Shown here piece by piece: positions 1 through 64,000 of a DNA stretch of 64,000 bases; positions within the stretch are counted from its first letter, which is position 1, and each line of letters opens with the position of its first letter. The position numbers were made by a program, and so were the translations under genes. The notes beneath the pieces are model-generated. The model was not told where the DNA came from. It worked only from the letters and a program-made list of their open reading frames with translations, and did no database searches. Source of the DNA: an uncultured Planctomycetota bacterium (GTDB lineage Bacteria; Planctomycetota; Planctomycetia; Isosphaerales; Isosphaeraceae); contig CAVTTN010000002.1 in the NCBI GenBank assembly GCA_963737655.1, forward strand, positions 3,840,001 to 3,904,000, in the 5' to 3' direction.

Positions 1-411
1 GGAGCCGTTCGCCGCGGGGTAGTCGGCGAGCACCTGCAACGCCCGCTTGGGATTATTCGTGTGGAAGATCCCCAGCGATTTCCCGGGCGCCGAGGCGCCG
101 GAGGCGTATGCGTATTCGATGTTGATGTGCTCCTCGGCGAGCGTCTCCAGGACGCGAGTCAGGGCGCCAGGGCGGTTCTCCATTTCGACGGCGAGGACGT
201 CCGTGGCGGTGAACTCGGTTCCGAGGGAAGTCAGCACTCGCTTGGTGGGCTCGACCTGATCGACGACCAGCCTCAGCACGCTCCTCTCGTCGGTGTCCAT
301 CACCGAGAGGGCGCGGATATTGATCTTCTCGTGGGCCAGGGCCGCACAGATCTTGGCGAGCCGTCCGGGCTTGTTCTCCAAACGAGCGGTGACCTCGTGG
401 ACGAACTCCAT
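1..411 (-). CDS. Tandem ACT-domain protein (3' end runs off the window)
   Basis: Manual translation, absent from the ORF track: MEFVHEVTARLENKPGRLAKICAALAHEKINIRAL...EMENRPGALTRVLETLAEEHINIEYAY. Two ACT repeats (ENxPG-L...INI); RBS AGGGAGG upstream. Confidence 0.85.
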   Translation of the reverse strand, partial: MEFVHEVTARLENKPGRLAKICAALAHEKINIRALSVMDTDERSVLRLVVDQVEPTKRVLTSLGTEFTATDVLAVEMENRPGALTRVLETLAEEHINIEYAYASGASAPGKSLGIFHTNNPKRALQVLADYPAANGS

Positions 412-665
412 CACAGCGCCTCCCTTTCTGTCGTCGTTCGATCGACCGGCGAGGGCCCGGAGAGGTCGCCCTGGGCGCGACCTCCGAGGACCGTCCGATG
501 CGGGCAGGGCGCCTGCCGGTGAGACGCCCCCAGGCGGGACGGTCCGGGCCTCGGGGGCTGTCGCCCAGTCGGGGCCCGGGTTGTGTCGGCCGATGGGGAA
601 ATCTCGGCTCGACGCGAAACTCGACGCGGAGGGACCGGCCGCGACGCGATCGGTCCCCCCCTGCG

Positions 666-693
666 ATTGTACGTCACCCCGGGGCTCGGTCAA
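666..693 (-). promoter_or_regulatory. Putative sigma70 promoter for the ACT gene
   Basis: Minus strand TTGACC (693-688), 16-nt spacer, TACAAT (671-666); stands out in a very GC-rich background. Confidence 0.55.
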
Positions 694-2861
694 TCGATCC
701 CTGAAACGCCGCCCCCACCCTCCTTGCCCTTTTTACCACCCGGGACGTTGCCCGGTGCGTTGACGGCGGGTCCGGCGGGGGGCGGATTCAGCCCCGGAAT
801 CCCGTTCTGCATGAGGGTCGGCAAGGACTTCGCCAGCGAGGCGCCCTTCACGCTCGCCACGAAATCCGGGAACGCCACCCGAGAGACCACGTGAAGCCCC
901 TGGGCATCGGTCGAAACGGTCATCGCCGCGGGGAAGAGAAGCTTGCGGATTGCGTCTGGCGAGGGGATTTTCGACGGATCGATCTGAATCGGCGAGAGGG
1001 CGGCCCCGGTTGCCGAGGGAGCCGCACCGGGTGCGGCCGGCGGGTTCCCTTCGCCACCAGCGTTTCTCGGGCCCGCTCCCCCGACGGCCCCCACCGAGAA
1101 TTTCGGACCGCCCTCGCCTCGACCGCGATCGCCTCGCGGAGGCGGGGCCTCGCCCGGCGGCGAGCCGGCCACGGGAGGCGGCTTCGGTGTCGACAGAAGG
1201 GCCTGGAGGTCGGCGGGGAGCTGCGCCAGGCCTTCCGGGAGAGAGTCTCGCGGGTCTTCGACGACGATCAGCCACGGACTCGATGGCATCGCGGCGACGA
1301 CCTTCGCCAGATCGGCCCCGAGTGGCTTCGCTCCTTTCGACTCGACGGCCATCGCCTCCCTCGCGGCGTCGGGCTGGGTGCCGATCACGAGGTATTTCTT
1401 GCCGTAGGAGATCGTGAGCTTCAGGTTCGTGAGGGCCGACAGGTTCGGCGGGAGGTGCAACATCCAGGTCTTGGGGTTATTCACGGCGACCTTGAACTCG
1501 GGGGCCGCTCCCGACGAGGCCGCGGACTTCGCCTTGGACGACGACCGAGGCGCGGCGGCCTCGTCGTCGTCGGCCGGCGGCTTCGCGGCGGCCATTCTCG
1601 TCCTGAGCTCCTTGTTGGCGAACAGGAGGAGGTCATCCGCCATCCGTGTCGTCGCCTTCGGGTCTTTCATCTCGATCAGGAAGCCGCCGCGAGGGACCTG
1701 CCACCCGATCGCGCCGATCCCCGAGAGCGGGCCCGCCTTGGCCGGCTTCGAGGGGGCCGTGAAGTAGATCATCCGAGGACCGATCCGCCCGAGGACGTCC
1801 TCCTTCAGCCGGAGCTTGGTCCGTGCCTTGACGGTCGCCTCCATTTTCGCGAACGAGGCGTCGGACTCGGGATTGATGGCGTGGGCCACGGCCAGGATTT
1901 GCCCGTAGAACTTCGCGGCATCGATCGAGACCGCCGAGAACTCCCGGACGCCCTCGGGCAGGGGCGGTAGCGCCTTGAGGTCCAGACCGGGGCCGTCGAG
2001 CAGAGCCAGGGCGCCGGTCCTCGGCGAAGGCGCCACGATGGTCCACTCGCTTCGCAACGCCTCGTCCTGGAGGCCCAATCCCAGCTCGATTCGCTGGACA
2101 CCCTTGAGGTCCGCCTTTCCCAGCAAGGCGGAAGCCATGCCGGGGCCTCCCGGCAGGTTTTGCAGATCGACGAACGCCGCGCCCAGGGCCTCCACGCCCC
2201 CTTCGGCCTTCATCAGGGCCGCTCGCGTCGGGTGATCGACGGCGCTGGGGGATTTGCCATCGAGGACGGCGATGACGGAGTCGGGGTCGTTGGTGATGAC
2301 GAGGTCTTCCTTCTTCTCGATCCACCAGGAGAGCGATTCGCCGGTCGGCTGATGGATCACGGCAACCCGGCGGTCTCCGGGCTTGGTGACGGCCTCGACC
2401 TTGGATTCGGGCTTGCGGAGGGCCGCCAGAATCCGGCCGAAGAGGAGCTTGGAATCCGCCTTCAAGGCGCCTCGAAAGACGAGGGTCACCGAGGGATTCG
2501 GGGCGCCCGGCTTGCTCACGAACGAGAGGACGAACCCGGAGCGGCCCATGTGTTTCAGGACGGCCGCCATCTCGGCACCGGTCGGCTTCGGCGACGGCGA
2601 CGCGGCGATGGCTCGTTCGAAGAGCTGACCGGCGAGGTCTTCGAGCATGGCGCCGGTCGTGGTCTCGTTGAGGATCTGGCTCGCCGCGGTCTTCGACCAG
2701 GCGGCGGAGTGGGCCTCGACTCCGTCGAATTCGACGAGGCCGACCAGGCCGTCTTTCGGGACGTAGCCGGCCAGGGGGGTGGACCCGGCGAAGGCCGGGG
2801 CGACCGACAGGACGAGGGTGATCGCGAACGAGGTCGCGGAGAGGCGAGGCAGGCTTGGCAC
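690..2861 (-). CDS. Exported hypothetical protein, paralog of the N-terminal part of the neighbouring DUF1559 protein
   Basis: GTG start at 2861 after GAGGA; signal peptide ending APAFA; LVEFDGVEAHSAAW and LRLKEDVL blocks shared with 3003-5504. Confidence 0.75.
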   Translation of the reverse strand: MPSLPRLSATSFAITLVLSVAPAFAGSTPLAGYVPKDGLVGLVEFDGVEAHSAAWSKTAASQILNETTTGAMLEDLAGQLFERAIAASPSPKPTGAEMAAVLKHMGRSGFVLSFVSKPGAPNPSVTLVFRGALKADSKLLFGRILAALRKPESKVEAVTKPGDRRVAVIHQPTGESLSWWIEKKEDLVITNDPDSVIAVLDGKSPSAVDHPTRAALMKAEGGVEALGAAFVDLQNLPGGPGMASALLGKADLKGVQRIELGLGLQDEALRSEWTIVAPSPRTGALALLDGPGLDLKALPPLPEGVREFSAVSIDAAKFYGQILAVAHAINPESDASFAKMEATVKARTKLRLKEDVLGRIGPRMIYFTAPSKPAKAGPLSGIGAIGWQVPRGGFLIEMKDPKATTRMADDLLLFANKELRTRMAAAKPPADDDEAAAPRSSSKAKSAASSGAAPEFKVAVNNPKTWMLHLPPNLSALTNLKLTISYGKKYLVIGTQPDAAREAMAVESKGAKPLGADLAKVVAAMPSSPWLIVVEDPRDSLPEGLAQLPADLQALLSTPKPPPVAGSPPGEAPPPRGDRGRGEGGPKFSVGAVGGAGPRNAGGEGNPPAAPGAAPSATGAALSPIQIDPSKIPSPDAIRKLLFPAAMTVSTDAQGLHVVSRVAFPDFVASVKGASLAKSLPTLMQNGIPGLNPPPAGPAVNAPGNVPGGKKGKEGGGGVSGID

Positions 2862-3002
2862 CGGAGAATCCTCGCGGGGTTCGGGGTGGAAGGATTCGAG
2901 ACTCTCGATTCGACGAATCCTAAATCCGCCCAGGCCCCGCGCCAAGGAGGTGCCCGGCCCGGCCGCGATCGAGCGATCGAGGCCGGGCCGGTCTCTCGGG
3001 GA

Positions 3003-5504
3003 TCAGAACGCGCCGGGCGCGATGATCTCCGAGCCGGCTTTCGTCAGGAGCGAGCGGAAGGTCATCGGGGCGATCGTCGTCTTGAAGAACCGGACCGAGC
3101 CATCCAGCATCATCACGTTGAATCCGCCGGGGTGATCGGACCCGCAGAGGCCCAGGGCCTCGGCGCCATCGGCCGGCAGGGCCAACCCTTCGGGCTTGGT
3201 CCACTCGACCGCTTCTTTCGCCTCGACCACGCCGATCGTGAACGAGAGTCCATCGAGGACCTGGGTGAACTTCGTCCCCTGGGGATCGTCGAAGGCCGCG
3301 CCCTTGCCGGTGAAGACGCGGTACGTCGTGGTCCCCGGGGTCGGGTTCTTCCGGCTCGGGCAGTTGTAAAGGGTGGGCATCAGGGCGATCAGCGCCTTGT
3401 TGTGGGGGCTGTCCCAGGCCTCGTCCAGGTGGAACTGATTGTAAAGCGCCTGCTGCTCCAGGAACGGCAAGATCGCGACTCGCCAGCTCAGGAGCGGCTT
3501 GCCGTCCTTGGACAGGATCGCCGGGGGCGGGAGCGGCCCATTCGTCGCGGCGTAGTTGTGCATCGCCAGGGCGATCTGCTTCTCGTTGTTCGTGCACTGG
3601 GCCCGACGGGCCGCCTCGCGGGCGGACTGCACCGCCGGGAGCAGGAGCGCGACCAGGACCCCACCGACGGCCGGCGAGCTCATGCTGGGGACCGGCTCGC
3701 GAGCGGTGAACGTCCAACCCGCCTTATCGACCGACAGGGCATAGGACGCCGGCCCGAGGTACTTCTTGACGTCGGCCGCCGAGGGGACCATCGCCGGGTC
3801 GATCGTCATCAGCCGGTTGGCGGCCGGAGGGAGGTCATTCGGGATGTTGGCCTTGAGCATGTCGAGCGTCTGGGGAAGCGATTCGATCGCCTGGGGAAGC
3901 GTGTCGCGAGGGTCGCTGACCAGCAAGGCGACCATGTCTTTGGGGGCGCGCTGCGCCAGGGCGGCGAAGTCCTTGGTGGGGGTCCACGCCTTCTTCGGGT
4001 CGGCCTCGAGCGCCAGGGCGGCCCGGGCGTCCTCGTTCGTGAAGCTCACCGCGACGTACTTCTTGCCGACGGCGATCGTCGGCTTGAGATCGCCGAAGGG
4101 ACCGGCGTTGGGCGGCATGGTCATCGAGTAGGCCGTCCCGGGACCGGCGAGCTTCTCGATCTGAGGGGCGCGGTCCCCGGCGTTCGGGTTCGCGGCGAGC
4201 TGCTGGTTGACGATCGCGATAACCTTGTCGAGCGCCTTGCCGAACGCCGCCGGGTCGTCGGTCTGAATCATGAGATTCAGCTTGGGGATCGCCGCCGGGA
4301 CGCCCGGCATGGCCGGGGCCGGGATCGGGATGCCGGGGCCGGGCGAGGCGAAGACCCCGATCTTCGGGCCGAGATGGGCCAGGACGTCTTCCTTCAGCCT
4401 CAAGCCCAGGGCCTGCTTGGAGACCGCCTCCATCTGGGCGAACTGGTCCGGCGCGTTCGGGTTCGCCTGCTTCGCCAGGGCCGCGAACTTCGTGAACAAT
4501 CCCCTGGCGTCGATCGAAACGACCTCGAAGGCGTCCAGGCCGGCGGGGATCGGCGGCAGGTCCTTCATGGTGAACGTCGGGCCGTCGAGGATCGAGAGAA
4601 CGCCCTGCCTCGGCGAGGGCGCCACGGCGCGGATCTGGGTGAGCAGGGCCTCATCCTGGAAGCTCCAGCTCGCCTCGATCCGCTTCAGGCCGTTGAGCCC
4701 CATCGCGATGGCCGGAGGAGGCAGGGGCGGGAGCTTGGCCATGTCGAGATAGGCCACGCCAAAGACCTCCGCGCCGGCCTCGCCCTTGCGGAGGGCCGTG
4801 CGGATCGGGTCGGCGGCGACGGACGGGGATTTGCCGTCGATCGTGGCGAGCGTCAGGTCGAGGCGGTCCGTCGCGGTGACGATCAGGTCCCCTTTTTCCT
4901 CCCACCACGAGGCACCCGGAGGTCCATCGCCGCCCGGGGGCCCGACGCTCTTGATCGTCCGGGCGCCGCGGGTCTCCGTCTTCGGCTGGGCCTGTTCGGC
5001 CAGGCTGAGGATCGGCTCGAATACCTTCCTGCCCTCGGGCGTGCCGAGGCCGCGGAGGACCAGAGTCGGCCGGATGGTCTTCGGGTCGGCCGCGTTGCCG
5101 CTGACCGACAGGGCGAAGCCGTTGGCCATCAGCCGCTTGCCCATCGCCAGGATCTGGTCGGGCGTCGGCTTCGGCCCGGGGGGGACATTCGCCAGGGCCT
5201 CCGTCAGTCCTCGTTTCGCGAAGTCTTCCAGGAGGGCGCCGAGCTTCGTCTGGGTCAGGATCTTGTACGAGCTGGACTTCTTCCAGGCCGCCGCATGGGC
5301 ATCCAGGCCGTCGAACTCGACCAGAGCGATCAGGTCTTTCCCCGGCAGGAACCGGGCGAGGCCGCCGCCGGCCGCCTTGGGGACGGTGGCCTGCGCGGGC
5401 TTCGTCTTCGGGGCCTGCGCCGTCGCCGTCGAGGCCACGAGCAACGCGGTCCCCGCGGCCGAGGCGAGGGCCAGGCAGATCCGGGAGAGGGGAGAACGGC
5501 TCAC
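3003..5504 (-). CDS. Exported protein with C-terminal DUF1559 / H-X9-DG domain
   Basis: [45 protein letters not shown] and [16 protein letters not shown] motifs; GTG start after AAAGGA; N-terminal signal peptide. Confidence 0.88.
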
Positions 5505-5606
5505 GGGCGGTCCTTTCGCATAAGAAACATCTGATCCTGTCGAACCGGGACATCGTACTAATTCGGAGACGCACGGGCAACGATCCACTCACGACGCCCC
5601 TCGCGA

Positions 5607-5636
5607 TTGACACCGCCTCCCGAACCTGCCTAGCCT
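5607..5636 (+). promoter_or_regulatory. Putative sigma70 promoter for rsgA
   Basis: TTGACA (5607-5612), 18-nt spacer, TAGCCT (5631-5636), about 40 nt upstream of the start codon. Confidence 0.5.
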
Positions 5637-5673
5637 GACGACGAGGCGAGAGGATCGAGGCGGAGGGCCGATC

Positions 5674-6813
5674 GTGGCGAAGAAGCGAAAAGTCCGCGTC
5701 GATTTCAAGAAAAACCGCCAGAAGCGGACTCGCGCCAACGACCTGACCCGGGGCTTCCTCCGCGACGCCGCCTCGGCCGATTCGACGGTCTCCGGCGAGC
5801 GCGTGCGCGCCAAGGGAGACCTGTCGCGAAAGCGAACGATCATCCAGGAAGACGCGGCCCCCGGCGATCCCGAGGAGGCCCCTCATCTCTCGGTCGACCT
5901 GAGCGAGTGCCTGTCCGGCCGGGTGGTGAAGGTCCACGGCCTGGAGACCGTGGTCGAGACCGACGACGGCCGGACGTTTCGTTGCGGGGTCCGCCGCATC
6001 CTCAAGACCCTCGCCATCGACGGCCGCAACGCCGTGGCCGTCGGCGACCGCGCCTGGTTCCGCCCCGGCGGCGATCATCAGGGGATGATCGAGACGATCG
6101 AGTCCCGAACCGGCGTGATCACCCGAGGATATCGCCGTCGGGAGCACGTGATCGCATCCAATATCGATCAAATTCTGATTGTTTCGGCGTTCGAGGCTCC
6201 CGGCCTGAAATTGCCCCTGATCGACCGATACCTGATCTCGGCCGAGTCCGGCGGGGTCCGGCCCGTGATCGTCCTGAACAAGGCGGACCTCGTCGATCTG
6301 ACGGGCTATCAGTGGGTCGTGGGCCTCTACACGCAGCTTGGATATGAGGTGCTGTGCACGTCGGCCGCCGATGGTCGAGGCGTGCCGAGGCTCCGGCAGT
6401 TGGTCTCAAGAGGGATCACGGCGTTTTCGGGCCAGAGCGGCGTCGGCAAGAGCACGTTGTTGAACGCAATGCAGCCGGGGTTGAACCTGAGGGTCCGCGA
6501 GGTCTCCGACTGGACGAGCAAGGGGAAGCACACGACGACCCACGCCGAATTGATCCGTCTGGAGGCCGGCGGCTACGTCGTCGATACCCCGGGGCTCCGT
6601 CAATTCGAGCTCTGGGGCGTCGATCCGGCCGTGATCGAGGGGTATTTCGTCGAGTTCCGGCCGTTCGTGCCGAGATGCCGGTTCCCGGATTGTTCGCACA
6701 CCCATGAATCCGAATGCGCGGTCAAGGAGGCCGTGCTCTGGGGACAGATCGACGAGGGGCGTTACGATAGCTATTGCAAGCTCTACGAGCGAAAACCGCT
6801 GGACGGGGATTAG
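5674..6813 (+). CDS. rsgA: Ribosome small subunit-dependent GTPase A
   Basis: Circularly permuted GTPase motifs NKAD, GQSGVGKS, GKHTTT, DTPG; C-terminal zinc finger CRFPDCSHTHESEC. Confidence 0.95.
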   Translation: MAKKRKVRVDFKKNRQKRTRANDLTRGFLRDAASADSTVSGERVRAKGDLSRKRTIIQEDAAPGDPEEAPHLSVDLSECLSGRVVKVHGLETVVETDDGRTFRCGVRRILKTLAIDGRNAVAVGDRAWFRPGGDHQGMIETIESRTGVITRGYRRREHVIASNIDQILIVSAFEAPGLKLPLIDRYLISAESGGVRPVIVLNKADLVDLTGYQWVVGLYTQLGYEVLCTSAADGRGVPRLRQLVSRGITAFSGQSGVGKSTLLNAMQPGLNLRVREVSDWTSKGKHTTTHAELIRLEAGGYVVDTPGLRQFELWGVDPAVIEGYFVEFRPFVPRCRFPDCSHTHESECAVKEAVLWGQIDEGRYDSYCKLYERKPLDGD

Positions 6814-6916
6814 CAGACGCCTTCGAGGGCCGCTCCGGCTCCAAACTTGCGGAGGGAGAAATCAGGCCCCGGGATCCGGGGCCAGGACCACGGCACCCAT
6901 CCGGGAGAACGCCACC

Positions 6917-7870
6917 ATGAACCGATCGGACATCCTGGACAGGAGGGCGCTGACGTTTCTCACCGCCTTGCTCGTCGCCGCGCCGGCCTTTGGCCAGGGG
7001 ACCGTCGCACCGAACCGCGGCCAAAATGCCTCCGAACCCGCAGGCGACCGCGACGCCGGCGGCGACCGCCGCTTGACGGCCCTCGAACGGACGAATTTGA
7101 ACCTGGCAGCCCACGGGGTCTCGATGGCGATCGAGGCCTACTCGCTCCGCAACGCCGCCCGAGAAGCCGGGACCGGCGACAAGGCGGACAGGACCAACGA
7201 CAAGGGCCATCCCGACCGCTCCGCCGAGCTCCGTCAGCACGCCCGGAGGACCTTCGAGGCCAGTGACCGCCTCCTCGGCCAGGCCGCTCGGGGGATCGGC
7301 CGCGAGATGGCCGACCGCACCAACCTCAGCGACCGGGGGACCGACACCTTCGCCGCGAAGCAGGGCAACCGATTGACCGGCACCGCCCCGTCACGGTTCG
7401 TCACGGCCGCCGACGAGTACGCGAGCACCCTCCGCCGCCTGGCCCCCGAGGCCGACAAGGACAAGGACGCAAGGAAAGGCGATTCCCAGGCCGAAGAGGC
7501 GGCGGAAATCGTCATTTTGAACCACGCGGTCAAGGAGGTCATCGCCACGTTCCACGTCCGCCAGAATGCCAGCCTTCTGGCGCCGTCGGAGTCGTCTCGC
7601 CTGATGATCGAGCACTCGCTCCAGATGGAGGAAGACGCCCGAAACGTCATCCGCGAGATGACCGGCGAGGGTCACCCGGGCCCGAACCCCGCGGTCGAAA
7701 ACCTCCCCGGCTCGGTCAAGACGCTCGCCCGCCAGGCCGCCGAGATCGCCCGAGCGGCCGGGGATTTCGGCATCCTGTTCGGCCAGGGCGGGCCCGAGGC
7801 CGCCTCCGAATCTCGTCAGAAGAACGGGCCAGGCAGCACGCCCCCTCCGGCGAACCGTCCGCCGCGCTGA
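6917..7870 (+). CDS. Exported hypothetical protein
   Basis: ATG at 6917 after GGGAGA; signal peptide RRALTFLTALLVAAPAFG; GC-rich third codon positions. Confidence 0.7.
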   Translation: MNRSDILDRRALTFLTALLVAAPAFGQGTVAPNRGQNASEPAGDRDAGGDRRLTALERTNLNLAAHGVSMAIEAYSLRNAAREAGTGDKADRTNDKGHPDRSAELRQHARRTFEASDRLLGQAARGIGREMADRTNLSDRGTDTFAAKQGNRLTGTAPSRFVTAADEYASTLRRLAPEADKDKDARKGDSQAEEAAEIVILNHAVKEVIATFHVRQNASLLAPSESSRLMIEHSLQMEEDARNVIREMTGEGHPGPNPAVENLPGSVKTLARQAAEIARAAGDFGILFGQGGPEAASESRQKNGPGSTPPPANRPPR

Positions 7871-7963
7871 TTTCGAGGAGGGCCAACTCCCGCCGACGTC
7901 CGCCCGAGCTTGAGGTCGGCGGGAGGGCCTGTCGCTCCCCCCCTCGCTGTCCGAGGACTCGCG

Positions 7964-9346
7964 ATGCCCGGCCCGTCCTTCTCGAACCCCCTCGACGTGA
8001 GCCTGGGGGACCCGTTCGTCTTGCGATGGGCCGGCAAATTCTATCTCTACGGGACCGGCGAAAGCCCCTCTCGGGACGACGTCCGCCAGATTCCCGCGTT
8101 CGTCTCCGACGATCTGGTTCATTGGACCGCCCTGGGCGGCTGCCTGATTTCGCCGGACCCCGGGGCCGAGGCCCGGAAGCCCGACCTGCTCGTCTGGGAC
8201 GGCCGTTTCTTCCTGGTCGTGAGCCTCCGGGGCCACGATCGAGCCGGCACGTCCCTCTGGGTGGCGGAGTCGGACCGGCCCGAGGGCCCGTTCGAGCTTT
8301 CGACCGAAATCGGGCGGGAGGACGCCCTTTCCCTCGAAGGTTTCTGGATGGTCGGGCCCGACGGGTCGCTCGGCTTGGTCCAGCGGCGTTCGCGGGTAGA
8401 CGGTCCACCGAGCGGGACCGAGATCTTCGTCCAGAAAATGATCGACCCGAGGACTCCGTCCCCGCTTGAGCCGATCCTGGCGGACTCCGCGCTCTGGCCT
8501 CGCTTCCAGGCCAACCGCCTCAGCGCCCCGCTACAGGTCGCGCCGCCCGGCCCGAACGACGTTCCCCGAGAGGGGACATTCGAAGATTCCTTTGTCGGCA
8601 TTCCGGCCGGCCTGGTGGAAGGTCCTGGGCCCGTCTCGGGAGTCCTCCCCGACGGGCTCCATCCCTGGGTCCTCTTTGCGGGCCGACGCGCTAGCGACCC
8701 CGGCCGGCGGCTTTGGCTCTGTCCCGTCGATTGGGGCGACGAGGGTCTGCGGCTCCATCTGGGAACCGACGCCGAGCTGTCCGCGCCTCCTCTGTCCCTC
8801 GAATTCGAGCCGGATTCGCACTCGTTCGACGGCGACTCGCCGTGGAACGGCTCGCCCGGAACGTGGGTCCGCACAACCGGGGGATTTCGCCAGGCCGAGC
8901 CCGGCGCGCTCTCCTCGATCTGGACCGCCGGACCTTCTCATCCCTCCGACGATTGGGCCTTCGAGGCCACGATCAGCCTGCCCGGTCCCCGATCGGTCGA
9001 GGCGGGATTGCTGGTCGGAACCCGGTCCGGCGGAGGGCTCTCGGCGGTCTTCGTTCTGGGGCCCGTACCGTCGATTCGAATCGTCGACGCGAACGGCGAG
9101 GCGTTTTCGATGCCGCTGAGGTTGGGGGATCGGCCGATGGACCTCCGCCGGCCTCACGTCCTGGCGATCCGCGTCCGCAACGGTCGGGCGGAGGTTCGGG
9201 TCGATGGCCGCCTGATTTGGTCCGACGGAGTCCTGCCGAATCCTCCGCTACGGCTCGGCCTTCACGTCCTGGGAATCGCCGATTTCGACGCGCCCGGGAT
9301 CGGGTCGGCCCCTCGGGTCAGGACCTCCCCAGAGTATCGTCGATGA
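7964..9346 (+). CDS. Divergent glycoside hydrolase family 43-like protein with C-terminal beta-sandwich domain
   Basis: SNPL...GDPFVLRWAGKFYLYGT, SDDLVHW and VAESDRPEGPF are GH43 beta-propeller motifs; later motifs are degenerate. Confidence 0.65.
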   Translation: MPGPSFSNPLDVSLGDPFVLRWAGKFYLYGTGESPSRDDVRQIPAFVSDDLVHWTALGGCLISPDPGAEARKPDLLVWDGRFFLVVSLRGHDRAGTSLWVAESDRPEGPFELSTEIGREDALSLEGFWMVGPDGSLGLVQRRSRVDGPPSGTEIFVQKMIDPRTPSPLEPILADSALWPRFQANRLSAPLQVAPPGPNDVPREGTFEDSFVGIPAGLVEGPGPVSGVLPDGLHPWVLFAGRRASDPGRRLWLCPVDWGDEGLRLHLGTDAELSAPPLSLEFEPDSHSFDGDSPWNGSPGTWVRTTGGFRQAEPGALSSIWTAGPSHPSDDWAFEATISLPGPRSVEAGLLVGTRSGGGLSAVFVLGPVPSIRIVDANGEAFSMPLRLGDRPMDLRRPHVLAIRVRNGRAEVRVDGRLIWSDGVLPNPPLRLGLHVLGIADFDAPGIGSAPRVRTSPEYRR

Positions 9347-10472
9347 CTTGCTGAAGGCTCTCGCCAAGCCCCTTGGAGCGGATTCGATCGAGGTCGGCCC
9401 GGCAGGTGAAGAGGGCCTGGACGACCCTGGGGTCCCACTGGACGCCCAGCCCGACGCGGAAGTTCTCGTCGATCTTCATCGGCGAAAGCTTGCGTCGATA
9501 CGGCCGGTCGCTCGACATGGCGTCGAACGCATCGGCCACGGCGAGGATTCGAGCCGGAAGGGGGATGGCATCGCCCCGGAGGCCCGACGGGTAGCCCGAG
9601 CCGTCGAGGCTCTCGTGGTGGTGGAGCACCCCGGGCAGGACGTGGTGGAGCTTCTTCAGGTCGGCGAGGATCAGGGCGCCGATCTTCACGTGAGCCTGGA
9701 TCGTCTTTTGCTCTTCGGGAGTCAGGCGGTCGGGCTTCTTCAAGACGCCGTCCTCGATGCCGATCTTGCCGATATCGTGGAGCAGTCCCATCAGATACAA
9801 ATCGCCTTGCTCGACCGGGCTCATCCCCATTTCCTGGCCGAGGCGGACCGCGATCCGCGCGACACGCTCGGAGTGGCCCGAGGTATAGGGGTCCTTGGCA
9901 TCGATGGCGGCGGTCAGCGCACGGATCACGCCGAACAGCAGGTCCTTCAGGTCGGAATAGAGCCGGGCGTTGGCGCGTTGGGTGGCCACGAGCGAGGCGA
10001 CGGTCCGCATCGCCTCGGCCTCGGCCATCCCGGGGATTCCCGGGGGCGGGTTGATCGCCAGGAGCCAGCCGCCCTGGGACTCCGAGGTCGCCGCCACCAC
10101 GATCAGTCGGCGGAGCCAGGGGCGGGACGGGTCATTCACCGCGTCGCGGACCGAGATCGAGTCGCCCCCCGAGCCGGGCACGAGCTTGCGGACCATTTCC
10201 TGCTCGACGCCCGCGATCGTCCCGGCCGAGACCACCGGCTCGCGGGCCGAGCCCGGAACCCAGGCGACCATCTCGGCTCCGAGGGCATCCAGCACGGCCC
10301 AGGCCGTCCGTTTCTGGAACTTTTCGGGATTGTCCGAGACCCTCAGGCGACGAATCAGGCGATCGGCCAGGCCCGAGACGGGATCGACCGCTCGCACCTG
10401 GTGCTCGGAGTCCGACGGGCCGTCATCGGCTGTCCAGTTTTGACTTCTCAGCCCGATCCCCGCCATTGGCAA
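9318..10472 (-). CDS. HD-GYP domain cyclic-di-GMP phosphodiesterase
   Basis: DAKDPYTSGHSERV, LLHDIGKIG, HHESLDGSGYP, ARILAVADAFDAM. Confidence 0.92.
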   Translation of the reverse strand: MPMAGIGLRSQNWTADDGPSDSEHQVRAVDPVSGLADRLIRRLRVSDNPEKFQKRTAWAVLDALGAEMVAWVPGSAREPVVSAGTIAGVEQEMVRKLVPGSGGDSISVRDAVNDPSRPWLRRLIVVAATSESQGGWLLAINPPPGIPGMAEAEAMRTVASLVATQRANARLYSDLKDLLFGVIRALTAAIDAKDPYTSGHSERVARIAVRLGQEMGMSPVEQGDLYLMGLLHDIGKIGIEDGVLKKPDRLTPEEQKTIQAHVKIGALILADLKKLHHVLPGVLHHHESLDGSGYPSGLRGDAIPLPARILAVADAFDAMSSDRPYRRKLSPMKIDENFRVGLGVQWDPRVVQALFTCRADLDRIRSKGLGESLQQVIDDTLGRS

Positions 10473-10668
10473 CGCCTCGTCAGATGGTTCCGCCGTCGGA
10501 AGTCCCTCTCTGAGTGATCCTAGGACGCATTCGCCGCCTCGACTGGGCCGATCGGCGGCGGCTTCTCGACGGGGCGCGTTGGACAGACCCCGGGACGGAG
10601 CCTAGAGAAGACAGGGAGCTCCGACGCCGGTCCGTCGCGCCGGTCGGTCCGCGAGGAGGCGAACGCCG

Positions 10669-13668
10669 ATGACCGAGGACCGACCTGGCCGATGGGACGA
10701 GAGCGATCGCCCCTTGATTGACGGGTGGGACCTCGCCGTCAGCGAGGCGCCGCGGGGAGAGAGCCTCAACGGTCCGGCGGACCGGGACCTTTCCTTCCGA
10801 ATCGCCGAACCCGCCCCGCCCGATGCGCCGCCTGGGCCGGTCTTCCAATCTACCCGGACCCTCGTCCCGAGGCCCGATCCGGCCCGATCGGGCCTCGCCT
10901 TCCCGCGAGAAGGCCAGGTCCTCGGCGGTTTCCGGATCGTCGGGGAGCTTGGACGAGGTGCGTTCGCCAGGGTCTACCTGGCCGAGCAGGTCGAGCTCGG
11001 CGGCCGGAAAGTCGCGCTCAAAATCGCGGAGGCGCTGGGCGATGAGCCCCAGGCCCTGGCCCGGCTCCAGCATGCTCACATCGTCCCGATTCATTCGATC
11101 CACGACGATCCGGCGACCGGGTTCCGCCTGCTTTGCATGCCGTTCGTGGGCGGGGCGAACCTCGCTCAGATCCTCGCCGAGGCCGGGGCCCGCTCCCCGA
11201 CTCTGGACCAGGGCCGAAGCCTGGTCGAGGCCCTCGACCTGCTCAACGCCGGTCCGGCGACGCGCAAGGGCGTGGAGTCGCCATCCTGCGTCGGCGACTC
11301 GACCACGAACCTGACGAAACCGGCCGACGGGCTGGCCCGGGAAGAGCGATCCCCGTCCCTGGTGCGATCCCTTCTGGGTCGATACTGGGTCCGGCTCCCC
11401 TGGGGTTCCCAGCTCGAACCCGCCGGTCCCGGTCAAGAGGCAGTCGAGGAGAGGAACCGGCCCGCCCGCCGCTATCTTCAGTCGCATTCCTACGTCCAGG
11501 CGGCCGCGTGGATCACCGCCCGGCTCGCTGAAGGACTCGAACATGCCCACGAGCGCGGCATCCTCCACCGAGACCTCAAGCCCTCCAACATCCTGATCGC
11601 CGCCGATGGCACGCCGATGCTCCTGGATTTCAACCTCGCCGCCGAGGCGGACGATCGGCAGGAGAGGGGCGACCGGGCCCGCCTCGGCGGCACCCTGCCT
11701 TACATGGCCCCCGAGCATCTCGACGCCTTCAACCCGATGGGGACGACCTCTCCCGAGGCCGTCGATCGACGATCCGATCTCTATTCTCTCGGCCTGATCC
11801 TCTGGGAAATCCTTGGAGGACACCACCCCTTCGACGATCCTCCGGTCGGCAACCGCCTGATCGAGGCCGTCACCTTCATGACCGCCGAAAGGCGCCGAGG
11901 GGCGCCGTCAGTCCGCGAGTCCAACCCGATGGTCCCTCCCAGCCTCGACGCGATCCTCGCCAAGAGCCTGGCCCCGGAACCGGCCCGCCGCTACTCCCGG
12001 GCTTCCGAATTCGCCGAGGACCTCAACCGGTTCCTGGACGACCTCCCCAACCGCTTCGCCCCCGAGCCCAGCCCCAAGGAGAGGCTGGCGAAATGGTGGA
12101 AGCGCCACCCTCAGTTTCGAGGGGCCGGGCCCGTGGCGGCCACGGCCGCGTTCCTTCTCCTGCTCGTCGGGATGGTCTCGATGGCCGTCTTTGAAGGGGC
12201 GCAAACCGTCAAGGCCCGCCTCGTCCGGGCCCACTTCCGCGACAATTTCGCCCGCTGTCAGCTCCTCCTGAACACGGCGAGCGGGCCATCGAGCCACCTC
12301 GGCCGGGGGCTGGAAGAGGCCGAGCGAGCTTTGGCACCATATCGCGTCCTGTCGGACTCCAAATGGAGCAGGGCAGCCATGGTCCGATTGCTCCCGGCCG
12401 AGGAACAAACCGCCCTCCGCGAGGAGGTCTCCGAGCTGCTTCTGCTGACGACCCGGGCCCGCGTGGCCTCGGCCCGATCTCGGTCGGAGCCCGTCCGCCG
12501 GAAGGCCCTGCTGGAGGCCGTGGCGCGACTCTCCCTGGCCGAACGGATCGACCCTCGCCCTTCGGCGGCCCTGTTCGAGGACCGGGCGCGTTATCTCGCC
12601 GCCCTGGGCGAGGCCCGCCAGGCTCGGGCCGATCGCGACCGAGCCTCGCAAATCCCCTTGACCTCGGCCCGAGATTATTACCTCGCCGGGATGGCCCACG
12701 CCGGTTCGGGGGCGATCGACCAGGCCGAGGCCGAGCTCTCTCGGGCCATCGCCATCGACCCCCAGCGGTTCTGGGCCTGGTTCGTCCTGGGAACCTGCCA
12801 CTTCGACGCCGGCCGGTTCGAGGCCGCGGCGGGGGATTTTTCCGCCTGCACCCTGCTCGCACCGGATTTCGCCTGGCCCCATCTCAACCGAGGGCTGGCG
12901 CTGGCGTCGGCGGGCCATCTCGCCTCGGCGAGGGCCGAGTATGATCGGGCCCTGGCCCTGAGCCCGGACTTCGTGGAAGCCCTGGTGAACCGCGCGCTCG
13001 TCTGCCTCCAATCCGACGATCCCACGCAGGCCGAGGCCGACCTGCGGAGGGCCCAGCACCTCGGTCGCCGCGAGGCCCCTCTGCTCGCCGCTCGGGCCGA
13101 GGCCCTCTCTCGACTCGGTCGCCGCGACCAGGCCGAAGCCGAGTTCGCCGAGGCCCTCAAGATCCGGCCCGACGACCCGGCGATCCTCGTGGCCAGAGGC
13201 TTCTCCCGGCTGACCGTCGACCCGGCCGGCTCGGCCAGCGATTTTGGCCGGGTCCTGGATCGAAATCCCCGCCATGCCCGCGCCTCCCTCGGCATGGCTC
13301 GACTCCGAGCCCAGGATCGACCCGAGGCACTCCGCCTCGTGGATTCGGCCCTCGACGCCGATCCCACTCTCGGTGACGCCCGCCAGTTTCGCGCCCTTCT
13401 CCGGGCTCGTTCCGGCCTGCGCTCGGCGGTGGCCGATGTCGATCTCCTCGTCGCGACTCCTTCGCCTCATTCCTTTTACAACGCCTCGTGTGCCCTGGCC
13501 GTCCTCGCCGAGAAGACCGGCGATTCTTCCTATCTGGCCCGAGCCGTCGGGCTGCTTCGGAGGGCGATCGTCCTCGGCTTCCCCCGCGAGATCGCCTCGC
13601 GAGATCCCGACCTGCTCCCCCTCCGCAATCGCCCTGAGTTCCGGGCGATCGTCGGAGAGGGCGATTGA
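10669..13668 (+). CDS. Hanks-type Ser/Thr protein kinase with TM segment and C-terminal TPR repeats
   Basis: LGRGAFARV, VALK, HRDLKPSN, DFN, GGTLPYMAPE; hydrophobic segment AFLLLLVGMVSMAV; TPR repeats such as LNRGLALA...A.AEYDRAL.L.P. Confidence 0.92.
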   Translation: MTEDRPGRWDESDRPLIDGWDLAVSEAPRGESLNGPADRDLSFRIAEPAPPDAPPGPVFQSTRTLVPRPDPARSGLAFPREGQVLGGFRIVGELGRGAFARVYLAEQVELGGRKVALKIAEALGDEPQALARLQHAHIVPIHSIHDDPATGFRLLCMPFVGGANLAQILAEAGARSPTLDQGRSLVEALDLLNAGPATRKGVESPSCVGDSTTNLTKPADGLAREERSPSLVRSLLGRYWVRLPWGSQLEPAGPGQEAVEERNRPARRYLQSHSYVQAAAWITARLAEGLEHAHERGILHRDLKPSNILIAADGTPMLLDFNLAAEADDRQERGDRARLGGTLPYMAPEHLDAFNPMGTTSPEAVDRRSDLYSLGLILWEILGGHHPFDDPPVGNRLIEAVTFMTAERRRGAPSVRESNPMVPPSLDAILAKSLAPEPARRYSRASEFAEDLNRFLDDLPNRFAPEPSPKERLAKWWKRHPQFRGAGPVAATAAFLLLLVGMVSMAVFEGAQTVKARLVRAHFRDNFARCQLLLNTASGPSSHLGRGLEEAERALAPYRVLSDSKWSRAAMVRLLPAEEQTALREEVSELLLLTTRARVASARSRSEPVRRKALLEAVARLSLAERIDPRPSAALFEDRARYLAALGEARQARADRDRASQIPLTSARDYYLAGMAHAGSGAIDQAEAELSRAIAIDPQRFWAWFVLGTCHFDAGRFEAAAGDFSACTLLAPDFAWPHLNRGLALASAGHLASARAEYDRALALSPDFVEALVNRALVCLQSDDPTQAEADLRRAQHLGRREAPLLAARAEALSRLGRRDQAEAEFAEALKIRPDDPAILVARGFSRLTVDPAGSASDFGRVLDRNPRHARASLGMARLRAQDRPEALRLVDSALDADPTLGDARQFRALLRARSGLRSAVADVDLLVATPSPHSFYNASCALAVLAEKTGDSSYLARAVGLLRRAIVLGFPREIASRDPDLLPLRNRPEFRAIVGEGD

Positions 13669-13712
13669 ATCCACGGTCTCGCTCAGCTGTACTTTCCGGG
13701 TGAATGTATATC

Positions 13713-15044
13713 TCATGCGGCCAAGCTGAGCAGCCTTTCTGCCATGGCCTGGATTTCCGCCTCGGTCGCCCCCGGGCGTAGAGTCGCACGAATCTCCTCG
13801 CCCAGCAATTCACGACGCCACGCCCGCCGCTTGTCCGCGTGGCTCGGACGGCGCGGCGAGCTATCCCACGGCGAGCCCGAGCGGTCTACCAACTCCTCCT
13901 GCTTCCGGCCCCAGGCCCACGCCTCGGTCCGCGTGAACGTCCACAGGCAGACGTGGAACGCCCCGATGTTCGCCCAGATGAACCGCACCTGCTGTTGGCC
14001 CGCCCCGACGACCTGCTTGCACTCGCGAAAGGTGATCTCCAGGCTGAACCGGTCGGACACCATCCCCAGGATGTCGGCCACGCTCGCCTCGGTGTCGGAG
14101 CAGAAATAGGCCCGCCATCCGGTCGGCTCATCGACCAGCACCACTCGGATCGCGCCACCGGCCGGCCGCCAGGTCGCCAGGAACGTCTTGTACTTCTTGA
14201 CCGCCTTCTGCCCGTAAAGGTCGAACGTGTCGGACGACCAGCCACGCCGCTGGCCGCCTCGCTTGGCCAGGTCGATCTTTTCCTCCCCGTAGGTCCGCGG
14301 CCGGCCCCGCTTCCCCGCCGGCCGTGGGCCGGGCAACGTCCGCAACGCCGCATCCTTTCTGAGTCGGCTGACGACCGTCATGCCCAGTGACATCGCCGGC
14401 TTGAGGAAGGCCGCCTTGGCATAGGCACCGTCGGCCACCACCCGGATCGGCAATCCCAGCAGCCCCAGCCAGGGCTTGGCCCACCGCAGCAGTTCGACGG
14501 CCGTTTCCAGCTTGGTGCGGAACGGCGGCCGATGCTTCGGGTCGATGCCCGGCAGGTCCTTCTTGCGGACGTAGAGCCGGGCCAGCAGCGGCAGGGCGAC
14601 GACTCCCCACGACGGATGGGCCACGAGCAGGGCCAGGACGACGAAGACATGGCCGTAGACATAGGGCGAACCGGCAGGGCCGGGTGTCGGGTTGTGATGC
14701 ACGCCGGCCCCCTGGACGTGCGGGCCATACCGCTTCGTCGGGGTGTCGTCCAGGGCGAGGGTTAGCCGCGTGGCCCCCTTGAGGAGCGGCCGGACCACCT
14801 CGGTCAGCAGTCGTCGGGCGATGCGATCGGCCCGCTTGCCGGCGGCCGCCACGGCGACGTAGCAGCGCTGATATTGACCGCCGAGCTTGGCCGCCCTGAT
14901 CCAGGTGGTGACGGTGCGCCGGCCCCGGGCCAGGACGGCGCCGAGGAACAGCAGGGCGAGCCGGGGAGCGGAGCGACGGTCGAGGGCGACGGCGAGCCAG
15001 GAGAACCACTGGCACGGGGCGGGCGTGAGACGCGAGGATGTCAT
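13713..15044 (-). CDS. IS701-family DDE transposase
   Basis: LALDDTPTKRYG, VVADGAY, RFSLEITFRECKQ (DDE triad region); lies inside the terminal inverted repeats. Confidence 0.9.
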   Translation of the reverse strand: MTSSRLTPAPCQWFSWLAVALDRRSAPRLALLFLGAVLARGRRTVTTWIRAAKLGGQYQRCYVAVAAAGKRADRIARRLLTEVVRPLLKGATRLTLALDDTPTKRYGPHVQGAGVHHNPTPGPAGSPYVYGHVFVVLALLVAHPSWGVVALPLLARLYVRKKDLPGIDPKHRPPFRTKLETAVELLRWAKPWLGLLGLPIRVVADGAYAKAAFLKPAMSLGMTVVSRLRKDAALRTLPGPRPAGKRGRPRTYGEEKIDLAKRGGQRRGWSSDTFDLYGQKAVKKYKTFLATWRPAGGAIRVVLVDEPTGWRAYFCSDTEASVADILGMVSDRFSLEITFRECKQVVGAGQQQVRFIWANIGAFHVCLWTFTRTEAWAWGRKQEELVDRSGSPWDSSPRRPSHADKRRAWRRELLGEEIRATLRPGATEAEIQAMAERLLSLAA

Positions 15045-15145
15045 CGGGGGCCGGCTCCGCTCGGGGTGTCAGGCTGGTGTAGTAACCGCCATCGTCCCGC
15101 TCGGGCCGGCCCCCGTCTAATCGATTTGGACAGGCGGCTCCGCTC

Positions 15146-15520
15146 GTGTGTATCCAGGGAACGCTCCAACGAGACGACGGCCAGCCGCTGGGCACACCGA
15201 CTTCGGTCCAGCAGTCACTTCGCGCCGTATTCCCTGATGTCGCGTTCGACTGGTCACCGTCCGGCCGGGAGAAGCTCGCGAGCCTTAACGCACGAGGGAT
15301 CGCGCTGCCAGAGATGGTGAGTGGAGCCCTGGAGCAGCGACCCTCCTTCATGTGCGGCCACGTGGAATCCGAATCATACGAAGTCACCTTCAACCTCGGT
15401 ACCGGCGGTCCTGTGGAGCGAGTCTGGGTTCAGGTCAACCGGGGCGTTGCCCAGGTCTCCCACTGCTGGGAGATACTCTGTCTGAGCACGGGCTGGGAAC
15501 TGAGCCTCGAGAGCGGCTGA
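15146..15520 (+). CDS. Hypothetical passenger protein inside the IS
   Basis: 124-aa ORF filling the space between the transposase start and the right inverted repeat; normal globular composition, unlike the R/P/G-rich shadow ORFs. Confidence 0.6.
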   Translation: MCIQGTLQRDDGQPLGTPTSVQQSLRAVFPDVAFDWSPSGREKLASLNARGIALPEMVSGALEQRPSFMCGHVESESYEVTFNLGTGGPVERVWVQVNRGVAQVSHCWEILCLSTGWELSLESG

Positions 15521-15589
15521 TTCCAATCCTCGCGCGGCCTCGGACCCGACCGACGGTTCGGAAGCTATAAAATCCCGGAAAGTACAGGC

Positions 15590-16858
15590 TCAGAATCCGC
15601 CTTCGAAACACTCGCGGATCGTTGGCAGATACTTCTCGGGCGACGCCGTATTGACCAGGACCACGCGATCCCCGGGACGGATCAGGCCCCGATCGGCGAT
15701 CTCGGGAAGGGCGGCGAGGGTCGCGGCACCCTCGGGCGACCAGGCGAACCGCCGAACCCGCCACTCCTCGGCGATCGTCCGGCGGATCTGGTCGTCCGAG
15801 ACCCTCACCGCCGCCCCTCCGCTCTCGGCCATGATCCGCAAGACATGAGCATGCCCGACGTTTTTCGCCACGTTCAGGCCGGTGGCCAGGGTCCGGCCCG
15901 GCGGCTTCGGGGTGATGTCGCCTTCGCCGGCCTCGAAGGCCCGGACGATGGGATCGGTCGCAACCGACTGGACGCAGATCATCCTCGGTCGATCCGGACC
16001 GACCAGCCCCAGCGCTTCCAACTCATCGAACGCCTTGGCCATGCCGACCACGCCGGTGCCTCCGCCGGTGGGATAAACGATCACTTGGGGCAGGGACCAG
16101 GTCCGCGACGCCAACCGATCTCCCCGCGGCTCGGCCATCTCCAGCCCGAGTGTCTTCTTGCCCTCGGTCCGCCAGCCCGGCTCCTGGAACGTCGCGACGC
16201 TGAAGTATCCATTCGGAACATAATGCTCACGAACCCTTTGCGCACAATCGACGATCGTGCCGGGGACCAGCTCCAGGGTGATCCGATCGGGATGGAGCGC
16301 GGCCAGGGCCGCCACGCTCCCGAGGACCGGCAAGTCCGTCTCAGGCGACATCACCACGGCCGCCCGGATTCCGCCGGCCTCGGCGTATCGGGCCAGGGCG
16401 TCCCCGGCGTTGCCCTGGGTCGGCACCGCGAGCCGGTCCAGACCCAGCCACTTCGCCATGGAGACCGTCATCGCCATCCCGCGATCCTTGAACGAGAGCG
16501 TCGGGTTGGCTCCGAACCCGGGATGGTGCCGGCCTTCGTCCTTGACCCGCAAGTCGCACCCGAGCGACCGCCCGAGCGGGTGTTCGTACGCGATCTCGGG
16601 CGTGAACCCTTCCCCGAGGTCGACGATCGAGGTGCGATCGGCAGGGTCGGTGACGTCGAGTGGAAGGAGACCGCCAAATCGCCACAAGTCGTGACGTGAT
16701 GGGTCCCAGAAGCCATCCGGGCCGCATGCGGACTTGAGCCGGTCCAGGTCCATCATGACCTGGACCGGCCTCCCGCAGCCGTCACAAAGGTTCATGATCC
16801 GATCAGCCGGATAGCATGCCCGGCAGGTCGCGCAGGCCAGGTGCGAGACAAATCTCAT
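15590..16858 (-). CDS. thrC: Threonine synthase (PLP fold type II)
   Basis: N-terminal CxxC...CxxC, LGEGFTP, NPTLSFKDRG (PLP lysine), GNAG, EGKKTLGLE, YPTGGGTG. Confidence 0.85.
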   Translation of the reverse strand: MRFVSHLACATCRACYPADRIMNLCDGCGRPVQVMMDLDRLKSACGPDGFWDPSRHDLWRFGGLLPLDVTDPADRTSIVDLGEGFTPEIAYEHPLGRSLGCDLRVKDEGRHHPGFGANPTLSFKDRGMAMTVSMAKWLGLDRLAVPTQGNAGDALARYAEAGGIRAAVVMSPETDLPVLGSVAALAALHPDRITLELVPGTIVDCAQRVREHYVPNGYFSVATFQEPGWRTEGKKTLGLEMAEPRGDRLASRTWSLPQVIVYPTGGGTGVVGMAKAFDELEALGLVGPDRPRMICVQSVATDPIVRAFEAGEGDITPKPPGRTLATGLNVAKNVGHAHVLRIMAESGGAAVRVSDDQIRRTIAEEWRVRRFAWSPEGAATLAALPEIADRGLIRPGDRVVLVNTASPEKYLPTIRECFEGGF

Positions 16859-17098
16859 GGGGTCGAAACCGAGGGCCTCGGGACGGAATTGGACGCCATC
16901 CTACCAGGACGAGGGCCGGGCGGAGAAAAATCGCGAAGCTCGATGAATAGTCGGCCAGGTTCCGACGTTACACTATCGACAGTCGCCCGCCGCCGGCCTC
17001 CAACCTCCCGGGTCCTTCCCGATCGGCCGATCTGGCGGGACGATCCCGACCTGAAACGCTCTTCTTCGTTCGTTTCCGATTCAGAAAGGTGGTTCGCC

Positions 17099-18835
17099 AT
17101 GCGTTCCATGCTTCGGTCCCTGACGACGGCCGCCGTTTTTGGCGGCCTGCTGTTCGCCGGGTTCAGCCCGCTGCGAGCCGCCGATCCGCCCAAGACCAAG
17201 GGCAAGACGAAGGTTGCGGCGACGGCCGCCCCGGCCTCGGAAGAGAACATCGAGAACATCAGCCTGCTCGACGGCCTGCGCTCGGGCGACCTCGCGGTCG
17301 AAGCCGAGGGCCGGGGTGATGGGCGGATGAACGTCACGATCACGAACAATACGGGCAAGAAGCTGCGGGTGGTCCTGCCCCCCGGCCTCGTCGCGGGCGG
17401 AGCCTCAGGCCAGTTCGGCGGCGGCGGCTTCGGCGGCGGCGGCATGGGCGGTGGCATGGGCGGCATGGGTGGCGGCATGGGTGGGATGGGCGGCGGTATG
17501 GGTGGCATGGGTGGTGGCATGGGCGGCATGGGCGGCGGCATGGGTGGTATGGGCGGCGGCATGGGCGGTGGTATGGGCGGCGGCATGGGCGGCGGCATGG
17601 GCGGCGGCATGGGCGGCGGCGGGATGGGCGGCGGTGTGATGCCCGCCTCGATGGGCATGATGATGCTCGGCCGGCTGATCATGCAGCTTGTCGGCGACAA
17701 GGATAGCTGGGATCAGCGGTCCCTGATGATGGGGATGATGGGCGGCATGGGCGGTGGCATGGGCGGCATGGGCGGCGGCATGGGCGGTATGGGCGGCGGC
17801 ATGGGCGGCGGGATGATGGGCGGCATGGGCGGCGGTATGCGATCGGTTCCGCCGACCGGCATCCTTCATGCGACCCTCCAGCCCGGCCAGACCCGTGAGC
17901 TGCCCACCACCCTGGTGAGCCTGATGCCCCCGACGGATGACCTCAAGGTCTCCCTTCCCGGCAAGGGCGAGCGTCTCCAGCTCGGCGAGGCCTCGGATAT
18001 CCTGGAAGACAGCCCGCTCGTCCAGTCGGCCCTCCGCCGGCTGGCGTCCGAGAAGGCCCCGGCCTCGGTGGCCCAGCTCGTCCTCTGGAACCTCCGCGCC
18101 GGTCTCGACTGGGCGACGATCGCCAAGGTGGCCCGCCCCTGGGCGAACGCCAACGAGGTCGCCCTGGCCCGCCACTTCGTCAAGACGCTGACGGCCCTCA
18201 ACGGCGACCTGCCGAAGACCGATTCGGGCGTCGTCTACTTCGACGTCTCGGCCCAGGACGGCGGCCATGAGGGCCTGGTCGAGGAGCTTCGCGGCCTCCT
18301 GAAGAACCAGGCGGTCCTCGGCCTGGCGATCGAGATGGGCATCCCGAGCCGTCCCGAGGGTCCGGCCCTGGCTTGCCGGGTCCGCCTGGTTGGCACCGGA
18401 GCGGCGACCGAGGCGGTCGTCCAGGTCCAGACGACCGACGCGACCGGCCGGGAGTGGGCGTCGGCCGGCAAGTTCTCGCTCCCCCTGTCCCGCGATGATA
18501 AGGGCACGATCGCCGCGGCCAAGCTGATGGACTCCGTGGCCGAGGGCACCCTGGGCCGGCTCGTCTCGGTCAAGCTCATCAAGGAGAAGGGCCGCGACAG
18601 GAAGGGCAACGAGATCTTCCGCATCCGCATCGAGAACGCCAGCCCCCTGATCCTCAACGGGATCTCGCTGGCCGGCACCCCGGTCAAGGCCGCCGAGGAC
18701 CAGCCCTCGACCCTCTCCGGGATCAGCCTGCCCCCCCGCAAGAACCTGACCGTCCCGGCGACCGCTCAGATGGTCGATCGCCTGGGCCTCCGCGACGGCA
18801 TCCGCGTCCTGGCCGCGGACCTCAGCGGTCTTTGA
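17099..18835 (+). CDS. Exported hypothetical protein with long Gly/Met low-complexity tracts
   Basis: ATG after AGAAAGGTGG; signal peptide; GGM repeats between globular segments. Confidence 0.85.
   Translation: MRSMLRSLTTAAVFGGLLFAGFSPLRAADPPKTKGKTKVAATAAPASEENIENISLLDGLRSGDLAVEAEGRGDGRMNVTITNNTGKKLRVVLPPGLVAGGASGQFGGGGFGGGGMGGGMGGMGGGMGGMGGGMGGMGGGMGGMGGGMGGMGGGMGGGMGGGMGGGMGGGMGGGGMGGGVMPASMGMMMLGRLIMQLVGDKDSWDQRSLMMGMMGGMGGGMGGMGGGMGGMGGGMGGGMMGGMGGGMRSVPPTGILHATLQPGQTRELPTTLVSLMPPTDDLKVSLPGKGERLQLGEASDILEDSPLVQSALRRLASEKAPASVAQLVLWNLRAGLDWATIAKVARPWANANEVALARHFVKTLTALNGDLPKTDSGVVYFDVSAQDGGHEGLVEELRGLLKNQAVLGLAIEMGIPSRPEGPALACRVRLVGTGAATEAVVQVQTTDATGREWASAGKFSLPLSRDDKGTIAAAKLMDSVAEGTLGRLVSVKLIKEKGRDRKGNEIFRIRIENASPLILNGISLAGTPVKAAEDQPSTLSGISLPPRKNLTVPATAQMVDRLGLRDGIRVLAADLSGL
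17417..17839 (+). repeat. Coding GGC-GGC-ATG-type tandem repeats (two tracts: 17417-17635 and 17726-17839)
   Basis: Repeated GGM/GGGM units with synonymous variation (GGC/GGT/GGG). Confidence 0.9.
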
Positions 18836-18875
18836 TCCCGGCCGATCCTTCGGGATCGATCCACGAGCAACCTTC

Positions 18876-18913
18876 GGCCGGGGGCGAGGAGTGATCCTCG
18901 CCCCCGGCCTTTT
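18876..18913 (+). terminator. Rho-independent terminator
   Basis: Perfect 15-bp stem GGCCGGGGGCGAGGA / TCCTCGCCCCCGGCC, loop GTGA, followed by TTTT; lies between convergent genes. Confidence 0.8.
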
Positions 18914-18933
18914 CCTTGCGCGACCCGAACGCC

Positions 18934-19383
18934 TCAGCCTCCGAGTTGACGGATCGCCTCGAAGAGCCCGACCGCCACGGCATTGGCGAGGTTCAGGCTC
19001 CGGGCCTCGGGTCGAATCGGGATTCTCACGGCAAGATCGTCGGCATCCTCGATCCAGGGCTCGGGCAGGCCGCGGCTCTCCGGGCCGAAGACCAGGCCGT
19101 CCCCGGGCCGGAACTCGGCCGAGGAGTAGACGCGAGCCGCCTTGGTCGTGAACAGCCAGAGGCGATCGGGGCCGTCCGGTCCCGCGACCTCCTCCAGGCC
19201 ATCGACGACCTTCAGGTCGAGGTCATTCCAGTAATCGAGCCCGGCTCTCTTGATCTGGCGATCGTCCAGGTGGAAGCCGAGGGGCCGGATTAGCCACAAC
19301 CGGGCCCCCACCGCCACGCAGGTCCTCCCGATCGCACCGACGTTCGCCGCGATCTCGGGTTGGACCAGGACGACGTGGAGCAT
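18934..19383 (-). CDS. trmL: tRNA (cytidine/uridine(34)-2'-O)-methyltransferase, SPOUT family
   Basis: VLVQPEIAANVGAIGRTC, PLGF, RAGLDYW, FGPESRGLP, RSLNLANAV. Confidence 0.93.
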   Translation of the reverse strand: MLHVVLVQPEIAANVGAIGRTCVAVGARLWLIRPLGFHLDDRQIKRAGLDYWNDLDLKVVDGLEEVAGPDGPDRLWLFTTKAARVYSSAEFRPGDGLVFGPESRGLPEPWIEDADDLAVRIPIRPEARSLNLANAVAVGLFEAIRQLGG

Positions 19384-19424
19384 GGCGAGTCCCGAACGGC
19401 CGGCCGGCTCGAACCGTCTCCGGC

Positions 19425-20633
19425 TCAGGGGGACGGCAGGTTGTGCAGGGTATTGCCCAGGACTTCGCCCAGGGCCGACCGGGCATCGTCGTAGAGCTTC
19501 CGTTCCTGAGCCGGGTCGCGATCCTTCGTGGCAGCGAGGTGGTACGCCTCGTAGGCGGACATCCCGCGGGGAGGCAGTCGTGTCTTGCCGGTCGCCCGGC
19601 TCTCCCAGACCGAGGAACCGTCCCTGGTCAGGACGACGTGGACGGCCAGGGCGACGGTCCTCAGCGGGGACTGGAAGAAGCGGCCATCATACTTCTCCGA
19701 GGCATGGAGCGTCAGGTGGTAGGGGGCCGCCTCGTCCCACACGGCCGCGAACGCCGATTTCTCCGGACGAGGGAGGAAGCCGCGTCGGTGGAGCGCATCG
19801 GTCAGTCGGGGAGCGACCGTGGCGGTGAGCGCCTTCCGCGAGGCCTGCCCGTCCAGGAATTCGCCCTGGATCGGATCCACGACGAGGCCAGACCGGGCGA
19901 CGAGCCGGACGACCAGGGCGCGGGCCTCGGCCCGGATCGGCTCGCGACGCGCCGACGTCAGTTCGTCGGCCGCCAGGACGGCCGATTCACACAGAGCCAG
20001 GACGGCGTCGGGCTTCTCGCCGGCGAGCAAGGCGTCGGCCGCCTTGAGGTTGGCGACCGCCTCTTTCTCGGCCGACACCGCGAAGGCCGCATCAACGGGC
20101 CCGCGGAGCTCGTCCAGGGCGGGGTTGGTGCGGACGCGGTCCCGAAGCTCCCGCAGAGCGGCGGCCGTCTCGCCGGTTCGATCGGCCTCCAGCAGGGCGA
20201 GCGTCTCGGACGCCTCCCGGAGGGCCAGTCGGTCCCTTCTCTGAAGCAGCTCCGGAGACGGCCGCTCGCCCGATGTGCGAGAGAGCCGGATCGCGTCCTG
20301 AACCTTCGCCAGGGCCTCGTCCAGATGGCCCGATTTCTCGGACTCCTCCGACGCCTCGACCGTCTCCCGGATGATCCTCTCCCGGAAGGACCGCTCGCGG
20401 CCCTCCCAGATCCGAAAGGAACCGAAGAGGGCGAGGACCCCGGCCAGCATCAGCAGGACATACCAGGCCCAGACCGGTTTCCGCCGCTTCCGTCGCTGGA
20501 GTCCGACGGCCCGGGGGAGGAACGGAACCTCGACGAACGTTCCGCACTCGCCGCAACGCACCTGACGGCCCGGCGAGAGGCCCCGGGGCGAGACCTCCGA
20601 CCCGCAGACCGGGCACGCGAAGGCCCCGACCAT
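19425..20633 (-). CDS. Membrane-anchored hypothetical protein with N-terminal zinc ribbon
   Basis: CPVC...CGEC, basic stretch, one TM helix, then a helical domain; ATG after GGGGAGG. Confidence 0.75.
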   Translation of the reverse strand: MVGAFACPVCGSEVSPRGLSPGRQVRCGECGTFVEVPFLPRAVGLQRRKRRKPVWAWYVLLMLAGVLALFGSFRIWEGRERSFRERIIRETVEASEESEKSGHLDEALAKVQDAIRLSRTSGERPSPELLQRRDRLALREASETLALLEADRTGETAAALRELRDRVRTNPALDELRGPVDAAFAVSAEKEAVANLKAADALLAGEKPDAVLALCESAVLAADELTSARREPIRAEARALVVRLVARSGLVVDPIQGEFLDGQASRKALTATVAPRLTDALHRRGFLPRPEKSAFAAVWDEAAPYHLTLHASEKYDGRFFQSPLRTVALAVHVVLTRDGSSVWESRATGKTRLPPRGMSAYEAYHLAATKDRDPAQERKLYDDARSALGEVLGNTLHNLPSP

Positions 20634-20773
20634 CCCGATTGCCTCCCCGGGCGGAAGCTCGGCCCCGGTCCATCCCGGTGCGCAGCATCTCCGCGGCGTC
20701 CTCTTTCCATAGGACGCACAACTCGGCGATTTGTTCAATCCCTTGGCAAATTCAGGGCGCACTCACCGGGAAT

Positions 20774-21553
20774 TCACGCTTCGGCCGTACACTGGTTGAT
20801 GAGCCAGGTATCGACATCGGCGAGCATCGGGGCCGAGAGCCGGTGGGCGCACGGATAGGTCTGAAACGCCACCTTCAGCCCCCCGGCGCGGAGGACTGCG
20901 ACCTGCCGGCGGGCCGTTTCGATCGGGGCTCGGGCATTCCACTCGCCGTGGACGACCAGGATCTTCACGTCCCGGCAGCTCTTGAGCCGAGCCAGAGGGC
21001 GAAATCGGCTGGGGAGCCAGCCGTTGATGGCGACGACTCCGGCGAACCGCTCGGGATAGGTCAGGCCGAGCCAGTAGGCCACCGCCGCCCCCTCCCCCGA
21101 GCCGACGAGAAAGATCCGTTCGGAATGGACGTGAAGCGCCTTGCGAGTCCGCCGGATCGCCCGGAAAATCCCTTCCTCCACCAGATCGATCGGGTCGAGA
21201 GGGCCTTCGGGCCATAGCGTCCGACTGACGACCTGGCTATCCGACGGTGAAGGCGGCGCCGGCTTCCGCCGGTCGGGGCGGACGAACGGCCCTCCCCAGG
21301 AAAAACCCTCGGCGGGGATGCGTCGGCCGACGGGTTCGGGCGCTCTCAGCCCCAGGCCGACATAATTGCGCCAGCTCATGGCCGGCATCGACCGGAGCAT
21401 CTGATGCTCGTCGCCGCCTCGGCCATGGAGCATGACGAGCAAGGGATACGCGTAATTCGGCTCGTACCGCTGAGGGATGAACTGGGCCTCGGTCAGCACG
21501 CTCACGTCGACCGGCGCGTCGAACGGAGGAGAAATCCGTCGGTCGCCGTCCAT
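20774..21553 (-). CDS. Phospholipase/carboxylesterase-fold alpha/beta hydrolase, probably inactive
   Basis: PLLVMLHGRGG, RIFLVGSGEGAAVA, PERFAGVVAING, VVHGEWN, CAHRL. Confidence 0.8.
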   Translation of the reverse strand: MDGDRRISPPFDAPVDVSVLTEAQFIPQRYEPNYAYPLLVMLHGRGGDEHQMLRSMPAMSWRNYVGLGLRAPEPVGRRIPAEGFSWGGPFVRPDRRKPAPPSPSDSQVVSRTLWPEGPLDPIDLVEEGIFRAIRRTRKALHVHSERIFLVGSGEGAAVAYWLGLTYPERFAGVVAINGWLPSRFRPLARLKSCRDVKILVVHGEWNARAPIETARRQVAVLRAGGLKVAFQTYPCAHRLSAPMLADVDTWLINQCTAEA

Positions 21554-21908
21554 CGCGGGTGCTCCTCAGGAGAGAGTGAGGGTCGGAAAATCGGCCGCCC
21601 AACCGGGTCACATGTTGCGTCGTAGGCAGGTCGAGCGGGGCTGCCAAAGCATAGCCACGAAATCCCCGGGCTTCAACAAATTGCCCAGTTCCCGGACGGA
21701 TTTTCTCAAGTTCTCCGAGCGGTCGTCCGAAAGGTGGGTAATTTGACGTTAAAGGCCCGGGTTGTAGGGGCTTAGAGACGGCAACCTGCAGGCCGTCAGG
21801 CTTCGAGAGCGCCCCCATCCGGGAGGTGTCCGGGCATGGGTAGGTCTGGGCCTCCCGGGGCCCGCTCAGAAGGCGGCCCCGGGTCGGGAGAGTGGCTGGC
21901 CGATCCTC

Positions 21909-23987
21909 TCAGGCCTTCTTGGGGACGGCCTTCGCCGGATGGAAGATCTTCAGGGCGGTCTTGGGCTTCGGCCTGGCCTGGAGGATCGCCGCCCTCTTGG
22001 CCGCCGCAGCCTGAGCCGCAGCCTGGGCCTTGGCCCTCGCCGCAGCAACCTTCTCCTTGGCGGTCGCCTTCATCGGAGGGGCCGGCGAGCTCGCGGCCTT
22101 GGCCGCCGAGGCTGCTCCTCCGCCGGTCGTGGTCTTCGTGGTGGCCGCCGAGGTCGTCGAGGTCGTCGTGGTCGTGGAGGCCGCCGGAGTCGTCGCGCTC
22201 ACCGCCGCGGAACCCGTCCCGACGGCCGTGGTTGCCGTGGTGGAGGTCGTCGTGAGCGTCTCGGGCGTTCCGTCGGCCGCCGTCGTGGCCTCGGTGCTCG
22301 TGGTGGAACCGGTCACGGTGCTCGACGAGGCCGAACTTGAGGCAGTCGTCGCCACGGCCGAGGAGCCGTCGGCCGAGATCACCCGGAGGGCGATCGGCGC
22401 CCCGGCCAGGCGATTGTTGGTCGGGTTCGAGTCGTCGATCGTATGATCCGGATCGACCACGGCGACGATCCGGGCCGTGCTGGAATTCGGGTCGAACCCA
22501 TCCGGCAAACGGTACGGGAGCTTCACCGTCGCGACGACGTTCTGTGAGTACCCCGGAGCCAGACCCGAGGGAACCTGGACGTCGCCGAGGACCAGCTCGG
22601 GGGCCGACGGATCATCGTTATCTTCGTACAGGAAACGGACCTTGAACGCGCCGGCCTGACCCGCTCCGGCGTTCTCGACCGTGGCGGAGACCGGGAACGT
22701 GCTGCCTCGATACAGGGCCGGCGAAGGTTCCTGGACCGAATCGACCCGGAGGTCGGCCGGCGAGGCCTGGGGCGTCGCCGGGGCGGTGGCTGGCGCCGAA
22801 ATGGTCAAGGTCGTCGCGTCCTGGCCGAGGGTCGGGTTCGGCGCGGTCACCACGGGGTTGGCCACGGCCCCGGCATCCTGGATCATCGTGACGGTGTAGC
22901 TGGTCGAACCGGCCAGTGCGGCCGGCGCGTAGATCGGCAAGGTGATCGTCTGCGAGGCCGTCACGGTCTGCTGGGCCCCGACGGCCGGGATGGCCACCTG
23001 GCCGATCTCGTAGTCGTAGTTGCCGCCAGGCGACTGTCCCGAGGGCGTCAGGACGATCCGGGCGTTCGTCGGCGGGGCTGAACCTTGCGAGAGGTTCGTC
23101 ACGGACGCCGAGACCGTCAGCGAATCGCCCCACGAGACGCTCGAAGGCGAGACGGAAAGGCCGGAGCCCACGAGGTTGGGCGGGACATTGGGCGTGATCG
23201 TGACGACCGAGTCGAGCATCGGCGCCTGGGGATCGACCGTGGCCGCCGAGGCTGGCGTCCCCGACGCCGGGGCGAGAACCGCCGTCAGGAAGAATGACGG
23301 CGACGAGCCCACCGAGGCCATCGGCGAAGGCGGAAGCTGGAGCGTCTGATTGAACGAAACGTTCGAGCCGGGAGTGACCCCGACGGCAATCGGGATCGTC
23401 CCGACGAGCACGGCATCGTTACTCGGCGCGGCCGTGGAAGATGCAAAAATGTCCACTTCGGCGGGGGCGTCGGAGGTCGCGGTCCCGGAATTCGTCACGG
23501 AGCCGCTCGCGCTGAACGAATCGCCCCAATCGAGGTTGTGATCGGTTGAGAAGGACGCGAAGTTGAGCGACGCGTAGGCGGTGGAGGCGGCGCTGGTGGT
23601 CGTCGAGGACGAGCTCGGGGCCGAGGTCGTCCCCGAAAACGAGACCGAGACGGGCGAGGACGAACCGGACGTCACCGCGGGCGATGTGGCCGTGACCACG
23701 GGCGACGCGCCCGAAACGACCGGCGACGCGCCCGAGAGCGTCGAGCTGGTCACTCCCGAAACCGAGCTGGTCGTGGTGGTTGTGGTCGTCGAGCCGGTGC
23801 CGCTCGTGCCCACCCCGGAGGCCACCATCTGGATGGCCGACAGGGCGGAATCGAGGGCCGATGTCACCCCGGACAGGAGCTCGCGGCCCTCCAGAGGCTC
23901 GAAACGGAGGATAGTGGGGCCTCGCCCCCAGGCCCGGCGGCGCACGGCGGCCCGGCGATCGAGAGACGGCATGGTCTTCTCCTCCAT
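21909..23987 (-). CDS. Planctomycete extracellular protein with CARDB-like Ig domains and Ser/Thr-rich linkers
   Basis: LRFEPLEGRELLS N-terminal motif; three repeats of the form W/GDS..VS..V.N.G; VVDPDHTIDDSNPTNN. Confidence 0.8.
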   Translation of the reverse strand: MEEKTMPSLDRRAAVRRRAWGRGPTILRFEPLEGRELLSGVTSALDSALSAIQMVASGVGTSGTGSTTTTTTTSSVSGVTSSTLSGASPVVSGASPVVTATSPAVTSGSSSPVSVSFSGTTSAPSSSSTTTSAASTAYASLNFASFSTDHNLDWGDSFSASGSVTNSGTATSDAPAEVDIFASSTAAPSNDAVLVGTIPIAVGVTPGSNVSFNQTLQLPPSPMASVGSSPSFFLTAVLAPASGTPASAATVDPQAPMLDSVVTITPNVPPNLVGSGLSVSPSSVSWGDSLTVSASVTNLSQGSAPPTNARIVLTPSGQSPGGNYDYEIGQVAIPAVGAQQTVTASQTITLPIYAPAALAGSTSYTVTMIQDAGAVANPVVTAPNPTLGQDATTLTISAPATAPATPQASPADLRVDSVQEPSPALYRGSTFPVSATVENAGAGQAGAFKVRFLYEDNDDPSAPELVLGDVQVPSGLAPGYSQNVVATVKLPYRLPDGFDPNSSTARIVAVVDPDHTIDDSNPTNNRLAGAPIALRVISADGSSAVATTASSSASSSTVTGSTTSTEATTAADGTPETLTTTSTTATTAVGTGSAAVSATTPAASTTTTTSTTSAATTKTTTGGGAASAAKAASSPAPPMKATAKEKVAAARAKAQAAAQAAAAKRAAILQARPKPKTALKIFHPAKAVPKKA

Positions 23988-24090
23988 GAGAAGGCGGCCC
24001 GGGGCGACGGTCTGGACCGTCCTCCCCGCGCGCGAGTCCGCGAAGCCCCTCCTTGGGGCTTCGGGACTTTATCGCCCCCTCCCGAAGCCG

Positions 24091-24712
24091 TCAACCCCGA
24101 AATCCGGCCTCTCGTTCGAGCCCTTGTTCAGGTTCGGTCCGCCGCCGGAGGATCAACGATGCCCCGATCCCTTGAAGCGCCACCCACCAGGAGACGCCGA
24201 AGATCAGGTAGTTCCATCGCGGGAAAAAGACCATCAAGATGCCGGTGAGATACATCTGAACGGCCGGAATCAGGAACCGGGCGCCGAACAACCAGGCCAT
24301 CGTGGCGAAGCCGAACGTGCTGAGGGTCGCCCAGGTGGGCTTGAACCAGTCGTGCTCCCAGCCCGAGAGCGCGTTCATCGTGGCGGCGTTGAAGGCCAGG
24401 ATCAGGAACGTCCCCCAGACCCTCGCGATCACCGCGGCCGCCGACGACGAGCGCAGCAAGCCGGGGCCCGCAACCGCTCGAATCGTCGCGAGCGAAACCA
24501 GGAGGTCCGCGACCCAGAGGGCCGGGTGCCTCGGGTCGCTCCGGACCCCGGGATCGACCAACGCCTGGCAGGCGAGGAACGCGGCGAGGTGGACCCAGCC
24601 GACGGCCATCAGCGCGACGCCCCATCGCCCTCTCGCGGCGGAGGCCGCGGCCTCGTCGCGAAGGGCCTGTGCGCGGAAGGGCGGGCCGAACCCGCCGGGG
24701 ACTCGCGATCAA
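24091..24712 (-). CDS. Integral membrane protein, last gene of the PKS operon (start uncertain, possible frameshift)
   Basis: Several TM helices from ATG 24609. That frame stays open up to the ATPase stop; a TTG at 24712 overlapping the stop is one base out of frame. Confidence 0.65.
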
Positions 24713-25383
24713 CTCGGGACAATCTGGCCATCGCGGAGCTTCACCTCGCGGTCGGCCGAGGCGGCGACCTCGGCACTGTGGGTGACCATGACCAGGGTCA
24801 ATCGCCTCTCCGCCTTCAACCTCTTGAGCAATTCGAGGACGTCGGCCTGATTGCGGCTGTCCAGGTTGCCGGTCGGTTCGTCGGCCAGGATCAGGCTCGG
24901 TTCATTGGCCAGCGCCCGGGCGATCGCCACCCTCTGCCGCTCGCCGACCGAGAGCTTCCTGGGAAGATGGGACTTGCGATGCCCCATGCCCACCTCGTCG
25001 AGCAAACGGCCCGCGCGGTCGAGCCGCTCGGACCGGGGCCACGGCCCCTCGAACATCGGCATTTGCACATTCTCAATCGCCGAGAGCGACGGCACGAGGT
25101 GGAACGACTGGAAGACGAACCCGAGCTGTCGCGAACGGAAGGCGTCGCGATCGAGCGTCCCGAGCGGCCGGCCCCGGAAGAACACTTCGCCGGCCGTCGG
25201 CCGATCGAGCCCGCCGAGCAGGTAGAGCAGGGTGCTCTTGCCGCAGCCGCTCGGCCCGGTGATCGCGACGGACTCCCCTTCGGCCACCTCCATCGAGACG
25301 CCTTGAAGCGCTTTCACGTCTCCATCGGGATACGTCTTCACGAGCTCGGACGCGGAAAGCAACGGTAGGGTGCCCTCACTCAT
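24709..25383 (-). CDS. ABC transporter ATP-binding protein (LolD/MacB-like)
   Basis: [46 protein letters not shown]. Confidence 0.93.
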
Positions 25384-26503
25384 GGCGGAGCGCCTCCGTG
25401 GGGTCGAGCGAGGCGGCTCGGAGGGCCGGATAGACCCCTCCCAGGAGGCTCAATCCCGCCCCCATCGCCAGGGCGATCCCGAAGGCGGCCGGAGGGAGGT
25501 TGGGGTCGATGAAATTCCGCGACGTAGGCGCCTGGAGCAAGGCCCAGAGGCCCGCGTACGCCAGGGACATCCCTCCCACCGCCCCGAGGAGCCCCAGGGC
25601 GAATGCCTCCCCCAGGATCATCCCCAGGACGCGTTTCCTCTTCCACCCGATCGCTCGCAAGACGCCGATCTCCCCGGTCCGTTCGAAGACCGCCATGATC
25701 ATCGTGTTCAGCACGCCGATGGAGCCGATCACCAGCGCCACCAGCGACGTGGTCCAGGCCATCGCCTTGGCAAGCTGAATCTGATAGTCCCGGTTGACGT
25801 ACTCCTTGGATGCCTCGGCCATCACTCCCGGAATCCTGGACTCGATCTCCTTCGCCAGGGCGGCGATTTTCGATCCGTCCGCCGGGAAATCGGTGGAGAT
25901 CACGAAGGCCGTCACCTGGCCCTCCCGTCCCATCATCGTCTGGAGGGTCGCCAGGGGAACGATGAGACTCCCGTTCTCGAAAATGCTCTCGCTATGGAAC
26001 ACGCCAACGACTCGGAAGGACTCACCGGCCACGTCCAGTGAATCGCCCGGCCGCTTGTCCAGGCTCCGGGCCAGGACTCGTCCCAACAGCGCCACCTTGC
26101 CTCCGCCCGGCCGGAGGTTCTCGCCCTCGTCGATCTTCAGGTCCCTCAACAGGAGACCGCCCGGCTCCCAGCCGTTGACGACCACGCTCACCAGGTTCGC
26201 CTTCTCGAACGTGACGGTATCGACGAGGGATTTCGCGACTTCCCGGACGCCCGGAAACGCCTTCAAACGGTCCGCCAGCGAGGCATCCAGGTTGCTCGAA
26301 AGCCCGTTGCCGATCCCTCCGCGGACGACCACCAGGTCAATCCCCTTCGAGCTGTAAAGCTTGAGGAACGATCGCTCAAAACCCCACGCGATGCCCATCA
26401 ATACCACAACCGCGCCCACGCCGACGGACAGCCCCACGACCGTGAGGATCGTTCGGACCGGGCGATTGATCAGGTTCTTGAGAATCAGGGTGCTGAAGCG
26501 CAT
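25376..26503 (-). CDS. ABC transporter permease (MacB periplasmic + FtsX-like domains)
   Basis: KNLINRPVRTILT, NTMIMAVFERTGEIGVLRAIG, YPALRAASLDPTEALR. Confidence 0.92.
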   Translation of the reverse strand: MRFSTLILKNLINRPVRTILTVVGLSVGVGAVVVLMGIAWGFERSFLKLYSSKGIDLVVVRGGIGNGLSSNLDASLADRLKAFPGVREVAKSLVDTVTFEKANLVSVVVNGWEPGGLLLRDLKIDEGENLRPGGGKVALLGRVLARSLDKRPGDSLDVAGESFRVVGVFHSESIFENGSLIVPLATLQTMMGREGQVTAFVISTDFPADGSKIAALAKEIESRIPGVMAEASKEYVNRDYQIQLAKAMAWTTSLVALVIGSIGVLNTMIMAVFERTGEIGVLRAIGWKRKRVLGMILGEAFALGLLGAVGGMSLAYAGLWALLQAPTSRNFIDPNLPPAAFGIALAMGAGLSLLGGVYPALRAASLDPTEALRHE

Positions 26504-26537
26504 GGGTGGGATTTCGCAATCCTGGAGTCGGAGATGT

Positions 26538-27386
26538 TCACGAAGGGCTCTGCCCCACGAGCACATAGCCCACCTTCCGCCAGATCAATTCGTACCGGCT
26601 GCCGGGCAAGACCCTCTGGCCGATGGCGGCGACGTCGAGGTCGCGATAACGCTCGACCATCTCGGTGAAATCGTCGCCCAGCTTCAGCAGCTTCGAGACG
26701 ATCCAGCGATCCACGCCAGGCAGGCCGATCTTGCGGAACAGCATGCGATCGGTCAGGTCCGGCACCTCATCGGCCACGACGATCGTGCCGCCGGGCCTGA
26801 CGGTCCGGGCCATCTCGCGGAGCGCCTTCTCGGGGTCATTGAAGTAATTGAACCCGCCGATGCTCAGGGCGCAGTCGAATGAGCGATCGGCGAACGGCAG
26901 ATCTTCGGCCTCTCCCTGGACGAGAGTGACATCTCGCCCCGTTTCCCGGACCCGCTTCATGCAGGCCGAGAGCTGGACCTCGGACACGTCCACGCCCGAG
27001 ATCGCCCAGTCCTTCGGGAGCCAGTCGAGATACACGCCGTCGCCGACGGCGACATCCAGGAGCCTCAAGCCCGGCCCCGTGGGGAGATGTCGGAGGATCT
27101 TGTCGCGAGACCTTCGCTCGCCGCCCAGGCTGACGAACGTGAACCACTCCCAGAACCGGAATTTCGGCCAGTCGGGGCCGTTGTAGAAGTCGGCGGCGAC
27201 CTTGTTATTGGCCGAGGTCTCCGGCCTGACGACGAACACGCCGTCGCGGACCGGATACGAGGCCCCGCACCCCGGACACGCGGGGATTCCGCCGGCCATC
27301 GCCGCCCCGCACGAGACGCACCGCCATGAGGGCGAGGTCATCGAGGGGGTTGATTCGGCAATCCTCTCGGGCGAGGTCGTGCTCAT
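26538..27386 (-). CDS. Class I SAM-dependent methyltransferase with N-terminal zinc ribbon
   Basis: CVSC...CPGC; LLDVAVGDG; AEDLPFADRSFD; EMARTVRPGG. Confidence 0.88.
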   Translation of the reverse strand: MSTTSPERIAESTPSMTSPSWRCVSCGAAMAGGIPACPGCGASYPVRDGVFVVRPETSANNKVAADFYNGPDWPKFRFWEWFTFVSLGGERRSRDKILRHLPTGPGLRLLDVAVGDGVYLDWLPKDWAISGVDVSEVQLSACMKRVRETGRDVTLVQGEAEDLPFADRSFDCALSIGGFNYFNDPEKALREMARTVRPGGTIVVADEVPDLTDRMLFRKIGLPGVDRWIVSKLLKLGDDFTEMVERYRDLDVAAIGQRVLPGSRYELIWRKVGYVLVGQSPS

Positions 27387-28210
27387 GGTCGCTCTCTCCT
27401 CGGGCCTTCGACCAGACAATAGCCGAGCCGCCTCCAGATCGGAAGCCGATCGGCCTCGGGCCAGGTCTCTCGGATCAACGCATCCAGGTCCAGCTCGGTC
27501 GAGAGGACCATAGAGACGAATTCGGGCGGCAAGCCGACGCGTCGCATCCACCAGGCATCATACGCCTTGAGGCCGATCAGATGGCCGAGACCGAACCGCT
27601 TCAGGTCCGACCTCTCGTCGGCGACCACGACCACGCCCCCGGGCCGGGTGACGCGTCTCATCTCGCGAACGGCCGCAGCCGGGTCTCGGAAATAATTGAA
27701 CCCGCCGACGGTGAAGCAGGCATCAAAGCTGGCATCCGGGAAGGGGATGGCCTCGGCCTCGGCGAGGACCAGCCGGCCCCTCGTCGTCGGAAAGCGGAGG
27801 GCGCAGGCTTCCAGAGGTCTTCGCGCCAGGTCGAGCCCGTAGATGGATCGATCCCCGGCGAGAAAGGCCAGATTTTCGCCGTCGCCGATCCCCACTTCCA
27901 GGACTCGCGAGGCGGCTTCGGGCAGATGCGCCAGGATCTCGCCGCGAGCCTTCTTCGGACCCCCGACGATCCGCAAGAACAGCCGTTCCCACGGCCGAAA
28001 ACGCGGCCAGGACGGGCCGTCGTAGAAGTCGGCCGCCACGCGATTCCGGCCCGTCAGGGGCCCGATGGCCTCGAGGATGCCATCAATCCAGGGATATTCG
28101 CGAGAACAACCCGGGCAACGAGCGCAACCGCCCAGCGCCGACCCGCAATCGAGGCAGGCGGCGAGATCACGGGCGGTCGGCGATTCGGGCTTCGAGTCGG
28201 TCACGTTCAT
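27383..28210 (-). CDS. Class I SAM-dependent methyltransferase with N-terminal zinc ribbon
   Basis: CLDC...CPGC; VLEVGIGDG; AEAIPFPDASFD; EMRRVTRPGG. Confidence 0.88.
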   Translation of the reverse strand: MNVTDSKPESPTARDLAACLDCGSALGGCARCPGCSREYPWIDGILEAIGPLTGRNRVAADFYDGPSWPRFRPWERLFLRIVGGPKKARGEILAHLPEAASRVLEVGIGDGENLAFLAGDRSIYGLDLARRPLEACALRFPTTRGRLVLAEAEAIPFPDASFDACFTVGGFNYFRDPAAAVREMRRVTRPGGVVVVADERSDLKRFGLGHLIGLKAYDAWWMRRVGLPPEFVSMVLSTELDLDALIRETWPEADRLPIWRRLGYCLVEGPRRERP

Positions 28211-28219
28211 GAGTGGCGA

Positions 28220-28988
28220 TCAAAACTCCGTGGTCAGCCCGCGAGGGCCGGCATGGTCCATGATCCGGTCGAACAATCCGTCGGGCATGTGTCGCAAGAC
28301 GGCCATCCCGAGGGCGGTGTCCAGCGGGAAGACCAGATTGCGGGGTCGCGTCTCGACGGCCCGAACCAGGTATGGCGCCGCCTCTTCCGGCTCCATCATC
28401 TTCGGCGTCTTGCGGAATGGGGTATCGCGGGTGATCGCGGTGCGGACGAAGCCGGGGCAAACCGTGGTGATCGTCACGCCTCGGCGCTTGAGGGCGGGCC
28501 GGAGCCCTTCCAGGTAGGCGATCAACGCGGCCTTGCTCGCCGAATAGCCGGCCATCCACGGCATTCCGCGAAATCCCGCCACGCTCGCCACGCCGACGAG
28601 ATGTCCGCGTCCTCGCTCGATCATGCCCGGCAAGACGGCGTCGATCGCGTTCGCAACGCCCATCACGTTCACGGCGAGCATGGCGCGGAAGCCGTCCAGG
28701 TCCAGGTCGGGCACCGCGGTCAGACGGCCGAGGCCCGCGCAGCGCGACGAGCGCATCGAACGGTCCGACCTTCTCCTGAAGGTGGGCCACGGCCTCGCCG
28801 ACCTCCGAGCGATCCGTCACGTCCGCCGTGGCCGAACCGGCAGCCCAGGAGGCGGAGGAAAGTCCCTCAGCATCGCGATCGATCAGCCCCACACGATGGC
28901 CGCCTTCGGCCAGCGCCTTGGAAGTCGCCCGGCCGATGCCGTTGGCCGCCCCCGTGATCAGGACCGTTTGAGGCCGGGGACGTTTCAT
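28220..28988 (-). CDS. SDR family oxidoreductase (frameshifted near 28742)
   Basis: ITGAANGIG from ATG 28988 in one frame; CAG, VASVAG, YSASK and VCPGFVRT in the next frame. Confidence 0.85.
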
Positions 28989-29830
28989 CGCGAGGCCCCC
29001 GCCATCGAGAAGCTCTGAAGGAAATCGACGACGGCCGAGACGAACGCCTCGCCATTCTCTTCCGGTGCGCGATGCTGGGCTCCGGCGATCAGGACGCTCC
29101 GGCAATCGGCAAGGTGCTCGACGAGATAGTCCGCCGTCGTGAGGAATGGCGAGTGCTCTCCGTAGAGGGCCAACGTCGGCTGACGGACGGCGAGGATCGT
29201 TTCGACCGTCAGGCCCGCCTCGGCCTTGGAGTCATCGCCACACGTCGTGTTGCCCAGGCGGAGCAGGCGATTCAGGCCCGGAAGGCCGACGGCGCGGCGG
29301 AACTTGCGGAGGCCCTCCTCGTCGAGGTGGAGCACCTGATCGAAAAACTTGCCGAGATCGTACCAGTACTCCTCGGAGAGCGTCACACCGGCGTCCTCGG
29401 CTTCCTTGCGGAAGTTCTGCCAGTGGCCCCAGCGGCTCAGGTGCTCCAGGTGCCGGAGCGCCGGGAAATACGGGTCCGAGAGCACGAGCGCCTCGACCCG
29501 ATCCGGTCGCAGGCTCGCGGCATGGAGCGCGATCACGGCGCCGAAGCTGTGGCCGACGAGCCGGGCCTTCTCGATTCCCAGCTCGTCCATCAGGGCGAAG
29601 AGGTCGGCGGAATGGTCGGCCGAGGTATAGCCCGATGGCGGAGCGTCGCTGTAACCGTGGCCGCGAAGGTCGAATGCGGTCACGCGATGCGTTTGCGAGA
29701 GCGCCTGGATCGCCCGACAGAGGAACCAGATCGAGAGGTCGCCGGTCACCCCGTGGATCAGGACGACGTCGGGACCGCCGCCCTGCTGCTGGACGTGGAA
29801 CTTCAGGTCGCGGGTCGTCACGAACGGCAT
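28985..29830 (-). CDS. Alpha/beta hydrolase, candidate thioesterase
   Basis: LIHG, DLRGHGYS, GHSFG nucleophile elbow, C-terminal His (AQH). Confidence 0.88.
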   Translation of the reverse strand: MPFVTTRDLKFHVQQQGGGPDVVLIHGVTGDLSIWFLCRAIQALSQTHRVTAFDLRGHGYSDAPPSGYTSADHSADLFALMDELGIEKARLVGHSFGAVIALHAASLRPDRVEALVLSDPYFPALRHLEHLSRWGHWQNFRKEAEDAGVTLSEEYWYDLGKFFDQVLHLDEEGLRKFRRAVGLPGLNRLLRLGNTTCGDDSKAEAGLTVETILAVRQPTLALYGEHSPFLTTADYLVEHLADCRSVLIAGAQHRAPEENGEAFVSAVVDFLQSFSMAGASR

Positions 29831-29843
29831 CGGGGTCCTCGCA

Positions 29844-30116
29844 TCAGTCGATATGCTTCTGTAAGAAGGCGACCAGCTCGCCCAGGACCAGATCCCTCTC
29901 CTCGCGGCGGCCCAGCTCGGCCATCATCTCGCCGAACGGCAACGGCCGCCCGTAATGGGTCTGCAGGGCCTCGCCCAGAACCACGGCATCGATCGAGGCC
30001 AGCCCCAGGTCGGCGAAGAATCGCGTCTCCCGCGTGATGGGCGTGGAATCGTCGCGGCCGAGCGTTTCGCGGAGCACCAGGGCCACGTCATCGAGCACTT
30101 CGCGATCAGAACTCAT
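29844..30116 (-). CDS. Stand-alone acyl carrier protein
   Basis: 90 aa, acidic, FFADLGLASIDAV phosphopantetheinylation motif. Confidence 0.85.
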   Translation of the reverse strand: MSSDREVLDDVALVLRETLGRDDSTPITRETRFFADLGLASIDAVVLGEALQTHYGRPLPFGEMMAELGRREERDLVLGELVAFLQKHID

Positions 30117-33100
30117 CGAAATCGGCCTCCTGACCGAGTGTCCACGCCCAGGCGAACCCGTTGCGCAGCCCCGTCACGGCGGACCACGTCCGGTCCTGGG
30201 AATCCGAACGGAGCCGGATGAACACCCGGCCGTCGGGTCGCTCGGCGATGGCCTCCGCGCGATCGAAATCCACCCCGGATGCATTCGCGACGGCCCGCCT
30301 CGCCGAGATCCGCCGGGCCTCCGAGCCCCTCGCGATCCTGCTTCGCGACGGTCGCGATTCCGACCCCGGGGCGAATCGCCAAATCGGTCGTCGCGAGGGC
30401 GAGTGCGACCATCCCCCGGCCGGATTCCGGCTGGGAAACGGCGATGGCCAGAGTCGAAGGCCCGATGGGCCTCGATCGATCGAGGCTCTTCACGATTGGG
30501 TGGCCGTCCGGTCCGTCCTCGACCGACAGGTCGGCCGGGAACCGAGCCTGATCCTCCGAGGCCAGGCGACGAACGGCCTCCTTCCCGGCGATCCGGCCGA
30601 GGAGGAACACGTTGCGAGCTGGTTCGGGGAGGCGGGTGCCCTGCCGTTTTTCGTCGGGGGACAGTTGGATCTGTTCGAGGACGTCCCGCCAGACGGGCCG
30701 CGTCATGTCGGCCGGCGGTTCGAGCCAGACCGCCACGGCGTCCATCAAGGTTCGGCCGTCGGGACCGTGGAGCGTCAGAGGCTCGCCGAGGAGTTCGCGA
30801 TCGGGCCGACGAAAGACGTCGCGATAGCGGCCTGGCCAGTGGAACCGCCAGTCTTCCCAGTCGTCGATAGCCATCCACAAGCTGCCATCGGGCCGGACGA
30901 GCTGCGCATCGACCCGGACCCGTTGCCTTTCCAGCAGGCGGATATTGATCCGACACGCCACGTCCGATCCTGACGGCGGCGATTCGCCGAAGACCCTCCA
31001 CTCGCCCATCCGGAGCGGGAAGATCACGTCGCCTTCCTTCAATCGATCGAGGCCCCAGCATCCGAGCAGATGGGTGAAATTGTCGATGGCGATGGGGTCC
31101 GTGAGCAATCCGTCGGCCTCCGCCTCGTCGCGGAGGAGACCGCCCAGAGGAAGGATGCGAATCGTCCCCTCGACGGCCGAATCCGACATCACGCCCACTC
31201 GCACCAGGGCCTGCAGCGCAGGCCCGTGGAACAACCACCCTTCGCCGTAGAGGCTCGTCGCGGTAAATTTCGAGTCCTCCGGGCTCGGGACCCAGAAGGC
31301 CGGGGCGACCGGCGGTTCGGGCCGGGATGCATCGAAAACCGCCAGCCCCTCGACCACCGCCGTCTCGGCCGATTTCATGGCTTCCACGGGGCCGCGATTG
31401 AACATAGAAACGCGGATTTCGCCCGAGGAGACGGCCTCGGCGACGAGTTCCAGGACGATCGGTTCGTCCTCGTATCGGACCCATCGATTGGCGCGGACGT
31501 CCCGGAGGCCCGTGAGGACCAGTCCCGGCGCCAGCCGCGAGGCGGCCTCGGCGAGCATCTCGGCCATCACGCTGAATGGCAGGACCGGCAGCCCAAGCCG
31601 ATCGGGGTCGACGGCCGAGACCCGCCGCCCTCCCAGAGTATGATGGGCCGCCACCGGGTCGCCGTCGGCATCCAGGAGCAGGCGAGAAACGGCCCGACGG
31701 CCCGGCACAAATTCCAGGAGCTCGCCGGCCCACGGGCCGGCCCGGCGATCGCTGATCCCTTCGAACGCGCCCGAGGCGGGAGAAAGGTACGCCGCCATGA
31801 CCTCGCCCTGGGTGACGAGGAACTCGTCCATCGTGCGGAAATACTCGAGCATCGCCGGATCGGCAAGCGGTTCTCGATCAGGCCCGACCGGGAACGGGAG
31901 ATCGAAGCCCGATTCCCCGAGCGTTTCGAGGCCATCCAATCGGTCCGAGAGCGCCTCGGGGAACAGGGGACGGGCCGCTTCGGCGGCCCACGGATCGAGC
32001 CGGGCGGGACGATCTCGGAGCCATTGAACCATGGCTTCGGAGAGTTTCATCTCGGGGAACCCGATCGCCAACGGCGGGACCGGCCGGATCGAAGGCGGCG
32101 GGGCCTCGAGGTCGACGGTCGTGGGCCGTCTTCGCGCGAACAGGAACGTCGGGTCGATCGCGATCCCCTTCGCGAACAGCGACGCCACGAGATGATTGAG
32201 TTGCAACAAGCCCGAACGCCGGGGCAAATTCGCCGCCACGGCCAGCGAGGGGCGGCCCCGGAGCGTGTCCTCGACGAACCCGGCCAGGTTCCCTCGGGCC
32301 CCGACATCGATGAACACCCGAATTCCATCGGCATACATCGCCTCGATCGTCTCGCGGAACCGAACCGGCCGCGACCACTGCCCGGCCGCCAGGTCGCGGA
32401 CCGACCTGGGGTCGTCCGGCATCCGTTCGGCCGTGGCGCACGAGAAAATCGGGACGTGGGCGGCCGATCGGATCGTCTCCTCAAAAAACTCCCGGATTGG
32501 ACCGACGAGCGGGGCGAATTGCGGTGTGTGGTACGCCCGATCGAACGGCAGAAGCTCGCAAATCACGCCCTCCGAACGAAGCGATTCGACGAACCGCTCG
32601 GCGGACGGCGGCGGTACGGCCACGACGACCTGATGCGGGCAATTGTCCATCGCGACGACCGCGCCCGGACATTCACCCAGCCGAGCCTCGATCCGCTCCC
32701 GACCCGCGGCGACCGCGACGAGACTCGCCTCGGGGATCTCGCCCGACGCTTCGAGGCGGTCGAACAGGGCGGCCAGCCCGGCGAACCCATCCTCCAGGGC
32801 TCGATCGACGCGGATCGCCCCCGAGGCCGCCAGCGCGAGGAATTCTCCGCTGCTGTGACCGGCCAGGGCGTCGGGCGACAAGCCCAATCGGATCAGGATT
32901 TGATACAAAGCCCATTGCGAAGAGAGGACGCTGTTGGTCGCCTGGCCGACCGACCAGAGATCGGCGCCCGAGGCATCTCCAAACAAAACATCGCTCGGCC
33001 GGATCGGTGGATCCGCCATCGCGCCGATGCGGTCGGCGGTATCGAAGAGTGCGCGGACCTCGGGGAAGTGCGGGCAGAGATCCGCCAGCATCCCGGGATA

Positions 33101-34852
33101 CTGCGAGCCCTCGCCCGGAAACAGGAACGCGAGTCGTCCGGCCTCGGGATCGTCCCAGAAATAGGCCCCGCGCGCATCGCGGATCGACCGGCATTTCGGG
33201 TCTTCGAGCCTCGGCAGGACCGATTGAAGACGCTCCGAGAGGTCGGCCAGCGACGAGACGACCAGCCCGAGCCGGCATCGGCCTTCGCGACGTTCCGAGG
33301 CGATCGAGAACGCGACGTCCTTGAGGCTCTCGGATCGATCGCCGGAGAGCCATCCGAGCAACGATCGGATTCGAGCCGCGAGCCCGACGCGATCCTCGGC
33401 CGAAAGCAAGATCGCCTCGGAATCCCATCGGGGGAGGCATCCCGGCCCCAGACGATCCGCCGAGGGGTGCTCTTCCAGGATGGCATGCGCACTGATCCCG
33501 CCGAACCCGAAGGCGTTCACGGCCGCGCGTCGAGGCGACGAATCGCCGACGATCCACGGCCGAAACTTCGGGTTCAAGGCGGCCGGGGCCCGGTCGTCAC
33601 GCAGCAATCGGTGGGGCGTCTTTGCGTCGTCACCCGGCGGGATCGCTCGATGAAATAGGCAAAGGCATGCCTTGATGAGACCGGCCATCCCGGCAGCGGG
33701 CATCGCGTGGCCGATCTGGGCGGAAACGGCCCCCAGGACTCGCGATCCGGAGGGCGGAAACACGGCCCTCAGGGCACGAAGTTCGGCGAGGTCGGACGCG
33801 GGCACTCCCAGGCCGTGCCCTTCGATCAATCCGACGCTGGCCGGATCCACTCCGGATCGGCGATAGGCCCGCCTCATCGCGCTCGCGTGCCCCTTCGCCC
33901 CCGGGGCCGTCAGGCCGACGGATCGGCCGTCGCTGGCGAGGCCGACGCCTCGGAGGATCGCATAAACGCGGTCGCCGTCGCGGTCGGCCTCGGAGAGCCT
34001 CTTGAGGACCATCACCCCCACGCCTTCGCCCGGGACGGTCCCGTCGGCGTCGGCCGAGAACGGCCGGGGCTGCCCGCTCCGGGAGAGGGCCCCGAGTCGG
34101 CTGAAGACCATCGGAAAATCGACGTCGGACGCGAGGTAAACGCCGCCGACGATCGCCAGGTCGGCCCGTCCCTCGGCCAGAGATCGGCAGGCCAGGTCGA
34201 GCGCCACGAGCGAGGACGCGCTCGCGGCATCGACGACGAAGCTCGCCCCTCGAAGGTCCAGCCGGTTCGCCGCCAGCCCGGCCGTCGCGTTCGAGAGCTG
34301 GCCGGGGATCGTCGCGGCCTCGAACGGCGGGAGGCTGGATTTCAGGTCCGCACGGATCGCCTCGAACTCGGCCTCCGACCAATCGGGATGGAGGCTTCGG
34401 AGGATCGCCACGGTCTGCGCCGCGATCCTGCCGTGCTGGAGCCTCGTCAGGTTCCCGCGATTGAAGTAATTCCCTCGACCGATCACGACCTCAACGCGTC
34501 GGCCGTCGGGCACTCCGTCCGGGAAACCGGCGTCGCGGAGAGCGTCCTTCGCGGCCGAGAGCACGAGGAATTGCTCGGGTTCCCCTCCCGCGACCGTCAC
34601 GGGCATGATCCCGTGGGCCGCCGGGTCGAAGGGGATCGGGCCTTGCAGATAGCCTCCCCTTCGGGAGGCCACCCGGTCGTTGTCGCGAGACTCGGGATCG
34701 TGGAAGACGTCCGCGTCCCAGCGATCGGGAGGGACGTCTCCCAGGGCCGATCTTCCGGCCAGGATGTTCTCCCAGAACGTGAACAGATCGGGAGCGCCCG
34801 GGAACCGGCAGCCGATCCCGACGATCGCCACGTCTCGCGATCGGCGGCTCAT
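30106..34852 (-). CDS. Pfa-like synthase subunit 2: KS(Cys->Ser)-AT-DH-degenerate PPTase (probable frameshift at 30326-30329)
   Basis: VAIVGIGCRFPGA, DAASASSL, EGHGLG, QIGH; AT FPGEGSQ/GHSSGE/RAYH; DH HHTLGG...PVLP, LFHGPALQ; PPTase-like LLGRIAGKEAVR. Confidence 0.9.
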
Positions 34853-37800
34853 CGCGGGACCTCTTCCAGATTCCGCGTCTCTCGGCGTCCCGGCGGCTTC
34901 TCCAGGTCGCCGAGGTCTCCCGCCAGGATCACCTCGACCTCTCCCTTTCGGCCGAAGAGCAGCTCGTCGATCAGGCGGGACGGGCCGATCTCCGGCGGGA
35001 TCATCCCGAGGCCCTGGCGGCCGAGATGGCCTTCGAGGTCCGAGACCATCCCCACGCCGGACCACGGCCCCCAGATCGCCGAGACGACCCGGCCGGGCCA
35101 TCGGCGATCGAGCCAGATCGCCAGCTTATTCAGCGCCTCGTTGGCCGCCGCATAGTCCGACTGGCCGCGATTGCCGAAGCGTCCGGCGATCGACGAGAAG
35201 AAGGCCGCAAATCGCGGGGAATCCGGGCCAATGAGCCTCGCCAGGTTCACCGCCCCCTCGACCTTCGTCCCCAGGACACGGTCGAACGAGTCCAGCGTCT
35301 TGTCTCGCAAGAGCTTGTCGTGGATCACTCCCGCGCCGTGGATCAAGCCGGCAATCGGGCCGAATCGCGATCGCCAGGACTCGATGATCCCGCTCAAGGC
35401 CGACGCATCTCGGACGTCGGCCCGGACGTACTCGACGACTTGCCCTTCTTCGCGGATATGGCGGAGGTTCTCCCGGATTTCTCGGGAACGGAGGAGGTCG
35501 CGATACGAGGCTTCGAGGTCGCTCGGCGCGAGCGAACGACCGTCTCGCCGAGCGATCTGAAGGAGTGCCGATTTGAGCGCCGACGGATCGGTCAGGCTCG
35601 CGGTCTCGGGCCGTTCCGCGGCGCCGGGCAACGGGGACGTGCCGAGCAAGAGGAGGGTCGGCCGCCATCTCCGGGCGAGTTCTCGGGCCACGAGGCCGGT
35701 GATCCCTCGGGCACCCCCCGAGATCACGATCGGCTCTCCCGGGCGAATGTCGAACGCGGGCGATCTTTGGGAATCGAGCGGGGAGTTCCGCGAGGTCAAG
35801 TGGACTCGCGAGTCGCCTCGATAGCCCACTTCGGCCCTGGGGTCATCGGCCAGGAGCTCGGCGAGGAGACGGTCGGCGAGCCGATCGGGCGACTCGGACG
35901 GTCCCAGGTCCACGACCCGGGCGCGGACCTCGGGCCACTCCCGGGCCAGCGTCTTGACGAGCCCGGCGATGGCCCCCTGGCTCGGCGAGAATGCGGACGC
36001 CCGGCCGTCACTGGCAAAGGCGCCGCCGAGCCCGGTCGCGGCGATCAGGGCCGATCCCCCGGCCTTCGCCGATCGTCCCAGGTCGTCGGCCGCCGCATGA
36101 GCCAGCCGAAAGAGGCCGCGGACCTCCGGCCCCAGGCGAGATGACCAGGACTGGCGATCCAGGCCCTCGGGCGGCAGGATGCGAAGGGGCAACGCATGAA
36201 CAATCGCCGCGATCGGGCCTCGCGAGCGGATCTCGGCCATCCTCTCGGAGAAGGCCGAGGTCGGGGCTTCCAGCTCGGTTTCGCCGACGATTTCGACCGG
36301 ATGGCCCATCGCCTCGACCCGTTCGGCGATCCGTCTCGCGATCCCCCGGCCATCGTCCGAGACGATCACCACCCCGCACGGGGCGAGCGTCGCGCGATCG
36401 GCCGGGATCGGCGACGGAACGACGTGCAGCGTCAGCCGACGGACCGCCTGGACGGCCCTCGGAGCCGGACTTGGCGGGAAAACCGTCGTCGCCGGCGCCG
36501 GTCGAGCGCCGACCAGCGACTCCACCCGGTCCACGATCGCGCCGAGGGTCCGGGAGCGCGTCAACTCGTCCATCGCGGTGGAGTCGGCGCCAAGGTTCAG
36601 GCCGGGAAAGGCGTCCCGGAGCGAGCCGAGCACTTCAACCCTCTTGATCGAATCGATTCCCAGGTCCGCTTCGAGATCCAGGTCGAGCTTGAGCATCTCG
36701 GCGGGATACCCGGTCCTCTCCTGGACGATCGCCACCAGCTTCGAGGCGATGGTGCTTCGGTCCAGGGCCGACGGAGCAGCCGCCGCCCTGGCTTCGACGG
36801 CCCGAGGGGCGGGAATCACGATCGGAGCGGGCGTTTCCTGGCGACCTTCCATCGATCCGTTCGAAGGAGGCGACTTCGCGGGCGGCGAGGCCGGGATCGC
36901 GTCGCCCTTCTTCGCCAGGTAGCCGAGCATCGTCGCCTGCTGAACCTCCAGGAACTTTCTCATGGTTTCCTGGAAGGCGAGGACCACGCGATCGGAGGCT
37001 GGCGCCGGAGAGTTCTCCAGCACCTCCTTCGGAGCGACGTGGCCGTTCGTGTGATGGCCGTTCATCCGGCCGTTGCCGTTGCGATGGGGATCGGGCGAGG
37101 GGTCGAAGAGCGGTTTCGTCGAATGCCCATTGGTCTGGGGAAGGGGCAACGCCGGGCCCATTTCGAGGCGTCTCGGCTCCGGTTCACCGATCGGCCGGGC
37201 CCTCGTGCCGTTGACCAGCCACGTCGAGGCCGAGAGCACCGGGCCTTCGGTCGTCGGCAGGTCGGTCAGATCGAGGATTCGGACCGAGCGGTCGGCGAAA
37301 ATCCGGGAGAGGTCCATCGACACTCCGCTCGCGAACATACGGCCCAGGGCATGCAGGAGCGAGACGATCCCGGGACGTCCCGGCGAGTCGCAGCCCACCG
37401 CCAGATGAGGACGATCGCCCAGGATCGAGCCGACCAGGCCGGGGAGGATGCCGCCGGGACCGACCTCGACGAAGACCCGTGCGCCGTCGCTGTGCATCGC
37501 CTCGATCATCTCGGCGAATCGGACGGGCCGGCAGGCGTGCTCGCCCATCCTCCGGGCGATTTCCGAAGCGTCGGACGGGTGGGGGCGGGCATCCAGATTG
37601 GAGTAGACCGGCCGATCGGGCGAGCGAGCGATCCGGGTCGAGAGCAGCTCGGCCAGGGGCCCTCGGGCGCCGGCGACCCTTTTCGTGTGGAAGGCGCACC
37701 CCACGGGCAGTAATCGAGCCCGCAGGCCATCGGCTTCGGCCCTCGCCACGGCGCCGGCGATCGCGTCCCGCCCACCGGCCAGGACCGTCTGTCTCGGGCC

Positions 37801-40800
37801 GTTGAAGTTCACCGCCTCGACGTCCGGCATCCCGGCGAGAAGATCGGCGATTCGAGCGGGTGAGGCGAGGATGGCGGCCATCGCGCCGCGATCCTCGCCG
37901 GCCGAATCGAGGAGGAAGCGGCCCCGGGCCTCGGAAACCTCGGCGAGCGCCTCCGTCGAGATCGCCCCGGCGGCGAACAGGGCGACGAACTCGCCGTAGC
38001 TATGCCCCGCCACCACGTCGGGTCTCAATCCGAGGTGTTCCAGCAGGTGGAGGACGCCGACGCTCGCCGCGCCCACGGCCGGCTGGGCCGCGTCCGGACG
38101 GATCAACGCATTGCGGGCCGTTTCCCGATCCCGATCGGAGAAGGCACGGGGCGGGAACACAATAGGCCCGACCGCCGATCGTCCCCGGGCGATCAGGGCC
38201 GAATCGAATGCCTCGAACGACTCGCGGACCTCGGCGAACGCAATGGCGAGGTCCGTGAGCATCCCGGGCGACTGGGCCCCCTGCCCCGGGAAGAGGAACG
38301 CGATCCGTCCTTCCGGGAACGCCGGCGAGGCGCCAAACCATGTCCCACGAGGGTCGGCGATCTCGGCTTTCCCGCCTCGAATCGCCAGGATCGCCGCGTC
38401 CAGCTTCTCCCGAAGGTCATCCAGGCCGTCGGCGACGATCGCCAGCGAGGCGCCTTCGGCCGTGACCTTCCCGACTCGTTCCGCCAGCGAGTGGGCCAGG
38501 TCTCGGGGTCGGGGTTTCCTGCCCGATCGGAGCGCCGTCGAGAGGGAATCCAGTTCTCTCGCGAGCGATTCCCGATCCGGGCTCCTCCAGACGAACAGCT
38601 CGGCGGGCCAGTCGCGAGACGGGGCCATCGGCGGTTCGGGATCGCGGTCGTAGGACTCCAACACCGCGTGAAAATTCGTCCCGCCGAACCCGAACGCGGA
38701 AACCCCGGCCCGCCTCGGGCGAGTCGCGTCCGAATGCAGCCAGGGGCGGATCTCGGCGTTCACATGCACCGGCCCGTTCCCCAGATCGGCCTTCGGATTG
38801 GGGGTCTCGACGCCGATCGTCGGCGGCAAGACGCGATGATGGAGCGCCAGGGCCGCGTTGATCAGGCCCGCCATCCCGGCGGCGCACTTGGCGTGGCCGA
38901 TCGAGGACTTCACCGACCCCACGGCGCACGATCCGGCCGAGGCGCCGGCCTCACGGAGCACTTCCGAGAGCGCGGACACCTCCACCACGTCGCCCACCGC
39001 CGTGCCGGTCCCGTGGCACTCCACATATCCAAGGGTTTTTGGATCAATGCCCGATTTCCGATACGCCCGTTGCAGGGCCCGGATCTGCCCTTCGGGACGA
39101 GGCGCGGTCAGCCCTCGGGCCCGGCCGTCGCTGGACGAGCCGATCCCCTTGATCACGGCATAGATCCGGTCGCCGTCCCTCTCGGCGTCGGCCAGCCTCT
39201 TCAGGACGATCGCCGAGACCCCCTCGCTGATCACGATCCCGTCGGCGGAGGCGTCGAACGGCCGGCAGCGCCCCCGGGGCGAAAACGCCTGCGTCTTGCT
39301 GAAGGCGAGATAGGTGAGCGGATTTTGAACCGTGTCGGCCCCGCCCAGGATGACCATGTCCGAAGCGCCGCTCTCCAGCTCTCGGACCGCCAGGTAAGCC
39401 GCCGCCAGGGATGACCCGCACGCCGCATCCACCGTGAAGTTCGAGCCCCCGAGGTCGAATCGATTCGCGACTCGGCCGGCGGCCACGTTCAGCAGGAAGC
39501 CGGGGAACGAATCCTCGGTCCATTCCGGGAGCAGATCCTCGCACTTCTCCATCATCGCCCGGCCGCCGCCCGGCTCGACGGTGTCGAGCATCGGCAAGTA
39601 GGAGCGGAAGGCATAGCCCATCGCCACTTGCGCGGCCCCTCCGCCGATCCCGAGGACGACCGAGGTTCGCTCGCGAGGAAAAGGGCGGTCGGAATACCCC
39701 GCATCGTCCAGGGCGGCGCGAACGGCTTCGAGGGTCAGCAACTGAACCGGCTCGATCGAGGGCAAGCTGGTGGGAGGCATTCCGTACCGCAGCGGATCGA
39801 ACGGGACATCGGGAACGAACCCGCCCCACTTCGAGACGATCTTGTCGGGAGCTTTGGGGTCGGCATCGTAATAGAGCCGCCAATCCCACCGATCGGGCGG
39901 GATTTCGACGATCGCATCCACGCCCTTGAGCGTGTTTTCCCAGAACGTCCGGGCATCTCCAGCCCCGGGAAAGATGGCCGAGAGGCCGACGATCGCCACG
40001 TCGGAAGGCTGCGGCCCGGGCGTCGCGACCTCGGCGCGATCGTATGTCGCCTCAACGGCCCAATTGCACACGTCGCGGTGCAGGGCGTCGATCGTGGTGA
40101 CGGCCGATCGCAGGGCGGCCGCCTGGCCGACCATGTACAGGCCGTCCTGACGCTGCTGCTGATCGGAAACGGCCACCAATGGCGATCCCTCGCCGTCTCC
40201 GCGAGCCAGCCCCTTGGAGGCGATCCGCAACCGCCCGGCGTTCAAGCGTTCCAGTTCCTCGCGGATCGCCTCGGCCGGTTTTCCCGAGGCGAGGAGACGG
40301 GCGCGTTGCTCCTCGAACCGATCGACGAACGGCGAGGCGTGAATCCGGACCTCGTGCCCCGGGCCGGTTTCGAGCAGGACCGTTTGCCGGCAAGCGATCG
40401 CCTCCGCCTGGAACCGGGCCACGATGGCGCCGGTGTCCACCGCCTCTCGGGTGAACAGATAAGCCGTCCCCATCAGGACGCCGACCTTCGCCCCGCGATC
40501 GGCCAGGGACGCCGCGATGGCCGAGACCGCCGAGGCCGATCGGCTGTCGTGAATCCCCCCGGCGAACAGGGCGTGGACCTCGGACGCGGGAACCCCGCCC
40601 TCGATCGCCGCATCCAGGACCTCCACGGCCTGCTCCCACAGGACCAGGCTGGACCTCGGCCCCACGTGCCCGCCGCACTCCCTTCCCTCGAACACGAACC
40701 GACGGACCCCGTCCTTCAAATATTGGGCGAGCAGACCCGGGGAAGGGGCATGGAGATAGGTGGCGATCCCGTCGCGTTCCAGCTCGCGGGCCTGGTCGGG

Positions 40801-42009
40801 CCGCCCTCCCGCGATCAGGGCGAACGGCGGACGAGCGCCTCGGATCGCCTCGACCTGCTCGGCGCGGAGGTCCGGCGGGACGAAGCCGAGGACACCGACT
40901 CCCCACGGTCTGCCGCCCAGCCGTTGGCTCGCCTCCTTCAACAGAGACGCCACCTCCTCCCCTCGGAGCATCGCCAGGGCGAGGAACGGCAAGGCCCCGC
41001 CGTCGGCGACGGCCTCGGCGAATCGAACCGTGTCGCTGACCCGTGTCATCGGTCCCTGGACGATCGGATACCGCGTTCGGTGGCTCCGGGCGAGCGGCGA
41101 TCCCTCGGAGATCGGCCGGAGCGACCGCGAGGCCGCGAGGTCTCGGTCGATGGTCCGCTCGAATTCCTGGAGGATGCCCCCGACCGTGAGGAACGTCCTG
41201 GCCAGAGGCCCGGCGAACGCGGAATCCTGACCGATCGGCAACGCCTGATCGATCCGCCAGCCGACCCACCGGCGAACCGCCTGATTCCAGGCCTGGCCGC
41301 CTTCGGAGGCGGCTCGCCGAAGGGCGACGAGGGCCTCGGAGCCCCGCGGGGCGAAAACCCGGATCGAAGGACCACCTTGAGGGCCGATCGCGACCGTTTC
41401 GCCGCCGTCGAATCGGCCGATCCGCTCCCGGAACGAGGCGGCCAGACCCGTCTCGCGGGCGAGCAGAAGGGCCCCCTCGACGACCACGCCGGCCGCCCCC
41501 GCCGCCAGGCAGCCGGCCGCCGATCTCGGGCCGATCCCGCCTCGGACCCAGGCCGGAACCTGGGTCTTCCCCAGGACTTCCTGGAGGAGGATGAACGTCG
41601 AGAAGTCGGAACCGAACCCGCCGGCCTCGTGGCCGGCGAGGATCAGCCCGGCCACCCCGGCCTGCTCGGCCCGGCGGGCCGAATCGGCGCTTCGAACTTC
41701 CGCGATCGGCAGACGGCCGGTCTGACGGACCCGTTCGGCAAAACCGCTCCAGTCGTCCGAGGCGGTCCCGATCACGACCTTCAGGGTCTCGGGCGCCCCG
41801 GCGAATCCGGCCTCATCCCACGACGCAACCGGCAACCTCACGCCGAACGGGCGCTCGAGGAAGCGGCTTGCCGATCTCCAATCCAGCGCCGAGGAGGTCT
41901 CCAGGTCCAGGACGCCGAGGGCACCCGCCCGTCCCGCCGCGACCACCGAACGCAAGCCCGCCGGCCCTCCGGGGCCGATCGCGACGAGTCTCGGAAGATG
42001 ACCGATCAT
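34849..42009 (-). CDS. Pfa-like synthase subunit 1: tandem FabK/PfaD-like ER-KS-AT-ACP-KR
   Basis: YPIVQGPM, EGRECGGH, FAGGI; KS DAACGSSL/HGTGT/KSSIGH; AT GHSYGE/CAFH; ACP LEADLGIDSIKRVE; KR GGARGIT/GQSDYAAAN. Confidence 0.93.
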   Translation of the reverse strand: MIGHLPRLVAIGPGGPAGLRSVVAAGRAGALGVLDLETSSALDWRSASRFLERPFGVRLPVASWDEAGFAGAPETLKVVIGTASDDWSGFAERVRQTGRLPIAEVRSADSARRAEQAGVAGLILAGHEAGGFGSDFSTFILLQEVLGKTQVPAWVRGGIGPRSAAGCLAAGAAGVVVEGALLLARETGLAASFRERIGRFDGGETVAIGPQGGPSIRVFAPRGSEALVALRRAASEGGQAWNQAVRRWVGWRIDQALPIGQDSAFAGPLARTFLTVGGILQEFERTIDRDLAASRSLRPISEGSPLARSHRTRYPIVQGPMTRVSDTVRFAEAVADGGALPFLALAMLRGEEVASLLKEASQRLGGRPWGVGVLGFVPPDLRAEQVEAIRGARPPFALIAGGRPDQARELERDGIATYLHAPSPGLLAQYLKDGVRRFVFEGRECGGHVGPRSSLVLWEQAVEVLDAAIEGGVPASEVHALFAGGIHDSRSASAVSAIAASLADRGAKVGVLMGTAYLFTREAVDTGAIVARFQAEAIACRQTVLLETGPGHEVRIHASPFVDRFEEQRARLLASGKPAEAIREELERLNAGRLRIASKGLARGDGEGSPLVAVSDQQQRQDGLYMVGQAAALRSAVTTIDALHRDVCNWAVEATYDRAEVATPGPQPSDVAIVGLSAIFPGAGDARTFWENTLKGVDAIVEIPPDRWDWRLYYDADPKAPDKIVSKWGGFVPDVPFDPLRYGMPPTSLPSIEPVQLLTLEAVRAALDDAGYSDRPFPRERTSVVLGIGGGAAQVAMGYAFRSYLPMLDTVEPGGGRAMMEKCEDLLPEWTEDSFPGFLLNVAAGRVANRFDLGGSNFTVDAACGSSLAAAYLAVRELESGASDMVILGGADTVQNPLTYLAFSKTQAFSPRGRCRPFDASADGIVISEGVSAIVLKRLADAERDGDRIYAVIKGIGSSSDGRARGLTAPRPEGQIRALQRAYRKSGIDPKTLGYVECHGTGTAVGDVVEVSALSEVLREAGASAGSCAVGSVKSSIGHAKCAAGMAGLINAALALHHRVLPPTIGVETPNPKADLGNGPVHVNAEIRPWLHSDATRPRRAGVSAFGFGGTNFHAVLESYDRDPEPPMAPSRDWPAELFVWRSPDRESLARELDSLSTALRSGRKPRPRDLAHSLAERVGKVTAEGASLAIVADGLDDLREKLDAAILAIRGGKAEIADPRGTWFGASPAFPEGRIAFLFPGQGAQSPGMLTDLAIAFAEVRESFEAFDSALIARGRSAVGPIVFPPRAFSDRDRETARNALIRPDAAQPAVGAASVGVLHLLEHLGLRPDVVAGHSYGEFVALFAAGAISTEALAEVSEARGRFLLDSAGEDRGAMAAILASPARIADLLAGMPDVEAVNFNGPRQTVLAGGRDAIAGAVARAEADGLRARLLPVGCAFHTKRVAGARGPLAELLSTRIARSPDRPVYSNLDARPHPSDASEIARRMGEHACRPVRFAEMIEAMHSDGARVFVEVGPGGILPGLVGSILGDRPHLAVGCDSPGRPGIVSLLHALGRMFASGVSMDLSRIFADRSVRILDLTDLPTTEGPVLSASTWLVNGTRARPIGEPEPRRLEMGPALPLPQTNGHSTKPLFDPSPDPHRNGNGRMNGHHTNGHVAPKEVLENSPAPASDRVVLAFQETMRKFLEVQQATMLGYLAKKGDAIPASPPAKSPPSNGSMEGRQETPAPIVIPAPRAVEARAAAAPSALDRSTIASKLVAIVQERTGYPAEMLKLDLDLEADLGIDSIKRVEVLGSLRDAFPGLNLGADSTAMDELTRSRTLGAIVDRVESLVGARPAPATTVFPPSPAPRAVQAVRRLTLHVVPSPIPADRATLAPCGVVIVSDDGRGIARRIAERVEAMGHPVEIVGETELEAPTSAFSERMAEIRSRGPIAAIVHALPLRILPPEGLDRQSWSSRLGPEVRGLFRLAHAAADDLGRSAKAGGSALIAATGLGGAFASDGRASAFSPSQGAIAGLVKTLAREWPEVRARVVDLGPSESPDRLADRLLAELLADDPRAEVGYRGDSRVHLTSRNSPLDSQRSPAFDIRPGEPIVISGGARGITGLVARELARRWRPTLLLLGTSPLPGAAERPETASLTDPSALKSALLQIARRDGRSLAPSDLEASYRDLLRSREIRENLRHIREEGQVVEYVRADVRDASALSGIIESWRSRFGPIAGLIHGAGVIHDKLLRDKTLDSFDRVLGTKVEGAVNLARLIGPDSPRFAAFFSSIAGRFGNRGQSDYAAANEALNKLAIWLDRRWPGRVVSAIWGPWSGVGMVSDLEGHLGRQGLGMIPPEIGPSRLIDELLFGRKGEVEVILAGDLGDLEKPPGRRETRNLEEVPR

Positions 42010-42218
42010 GATGCCTCTCGATAGCGTCCGACCCGGCGTTCACCGGGGGAAGTCCGGCCGGGCCAAGCCCCGGACTTAGTGGAGTTTACCATACGGCCCT
42101 GGAGGTCCGGGCAAATTGGGCGAGATACTCCGGTGAGGTGCGACGACTTACGAGGGCGCGACCCCTTCCCTCCGATCGCTCCTGGAATGGGCAAGGCGTA
42201 CCGCAACCCTGGATCTGA

Positions 42219-43106
42219 TCACGGCTTGGATTTCTTCGCCGCGTCGCGACGGAGCCGGCGAATCGCGTCCTGGGCGATCGGTCCGAACTTCGAACGGAGG
42301 ATCGGCGCGCCGTCGAACCACGCCTCGGGCTCGACGAAGGCGAAATGCCCCTCGACGAACAGGGCGTTCGGATCGCCCTTGATCCGGCTGATTTTCACGA
42401 AGCTCGCCCCGCCGGGGTAGGGCCTGGACTCACCCCGGGGCTTGCCCGTCGAGCGGTCCAGGGGCTGCCAGCGGTTCGGCAGGGTGGGGTCGCCGTCGAA
42501 CGACCGATCCGCCGACGAGGCGACCACGAGCGACTCCGCCGATCGCGTCGCGACGACGTGATCGGTCGTCTCGAACGCGATCCGGTCCAGAAGCGACGCC
42601 GAGAGGTGAGAATACCACTCGCGGAACGCGTTGGACGCGGGTTCCGGGTGGATTTTCCGCCTGGCAAGTTCATCCCCAGTCAAGAGTTTTGTCTCGAACC
42701 GCATGTTGGCCGCTTCGGTCGGCCGGTCGGCCGAGAGCCGGGCCGCCTCGGCGGGATCGAGCGTCTGGAAGTCCGCGTGGACGACGAAGATCAGCTCGAC
42801 GACTCGTATCGTCGCACCCGGGACCTTTTGATCCCGAGTCTTCAGGACGAACGGGGCCGTGACCGAGTCGCGGAGGAGGTCCCGGGCGGCCGTCTCGCCT
42901 CCGGCGAGCTTGCGGATGGCTTCGGTCTGGGCCTCGGCAGTCATCCCGTCCGTCAATTGGGGTTCGGGAAGGCGGATCTTGGTGCCTCCGGCGTCGAAGC
43001 CGTCGTGCACAAGGGCCGTGAGGATGTGATTGCGAGCGTGCTCCATTTCCATCTCGCTCGGCGAGGGATTTGGAAAGAGCAGCAGGCCGATCAGGACAGG
43101 CGTCAT
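42219..43106 (-). CDS. Exported hypothetical protein upstream of the PKS operon
   Basis: ATG at 43106 after GAAGGA; short hydrophobic N-terminus; coding-like composition only from this point of the long ORF. Confidence 0.7.
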   Translation of the reverse strand: MTPVLIGLLLFPNPSPSEMEMEHARNHILTALVHDGFDAGGTKIRLPEPQLTDGMTAEAQTEAIRKLAGGETAARDLLRDSVTAPFVLKTRDQKVPGATIRVVELIFVVHADFQTLDPAEAARLSADRPTEAANMRFETKLLTGDELARRKIHPEPASNAFREWYSHLSASLLDRIAFETTDHVVATRSAESLVVASSADRSFDGDPTLPNRWQPLDRSTGKPRGESRPYPGGASFVKISRIKGDPNALFVEGHFAFVEPEAWFDGAPILRSKFGPIAQDAIRRLRRDAAKKSKP

Positions 43107-43220
43107 GGCGCGGTCCTTCCGGTAAGAACGATTCGACGGGCAAGTTTTTCCCGGGTCGGGCCGATGGAAGATCCTGTCCCCGGGCCGCGATGCGCCGGGA
43201 CATTCGGAGGGCCCGCCTCG

Positions 43221-44333
43221 ATGGCTCGCTTTGCTAGCAAGTTTCATACCCTGGGGATGGTCGCGGCGGTCGCCGGCTCGATGGCCGGAGGTTGTTCCCC
43301 GTTGCCGGTTTCGGGCGATTTTCGCGGAGTTTTCCGGGGCGACGCGAACGTGGCCACGACGGTCCAGGGTTCGCTGGAGGTGAAAGTCCCGGCCCTGCCC
43401 GAGCCCGGTCCGCTTCGCGCCGAGGTCGTCCGGGCCTCGCCCGGAGGTCCGGGGCTGACGAGAATTGCCATCATCGACGTGGACGGCCTGATCCTCAACC
43501 AGAATTTCACCGGATTGCTGTCGGCCGGGGACAACCCGGTCTCTGCCTTCCGCGAGAAGCTCCAGGCGGCGGCCGGAGATCCGGCGGTTCGCGCGGTGGT
43601 GCTGAGGGTTAACAGCCCGGGAGGGGGCGTGACCGCCTCGGATATCCTCGCCGAGGAGCTTCGACGGTTCCGCGAGGCGACGGGCAAGCCGGTCGTCGCC
43701 TGCCTGATGGACCTGGCCACCGGGGGGGCTTACTATGTCGCCGTCGGCGCCGATCGCGTGATCGCCCACCCCACGACCATCACCGGCGGGATCGCGGCCA
43801 TCTTCAACATCTTCAACCTCGCCGACGCCGCCGCCACGTTCAACATCACCTCCAGACCGATCAAGGCTGGCGAGCTGGGTGACATGGGCAGCGTGATGGC
43901 CGAGACCGGTGTCGAGGAGACGACCAAGGGACGGGCCCTCCTCCAGACGATCGCCAACTCCTACCGAGATCGGTTCCTCGCCCGGGTCGTCCAGAGAAGG
44001 CCGGCCCTGACCGCATCGGACCGCGCGACCCTGGCCGACGGCCGGGTCGTCCCGGCAAGCCAGGCGCTGTCCCTCCACCTCGTCGATCGGCTCGGCTACC
44101 TGGACGATGCCCTCGCCGAGGCCGAAGGGCTGGCCGGTTGCCCGGGTTCGGAAGTCATCCAGTACCAGAGGCCGGGCGCTCCGTCGCGGTCGGTGTATGC
44201 GATCGCGCCCAACTCGCCGATTCAGGGGGACTTGCTGCCGTTCAGCTATCCGGGACTGGATCGGAGCAAGGTGCCGACCTTCCTCTACCTGTGGGAGCCG
44301 GACCCGACGATCCTCCGGCAGTCCGGCCGATGA
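43221..44333 (+). CDS. S49/SppA-like lipoprotein, probably inactive
   Basis: Lipobox-like AGGC; IAIIDVDG, VVLRVNSPGGGVTASD, GKPVV, DGRV...QAL..LVDRLG. Confidence 0.82.
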   Translation: MARFASKFHTLGMVAAVAGSMAGGCSPLPVSGDFRGVFRGDANVATTVQGSLEVKVPALPEPGPLRAEVVRASPGGPGLTRIAIIDVDGLILNQNFTGLLSAGDNPVSAFREKLQAAAGDPAVRAVVLRVNSPGGGVTASDILAEELRRFREATGKPVVACLMDLATGGAYYVAVGADRVIAHPTTITGGIAAIFNIFNLADAAATFNITSRPIKAGELGDMGSVMAETGVEETTKGRALLQTIANSYRDRFLARVVQRRPALTASDRATLADGRVVPASQALSLHLVDRLGYLDDALAEAEGLAGCPGSEVIQYQRPGAPSRSVYAIAPNSPIQGDLLPFSYPGLDRSKVPTFLYLWEPDPTILRQSGR

Positions 44334-45404
44334 GCGAGGCGAACGCCGAGGGATTGACGGGAGGGCGGCTCGTCCTGGTGACCGGGGCCGGCGGATTCGT
44401 CGGCGGCCATGTGGCGAGGGGGCTGGCCGAGGCCGGCTATCGGGTCCGGGGGTTGGTCCGGCGTCCCCCGCCGATTCAGGCCGGCGACCCGGAGATCGCC
44501 TGGAGTTTTGGCGACCTGCGCGACCCCAACGACCGGTGCCGGGCCCTGGAGGGCGTCTGGGGGGTGGTCCACTGCGGAAGCTGGGTCCGCCTGGGCCACG
44601 ATCCTCGAGGACTCAGTCGGTCGGTGAACGTCGAGGCGACGCGAGGGCTCCTGGCCGATAGTCGCGAGGCGGGCGTCTGCCGGTTCGTCTATACCTCCAC
44701 GCTCCAGACCCTCGCCGCCGGGACCGCCGAATCCCCGGCCGATGAGGACCGGCCCTGGAACCTGGAGACGGTCCGCTCGCCTTATACCGAGACCAAACGA
44801 GAGGCCGAGGCGCTGGTCCTCCAGGAAGGACAGGCCGGTTCGATGGGAACCCTGGCCCTTTGCCCGGCCATGACGTTAGGACCGAGGGACGCCGGCCCCA
44901 CCTCGACCCGGGTGATCCTGGAGATGAGCCGGGCCCGGGTGGTCACTCTGCCGGGAGGCGGGATTCCGATCGTGGATGCCCGGGTGCTGGCGGTCGCTCA
45001 TCGTCGGGCCCTGGAATCGGAGGCTCTCGGGCCTGCGGTTCGCGGTCGCCGGGCCGTATCTGTCGTTCCGAGAGATCGCCGAGATGGTGGCGAGGGTCTC
45101 GGGACGGCCGTGGCGGATTATCCGCCTCGGGGACCGATGGCAACGGCCCCTGACCGGGTTCGCCGATCTGATCGACCGGACCCTCGGCGGGCGATGGCTC
45201 GCGGCCTCGGCGGCGATCGTGGCCGGCGGCTTCCTGAGACTTCACGTCAGCGGCGCCCGGGCCGATTCCGCGTTCGGCCTGGTCCATCCCGAGCCATTCG
45301 ACACGATCCGCGACACCCTCGAAGACGCGAAGAAAGCGGGTCGGGCCCCCTGGCTCCGCCGCCTCGGCCGGCCGGGCCCGGCGTCGATGCCGGAATCGCC
45401 CTGA
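44330..45404 (+). CDS. NAD-dependent epimerase/dehydratase (HpnA/dihydroflavonol reductase-like), frameshifted near 45025
   Basis: VLVTGAGGFVG, FVYTST, PYTETK; continues in the next frame as LRFAVAGPYLSFREIAE; ATGA overlap with the S49 gene. Confidence 0.85.
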
Positions 45405-45480
45405 AGGTTCCCGATCCCCACACGCAGCGGAAACCGGCTCGTCGTCCGCGACATGCCCCTCCCCTCCGGGCCGAGGATTC

Positions 45481-47433
45481 TCAGGGCGTCGCCGTCAATC
45501 GATCGGAGAGCAGCGTGCCGAGCCTCGTCCAGTCGATGGGCTTGCTCACGTGGGCGTCGCAGCCGAGGCGCAGGCATTCGTCGCGGTCCTCGGTCATGGC
45601 ATAGGCCGTCAGGGCGACCAGGAAGCCGCGAAATCCGCGGCCTCGGAGCAGCCGGGTGGCCTCGTAGCCGTCCATCACGGGCATCTGCATGTCCATCAGG
45701 ATGGCGTGGAACGGCCGTCCGGCCGCCTGGGACTCTTCCACTCGGGCGAGGGCTTCCTGGCCGTTCCGGGCGGTGACGACCTCAGCCCCGGCGGCCTGGA
45801 GGCGGAGGTGGGTGACCTTGAGGATCGCCGGGTTGTCCTCGGCGAGCAGGATGCGGCCCCGCAACGGAGGGAGCTGGCCGCCGTGACCGGAGAGGCCGGG
45901 GACGGAACGGGCTTCCGCCGGCACCGAAACCAGGCGATTCCCGATAGCCCGCCCCGCCGGCATGCGCAGGAGGAACGAGCTACCTCGTCGCGGGGTACTC
46001 GTGACCTCGATCGTCCCGCCGAGCAGGGAGGCCAGCCGCCGGCTGATCGCCAGGCCGAGACCCGTCCCATTCGCCCCTCCCTGGGCCGGGCGGACCGGTC
46101 GGGAGAACGGCTCGAACAACCGAGCTCGCTCCTCTTCCGAGATCCCCGGGCCGGTGTCCTGGACCTCGAAGGCTACCTCCCCTAGCTCCTCGTCGAGCGA
46201 CAGGACGACGTTGACCGACCCGGACTCCGTGAACTTGACCGCGTTGCCGACGAGGTTGATGAGGATCTGACGGAGCCGGACCGGGTCGGTCGAGATCGTC
46301 TCGGGGATCGGGTTGGCGAAGCTCAGGGCCAGTTGGAGGCCCTTGGCCTCGGCCCGGGACCGCAGGGCCGTGACGACCTGGGACGCAATGCCGGCGGCCG
46401 AGCAATCCGAAAGCTCGACCTTGAGCTTCCCCGCCTCGATCCGGGAGATATCCAGGATGTCGTCGATCAGCGCGAGTAAATGCGCGCCGCTCTGGGCGAT
46501 CGTCCGCAGGTCGTCCTGGCGATCGGTCGGGAATTCGGTCGTCCTGGGGTCGTCCAGGATGAGCTGGGTGGACCCGAGGATGGCGGTCATCGGTGTTCGA
46601 ATCTCGTGGCTGACCTGGGCGAGAAACTGGCTCTTGGCGCGGTCGGCGGCCTCGGCGACCTCGGCCTGGCGGACGGCCTCGGCCGTCTTCCGGGCGGCCG
46701 TGACGTCGCGGGCGATCCCGGAAATCGCCGCCGAGGGGCTGGGGTCAAGCCGGCTGGTCGAGAGGAATTCCAGGGTCAGAACCGTTCCCTCCGCCCCCAG
46801 GATTCGCAGATCCACGGGCGGCGGAGACTCGCCGGAGAGGGCCCCGGCGATCAGGGCTTCGGCCGCCTCGCGATCCTCGGGCCGGACCAGATCGGGCAGC
46901 CTCCGACCGATCCATTCCTCGTCGAGACGCCCGGTCATCGCGCGGAATTGCGGATTCAGGGAGGTCATCCGCCCGTCGGCCGAGGCCGTCCAGATCAGGA
47001 CCCTGGCCGTCTCGACGAGCAGTCGATAGCGCCTCTCCGAGTCCCGGAGGGCCGCCTCGGCGCGGACCCTCTCGCTCTGGTCGCGGACGACGACCAGCCC
47101 GAGAGGATCGGGCAGCGTGTGGATCCGGCTCACGCTCACATTCACGGGGATCGAAGCGCCCCGGTCGCAGTTCAGGACGAATCCGTCCCGGGCGTGGTAG
47201 AAGCCGGTCCGCCGATACGCCTCGATCAGCTCCTCGATCCCGCGAGGCCCGTCGCCTCGAAAGAGGTCCCAGACGGTCATGGCGCAGGCCCGATCGCGGG
47301 CGAACCCGGTCAGCCTCATGGCGGCCGGGTTGAGGTCCAGGACCCGATGATCGGCGGGGTCGAAGAGGAACAGCGCGTCGTTCGACTCCCGGAACAGGCA
47401 CCGCGCGATCTCCTGGTGCCTTTCGGCGTCCAT
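45481..47433 (-). CDS. PAS-PAS hybrid histidine kinase/response regulator
   Basis: Two PAS domains; SHEIRTPM; RLRQILINLVGNAVKFT; DTGPG; GTGLGL; receiver AEDN...LMDMQMPVMDG...SKP. Confidence 0.93.
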   Translation of the reverse strand: MDAERHQEIARCLFRESNDALFLFDPADHRVLDLNPAAMRLTGFARDRACAMTVWDLFRGDGPRGIEELIEAYRRTGFYHARDGFVLNCDRGASIPVNVSVSRIHTLPDPLGLVVVRDQSERVRAEAALRDSERRYRLLVETARVLIWTASADGRMTSLNPQFRAMTGRLDEEWIGRRLPDLVRPEDREAAEALIAGALSGESPPPVDLRILGAEGTVLTLEFLSTSRLDPSPSAAISGIARDVTAARKTAEAVRQAEVAEAADRAKSQFLAQVSHEIRTPMTAILGSTQLILDDPRTTEFPTDRQDDLRTIAQSGAHLLALIDDILDISRIEAGKLKVELSDCSAAGIASQVVTALRSRAEAKGLQLALSFANPIPETISTDPVRLRQILINLVGNAVKFTESGSVNVVLSLDEELGEVAFEVQDTGPGISEEERARLFEPFSRPVRPAQGGANGTGLGLAISRRLASLLGGTIEVTSTPRRGSSFLLRMPAGRAIGNRLVSVPAEARSVPGLSGHGGQLPPLRGRILLAEDNPAILKVTHLRLQAAGAEVVTARNGQEALARVEESQAAGRPFHAILMDMQMPVMDGYEATRLLRGRGFRGFLVALTAYAMTEDRDECLRLGCDAHVSKPIDWTRLGTLLSDRLTATP

Positions 47434-47500
47434 CAGGCGTTCTCTTGGAGCCCTGGGGATCATGGTCGTCCGGGTGGGTCGGGACACTCGCGAGCAGGGT

Positions 47501-48742
47501 TCACCGGCCGGCGGGCCTGGCTCGGTCCTCGGCCTTGAGCTCCTCGAGGAGGAGTCGTTCGGCCTCGCGGTTGTTCTTCTCGGCGGCGATCCGGCCCGCC
47601 TCGCCGGTGGGCTTTCCCTGATCGACCCAGAGTTGATAGGCCTTCTTCTCGACCTCTTCCTTGATCTCCGCCTCCGCCCGGAACCAGAACTCCCTGGACC
47701 GGTCCTCGCCTTGAGGCCGACCCGCCTTGATCCAGAGCGCATTGGAGCGGAGCTGCACCAGCCGATGGCGTTCGTCGGACCCCGGGTAAGCAGGCGGCTT
47801 GGCCGCGGAGTCGGCGCCGGTCGATAAGGGGAGGGTTGCCGGCGCCTCCCGGCGAAGAATCCAGGCCAGGCCGGCTACCACCAGGGCCAGGAGAAGGGTC
47901 AGGGCCGCGGCGAACTTCCACGCGAGCCCCGATCTCGAGTCCCGAGGCTCGAGGGCCTCGCGGAGTTCCCCCCAGAACTCGGGGACGCCCGGGAAGCGGT
48001 CCTTGGGCTCTTCCTGCAGCGCCTTCATCAGGATCGCATCGACCCGAGGAGAGAGCCGGGGGTTGTGGACCGACGGCGGCTTGAAGATCCCCAGCGGCCT
48101 CTGCCCGGTCAGCATCTCGTAAGCCAGCGCCGCGAGCGAGTATTCGTCGGCCCGATGGTCCACCGGCAGTTGATATTGCTGTTCGGGGGCGACGTACCCG
48201 AGCGTCCCGAGCCTCTGGCCGGTGCGGGTCAAGAGGTCGGAGCCGCTCCGCGAGACCGCCACGCCGAAATCGGCGACCTTCGGCACGCCGTCCTGGATCA
48301 GGATGTTCTCGGGCTTGAGGTCTCGGTGGAGGATTCGCCGCGCGTGGAGGTACTCCAGGGCCTCGGCCACCGGGCCCAGGGACTCCACGACCTTCGCCAC
48401 GGGCATGGCCCGGCCTTCGGGCATGATCCGCCGCAAGTCGCCCCCTTCGACGAATTCCAGGACCAGATAAGGGCGTCCATCGACCTCTCCGAAGTCAAAG
48501 ACGGGCAGGACGTGAGGATGTGACAGACCCGCCATAATTTCCGCCTCGCGGCGGAACCGGGCGATCCGCTCCGGGTGGTCGCCGGCCGGGTCGATCGTCA
48601 GCACCTTGATCGCCACCCGACGCCCCAGGTTGAGCTGTCGGGCCGAATACACCCGCCCCATGCCCCCCGAGCCGATCGGGCCGAGGATCTCGTAGCCGGG
48701 GATCACCAGATCGAGAATATCCGTCGAAGAGTCCGGGCTCAT
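47501..48742 (-). CDS. Ser/Thr protein kinase with TM helix and two DUF2934-like repeats
   Basis: GSGGMGRV, HRDLKPEN, DFG, GTLGYVAPE; C-terminal RSNALWIKAGRPQG...FWFRAEAEI and KAYQLWVDQGKPTG. Confidence 0.9.
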   Translation of the reverse strand: MSPDSSTDILDLVIPGYEILGPIGSGGMGRVYSARQLNLGRRVAIKVLTIDPAGDHPERIARFRREAEIMAGLSHPHVLPVFDFGEVDGRPYLVLEFVEGGDLRRIMPEGRAMPVAKVVESLGPVAEALEYLHARRILHRDLKPENILIQDGVPKVADFGVAVSRSGSDLLTRTGQRLGTLGYVAPEQQYQLPVDHRADEYSLAALAYEMLTGQRPLGIFKPPSVHNPRLSPRVDAILMKALQEEPKDRFPGVPEFWGELREALEPRDSRSGLAWKFAAALTLLLALVVAGLAWILRREAPATLPLSTGADSAAKPPAYPGSDERHRLVQLRSNALWIKAGRPQGEDRSREFWFRAEAEIKEEVEKKAYQLWVDQGKPTGEAGRIAAEKNNREAERLLLEELKAEDRARPAGR

Positions 48743-49008
48743 GACATGGTCCCTGACGGGGCGGAAAGATGGGCCGACCCGGCGGACCAGGGGTGCGGAA
48801 ATGAATGGATGGGAGCACCCGCGGCGCCGCTTTCGAATGGACTCTTTCATCCTATCTCGGCACGTGCCCTCTCCGCCAGGGCCCCAGACGGAGACGACGG
48901 CAACGCCCCCCGCCCAGGCCGTGACCGACGGTCTCTCCCTTCCGGCGATCGCTCGCGGTATCCTCGGGAATCCGCCGACCCTCCCTCGACTCCAGGAGAG
49001 CAGAGCCG

Positions 49009-52000
49009 ATGCCTCGGACCCTCGCCCTCGTCACGCTCGCGCTCGCCCTGGCCTCTCCCGCGATTGCCGACGACCCGCCGAAGAAGGCCCCCGCCCCTCT
49101 CGACCAGGCTGCGCAGCGGATGACCGTCCCTCCCGGCTTCCACGTCCAGCTCTTCGCGGGGGAGCCGGACCTCCGCCAGCCGATCGCCTTCACGTTCGAC
49201 GACCGGGGCCGCCTCTGGGTCGCCGAATGCTACTCCTATCCCGTCTGGCTCACGCCGGGGGAGCCGAAGAAGGACCGCGTCCTGATCTTCGAGGACACCG
49301 ACGGCGACGGCAAGTTCGACTCCCGGAAGGTCTTCCTCGAAGATGGCGCGAACCTGACCGGGATCGAGCTCGGGTTCGGCGGCGTCTGGCTCTGCTCCAC
49401 GCCCAACCTGCTCTTCGTCCCCGATCGCGACGGCGACGACCGGCCCGACGGACCGGCCGAGGTCGTCCTCGACGGCTGGAGCACCAAGGCCCAGCACAAC
49501 ATGTTCAATGACCTGATCTGGGCGCCCGACGGCTGGCTCTGGGGCTGCAACGGCATCACCGACACGTCTTACGTCGGCAAGCCCGGCACCCCGAAGGAGA
49601 AGCGCGAGGCGATCAACTGCGGGGTCTGGCGCTATCATCCGACGAGGAAGGTTTTCGAGACCGTCGCCAACGGCACGACGAACCCCTGGGGCCTGGATTT
49701 CGACGACTCGGGCGAGGCGTTCATCACCAATTGCGTGATCCCTCACGTGTATCGAGTCCTCCACGGCGCCCACTTCGAACGGATGTTCGGCCAGGACTTC
49801 AACCCGAACCTCTATGGCCTGATGCCCACCTGCGCCGACCATCTCCACTGGGCCGGGGGCGAGTGGACGACCTCGCGAGGGGGCAAGGGCAAGCACGGAG
49901 AGGCCGGCGGAGGCCACGCCCACGTCGGCGCGATGATCTACCTTGGCGATTCCTGGCCGGACAAGTATCGAGACACCCTCTTCACCTGCAACCTCCACGG
50001 CAATCGCGTCAACAACGACGTGTTGAAGAAAGAAGGCTCGGGCTACGTCGCCAGCCACTGGCCCGACTTCCTGATGGCCAATGATGAATGGTTCCGGGGG
50101 ATCGCCCTGAAATACGGCCCCGACGGCTCCACGTTCCTGATCGACTGGTCCGACACCGACGAATGCCACGACACCGACTCCAACGGCCCGGAACGCCACA
50201 CCGGCCGGCTCTACAAGATCACGTACGAGACGCCGAAGCCGTGGTCGGGCGACCTTTCCAGGCTTTCTGATCTGGAATTGGTCAAGCTGCAACTTCACAA
50301 GAATGACTGGTTCGTCCGACACGCCCGACGCATCCTCCAGGAACGCGCCGTCGACGGGAAGGACCTCGGCGAGGCGAAAAAGGCCCTGGGCGAGATCCTC
50401 GAGAAGAGCCCCGAAACGTCCCGACGGCTCCGGGCGCTTTGGGCATTGAATGCGGTGGGCGGCCTGGACGGTTCGACCCTCTTCGGCCTGATCCGCGACG
50501 ATCGGGACGAGCTGGTCCGGGCCTGGGCCCTCCGCCTGTTCGTCCAGGAGGGCTTCGTCTCGGGCGAGAACCTGAAAGCCGACGCGAAGGCGTCCCTGAA
50601 TTCTCTCGCGGAGCGCGAAAACTCTCCGAGGGTCCGCCTGGAATTCCTCTCCGCAAGCCAGAGGATCGGCCGGACGATCTCCGCTGCCGAGTCCTCGCTG
50701 TTGGCCAATCTGGCCGCTCGCCCGAACGATCAGGCCGACCCGAACGTCGCCCTGATGTCGTGGTACGCGATCGAGCCATTCGTCTCGTCAGGCAATCCGG
50801 CGGCGGTCTCCCGGCTGTTGAAGAACCCCATTCCCCTGGTTCGAAAGAACGGCGGCCGCCGTCTGGCCGAGGTCGCCGACGAGAGGCCCGACGCCCGCGA
50901 GGGGCTTTCGGAACTGGTCGCGGCCCTGGAAGCCTCGGACGATTCCGCCTTCCGACTCGACGTCCTCGCCGGGATCGGGGAGGCCCTGAAAGGCCGCAAG
51001 ACGGCCCGGAAGCCGGATCGCTGGGACGCGGCCTATCCGGCCCTGATCGCCTCGGACAATCCCGAGATCCGCGAATCCGCCATGCTCGTGGCGCTCGTCT
51101 ACAACGACCCGCGAGCCATCGAGGACTTCCGCAAGATCGTCGCCGATCCCAAGGCCGAGACCCCGCGACGTGTCCGAGCCATCGAGGCCCTCGTCGATCA
51201 CCGAACTCCCGGCCTCGGTGCCGAGCTTCGCGGCCTGCTCGATCAGGACGCCGTGAGGGGCGCGGCCCTTCGCGGCCTGGCGGCGTTCGAGGACCCCGCG
51301 ACGAACTGGGCCATCCTGAGTCGCTACAAGACGTTCTCCGACGATCAGAAGAACGACGCACTCGCCACCCTCGCCGCCCGGCCGAGCTCGGCGATGGCCC
51401 TCCTGGACGCCATCGCCTCCGGGGCGATCCCGAGGCGAGACCTCTCGGTCGCCCTGGCCCGTCAAATCGGGGCGATTCGCTCGCCGAAGCTCTCGGAGAA
51501 GCTTGAATCGGCCTGGGGTTCGGTCAAGCCGGCCTCGAAGGAGAAGGCCGCGGCCCTCTCGCGATTCAAGGCCGAGCTCGGCCCCGACGCCCTCAAGAAG
51601 GCCGACCCGTCGCGAGGCCGGGCCGTCTTCGCGAAGACCTGCGCCTCGTGCCATCGCCTGTTCGCCGAGGGCGGCGACGTCGGGCCCGAGTTGACCGGAT
51701 CGGACCGCAAGAACCTCGATTACGTCCTGGAAAACGTGCTCGACCCGTCCGCCACCGTCGCGAAGGACTACCGATTGACCAACTTCGCCATGAAGGACGG
51801 CCGGCTCATTTCCGGGATCATCCGCGAGCAATCCCCCCGGGCGATGACCGTCCAGACGGCCAACGAACGGCTGACGATCGCCCGCGACGACATCGAGGAG
51901 ACCCGCCTCACGGACGTCTCGATGATGCCCGAAGGGCTGTTCGAGAAGCTCTCCGAGGAAGAAATCCGCGACCTGGTCGCCTATCTCGCCAGCCCCACCC

Positions 52001-52023
52001 AGGTTCCCGCCCCGCCCCGATGA
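49009..52023 (+). CDS. PVC-type heme-binding CxxCH protein (membrane-bound dehydrogenase beta-propeller, HEAT repeats, cytochrome c)
   Basis: VPPGFHVQLFAGEP, FDDRGRLWVAE, DTDGDGKFD, NPWGLDFD, RLRALWAL, CASCH, GPELTG, SMMPEGL. Confidence 0.93.
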   Translation: MPRTLALVTLALALASPAIADDPPKKAPAPLDQAAQRMTVPPGFHVQLFAGEPDLRQPIAFTFDDRGRLWVAECYSYPVWLTPGEPKKDRVLIFEDTDGDGKFDSRKVFLEDGANLTGIELGFGGVWLCSTPNLLFVPDRDGDDRPDGPAEVVLDGWSTKAQHNMFNDLIWAPDGWLWGCNGITDTSYVGKPGTPKEKREAINCGVWRYHPTRKVFETVANGTTNPWGLDFDDSGEAFITNCVIPHVYRVLHGAHFERMFGQDFNPNLYGLMPTCADHLHWAGGEWTTSRGGKGKHGEAGGGHAHVGAMIYLGDSWPDKYRDTLFTCNLHGNRVNNDVLKKEGSGYVASHWPDFLMANDEWFRGIALKYGPDGSTFLIDWSDTDECHDTDSNGPERHTGRLYKITYETPKPWSGDLSRLSDLELVKLQLHKNDWFVRHARRILQERAVDGKDLGEAKKALGEILEKSPETSRRLRALWALNAVGGLDGSTLFGLIRDDRDELVRAWALRLFVQEGFVSGENLKADAKASLNSLAERENSPRVRLEFLSASQRIGRTISAAESSLLANLAARPNDQADPNVALMSWYAIEPFVSSGNPAAVSRLLKNPIPLVRKNGGRRLAEVADERPDAREGLSELVAALEASDDSAFRLDVLAGIGEALKGRKTARKPDRWDAAYPALIASDNPEIRESAMLVALVYNDPRAIEDFRKIVADPKAETPRRVRAIEALVDHRTPGLGAELRGLLDQDAVRGAALRGLAAFEDPATNWAILSRYKTFSDDQKNDALATLAARPSSAMALLDAIASGAIPRRDLSVALARQIGAIRSPKLSEKLESAWGSVKPASKEKAAALSRFKAELGPDALKKADPSRGRAVFAKTCASCHRLFAEGGDVGPELTGSDRKNLDYVLENVLDPSATVAKDYRLTNFAMKDGRLISGIIREQSPRAMTVQTANERLTIARDDIEETRLTDVSMMPEGLFEKLSEEEIRDLVAYLASPTQVPAPPR

Positions 52024-52107
52024 ACTCCGGGTCCCATAGGAGAGATCGCCGCGACATGATAGGCTCGGCCGCGAGACGGATCGACCGGATCACGGAGGAT
52101 CGTTTCG

Positions 52108-53910
52108 ATGGAGCCGACGCTTCGCCCGGAGGGTGCCCCTCGCTCGACGGTCACCCGCCCGGAGCTGGAAACGATCCTGCTCGACCATTGCCAATGGGTC
52201 GAGACCGAGGAAAAAGAAGGGAAACCGGCGATCCTCCGGAACCTGGACCTCTCCGGGGCCGACCTGCGGAAAGCCTTGCTCCGGGGGGCGGACCTCTCGG
52301 AATCGCTCCTTCGCGGCGCGGACCTCTCGGGCGCCTGCCTGGCCGAGTGCGACCTGACCGGGGCCGACCTGGCCGGCGCCGACCTCTCCGGCGCCGACCT
52401 GCGATCGGCCCTCCTCCGCCGGGCCAACTTCCATGAGGCGAATCTTCGCGACGCCGACCTGACCGACTCGCTCGGCCTCCTGGGCGGACAGCTCGGCGGG
52501 TCGGTCCTCGCCGGGGCGCTGCTCCCGGCCTCGGCCTCGGCGTTCGACGGCCTGACGAACGTCACGGAGGCGTCGAAGACGGCCCAAAATCTGTTCACGT
52601 CGATCTTGCTCGTCTGCTCCTACACGTGGTTGACGGTCGCCGCGACGACCGACCCGCAACTCCTCAACAACGCCGCCCCGCCGTCCTCACGGCTGCCGAT
52701 CCTGGGGACGGACATCCCCCTGGTCCGGTTCTATCTCGTCGCCCCGGCGCTGTTGTTGAGCCTGTTCATCTATTTCCACCTCGTCCTCCAGAGGCTCTGG
52801 GAAGAGCTCGCCGAGATGCCTGCGGTCTTCCCCGACGGCCGATCGGTGGACAGGCGGGCCTATCCCTGGCTGATGAATGTGCTGGTCCGGGCCCACGCGA
52901 CCAGGCTCCAGGGGGAGCGGTCGCCGCTCTCGCGATGGCAGGCCCGGATGTCGATCGTCCTGGCGTGGGGACTCGTGCCGATGACGCTCGTCGTCCTCTG
53001 GGGCCGTTATCTCCGCGCCCACGACTGGCTCGTGACCGTGACCCACGTGGCGCTGGTCTCCGGGGCGATCGGCGCGGCCGTCGGATTCCGGTCGCTCGCG
53101 GCCAGGACCCTCCGAGGCTCCGAGCGTCGCCCGTTCCTCTGGCGGAAGGCCTGGAAGGACTCGCGAGGCCGCGCCTTCCTCGGCTGGGCGGTCGCCTTGA
53201 CCCTGTTCGCGGTCCTGTCCTTCGGGGCGATCGAGGGAATCGACCCCGACGCCGACGATCGAGGCACGAAGATCCTGGCCCAGGTCGGCCTGGGGAGCCC
53301 CAGGCGATGGGTCCCTCGCGTCTTCGCCTCCGTGGGCCTGGACCCGTTCGCCCACCTGGACGACGCCAGCCTCTCGATCAAGCCCGCCAACTGGACCGGG
53401 AAGGCCCCGGAAGAGCTCGACTCGGTCAAGGGAGCGGACCTGGAAGGGCGGAACCTGCGCTATGCCGCGGCCTATAATGCGTTCTTCGTGAACGCCTATC
53501 TCCGCAAGGTCGATGCCCGAGGGACCGACTTCCGCGAATCCGACCTCCGCCGCGCCGACCTCCGCGAGGCCAACCTCCGAGGGTCGAACTTCCGGTCGGC
53601 CGACCTCCGCGAGGCCGACCTCCGCTGGGTCGATCTCACCGAGACCAGCCTCCGGGACGCCCGGCTCGACGGAGCGAGATTGGCCGGGGCGAGGCTCTCC
53701 GGGGCGAACCTCCGGGGAGCGATCCTCATCGCCGCCGACCTCGCCGGGGCCGACCTCACCGGGGCCGATCTCACCGATGCGAACCTCGGTTCGGCCGACC
53801 TGACGGGCGTTGTCGGCCTGACCTCCGCCATGCTGGCCTCGGCGAGGATCGACGCCTCCACGCACCTGCCCGAGTCCCTCGCGCCGGCGCTCGCGGCGAG
53901 GCGACGATGA
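52108..53910 (+). CDS. Pentapeptide-repeat membrane protein
   Basis: A(D/N)Lxx repeat blocks at both termini, with several TM helices between them. Confidence 0.9.
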   Translation: MEPTLRPEGAPRSTVTRPELETILLDHCQWVETEEKEGKPAILRNLDLSGADLRKALLRGADLSESLLRGADLSGACLAECDLTGADLAGADLSGADLRSALLRRANFHEANLRDADLTDSLGLLGGQLGGSVLAGALLPASASAFDGLTNVTEASKTAQNLFTSILLVCSYTWLTVAATTDPQLLNNAAPPSSRLPILGTDIPLVRFYLVAPALLLSLFIYFHLVLQRLWEELAEMPAVFPDGRSVDRRAYPWLMNVLVRAHATRLQGERSPLSRWQARMSIVLAWGLVPMTLVVLWGRYLRAHDWLVTVTHVALVSGAIGAAVGFRSLAARTLRGSERRPFLWRKAWKDSRGRAFLGWAVALTLFAVLSFGAIEGIDPDADDRGTKILAQVGLGSPRRWVPRVFASVGLDPFAHLDDASLSIKPANWTGKAPEELDSVKGADLEGRNLRYAAAYNAFFVNAYLRKVDARGTDFRESDLRRADLREANLRGSNFRSADLREADLRWVDLTETSLRDARLDGARLAGARLSGANLRGAILIAADLAGADLTGADLTDANLGSADLTGVVGLTSAMLASARIDASTHLPESLAPALAARRR

Positions 53911-54027
53911 ACGGCCGATGGTGCTCGTCGGCTTCCGCCGAATCGAGCGGGCGGCTATGCTGGTGATGTCGCGCCCGGCCCGGACCGGGCTTCTCGAACC
54001 CTCGCCTCTTGCCGATCGACCGCACCG

Positions 54028-55506
54028 ATGCCCCCTCGCCGCCCCTCCCGACCGTCCCCCCGCCCGAAGCCGTCTCGTCCGGGCCGCCCGAGCTCGCCTC
54101 CGTCCGGCCGTCCCTTTCGGGACGCGGGGCCTCTTCGTCCTCGACCGGTCCGTCGGCCTGAGGTGGAGGTTGCCGAGCCGTCCGGCTCGACTCGACTGAC
54201 CGATCACGTCGCCCCGCCGGACGTCCTCGCCCGGGCCGCCCTGGACATCGCCTCGAAGGTGGAGGCCGCCGTCCTGAAGGACGGCCGCCATGCCGACCGC
54301 GTCCTCGCCTTCGAGCTCAAGTCGCGCCGAGATCTCGCCCGGCCCGATCACCGATTCGTGAGCGAGGCCGCGTTCTCCCTGTTCCGCTGGCGAGGCTGGC
54401 TCGAACCGTTGCGCCTGCCGTCGTTCGAGGGCCGCCTGCTCCTCGCCCTCTTGCTGGACCGGCCGACGATCCATCCGGCCTGCCGGGTCCTGGCCCGCCT
54501 CGCCGGCCGGGACCCGGACCGCCTGAACGCCCTGGGCGATGCCCCGACCTGGGCCGCGCGAGCCGAGGGATTCCGTCGCCTTCTGGACGGTCAGCCCGTC
54601 ACGGCCGATCCCTGGAGGCTCTTTCCCGACTGGCTCCGCGAACATCTGCCCCTGCCCCCGGGCGAAGGGCCGGCGAAGCTTCGCTACGTCGAATTCCTCC
54701 GCGTGCTCCAGACCCGCTCGCCGCTCTGGATGCGCGTCCAGGGGGCCGAGGACGCGGCCGTCTGGGAAGAATTGCGACGGCTCGGCGTGAAGCCCTGGGT
54801 GCATCGGAAGGTCCGGTCGGCCGCGAAGCTCGATGCCGACGTGGACGTCTATCACCTTCCCCCGTTCGAGCGTGGGACGCTGGAAATCCAGGACCTCGCC
54901 TCCCAGGCCGTCGGCCTCGCCTGCGACCCCGACTCCGGCGAGCGCTGGTGGGACGCCTGCGCCGGTGCCGGCGGGAAGTCGCTCCACCTCGCCGCCCTGA
55001 TGAAGGGCAAGGGCCTGGTCGTGGCGACCGACGTCGTCGAGGGCAAGCTCAAGGAAGCCGCGCAACGCGCCCGCCGCAGCCCGTTCCGCAACATCTCCAC
55101 CAAGGTCTGGGACGGCCGCCACGTCGCGGGCAAGACCGGCTCGTATGACGGCGTCCTCGTCGATGCCCCCTGCTCCGCCATCGGCACCTGGAGGCGCAAC
55201 CCCGACGCCCGATGGACGCTCGACCGCGACGCGATCGTGAGGCTCTCGCTGGTCCAGGCCGAGATCCTCAAGGCCGCGTCGGCCGGGGTGAAAGTAGGCG
55301 GCACGCTCGTTTATTCGGTCTGCACCGTCACGCCGACGGAGACCACCGGCGTCGTCCAGACCTTCCTCGCCGCCCACCCCGGCTTCCGGCTCGACCCGTT
55401 CCCCCATCCCCTGGACGGCGACGCCACCGACGGCCAGACCCTGATCTGGCCGCAGGTCGCCGACAGCGACGCCATGTTCGTGGCCCGGATGGTGCGAACA
55501 ACCTGA
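54028..55506 (+). CDS. RsmB/NOP-family RNA m5C methyltransferase
   Basis: IQDLASQ, DACAGAGGKS, VLVDAPCS, RRNPD, LVYSVCT. Confidence 0.9.
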   Translation: MPPRRPSRPSPRPKPSRPGRPSSPPSGRPFRDAGPLRPRPVRRPEVEVAEPSGSTRLTDHVAPPDVLARAALDIASKVEAAVLKDGRHADRVLAFELKSRRDLARPDHRFVSEAAFSLFRWRGWLEPLRLPSFEGRLLLALLLDRPTIHPACRVLARLAGRDPDRLNALGDAPTWAARAEGFRRLLDGQPVTADPWRLFPDWLREHLPLPPGEGPAKLRYVEFLRVLQTRSPLWMRVQGAEDAAVWEELRRLGVKPWVHRKVRSAAKLDADVDVYHLPPFERGTLEIQDLASQAVGLACDPDSGERWWDACAGAGGKSLHLAALMKGKGLVVATDVVEGKLKEAAQRARRSPFRNISTKVWDGRHVAGKTGSYDGVLVDAPCSAIGTWRRNPDARWTLDRDAIVRLSLVQAEILKAASAGVKVGGTLVYSVCTVTPTETTGVVQTFLAAHPGFRLDPFPHPLDGDATDGQTLIWPQVADSDAMFVARMVRTT

Positions 55507-55524
55507 CCCGAGGAGACCTCGGCG

Positions 55525-55932
55525 GTGAGTTCCGGCCGGTTCTCAATCAAATGGATGATGTTCGGGGTCGCCCTGGCGGCCCTGCTTTTCGGGCTCGCCC
55601 GCAGGCTCATCGAGTTCGGCGTCACGCCCCCCCAGCTCCTCGCCGCCGTGATCTATCTTGCACCCGGCTGGACGGTCCCCGTCGGACTCTTCCTCAAGCC
55701 GAAGACGGCCGGTCGGATCGCCCTGACGGCCCTGGGCGCGGCGGTGATGATCACGATTCTCACCTTCGCGACGTGCGAGGAATTCGTCATCCTGGTCATC
55801 TTGTTGGTGACCTGGTGGATCACGATGTGGGTAGGAGCGGGCTATCTCGCAAGCCTCGTCGCCCACATGACCGACGCCGCCATTCAGGGGGCCAAGCCCC
55901 GCCCCGCCCGCCGATCGGACAGCCTCCCCTAG
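55525..55932 (+). CDS. Small integral membrane protein
   Basis: GTG after GAGGAG; about four hydrophobic segments. Confidence 0.7.
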   Translation: MSSGRFSIKWMMFGVALAALLFGLARRLIEFGVTPPQLLAAVIYLAPGWTVPVGLFLKPKTAGRIALTALGAAVMITILTFATCEEFVILVILLVTWWITMWVGAGYLASLVAHMTDAAIQGAKPRPARRSDSLP

Positions 55933-55950
55933 GGTCCGCGATAGCCGACC

Positions 55951-58209
55951 CTAGGGGAAGCGCAAGTGCTTCTTCAGGAACGCAAACGTGCCCACTCCAT
56001 GAATCGTGTGGGGGCCGTCGAAGAACTCGATCTCGGTCCGGTCGCCGATCTTGAGCAGTCCGTTGTAAAGCCGACGCACCTTGGCATATTCGAACGCGAC
56101 TTGCTCATCGGGCGCCACGGTGTCGAAGTGCCCGCGCTCGACCATGAACGGCCGGGGGGCGATCAACGCGGCCATCTCGGCGTAATTGAAGGTGCCGCCG
56201 AGGTCGAACTCGAAAATCTCGTACTCGCCGGTCCAGACATAACTGTACGGACTCTTCGTCGAGGCGTTCTTCCAGACCCATTCGTTGAAGTCGGCCGAGC
56301 AGATCGAGAGGCAGTATTCCTTCACCAGCGCCGGAATCCGCATGGCCGACTTCCCGCCATAGCTCAGCCCGTAGAAACCGATCCGGTCGCCGTCGACGAA
56401 CGGCTGCGATTTCAGCCACGCCACGATCTGCCGATGCTGCGGGACGATCACGGAGAACAGCGTCTTCCCCAAAGGGTTCGCCTTCCTCTGGAGCGTGCGG
56501 AAGCGGTCGCCAAAGATGTACGGGTTCTGGGGAGAGAACGTGATGAAGCCCATCTCCGTCAATTTCACCGCGAACTGATGATAGGCCGGGTTGTCCACCT
56601 TCGGGTCGGCCACGTCGCGGGGGCGGCCCTCCAACCCATGCTGGCAAACGACCACCGGCCGCTTCTCACCGGGTTTCATGTCCTTCGGCAGGAGGAGGAT
56701 CCCCTCGGCGAAGACGTCGGGGAAAACGTCCAGGACCACCTCATAGCCGGTGAACTTCGGCTCGTCGAAGACCTTGCGGGATCGGGGATTCAGGGGGAGG
56801 AGCGGGTCATCGAATCGGCCGATGACGTCCTCGTCGAACGTCTTGCGTAACGGCTCGATCGTGCGTTCATACGCTTCGAGAGAGGACGTATCGACCTTTT
56901 TGAAGAACTCGCGTCGGACGTCGGCACTGGCGGCCAGGATGTCCTGGTTGTGCCGGTCGATCTCGGCCCTCTGACGCTCGGCCCTCCCGGCGGCCCGGGA
57001 GGGCGCGGCGTTCGGCGGCATGGGGATCGAGGGCCCGAGCTTCGCGCCCGGCGAGAGGGCGTCGATGAAGGCCGAGAGGGCCTTCTCGCTCCCCGGCGGA
57101 CCCGTCCCATCGCCGCTCTCGACCAGCTCGAACCGGGGGGCGGGGTTTAACCCCTGGACCAGTGCTTTTTCCCTCTGGAATTCGCGACGGACCGACTCCA
57201 CGCCGGGTGTGACGATCCGCCCCGGCCCCCCTCCGGTCCCGGGCGGGACCTCCACGCTCGGGGCCCGGCATGCCTCGACGATCAGGGCCCTGGGCGCGAT
57301 CATCGAGGCGATCTCGGCGTCGCCAAACCTCTCCAGGAGGCCGAAGACGTTGCGGTCGATCGGCTCGGTCCACAGCGTTTTCCTCTCTCCGAAATAGCCG
57401 CTGACGCAGGCCGCCTTGATCCTCGGTTCCAGGGCGGCGGCCTCCATCGCGAGCATCCCCCCGTCGCCCCAGCCGATTACCCCGACGGGCTCGTCGCCGA
57501 CGTCGTGGAACCCGATCGCCACGGAACGGACCTTCTGGATCTCGTAACCGATCAGGTGCCGACCCATCTCGTACGCGGAACGATAGAAAAATTCTCGATT
57601 GGACAATTTCTTGTGAGTGACACCGCGGTCGATCAAGGCCGGGACGAGCACGACGAATCCGCTCTCGGCCAGGCGGCGGGCGTACTGCTCCTCGGGAGGC
57701 ACGCCGGGGGCGAGCCCGACCAGTTGCTCGGGGGCGATCGTCGAGTCGGGGATCGCCACCACCACGCCAAGGGTCTTCCCGCTCTGGAGGGGCCGGAGCA
57801 GGAGCCCTTCGAAGCTCACCTCGCCGAACGCCCTCGCGCGGAAGCCGCTGACCTCGATGGACCTCGACCGTCCGACCTCGCCGAGATTGCCGAAGCCGGG
57901 CGCGAACGACTCCTCGAAGGTCCCCACGACCCCGTCCCGGACGCCCAGGATGTGGGCCAGCCTTTTCCGATTCGGCTCGATCGAATTCTTATAAGCCTCG
58001 GCCGACGAAAAATCCGGCTTCCGGAACGCCGCCCGCTTCGCCTCGGCCTCGTCGGTCTTGCGGAGGAGGAACCGGTCGATCCCCTCGACCATTTTCGAGG
58101 CAAGGTCGCCGTCCCAATCCAGAGGGGCCGTGCCCGGCAAGGGGGACGGATCGTCGGCCCGAGCCGTCAAGGCGATCGAGACCAGGCAGGCGAGCGTGAG
58201 CGTCTTCAT
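55951..58209 (-). CDS. Exported tandem dienelactone-hydrolase-like alpha/beta hydrolase
   Basis: Signal peptide; two homologous halves (IASMIAPRAL / MAALIAPRPF); second half has VVCQHG, GLSYGG and GPH. Confidence 0.82.
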   Translation of the reverse strand: MKTLTLACLVSIALTARADDPSPLPGTAPLDWDGDLASKMVEGIDRFLLRKTDEAEAKRAAFRKPDFSSAEAYKNSIEPNRKRLAHILGVRDGVVGTFEESFAPGFGNLGEVGRSRSIEVSGFRARAFGEVSFEGLLLRPLQSGKTLGVVVAIPDSTIAPEQLVGLAPGVPPEEQYARRLAESGFVVLVPALIDRGVTHKKLSNREFFYRSAYEMGRHLIGYEIQKVRSVAIGFHDVGDEPVGVIGWGDGGMLAMEAAALEPRIKAACVSGYFGERKTLWTEPIDRNVFGLLERFGDAEIASMIAPRALIVEACRAPSVEVPPGTGGGPGRIVTPGVESVRREFQREKALVQGLNPAPRFELVESGDGTGPPGSEKALSAFIDALSPGAKLGPSIPMPPNAAPSRAAGRAERQRAEIDRHNQDILAASADVRREFFKKVDTSSLEAYERTIEPLRKTFDEDVIGRFDDPLLPLNPRSRKVFDEPKFTGYEVVLDVFPDVFAEGILLLPKDMKPGEKRPVVVCQHGLEGRPRDVADPKVDNPAYHQFAVKLTEMGFITFSPQNPYIFGDRFRTLQRKANPLGKTLFSVIVPQHRQIVAWLKSQPFVDGDRIGFYGLSYGGKSAMRIPALVKEYCLSICSADFNEWVWKNASTKSPYSYVWTGEYEIFEFDLGGTFNYAEMAALIAPRPFMVERGHFDTVAPDEQVAFEYAKVRRLYNGLLKIGDRTEIEFFDGPHTIHGVGTFAFLKKHLRFP

Positions 58210-58298
58210 GAGCGGCCTTTCCGGGGTGAGGTCCGGTCAGGCTATCGGCGCCGAGACCTCGCCACAAGCCCCGGTCGATCCGATCCCATCCGACCCGC

Positions 58299-59525
58299 TC
58301 ACGACGCCTCCCCATTCCCCGGCGGCAACAGGTGGCCGAGCTTGTCACGCTTGGCGGCGAGGTACTTGCGGCGCTCGACGGCGTCGGGAGCGATCAACGG
58401 CACCTGGCCGACCACTTCCATATCAAAACCATCGTAGACGAACGCCCGTTGCTTCTTGGGGTTGTTGGTCATCAGGCGGACCTTCCTCAGACCCAGGTCC
58501 TTGAGGATCTGAAGCCCCACGCCGTAATCGCGGGGGTCGGCCCGGTAGCCGAGCGCGAGGTTCGCCTCGACCGTGTCCATCCCGCCGTCCTGGAGGGCGT
58601 AGGCCCGGATCTTCTCCATCAGGCCGATCCCCCGCCCTTCCTGGGGCAAGTAAATCAAGGCGCCGACGCCTTCCTCTCCGATTCGCTCCAACGCCATGTG
58701 AAGCTGGTCGCCGCAGTCGCATCGGAGCGATTCGAGGAGGTCGCCGGTGAAGCAGGACGAGTGGATCCGGACCAGCGGCGCCTCGACCGACTGGAGGTCC
58801 CCCATCGCGAAGACGACCGGGTTGTTCGTCGGCTCGTAATCGACGTTGTAGCCGATGATCTTGCCGTTGCCGTAGCGGGTGGGGAGCTCCGCCTCGGCCG
58901 CTCGATGGACCAGCTTCTCCCGGCGACGGCGATACTTGATCAGGGTCTCGATCGCCAGGATCGGCAAATCAAACCGATCGGCCAGCTCATGAAGTTTCTC
59001 GCGACTGGCCATCTTCGTGCCGTCGAGGATCTCGATCAGGACGCCCGCCGGGCTCAGACCGGCCATCCTCGCCAGATCGACGGTCGCCTCCGTGTGCCCG
59101 GCCCTCCGCAACACGCCGCCTTCCTTCGCAAGCAGCGGGAAAATGTGCCCAGGGCGGACGAAATCGCTCGCCTTCGCCTCGGGGGCGACCATCGACCGGA
59201 TCGTGAACGCCCTTTCCTCGGCGCTGATGCCGGTCCGGCACGAGCGATGGTCGATCTGCACCAGGAACGGAGTCTGATGGGGCGCGTTGTTCACGTCGAC
59301 GACCGGAGGCAACTGCAACTTCGTCGCAAGCTCGGGGACGATGGGCATGCAGAGCTGCCCTCGACCATAAGTGACCATAAATTCAATCGTCTCGGCGGTG
59401 ATGCCGTCGGCCGCGGCGACGAAGTCCCCCTCGTTCTCGCGGTCCTCGTCATCGACCACGATCACCACCCGGCCATGACGAAGGGCCTCAATCGCCTCGT
59501 CCACCTTCGAAAACTCGCCCATCAT
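58299..59525 (-). CDS. ribBA: Bifunctional DHBP synthase / GTP cyclohydrolase II
   Basis: DDEDRENEGD, RPGHIFPL, RRAGHTEA, RIHSSCFTGD, RCDCGDQL, QEGRGIGL, MTNNPKK. Confidence 0.96.
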   Translation of the reverse strand: MMGEFSKVDEAIEALRHGRVVIVVDDEDRENEGDFVAAADGITAETIEFMVTYGRGQLCMPIVPELATKLQLPPVVDVNNAPHQTPFLVQIDHRSCRTGISAEERAFTIRSMVAPEAKASDFVRPGHIFPLLAKEGGVLRRAGHTEATVDLARMAGLSPAGVLIEILDGTKMASREKLHELADRFDLPILAIETLIKYRRRREKLVHRAAEAELPTRYGNGKIIGYNVDYEPTNNPVVFAMGDLQSVEAPLVRIHSSCFTGDLLESLRCDCGDQLHMALERIGEEGVGALIYLPQEGRGIGLMEKIRAYALQDGGMDTVEANLALGYRADPRDYGVGLQILKDLGLRKVRLMTNNPKKQRAFVYDGFDMEVVGQVPLIAPDAVERRKYLAAKRDKLGHLLPPGNGEAS

Positions 59526-59722
59526 CCCGCCCCCCCTTCGTCGTCTGCGATGCCCAATTCGCCAGGCCGATCCCTTCCCCGAGACCGAATCGACCGCCAC
59601 GCGCGATCATTGTAGCCAGGAGGCCCCGAGAACGTCGTCCCGCCGAGATTTCGCTTCAAACCGTCGGCGATCCGGCGATAATCGACCGGCACCCGGTTCG
59701 ATAAGCTCGATAGGAAACGCGA

Positions 59723-61384
59723 ATGGCCACCGAGACTTCGCCCGAGGCGTCTCCTCGTCGCAGGAACCGCTGGCTGACCCTCAGCCTCCGCGCCCTGATC
59801 CTGCTCGTGGTGCTCGCCGCCGGCGCGATGGGCTGGCTGGCGTATCGAATTCGGTCCAAACGGGTGGCGGTCGCGGGGATTGTGAAAGCCGGCGGCATCC
59901 TGCGTTACCGGTGGCAATCCCCCAACGGCAGGTTCGAACCCAAGGCCGCCCCGCCGGCTCGGAACTGGTATCGCGACCTCCTGGGACCAGAACTCTTCGA
60001 CGAGGTTGATGCCGTCAGCCTCACCGGACGAAACGCCATCGCCCTGCTTCCTCAAATCGCGCAATTCCCGAGCCTGAAGACCCTCTCGCTCTTCGACGCG
60101 GCGGTCTCCGACGCCGACCTGGCCGTGATCCAGGGATTGACCGAGCTGCGAATCCTCCACCTCGTCCGCGTCCAGGGACCGGGCAGCGTGTTGCGGTACC
60201 TCCGCGGGATGAGGCACATGGAGACGATCGACGCGAAGGGATTCTCCGCGACGGATGCGGACCTCGCCCACCTCGAAGGCCTTACGTCCCTGAGAAATCT
60301 CAGCCTCCACGCGCCGGGGGTGACCGACGCCGGACTCGCTCATCTCTCCCGGATGACCAACCTGAGCTTCCTGGACCTGGCCGATTCAAAGGTGACTTCG
60401 GCCGGGCTCGCTTCCTTGAAGGATTGCCCCAAGCTCTCGCACCTGGGACTCATGAATGCCCGAATCACTTCGCTCGGACGACTCGGCCCGCGCGATGCGA
60501 TGAAGACCCTCCTACTCGACGGCAATCCCATTGAAGATGACGGGATCGGCGAGTTTCCCGCGTTAATCACCCTTCGTATCCTCCACTCCAAGATGACCGA
60601 CAAGGGCGTCGAAAAGCTCGCCGGATTGCGGACCCTCCAGATGCTCGGCATCGGCGGACCCGGGATCACCGAGGCGGGGCTGGAGACTCTGGGTCAGATG
60701 CCGAAACTCGCCATGCTCCTGGTCGAAGACAGCAACGTCCGCGACCTTCGGCCCCTCCTGGCCCTCAAGCGACTCGGCACGCTCAGCCTGAAGGGTAACC
60801 CGATCGAGGACGAGGCGATTGTCTGCCTGGAGGGCCTGACGAACCTGAGGACCCTGGGACTCGGAGGGACCAGGGTCACCGATGCCGGACTCTCGCGCCT
60901 TCGCAACCTGAAATTGATGAGAAGCCTCGACCTCAGCGACACGCGGATCACCGACGCCGGCCTGGCGGAACTCGGCGGCCTGACGGCCTTGCAGATCCTC
61001 GCCCTGAACGACACCGCCATCACCGATCAAGGAATCCCCGCGCTCCGGCGACTGCCCCGGCTCGCCAACCTCCAGGTCAACAACACCAAGGTCTCGATCG
61101 GCGCCCTCGCGAAGCTTCCGCAGTCGAGGACGATGGCCCTCCTCCGAATGAATGGGACCGGGGTCTCCGACTCGGACATCGCCCAACTGGCAGCCTTCCC
61201 GAAGCTGGGGATGCTCTACCTCGAAGGGACGGCCCTCACCGATGCCTCCATCCCGGCCCTCACGAAGCTGGACCAACTCCAGGTGCTCAGGGTCCAGGGC
61301 ACGAAAATCTCCCCGGCCGGGATGGCGACGATCCAGGAGGCCCATCCCGGCCTCAGTTTGAACGTCGAGACCCAGGGCCCGTGA
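59723..61384 (+). CDS. Membrane-anchored leucine-rich repeat protein
   Basis: Many LxxLxLxxTx(V/I)TDAGL repeats after an N-terminal TM helix. Confidence 0.92.
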   Translation: MATETSPEASPRRRNRWLTLSLRALILLVVLAAGAMGWLAYRIRSKRVAVAGIVKAGGILRYRWQSPNGRFEPKAAPPARNWYRDLLGPELFDEVDAVSLTGRNAIALLPQIAQFPSLKTLSLFDAAVSDADLAVIQGLTELRILHLVRVQGPGSVLRYLRGMRHMETIDAKGFSATDADLAHLEGLTSLRNLSLHAPGVTDAGLAHLSRMTNLSFLDLADSKVTSAGLASLKDCPKLSHLGLMNARITSLGRLGPRDAMKTLLLDGNPIEDDGIGEFPALITLRILHSKMTDKGVEKLAGLRTLQMLGIGGPGITEAGLETLGQMPKLAMLLVEDSNVRDLRPLLALKRLGTLSLKGNPIEDEAIVCLEGLTNLRTLGLGGTRVTDAGLSRLRNLKLMRSLDLSDTRITDAGLAELGGLTALQILALNDTAITDQGIPALRRLPRLANLQVNNTKVSIGALAKLPQSRTMALLRMNGTGVSDSDIAQLAAFPKLGMLYLEGTALTDASIPALTKLDQLQVLRVQGTKISPAGMATIQEAHPGLSLNVETQGP

Positions 61385-61543
61385 TCGACATCAAAACGTC
61401 TCCGACGAAATTCGGATATTCCGTCCGGCCCGGCCGTTTTTTGCTTGATGGATTCGAGCGCGGATGTCAAAGTGCAGGACGAGAGGGGCGGACGGCTCCG
61501 AATTCCCTGGGAGCCGATCCCCGACGACGATGGAGGTCGGACC

Positions 61544-64000
61544 TTGCTCGCGATTCTCCCCCTCCTGCCCTTCCTCGTCACGGCCGACCCCGGGCCGGTG
61601 CGGGATCTTGAGGTCGAGCCGGCTCGCGTCCGGCTGATCGGCTCCGACGGCTCGGCCCAGCTCGTGGTGACCGGCCGGTTCGGCGGCGGCCCTCGCGATT
61701 TGACCCGCGAGGCCGTCTATGCGTGTTCCGATCCCGGCGTGGCGGAGGTCGGGGCCGACGGCTCCCTCCGGCCGAAGCGGGACGGCCAGGCTCTCGTCGT
61801 CGTCAAGGTCGGGGAGATCGAGCGATCGGTCGAGGTCGTCGTCGAGGACATGGCGAACTCCCGGCGCGTCGCGTTCTCCGCCGAGGTCGTGCCCATCTTC
61901 ACCCGTTATGGGTGTAACGCCGGCAACTGCCACGGGAAATCGACCGGCCAGAACGGCTTTCGGATGAGCCTGCTGGGATTCGATCCCAAGGCCGACTGGG
62001 AGGCGCTCGTCCGCGAGGGCCGGGGGCGGCGGATCGTGGCCGCGGCCCCGTCGGCCAGCCTTCTCCTGAGGAAATCGACCGCCAAGGTGCCCCACGGAGG
62101 CGGACGGAAGTTCGCCGAGGGGCTCGCCAGAATACCAGACCATCGCCCGATGGATCGCCCAGGGCGCCGAGTTCGACTCGGGCCGGGAGCCGAAGCTCGT
62201 CTCGATCGCCGCGAAGCCCGACCGCCGCCTCGTCCCCCAGGGAGGGCGGCAGCAGTTGCGGGTCGAGGCCACGTATGAAGATGGCACCACCGTCGACGTC
62301 ACCCGGCTCGCCCGCTACCAGTCGAACGCCCCGGACCTCGCCTCGGTCGAGGATCGCGGCGAGATCCAGGCCAGGGACGGCGTGGGCGAGGCGGCCGTGA
62401 TGGTCCGGTTCGGCGGGCTGGTGACCGTGGCTCGGGCCGTCGTCCCCCTGGCGCGCGAGGTGCCCGATTGGGAACCTCCGACGTCCCCGAACCCGATTGA
62501 TCCCCTGGTCTTCCGCAAGCTGAAGGAGCTGAACCTCTCGCCCAGCGGCCCCTGCACCGACGCCGAGTTCGCCCGGCGGTCCTCGCTGGACCTCTGCGGG
62601 ATGCTGCCCACCCCGGCCGACGTGGCCCGGTTCGAGGCGGATTCCGACCCGGAAAAGCGAACCAGGTGGGTCGATTCGCTCCTCAACCGGCCAGAATATG
62701 CCGATTACTTCGCGATGAAGTGGTCGGCGATCCTCCGCAACTCGCGAGGGTCCAATGTCTTCGGGCTGGGTTCCCAGGGGACCAGCTTCGCCTTCCACGC
62801 CTGGCTCCGCGAGGTGATCGCCGAGAACCGGCCGTATGACCAGATCGCCGCCGACCTGATCGCCGCGAAGGGCGACCCGGCCACCCAGCCCGCCGTCGCC
62901 TGGTATCGCACCCGCGACTTCATGGCGGATGAACAAAAGCAACTCAAGGAGCACGTGGACGACACGGCCCAGCTTTTCCTGGGGATGCGAGTCCAGTGCG
63001 CCCAGTGCCACCATCACCCGTTCGAAAAATGGAGCCAGGACGACTATTACGGCTTCGCCTCGTTCTTCGCCAGGATCGGCCGGAAGCAAGGCGCGGACGC
63101 CTTCTCGCCCCGGATCTTCGTCAAGACGAGCGGGCTCGCGAAGCACCCGGGCTCCGGCAAGGAATATCAGCCGAAAGCCCTGGACGGCCCCGAGTTCGGC
63201 GATCTGGGGCCTCGCGACGACCCCCGCGACCGCCTGGTCGAATGGCTCCGCAAGCCCGACAATCCGTTCTTCGCCCGGGCGCTGGTGAATCGCTACTGGA
63301 AGCACTTCTTCGGCCGGGGGCTGGTCGAACCCGAGGACGACATGAGGGCCTCGAACCCGCCCAGCAACCCCGAGCTCCTCGACGCCCTGGCCGATGACTT
63401 CGTCAAGAACGGTTTCGATCTGAAACATCTCGTTCGCCTGATCGCCACCAGCCGCGTTTATGCGCTGTCCAGCCTCCCGAACGAGTTCAACGCCGTCGAT
63501 CGCCAGAACTTCGCCCGGTTCTACCCAAGGCGGCTCTCGGCCGAAGTTTTGCTCGACGCCGTGGCGGACGTGACCGGCTCCCCGGAGAGCTTCGCGGGCG
63601 TCCCCCAGGGGTTCCGCGCCGTCCAGCTCCCGGACGAGGGGTTCAACTCCTCGTTCCTCGACATCTTCGGCCGTCCCAAACGGGAAAGTGTCTGCGAATG
63701 CGAAAGGACCAGCGAGGCGAACCTTTCGCAGAGGCTCCATCTCCTGAATTCCCAGGAGATTGAGTCCAAACTCGGCACGAATTCGGGGCGGGTCGCCGGC
63801 TGGGCCTCGGAGAAGGACGCCCGGACCGATTCGGAGAAGGTGGAGGAGCTGTACCGCCTCTGCCTCGCCCGTAAGCCGACCGACGATGAGCGCGAGGTCT
63901 GCCTCGCCCACGTGAAGAAGGCCCGGGAGGCCAAAACGACCCGCAAGGGGTTCGAGGACCTCCTGTGGACGCTCCTCAATACGAAAGAATTCCTCTTCAC
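61544..64000 (+). CDS. DUF1549/DUF1553 (PSD1) protein with Ig-like domains; frameshift at 62119-62122, runs off the window
   Basis: GCNAGNCHG, SLLLRK, HGGG; next frame SPEYQTIARWIAQGA, NPIDPLVF, QLFLGMRVQCAQCHHHPFEKW, VNRYWKHFFGRGLVEP. Confidence 0.9.

Follow-up and report, generated by a model that had tools for sequence, protein, structure and literature searches.

In Azotobacter vinelandii, ArsA gives rise to very long fatty acids (PMC3098273; PMC4824345, in the part available). Synthases encoded by fused pfaDA and pfaBC-PPTase genes have a layout described in the accessible text of PMC13291983, which in 2026 still called their products uncharacterised. PfaB combines a pseudo-KS with an AT that lacks Arg, and it moves long acyl chains (PMC12895367, in part). 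In PKS-type dehydration, DH-PKS action is followed by saturation by the ER, and cis bonds require a FabA-type DH (PMC9702510, in part).

Here, we analysed a 64,000-nucleotide stretch of DNA from an uncultured Isosphaeraceae bacterium (the window) and found a real 12-gene system, conserved across two planctomycete families and consisting of nine coupled genes and three upstream genes. The original prediction described ten co-oriented minus-strand genes from 42009 to 24091, and Pfam and profile searches bore out both the genes and their named functions. Eight of the nine junctions were as tight as expected (overlaps of -4, -11, -4, -4 and -8 nt; gaps of 9, 13 and 34 nt), but the ninth, before a membrane-protein gene, measures 99 nt. 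This gene (24091..24609, minus strand), previously counted as a member, lies outside the system: it is a core family gene (115/121 genomes, 47/47 high-quality genomes) with 0 matches at 78 related loci, and it follows the operon here by chance. The three genes flanking the 5' side do belong, and the anticipated co-occurrence of tailoring and transport genes with the synthases was seen as a full gene order in 23 of the 24 loci having enough DNA. A promoter and terminator scan of the cluster gave counts at chance level, and no plasmid record covering 80% of PKS2 was found. The system had been put forward as uncharacterised; we found no paper on the cluster or a known product in the literature searched (most subscription journals lie outside its coverage), but the synthase core has a catalogued, widespread layout. 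On balance, we consider it probable that the two subunits encoded at the locus form a Pfa/Ars-type fatty acid synthase whose product is a very long acyl chain, mostly saturated or hydroxylated; this chain would be tailored on a free ACP, and a MacB-type ABC transporter together with a secreted carrier of predicted START fold would bring it to the envelope.

The first subunit, PKS1 (34849..42009, minus strand; 2386 aa), has the order ER'-ER-KS-MAT-ACP-KR, as assigned from Pfam, TIGR02813, motifs and colinearity with the Beijerinckia ArsA homologue. ER', the first of two N-terminal ER-like repeats, is a pseudo-domain without the His of the GGH motif, and the second ER is of the expected FabK/PfaD type. 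The KS has an intact Cys-His-His, and the MAT carries a GHSYG motif with the Arg kept. PKS1 scored 1047 bits against TIGR02813 (PfaA), above the cut-off of 1010. The single embedded DLGIDSIKRVE ACP was present as predicted; Pfam identified one PP-binding stretch in PKS1 and no tandem ACPs. Also in agreement with the prediction, a PKS-type DH was present and the domain scan of the cluster detected no FabA domain. PKS1 (KS, malonyl-type AT, ACP, KR and FabK-type ER) and PKS2 (PKS-type DH) would cycle iteratively, and, because there is no FabA isomerase, the units added would be saturated or would retain a hydroxyl where the DH is skipped.

PKS2 (30106..34852, minus strand) was resolved as KS-AT-DH-PPTase from Pfam, motifs and ArsD homology; its DH is a PKS-type double hotdog (only PS-DH was found). 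In its KS (KS2), the catalytic Cys is replaced by Ser and HGTGT reads HGLGV, so that both Thr are lost. The Ser occurs in 27 of 28 Isosphaeraceae loci, as against Cys in 49 of 49 other loci, and KS2 is deleted in all 15 planctomycete loci outside the family and in the paralogue L164, 16 related loci in total. KS2 falls within one 32-row clade with fused pfaDA/pfaBC-PPTase relatives in the KS tree, both of our KS trees being quick trees supported by SH-aLRT only. The AT (AT2) has a GHSSG motif without the malonyl-binding Arg. Across the family, 18 of 28 AT2 domains, like that of the window, lack this Arg and 10, counting against the PfaB analogy, have Arg at the position, whereas all 16 KS-less or f108 loci have other residues there. 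By analogy, PKS2 is likely PfaB-like in function, pairing a dead KS with a long-chain AT, since KS2 has undergone the Cys-to-Ser change throughout most of the Isosphaeraceae and is absent from the related planctomycete loci. As in PfaB, PKS2 would act as a scaffold and long-chain acyltransferase, with the finished chain passing to the stand-alone ACP.

The direction of AT2 transfer is something that the sequence cannot tell. It is conceivable, if rather unlikely, that the hand-off runs the opposite way, with a long-chain or unusual primer that already exists, and that the SDR and methyltransferases may have tailored first, being loaded by AT2 and the free ACP onto PKS1, which would only extend it. 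Starter-loading ATs lack the malonyl Arg, as AT2 does. In vitro, moreover, palmitoyl-CoA is bound by PfaB and passed on to ACP (PMC12895367, in part). However, none of the clusters examined contains an acyl-CoA ligase or primer-making gene, and an essential role of KS2 as a Ser-decarboxylase is unlikely because the domain is deleted in the 16 related loci and both HGTGT Thr are gone.

Downstream of PKS2 lie the stand-alone ACP (29844..30116, minus strand; 90 aa), recognized from profiles and its LGLASID motif, and an alpha/beta hydrolase (28985..29830, minus strand) with a Ser nucleophile (GHSFG) and a C-terminal His. The latter is a predicted thioesterase or acyltransferase that would release or transfer the chain. 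A classical SDR (28220..28988, minus strand), whose closest solved structures are 17-beta-HSD XI/13, has a frameshift near 28,740 in the window and a single open frame in close relatives. An extended, HpnA/OleD-like SDR (44330..45404, plus strand) has one near 45,030 and forms one open frame in G058. Methyltransferase 1 (27383..28210, minus strand) joins an N-terminal four-Cys zinc ribbon to a class I SAM fold, and methyltransferase 2 (26538..27386, minus strand) is its paralogue (43-44%). Fold searches tied N-, O- and C-methyltransferases with the cyclase SpnF, so that the acceptor atom is not predictable from the fold; profile matches included UbiE/MenG, below cut-off. In Isosphaeraceae, the two SDRs and two SAM enzymes may contribute reduction and methylation, the latter most probably at oxygen. 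The product had been expected to be a methylated, exported or envelope-associated lipid. The co-occurrence of the transport genes with the synthases agrees with this, but methylation proved to be an Isosphaeraceae add-on: 14 of the 15 related planctomycete clusters examined do not have it, and most clusters of the Gemmataceae-like family lack the methyltransferases. The likely product is an envelope lipid with a very long, mostly saturated or hydroxylated chain, which in Isosphaeraceae would also be methylated.

The export genes include an unannotated gene without a Pfam family match, 209 nt upstream of PKS1 (42219..43106, minus strand), for which AF2, Foldseek and VIA predicted a START (helix-grip) protein of 295 aa with a short signal peptide. 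The AF2 model had a pLDDT of 93, VIA Z scores were 11.8 to StAR and MLN64 and 11.2 to CERT, and the Foldseek E value was 4e-6. A hydrophobic N terminus was present in 71 of 74 START homologues versus 1 of 74 control segments. The modelled product is a predicted secreted lipid-transfer protein; the shared START fold alone is no demonstration of lipid binding. Complex prediction for this protein with the permease periplasmic domain scored 0.11. The permease itself (25376..26503, minus strand; 375 aa; Pfam and profiles) is of the MacB/FtsX type, and the LolD/MacB-type ATPase (24709..25383, minus strand) is the last gene in the conserved operon. With MacB_PCD and FtsX in the permease and a LolD-like ATPase, the pair conforms to the MacB/LolCDE type, and no MacAB-TolC-style membrane-fusion adaptor gene accompanies it, either in this cluster or in the gene order conserved among relatives. 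The pair would pull the lipid out of the inner membrane, and the START protein would carry it over the periplasm.

A predicted lipoprotein resembling SppA (peptidase S49; 43221..44333, plus strand) matched PF01343 (E 2e-25), PDB SppA entries and TIGR00706, the last at 145 bits, just under the cut-off of 155. In the window protein, both the Ser-nucleophile and the Lys-base positions are Gly. Among 34 sequences, the Ser position was G in 18, S in 11 and A in 5, and none had K at the Lys position; a check of 13 further loci found Gly in all 13. We take the solved B. subtilis SppA chains to be Lys-to-Ala mutants, and the 52-residue spacing fits. Because Gly occupies both catalytic positions, the lipoprotein is likely not a peptidase, judging from these residues, and may serve for docking or receiving without any catalysis. 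The original prediction did not include the most telling features: a second KS that is dead or deleted, the PPTase domain of PKS2, the predicted START protein and this likely inactive lipoprotein.

Of 121 Isosphaeraceae genomes, 83 have the synthase system, which also occurs in a Gemmataceae-like family. Among the 83 positive genomes, the methyltransferase pair was present in 83, START in 79, the SppA-like gene in 75 and the permease in 71, compared with 1, 4, 3 and 3, respectively, of the 38 negative genomes; the genomes are related, and these counts are therefore not independent. Of 15 loci outside the family, 12 have this permease and ATPase immediately after the hydrolase, 13 have the SppA-like gene next to the PKS1 end, and 7 have START inside the cluster. 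The START/permease/SppA-like module is not exclusive to the synthase, because G017 and G060 (both 99% complete) have these genes without it; likewise, when START-positive genomes from outside the family were searched, with family f101 represented by such genomes only, 13 of 43 had no synthase match. START is distant from the operon in several genomes (e.g., G107-G109). A phylum sample made up mostly of other classes gave 0 of 300 for START and suggested a restriction to Isosphaeraceae, which the class sample then disproved.

The patchiness of this distribution would fit a secreted amphiphile (a surfactant, antimicrobial or signal), with the ABC and START proteins serving efflux or self-protection instead of envelope building. 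MacB-type pumps export small molecules, and the Actinomycetota and Bacteroidota relatives have GT1 glycosyltransferases typical of glycolipids. We nevertheless judge this improbable: the cluster has no HlyD-type adaptor, unlike the related cluster L170; its single-copy, family-wide clade and flat GC look inherited, not recently acquired; and the secreted protein has a carrier-type fold. A link of the actinobacterial relatives to the glycolipids cycloviracin and fattiviracin was dropped, as no supporting paper was found in the literature searched.

Decay of the cluster in this genome into a pseudogenised pathway could be read from the frameshifts in three genes (the PKS2 tail, near 30,300-30,350, and both SDRs) and from the degenerate PPTase domain, whose catalytic motif is lost. 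Of the two PPTase motifs given in the available part of PMC3098273, x(G/D)xP is present in the window, and hShxH is degenerate there and present in Tautonia, whose intact PKS2 tails match Pfam ACPS. We hold decay to be very unlikely. Outside the cluster, 6 of 62 loci likewise change frame, about 1 per 4,000 aa, and the 3 in about 7,000 aa of the cluster match this assembly background rate. The closest relatives have open frames for both SDR and PKS2, the PPTase motif is likewise degenerate in the cultured relatives L014 and L015, and genome G000 encodes two other PPTases.

An Azotobacter-like route, in which a type III PKS from another locus would take over the chain and yield alkylresorcinols modified by the UbiE-like methyltransferases, would suit the ArsA/ArsD homology, the below-cut-off UbiE/MenG matches, the type III PKS in G000 and the alkylresorcinols yielded by planctomycete type III PKSs (PMC10896814, in part). 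We rejected such a partner, and the route has very little probability: the genes do not co-distribute (both in 57 genomes, type III PKS only in 31, synthase only in 26), and T. sociabilis (L017) has the cluster, while the compared Tautonia strains were reported, in the accessible part of PMC7716859, to have no type III PKS. That the cluster is an ordinary PUFA synthase supplying omega-3 acids or the C31:9 alkene is scarcely credible, and this reading was rejected even though PKS1 exceeds the PfaA cut-off: there is one ACP, a FabA domain and a KS-CLF pair are missing, and a distinct, canonical PUFA synthase occurs in the family (L166/L167), where it has three FabA domains and comes with genes resembling OleA/OleB. 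The single ACP and the missing FabA domain support the originally predicted Pfa-like iterative system.

For the favoured envelope lipid, (omega-1)-hydroxy C28-C32 acids, which Gemmataceae contain (PMC7397252, Table 2, in the part available), are a ready product candidate. More tentatively, the two planctomycete families may use this synthase to make such acids, or a lipid derived from them, and deliver the product to the outer membrane by an undescribed route. The MacB-type ABC extractor, the periplasmic START carrier and the SppA-fold lipoprotein, dead as a protease, would then do for lipids, on the basis of START, what LolCDE-LolA-LolB does. A dedicated periplasmic lipid route built from a START-fold protein and a repurposed peptidase is suggested, in bacteria with an unusual envelope, and a specific methylated lipid would serve as a biomarker of soil and peat Isosphaeraceae. 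The planctomycete branch also offers a natural experiment, with active, dead and deleted KS2, clusters that have methyltransferases and others that lack them, and close relatives, well assembled, that differ in whether they carry the cluster.

Among known systems, ArsA/ArsD (Shulse and Allen type P) share the ER'-ER-KS-MAT-ACP-KR order at 33-55% identity per domain, as compared through the Beijerinckia indica homologues (L129) and not the A. vinelandii proteins. The PKS1 KS and ER are 55% identical to the colinear ArsA homologue, the DH-PPTase half of PKS2 is 29% identical to the ArsD homologue (E 4e-45), and both systems have one working KS. They differ in that the Ars operon has two type III PKS genes and two ACPs, against none and one here, whereas our locus fuses DH-PPTase behind KS-AT and adds an extra ACP, hydrolase, SDRs, methyltransferases and an export module. 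The fused pfaDA and pfaBC-PPTase synthases of Renibacterium, Frankia and Chitinophaga (types M and N, Shulse and Allen 2011; layout taken from the taxa and PMC13291983, in part) share the two-gene core and, after it, the ACP and alpha/beta hydrolase, an arrangement found in Frankiaceae, Chitinophaga, Chryseobacterium and others. All 49 of those loci keep the KS2 Cys, which is lost or deleted in the present group. Downstream they encode GT1 glycosyltransferases together with PapA-like acyltransferases or one methyltransferase, in contrast to the SDR, two zinc-ribbon methyltransferases, ABC pair and START found here. PfaB of marine PUFA synthases likewise pairs a pseudo-KS with an AT lacking the malonyl-binding Arg (PMC12895367, in part), but PKS2 matches it weakly (TIGR02816, 19 bits; cut-off 144); because KS2 derives from an active KS clade and is fused to DH-PPTase, the resemblance is likely convergence. 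The FabA-type DH/isomerase and KS-CLF of canonical PUFA synthases (types A/B) were not found here by the scan that detects three FabA stretches in L167. The heterocyst glycolipid pathway (HglE/DevBCA) and LolCDE-LolA, the latter a type of system with a carrier-plus-ABC logic, are alike in Pfa-like synthase and MacB-type ABC genes, with DevA, LolD and LolCE matches below cut-off, whereas our cluster has no adaptor, glycosyltransferase or thioester reductase domain and its putative carrier has a START fold. That fold is shared with StAR, MLN64, CERT and Xanthomonas 3QSZ (Z 9.7-11.8 over 166-197 residues), but at 6-14% identity, with no Pfam match, with a signal peptide and in a planctomycete family tied to the synthase and ABC pair. 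Together, these comparisons indicate that the core is that of known Pfa-like "secondary lipid" synthases (fused pfaDA/pfaBC-PPTase, with no known product), and that the KS2 loss, the predicted secreted START protein with a MacB-type ABC pair and SppA-like lipoprotein, and the two-family distribution are new.

The ten minus-strand genes originally predicted from 42009 to 24091 were borne out by open reading frame listing and family scans, and GC content was flat over the cluster region. Judged by its nearest named relatives, the host is a planctomycete of the Isosphaeraceae type. Eight of the junctions were indeed tight, with overlaps or gaps of 9 to 34 nt, but the last one, leading to a membrane protein gene, measured 99 nt. 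Three genes change frame: that of the second megasynthase (PKS2), in its tail, that of the SDR, and that of the extended SDR lying upstream. Because the frame also shifts in 6 of the 62 loci outside the cluster that could be tested with relatives' proteins, and because the SDR and PKS2 are open frames in the closest genomes, these frameshifts are likely to be assembly errors.

Gene order was then compared among 29 Isosphaeraceae loci, five of which were too short and were left out. The order DH, ACP, hydrolase, SDR, methyltransferases MT1 and MT2, ABC permease and ATPase was kept in 23 of the 24 family loci with sufficient DNA. After three matches at 30 to 35% identity had been discarded as paralogues, a synthase orthologue was present in 83 of 121 family genomes. 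Cultured strains that carry the cluster include Singulisphaera sp. PoT, Aquisphaera insulae JC669 and Tautonia sociabilis GM2012, and genus g48 contains members with and without it. All of the 121 genomes are related, and many are incomplete. Of the 84 that have the MT pair, 83 also have the synthase, as do 79 of the 83 with the START-fold protein, 75 of the 78 with the SppA-like protein and 71 of the 74 with the permease. The extended SDR occurred in 68 genomes, all of which were MT positive when the lists were compared by eye. The tailoring and transport genes therefore co-occur with the synthases, as had been predicted, and the cluster is a real, conserved system. The membrane protein gene (24091-24609) had been counted as a member and has to be removed, since it is present in 115 of 121 family genomes and is unlinked. 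The product of this single-copy gene belongs to no known family; every one of the 47 high-quality Isosphaeraceae genomes contains it, and look-alikes occur in Myxococcota. At 21909-23987 lies the gene of a 692-aa CARDB-domain protein that is rich in Ser/Thr and has an N-terminal motif of planctomycete type; its adjacency to the cluster is not conserved. Type III PKS genes were rejected as partners, as they do not track the cluster across the 121 family genomes.

The first megasynthase, PKS1, has a pair of FabK-like repeats, of which the first lacks the His of GGH, together with a KS containing Cys-His-His, an AT containing the malonyl Arg, one ACP and one KR, and it passed the PfaA cut-off. 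PKS2 is ordered KS, AT, DH of the PKS type, in which the His and Asp motifs are present, and a PPTase-type tail. In Tautonia this tail matches Pfam ACPS; in the window it is degenerate, and two further PPTases lie elsewhere in the same genome. According to PMC9702510, cis bonds are not expected with a PKS-type DH alone and elongation leads to saturation. As this is the only kind of DH in the synthase, elongation should finish saturated, without cis bonds.

The KS of PKS2 (KS2) has the active site DAASASS/A in 27 of 28 family loci, the remaining one being misaligned, and DAAC in all 49 other loci; its HGTGT motif is changed to HGLGV in family loci. In a quick tree, family KS2 sequences formed one clade (SH-aLRT 100) nested in a 32-row KS2 clade (SH-aLRT 97). 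All 15 synthase loci read in other planctomycete families, as well as a paralogue (L164), encode a second subunit with no KS at all, and the KR-to-DH distance is 1.6 to 2.3 kb in KS-less loci versus 3.2 kb where the KS is present. Loss of the second KS is planctomycete specific. The adjoining AT (AT2) has no malonyl Arg in the window, and the same is true of 18 of 28 family loci and of nearly all the remaining ones. The paralogous cluster (L164:6460-19997, genome G040) groups with the type found in two other planctomycete families, f101 and f108, and is followed by a Rieske oxygenase gene.

We also examined the putative export genes. The unannotated gene at 42219-43106 encodes a protein with a confident predicted fold (pLDDT 93), whose best structural matches are START domains and whose homologues have short hydrophobic N-termini. 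The SppA-like protein lacks the Ser/Lys dyad, and an LxGC-type lipobox is conserved in most rows. In our class sample, START occurred in 43 of 227 genomes outside Isosphaeraceae, including 28 of 66 in f101, where relatives of the hydrolase carry the names Gemmata and Fimbriiglobus. A fused-ER synthase was present in 30 of these 43 START-positive genomes (26 of 28 in f101); it was looked for in genomes G017 and G060 and found in neither. Among 15 loci read outside Isosphaeraceae, 12 have the permease and ATPase genes immediately after the hydrolase gene, 13 have the SppA-like gene next to the PKS1 end of the cluster, 7 include START in the cluster, and 1 continues with SDR/MT genes. Because of these gene contexts, the conserved core comprises the synthase, ACP, hydrolase, ABC pair, START and SppA-like genes. 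Methylation is an add-on, and the proposed methylated lipid would apply to Isosphaeraceae, where the MT pair accompanies the synthase. The export module is linked to the synthase and apparently has no earlier description, although START is also found next to the permease gene or the SppA-like gene in several loci that have no synthase, which counts against an exclusive tie. In a Thermoguttaceae cluster (L038:14918-23665), KS2 keeps its Cys, and the other genes comprise two for SDRs, START, the ABC pair, an SppA-like gene and a prenyltransferase-fold gene.

Regarding the product, MT1 and MT2 each combine a zinc ribbon with a class I fold, and their structural neighbours were tied. The SDR is closest to 17-beta-HSD-type lipid reductases, and the extended SDR to PDB 3WJ7, a fatty aldehyde reductase. 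As a lead only, the product may be (omega-1)-OH C28-C32 acids, the data for which came from Gemmataceae and not from Isosphaeraceae; Table 2 of PMC7397252 gives them for three Gemmataceae, and the lead is weakened by some of them being monounsaturated. An iterative synthase skipping the first dehydration could yield such acids. They could instead be made by another locus of the same genome (L227:8045-11792; G000:C2 about 1,916,000-1,919,800), where a FabF-like KS, an ACP and two lipid A acyltransferases are encoded consecutively and resemble an AcpXL/LpxXL-type unit. Type I PKS clusters of these organisms are given by count only in the available sections of PMC5352709, PMC7716859 and PMC12673574.

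Several related clusters were seen in other loci. A second Isosphaeraceae cluster (L169:4831-19106 and L170, genome G058) has the same core with KS2 Cys and PPTase intact, plus a hydrolase, an SDR, a GT1 glycosyltransferase, two MTs and HlyD/ABC genes; its product is likely an exported glycolipid. In genome G060 of the same family, a canonical PUFA synthase carrying three FabA domains is encoded ahead of OleA/OleB-like genes (L166:7287-20000 and L167:1-6259), a candidate source of the C31:9 alkene. The Bacteroidota and actinobacterial versions (L048, L067, L055, L060, L072 and L130) differ in their last genes, which encode two GT1 and two PapA-like acyltransferases in the former and GT1 and a methyltransferase in the latter; the hydrolase motif is often GNSYG or GYSFG. 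The genome of the window has two small lipid clusters, one with two tandem FabF-like KS, a hydrolase and a GH3 ligase (L224:4614-10450), the other a KS-SDR-MacB permease-HlyD unit (L225:7466-12083).

The synthase core is of a known kind, product-less so far. Its fused pfaDA and pfaBC-PPTase layout, termed uncharacterised in PMC13291983, occurs widely: of 230 pattern matches in the genome collection, 183 proved to be relatives, and 78 loci were retained from Planctomycetota, Actinomycetota, Bacteroidota, Acidobacteriota, Gemmatimonadota and Myxococcota. In PfaB, according to PMC12895367, a pseudo-KS is combined with an AT that lacks the Arg and transfers long acyl chains, and the dead or missing KS2 and Arg-less AT2 of PKS2 fit this make-up. 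ArsA of A. vinelandii is reported to make the very long fatty acids that go into phenolic lipids (PMC4824345, PMC3098273); PKS1 is colinear with a Beijerinckia ArsA homologue, and the DH-PPTase half of PKS2 matches a Beijerinckia ArsD homologue.
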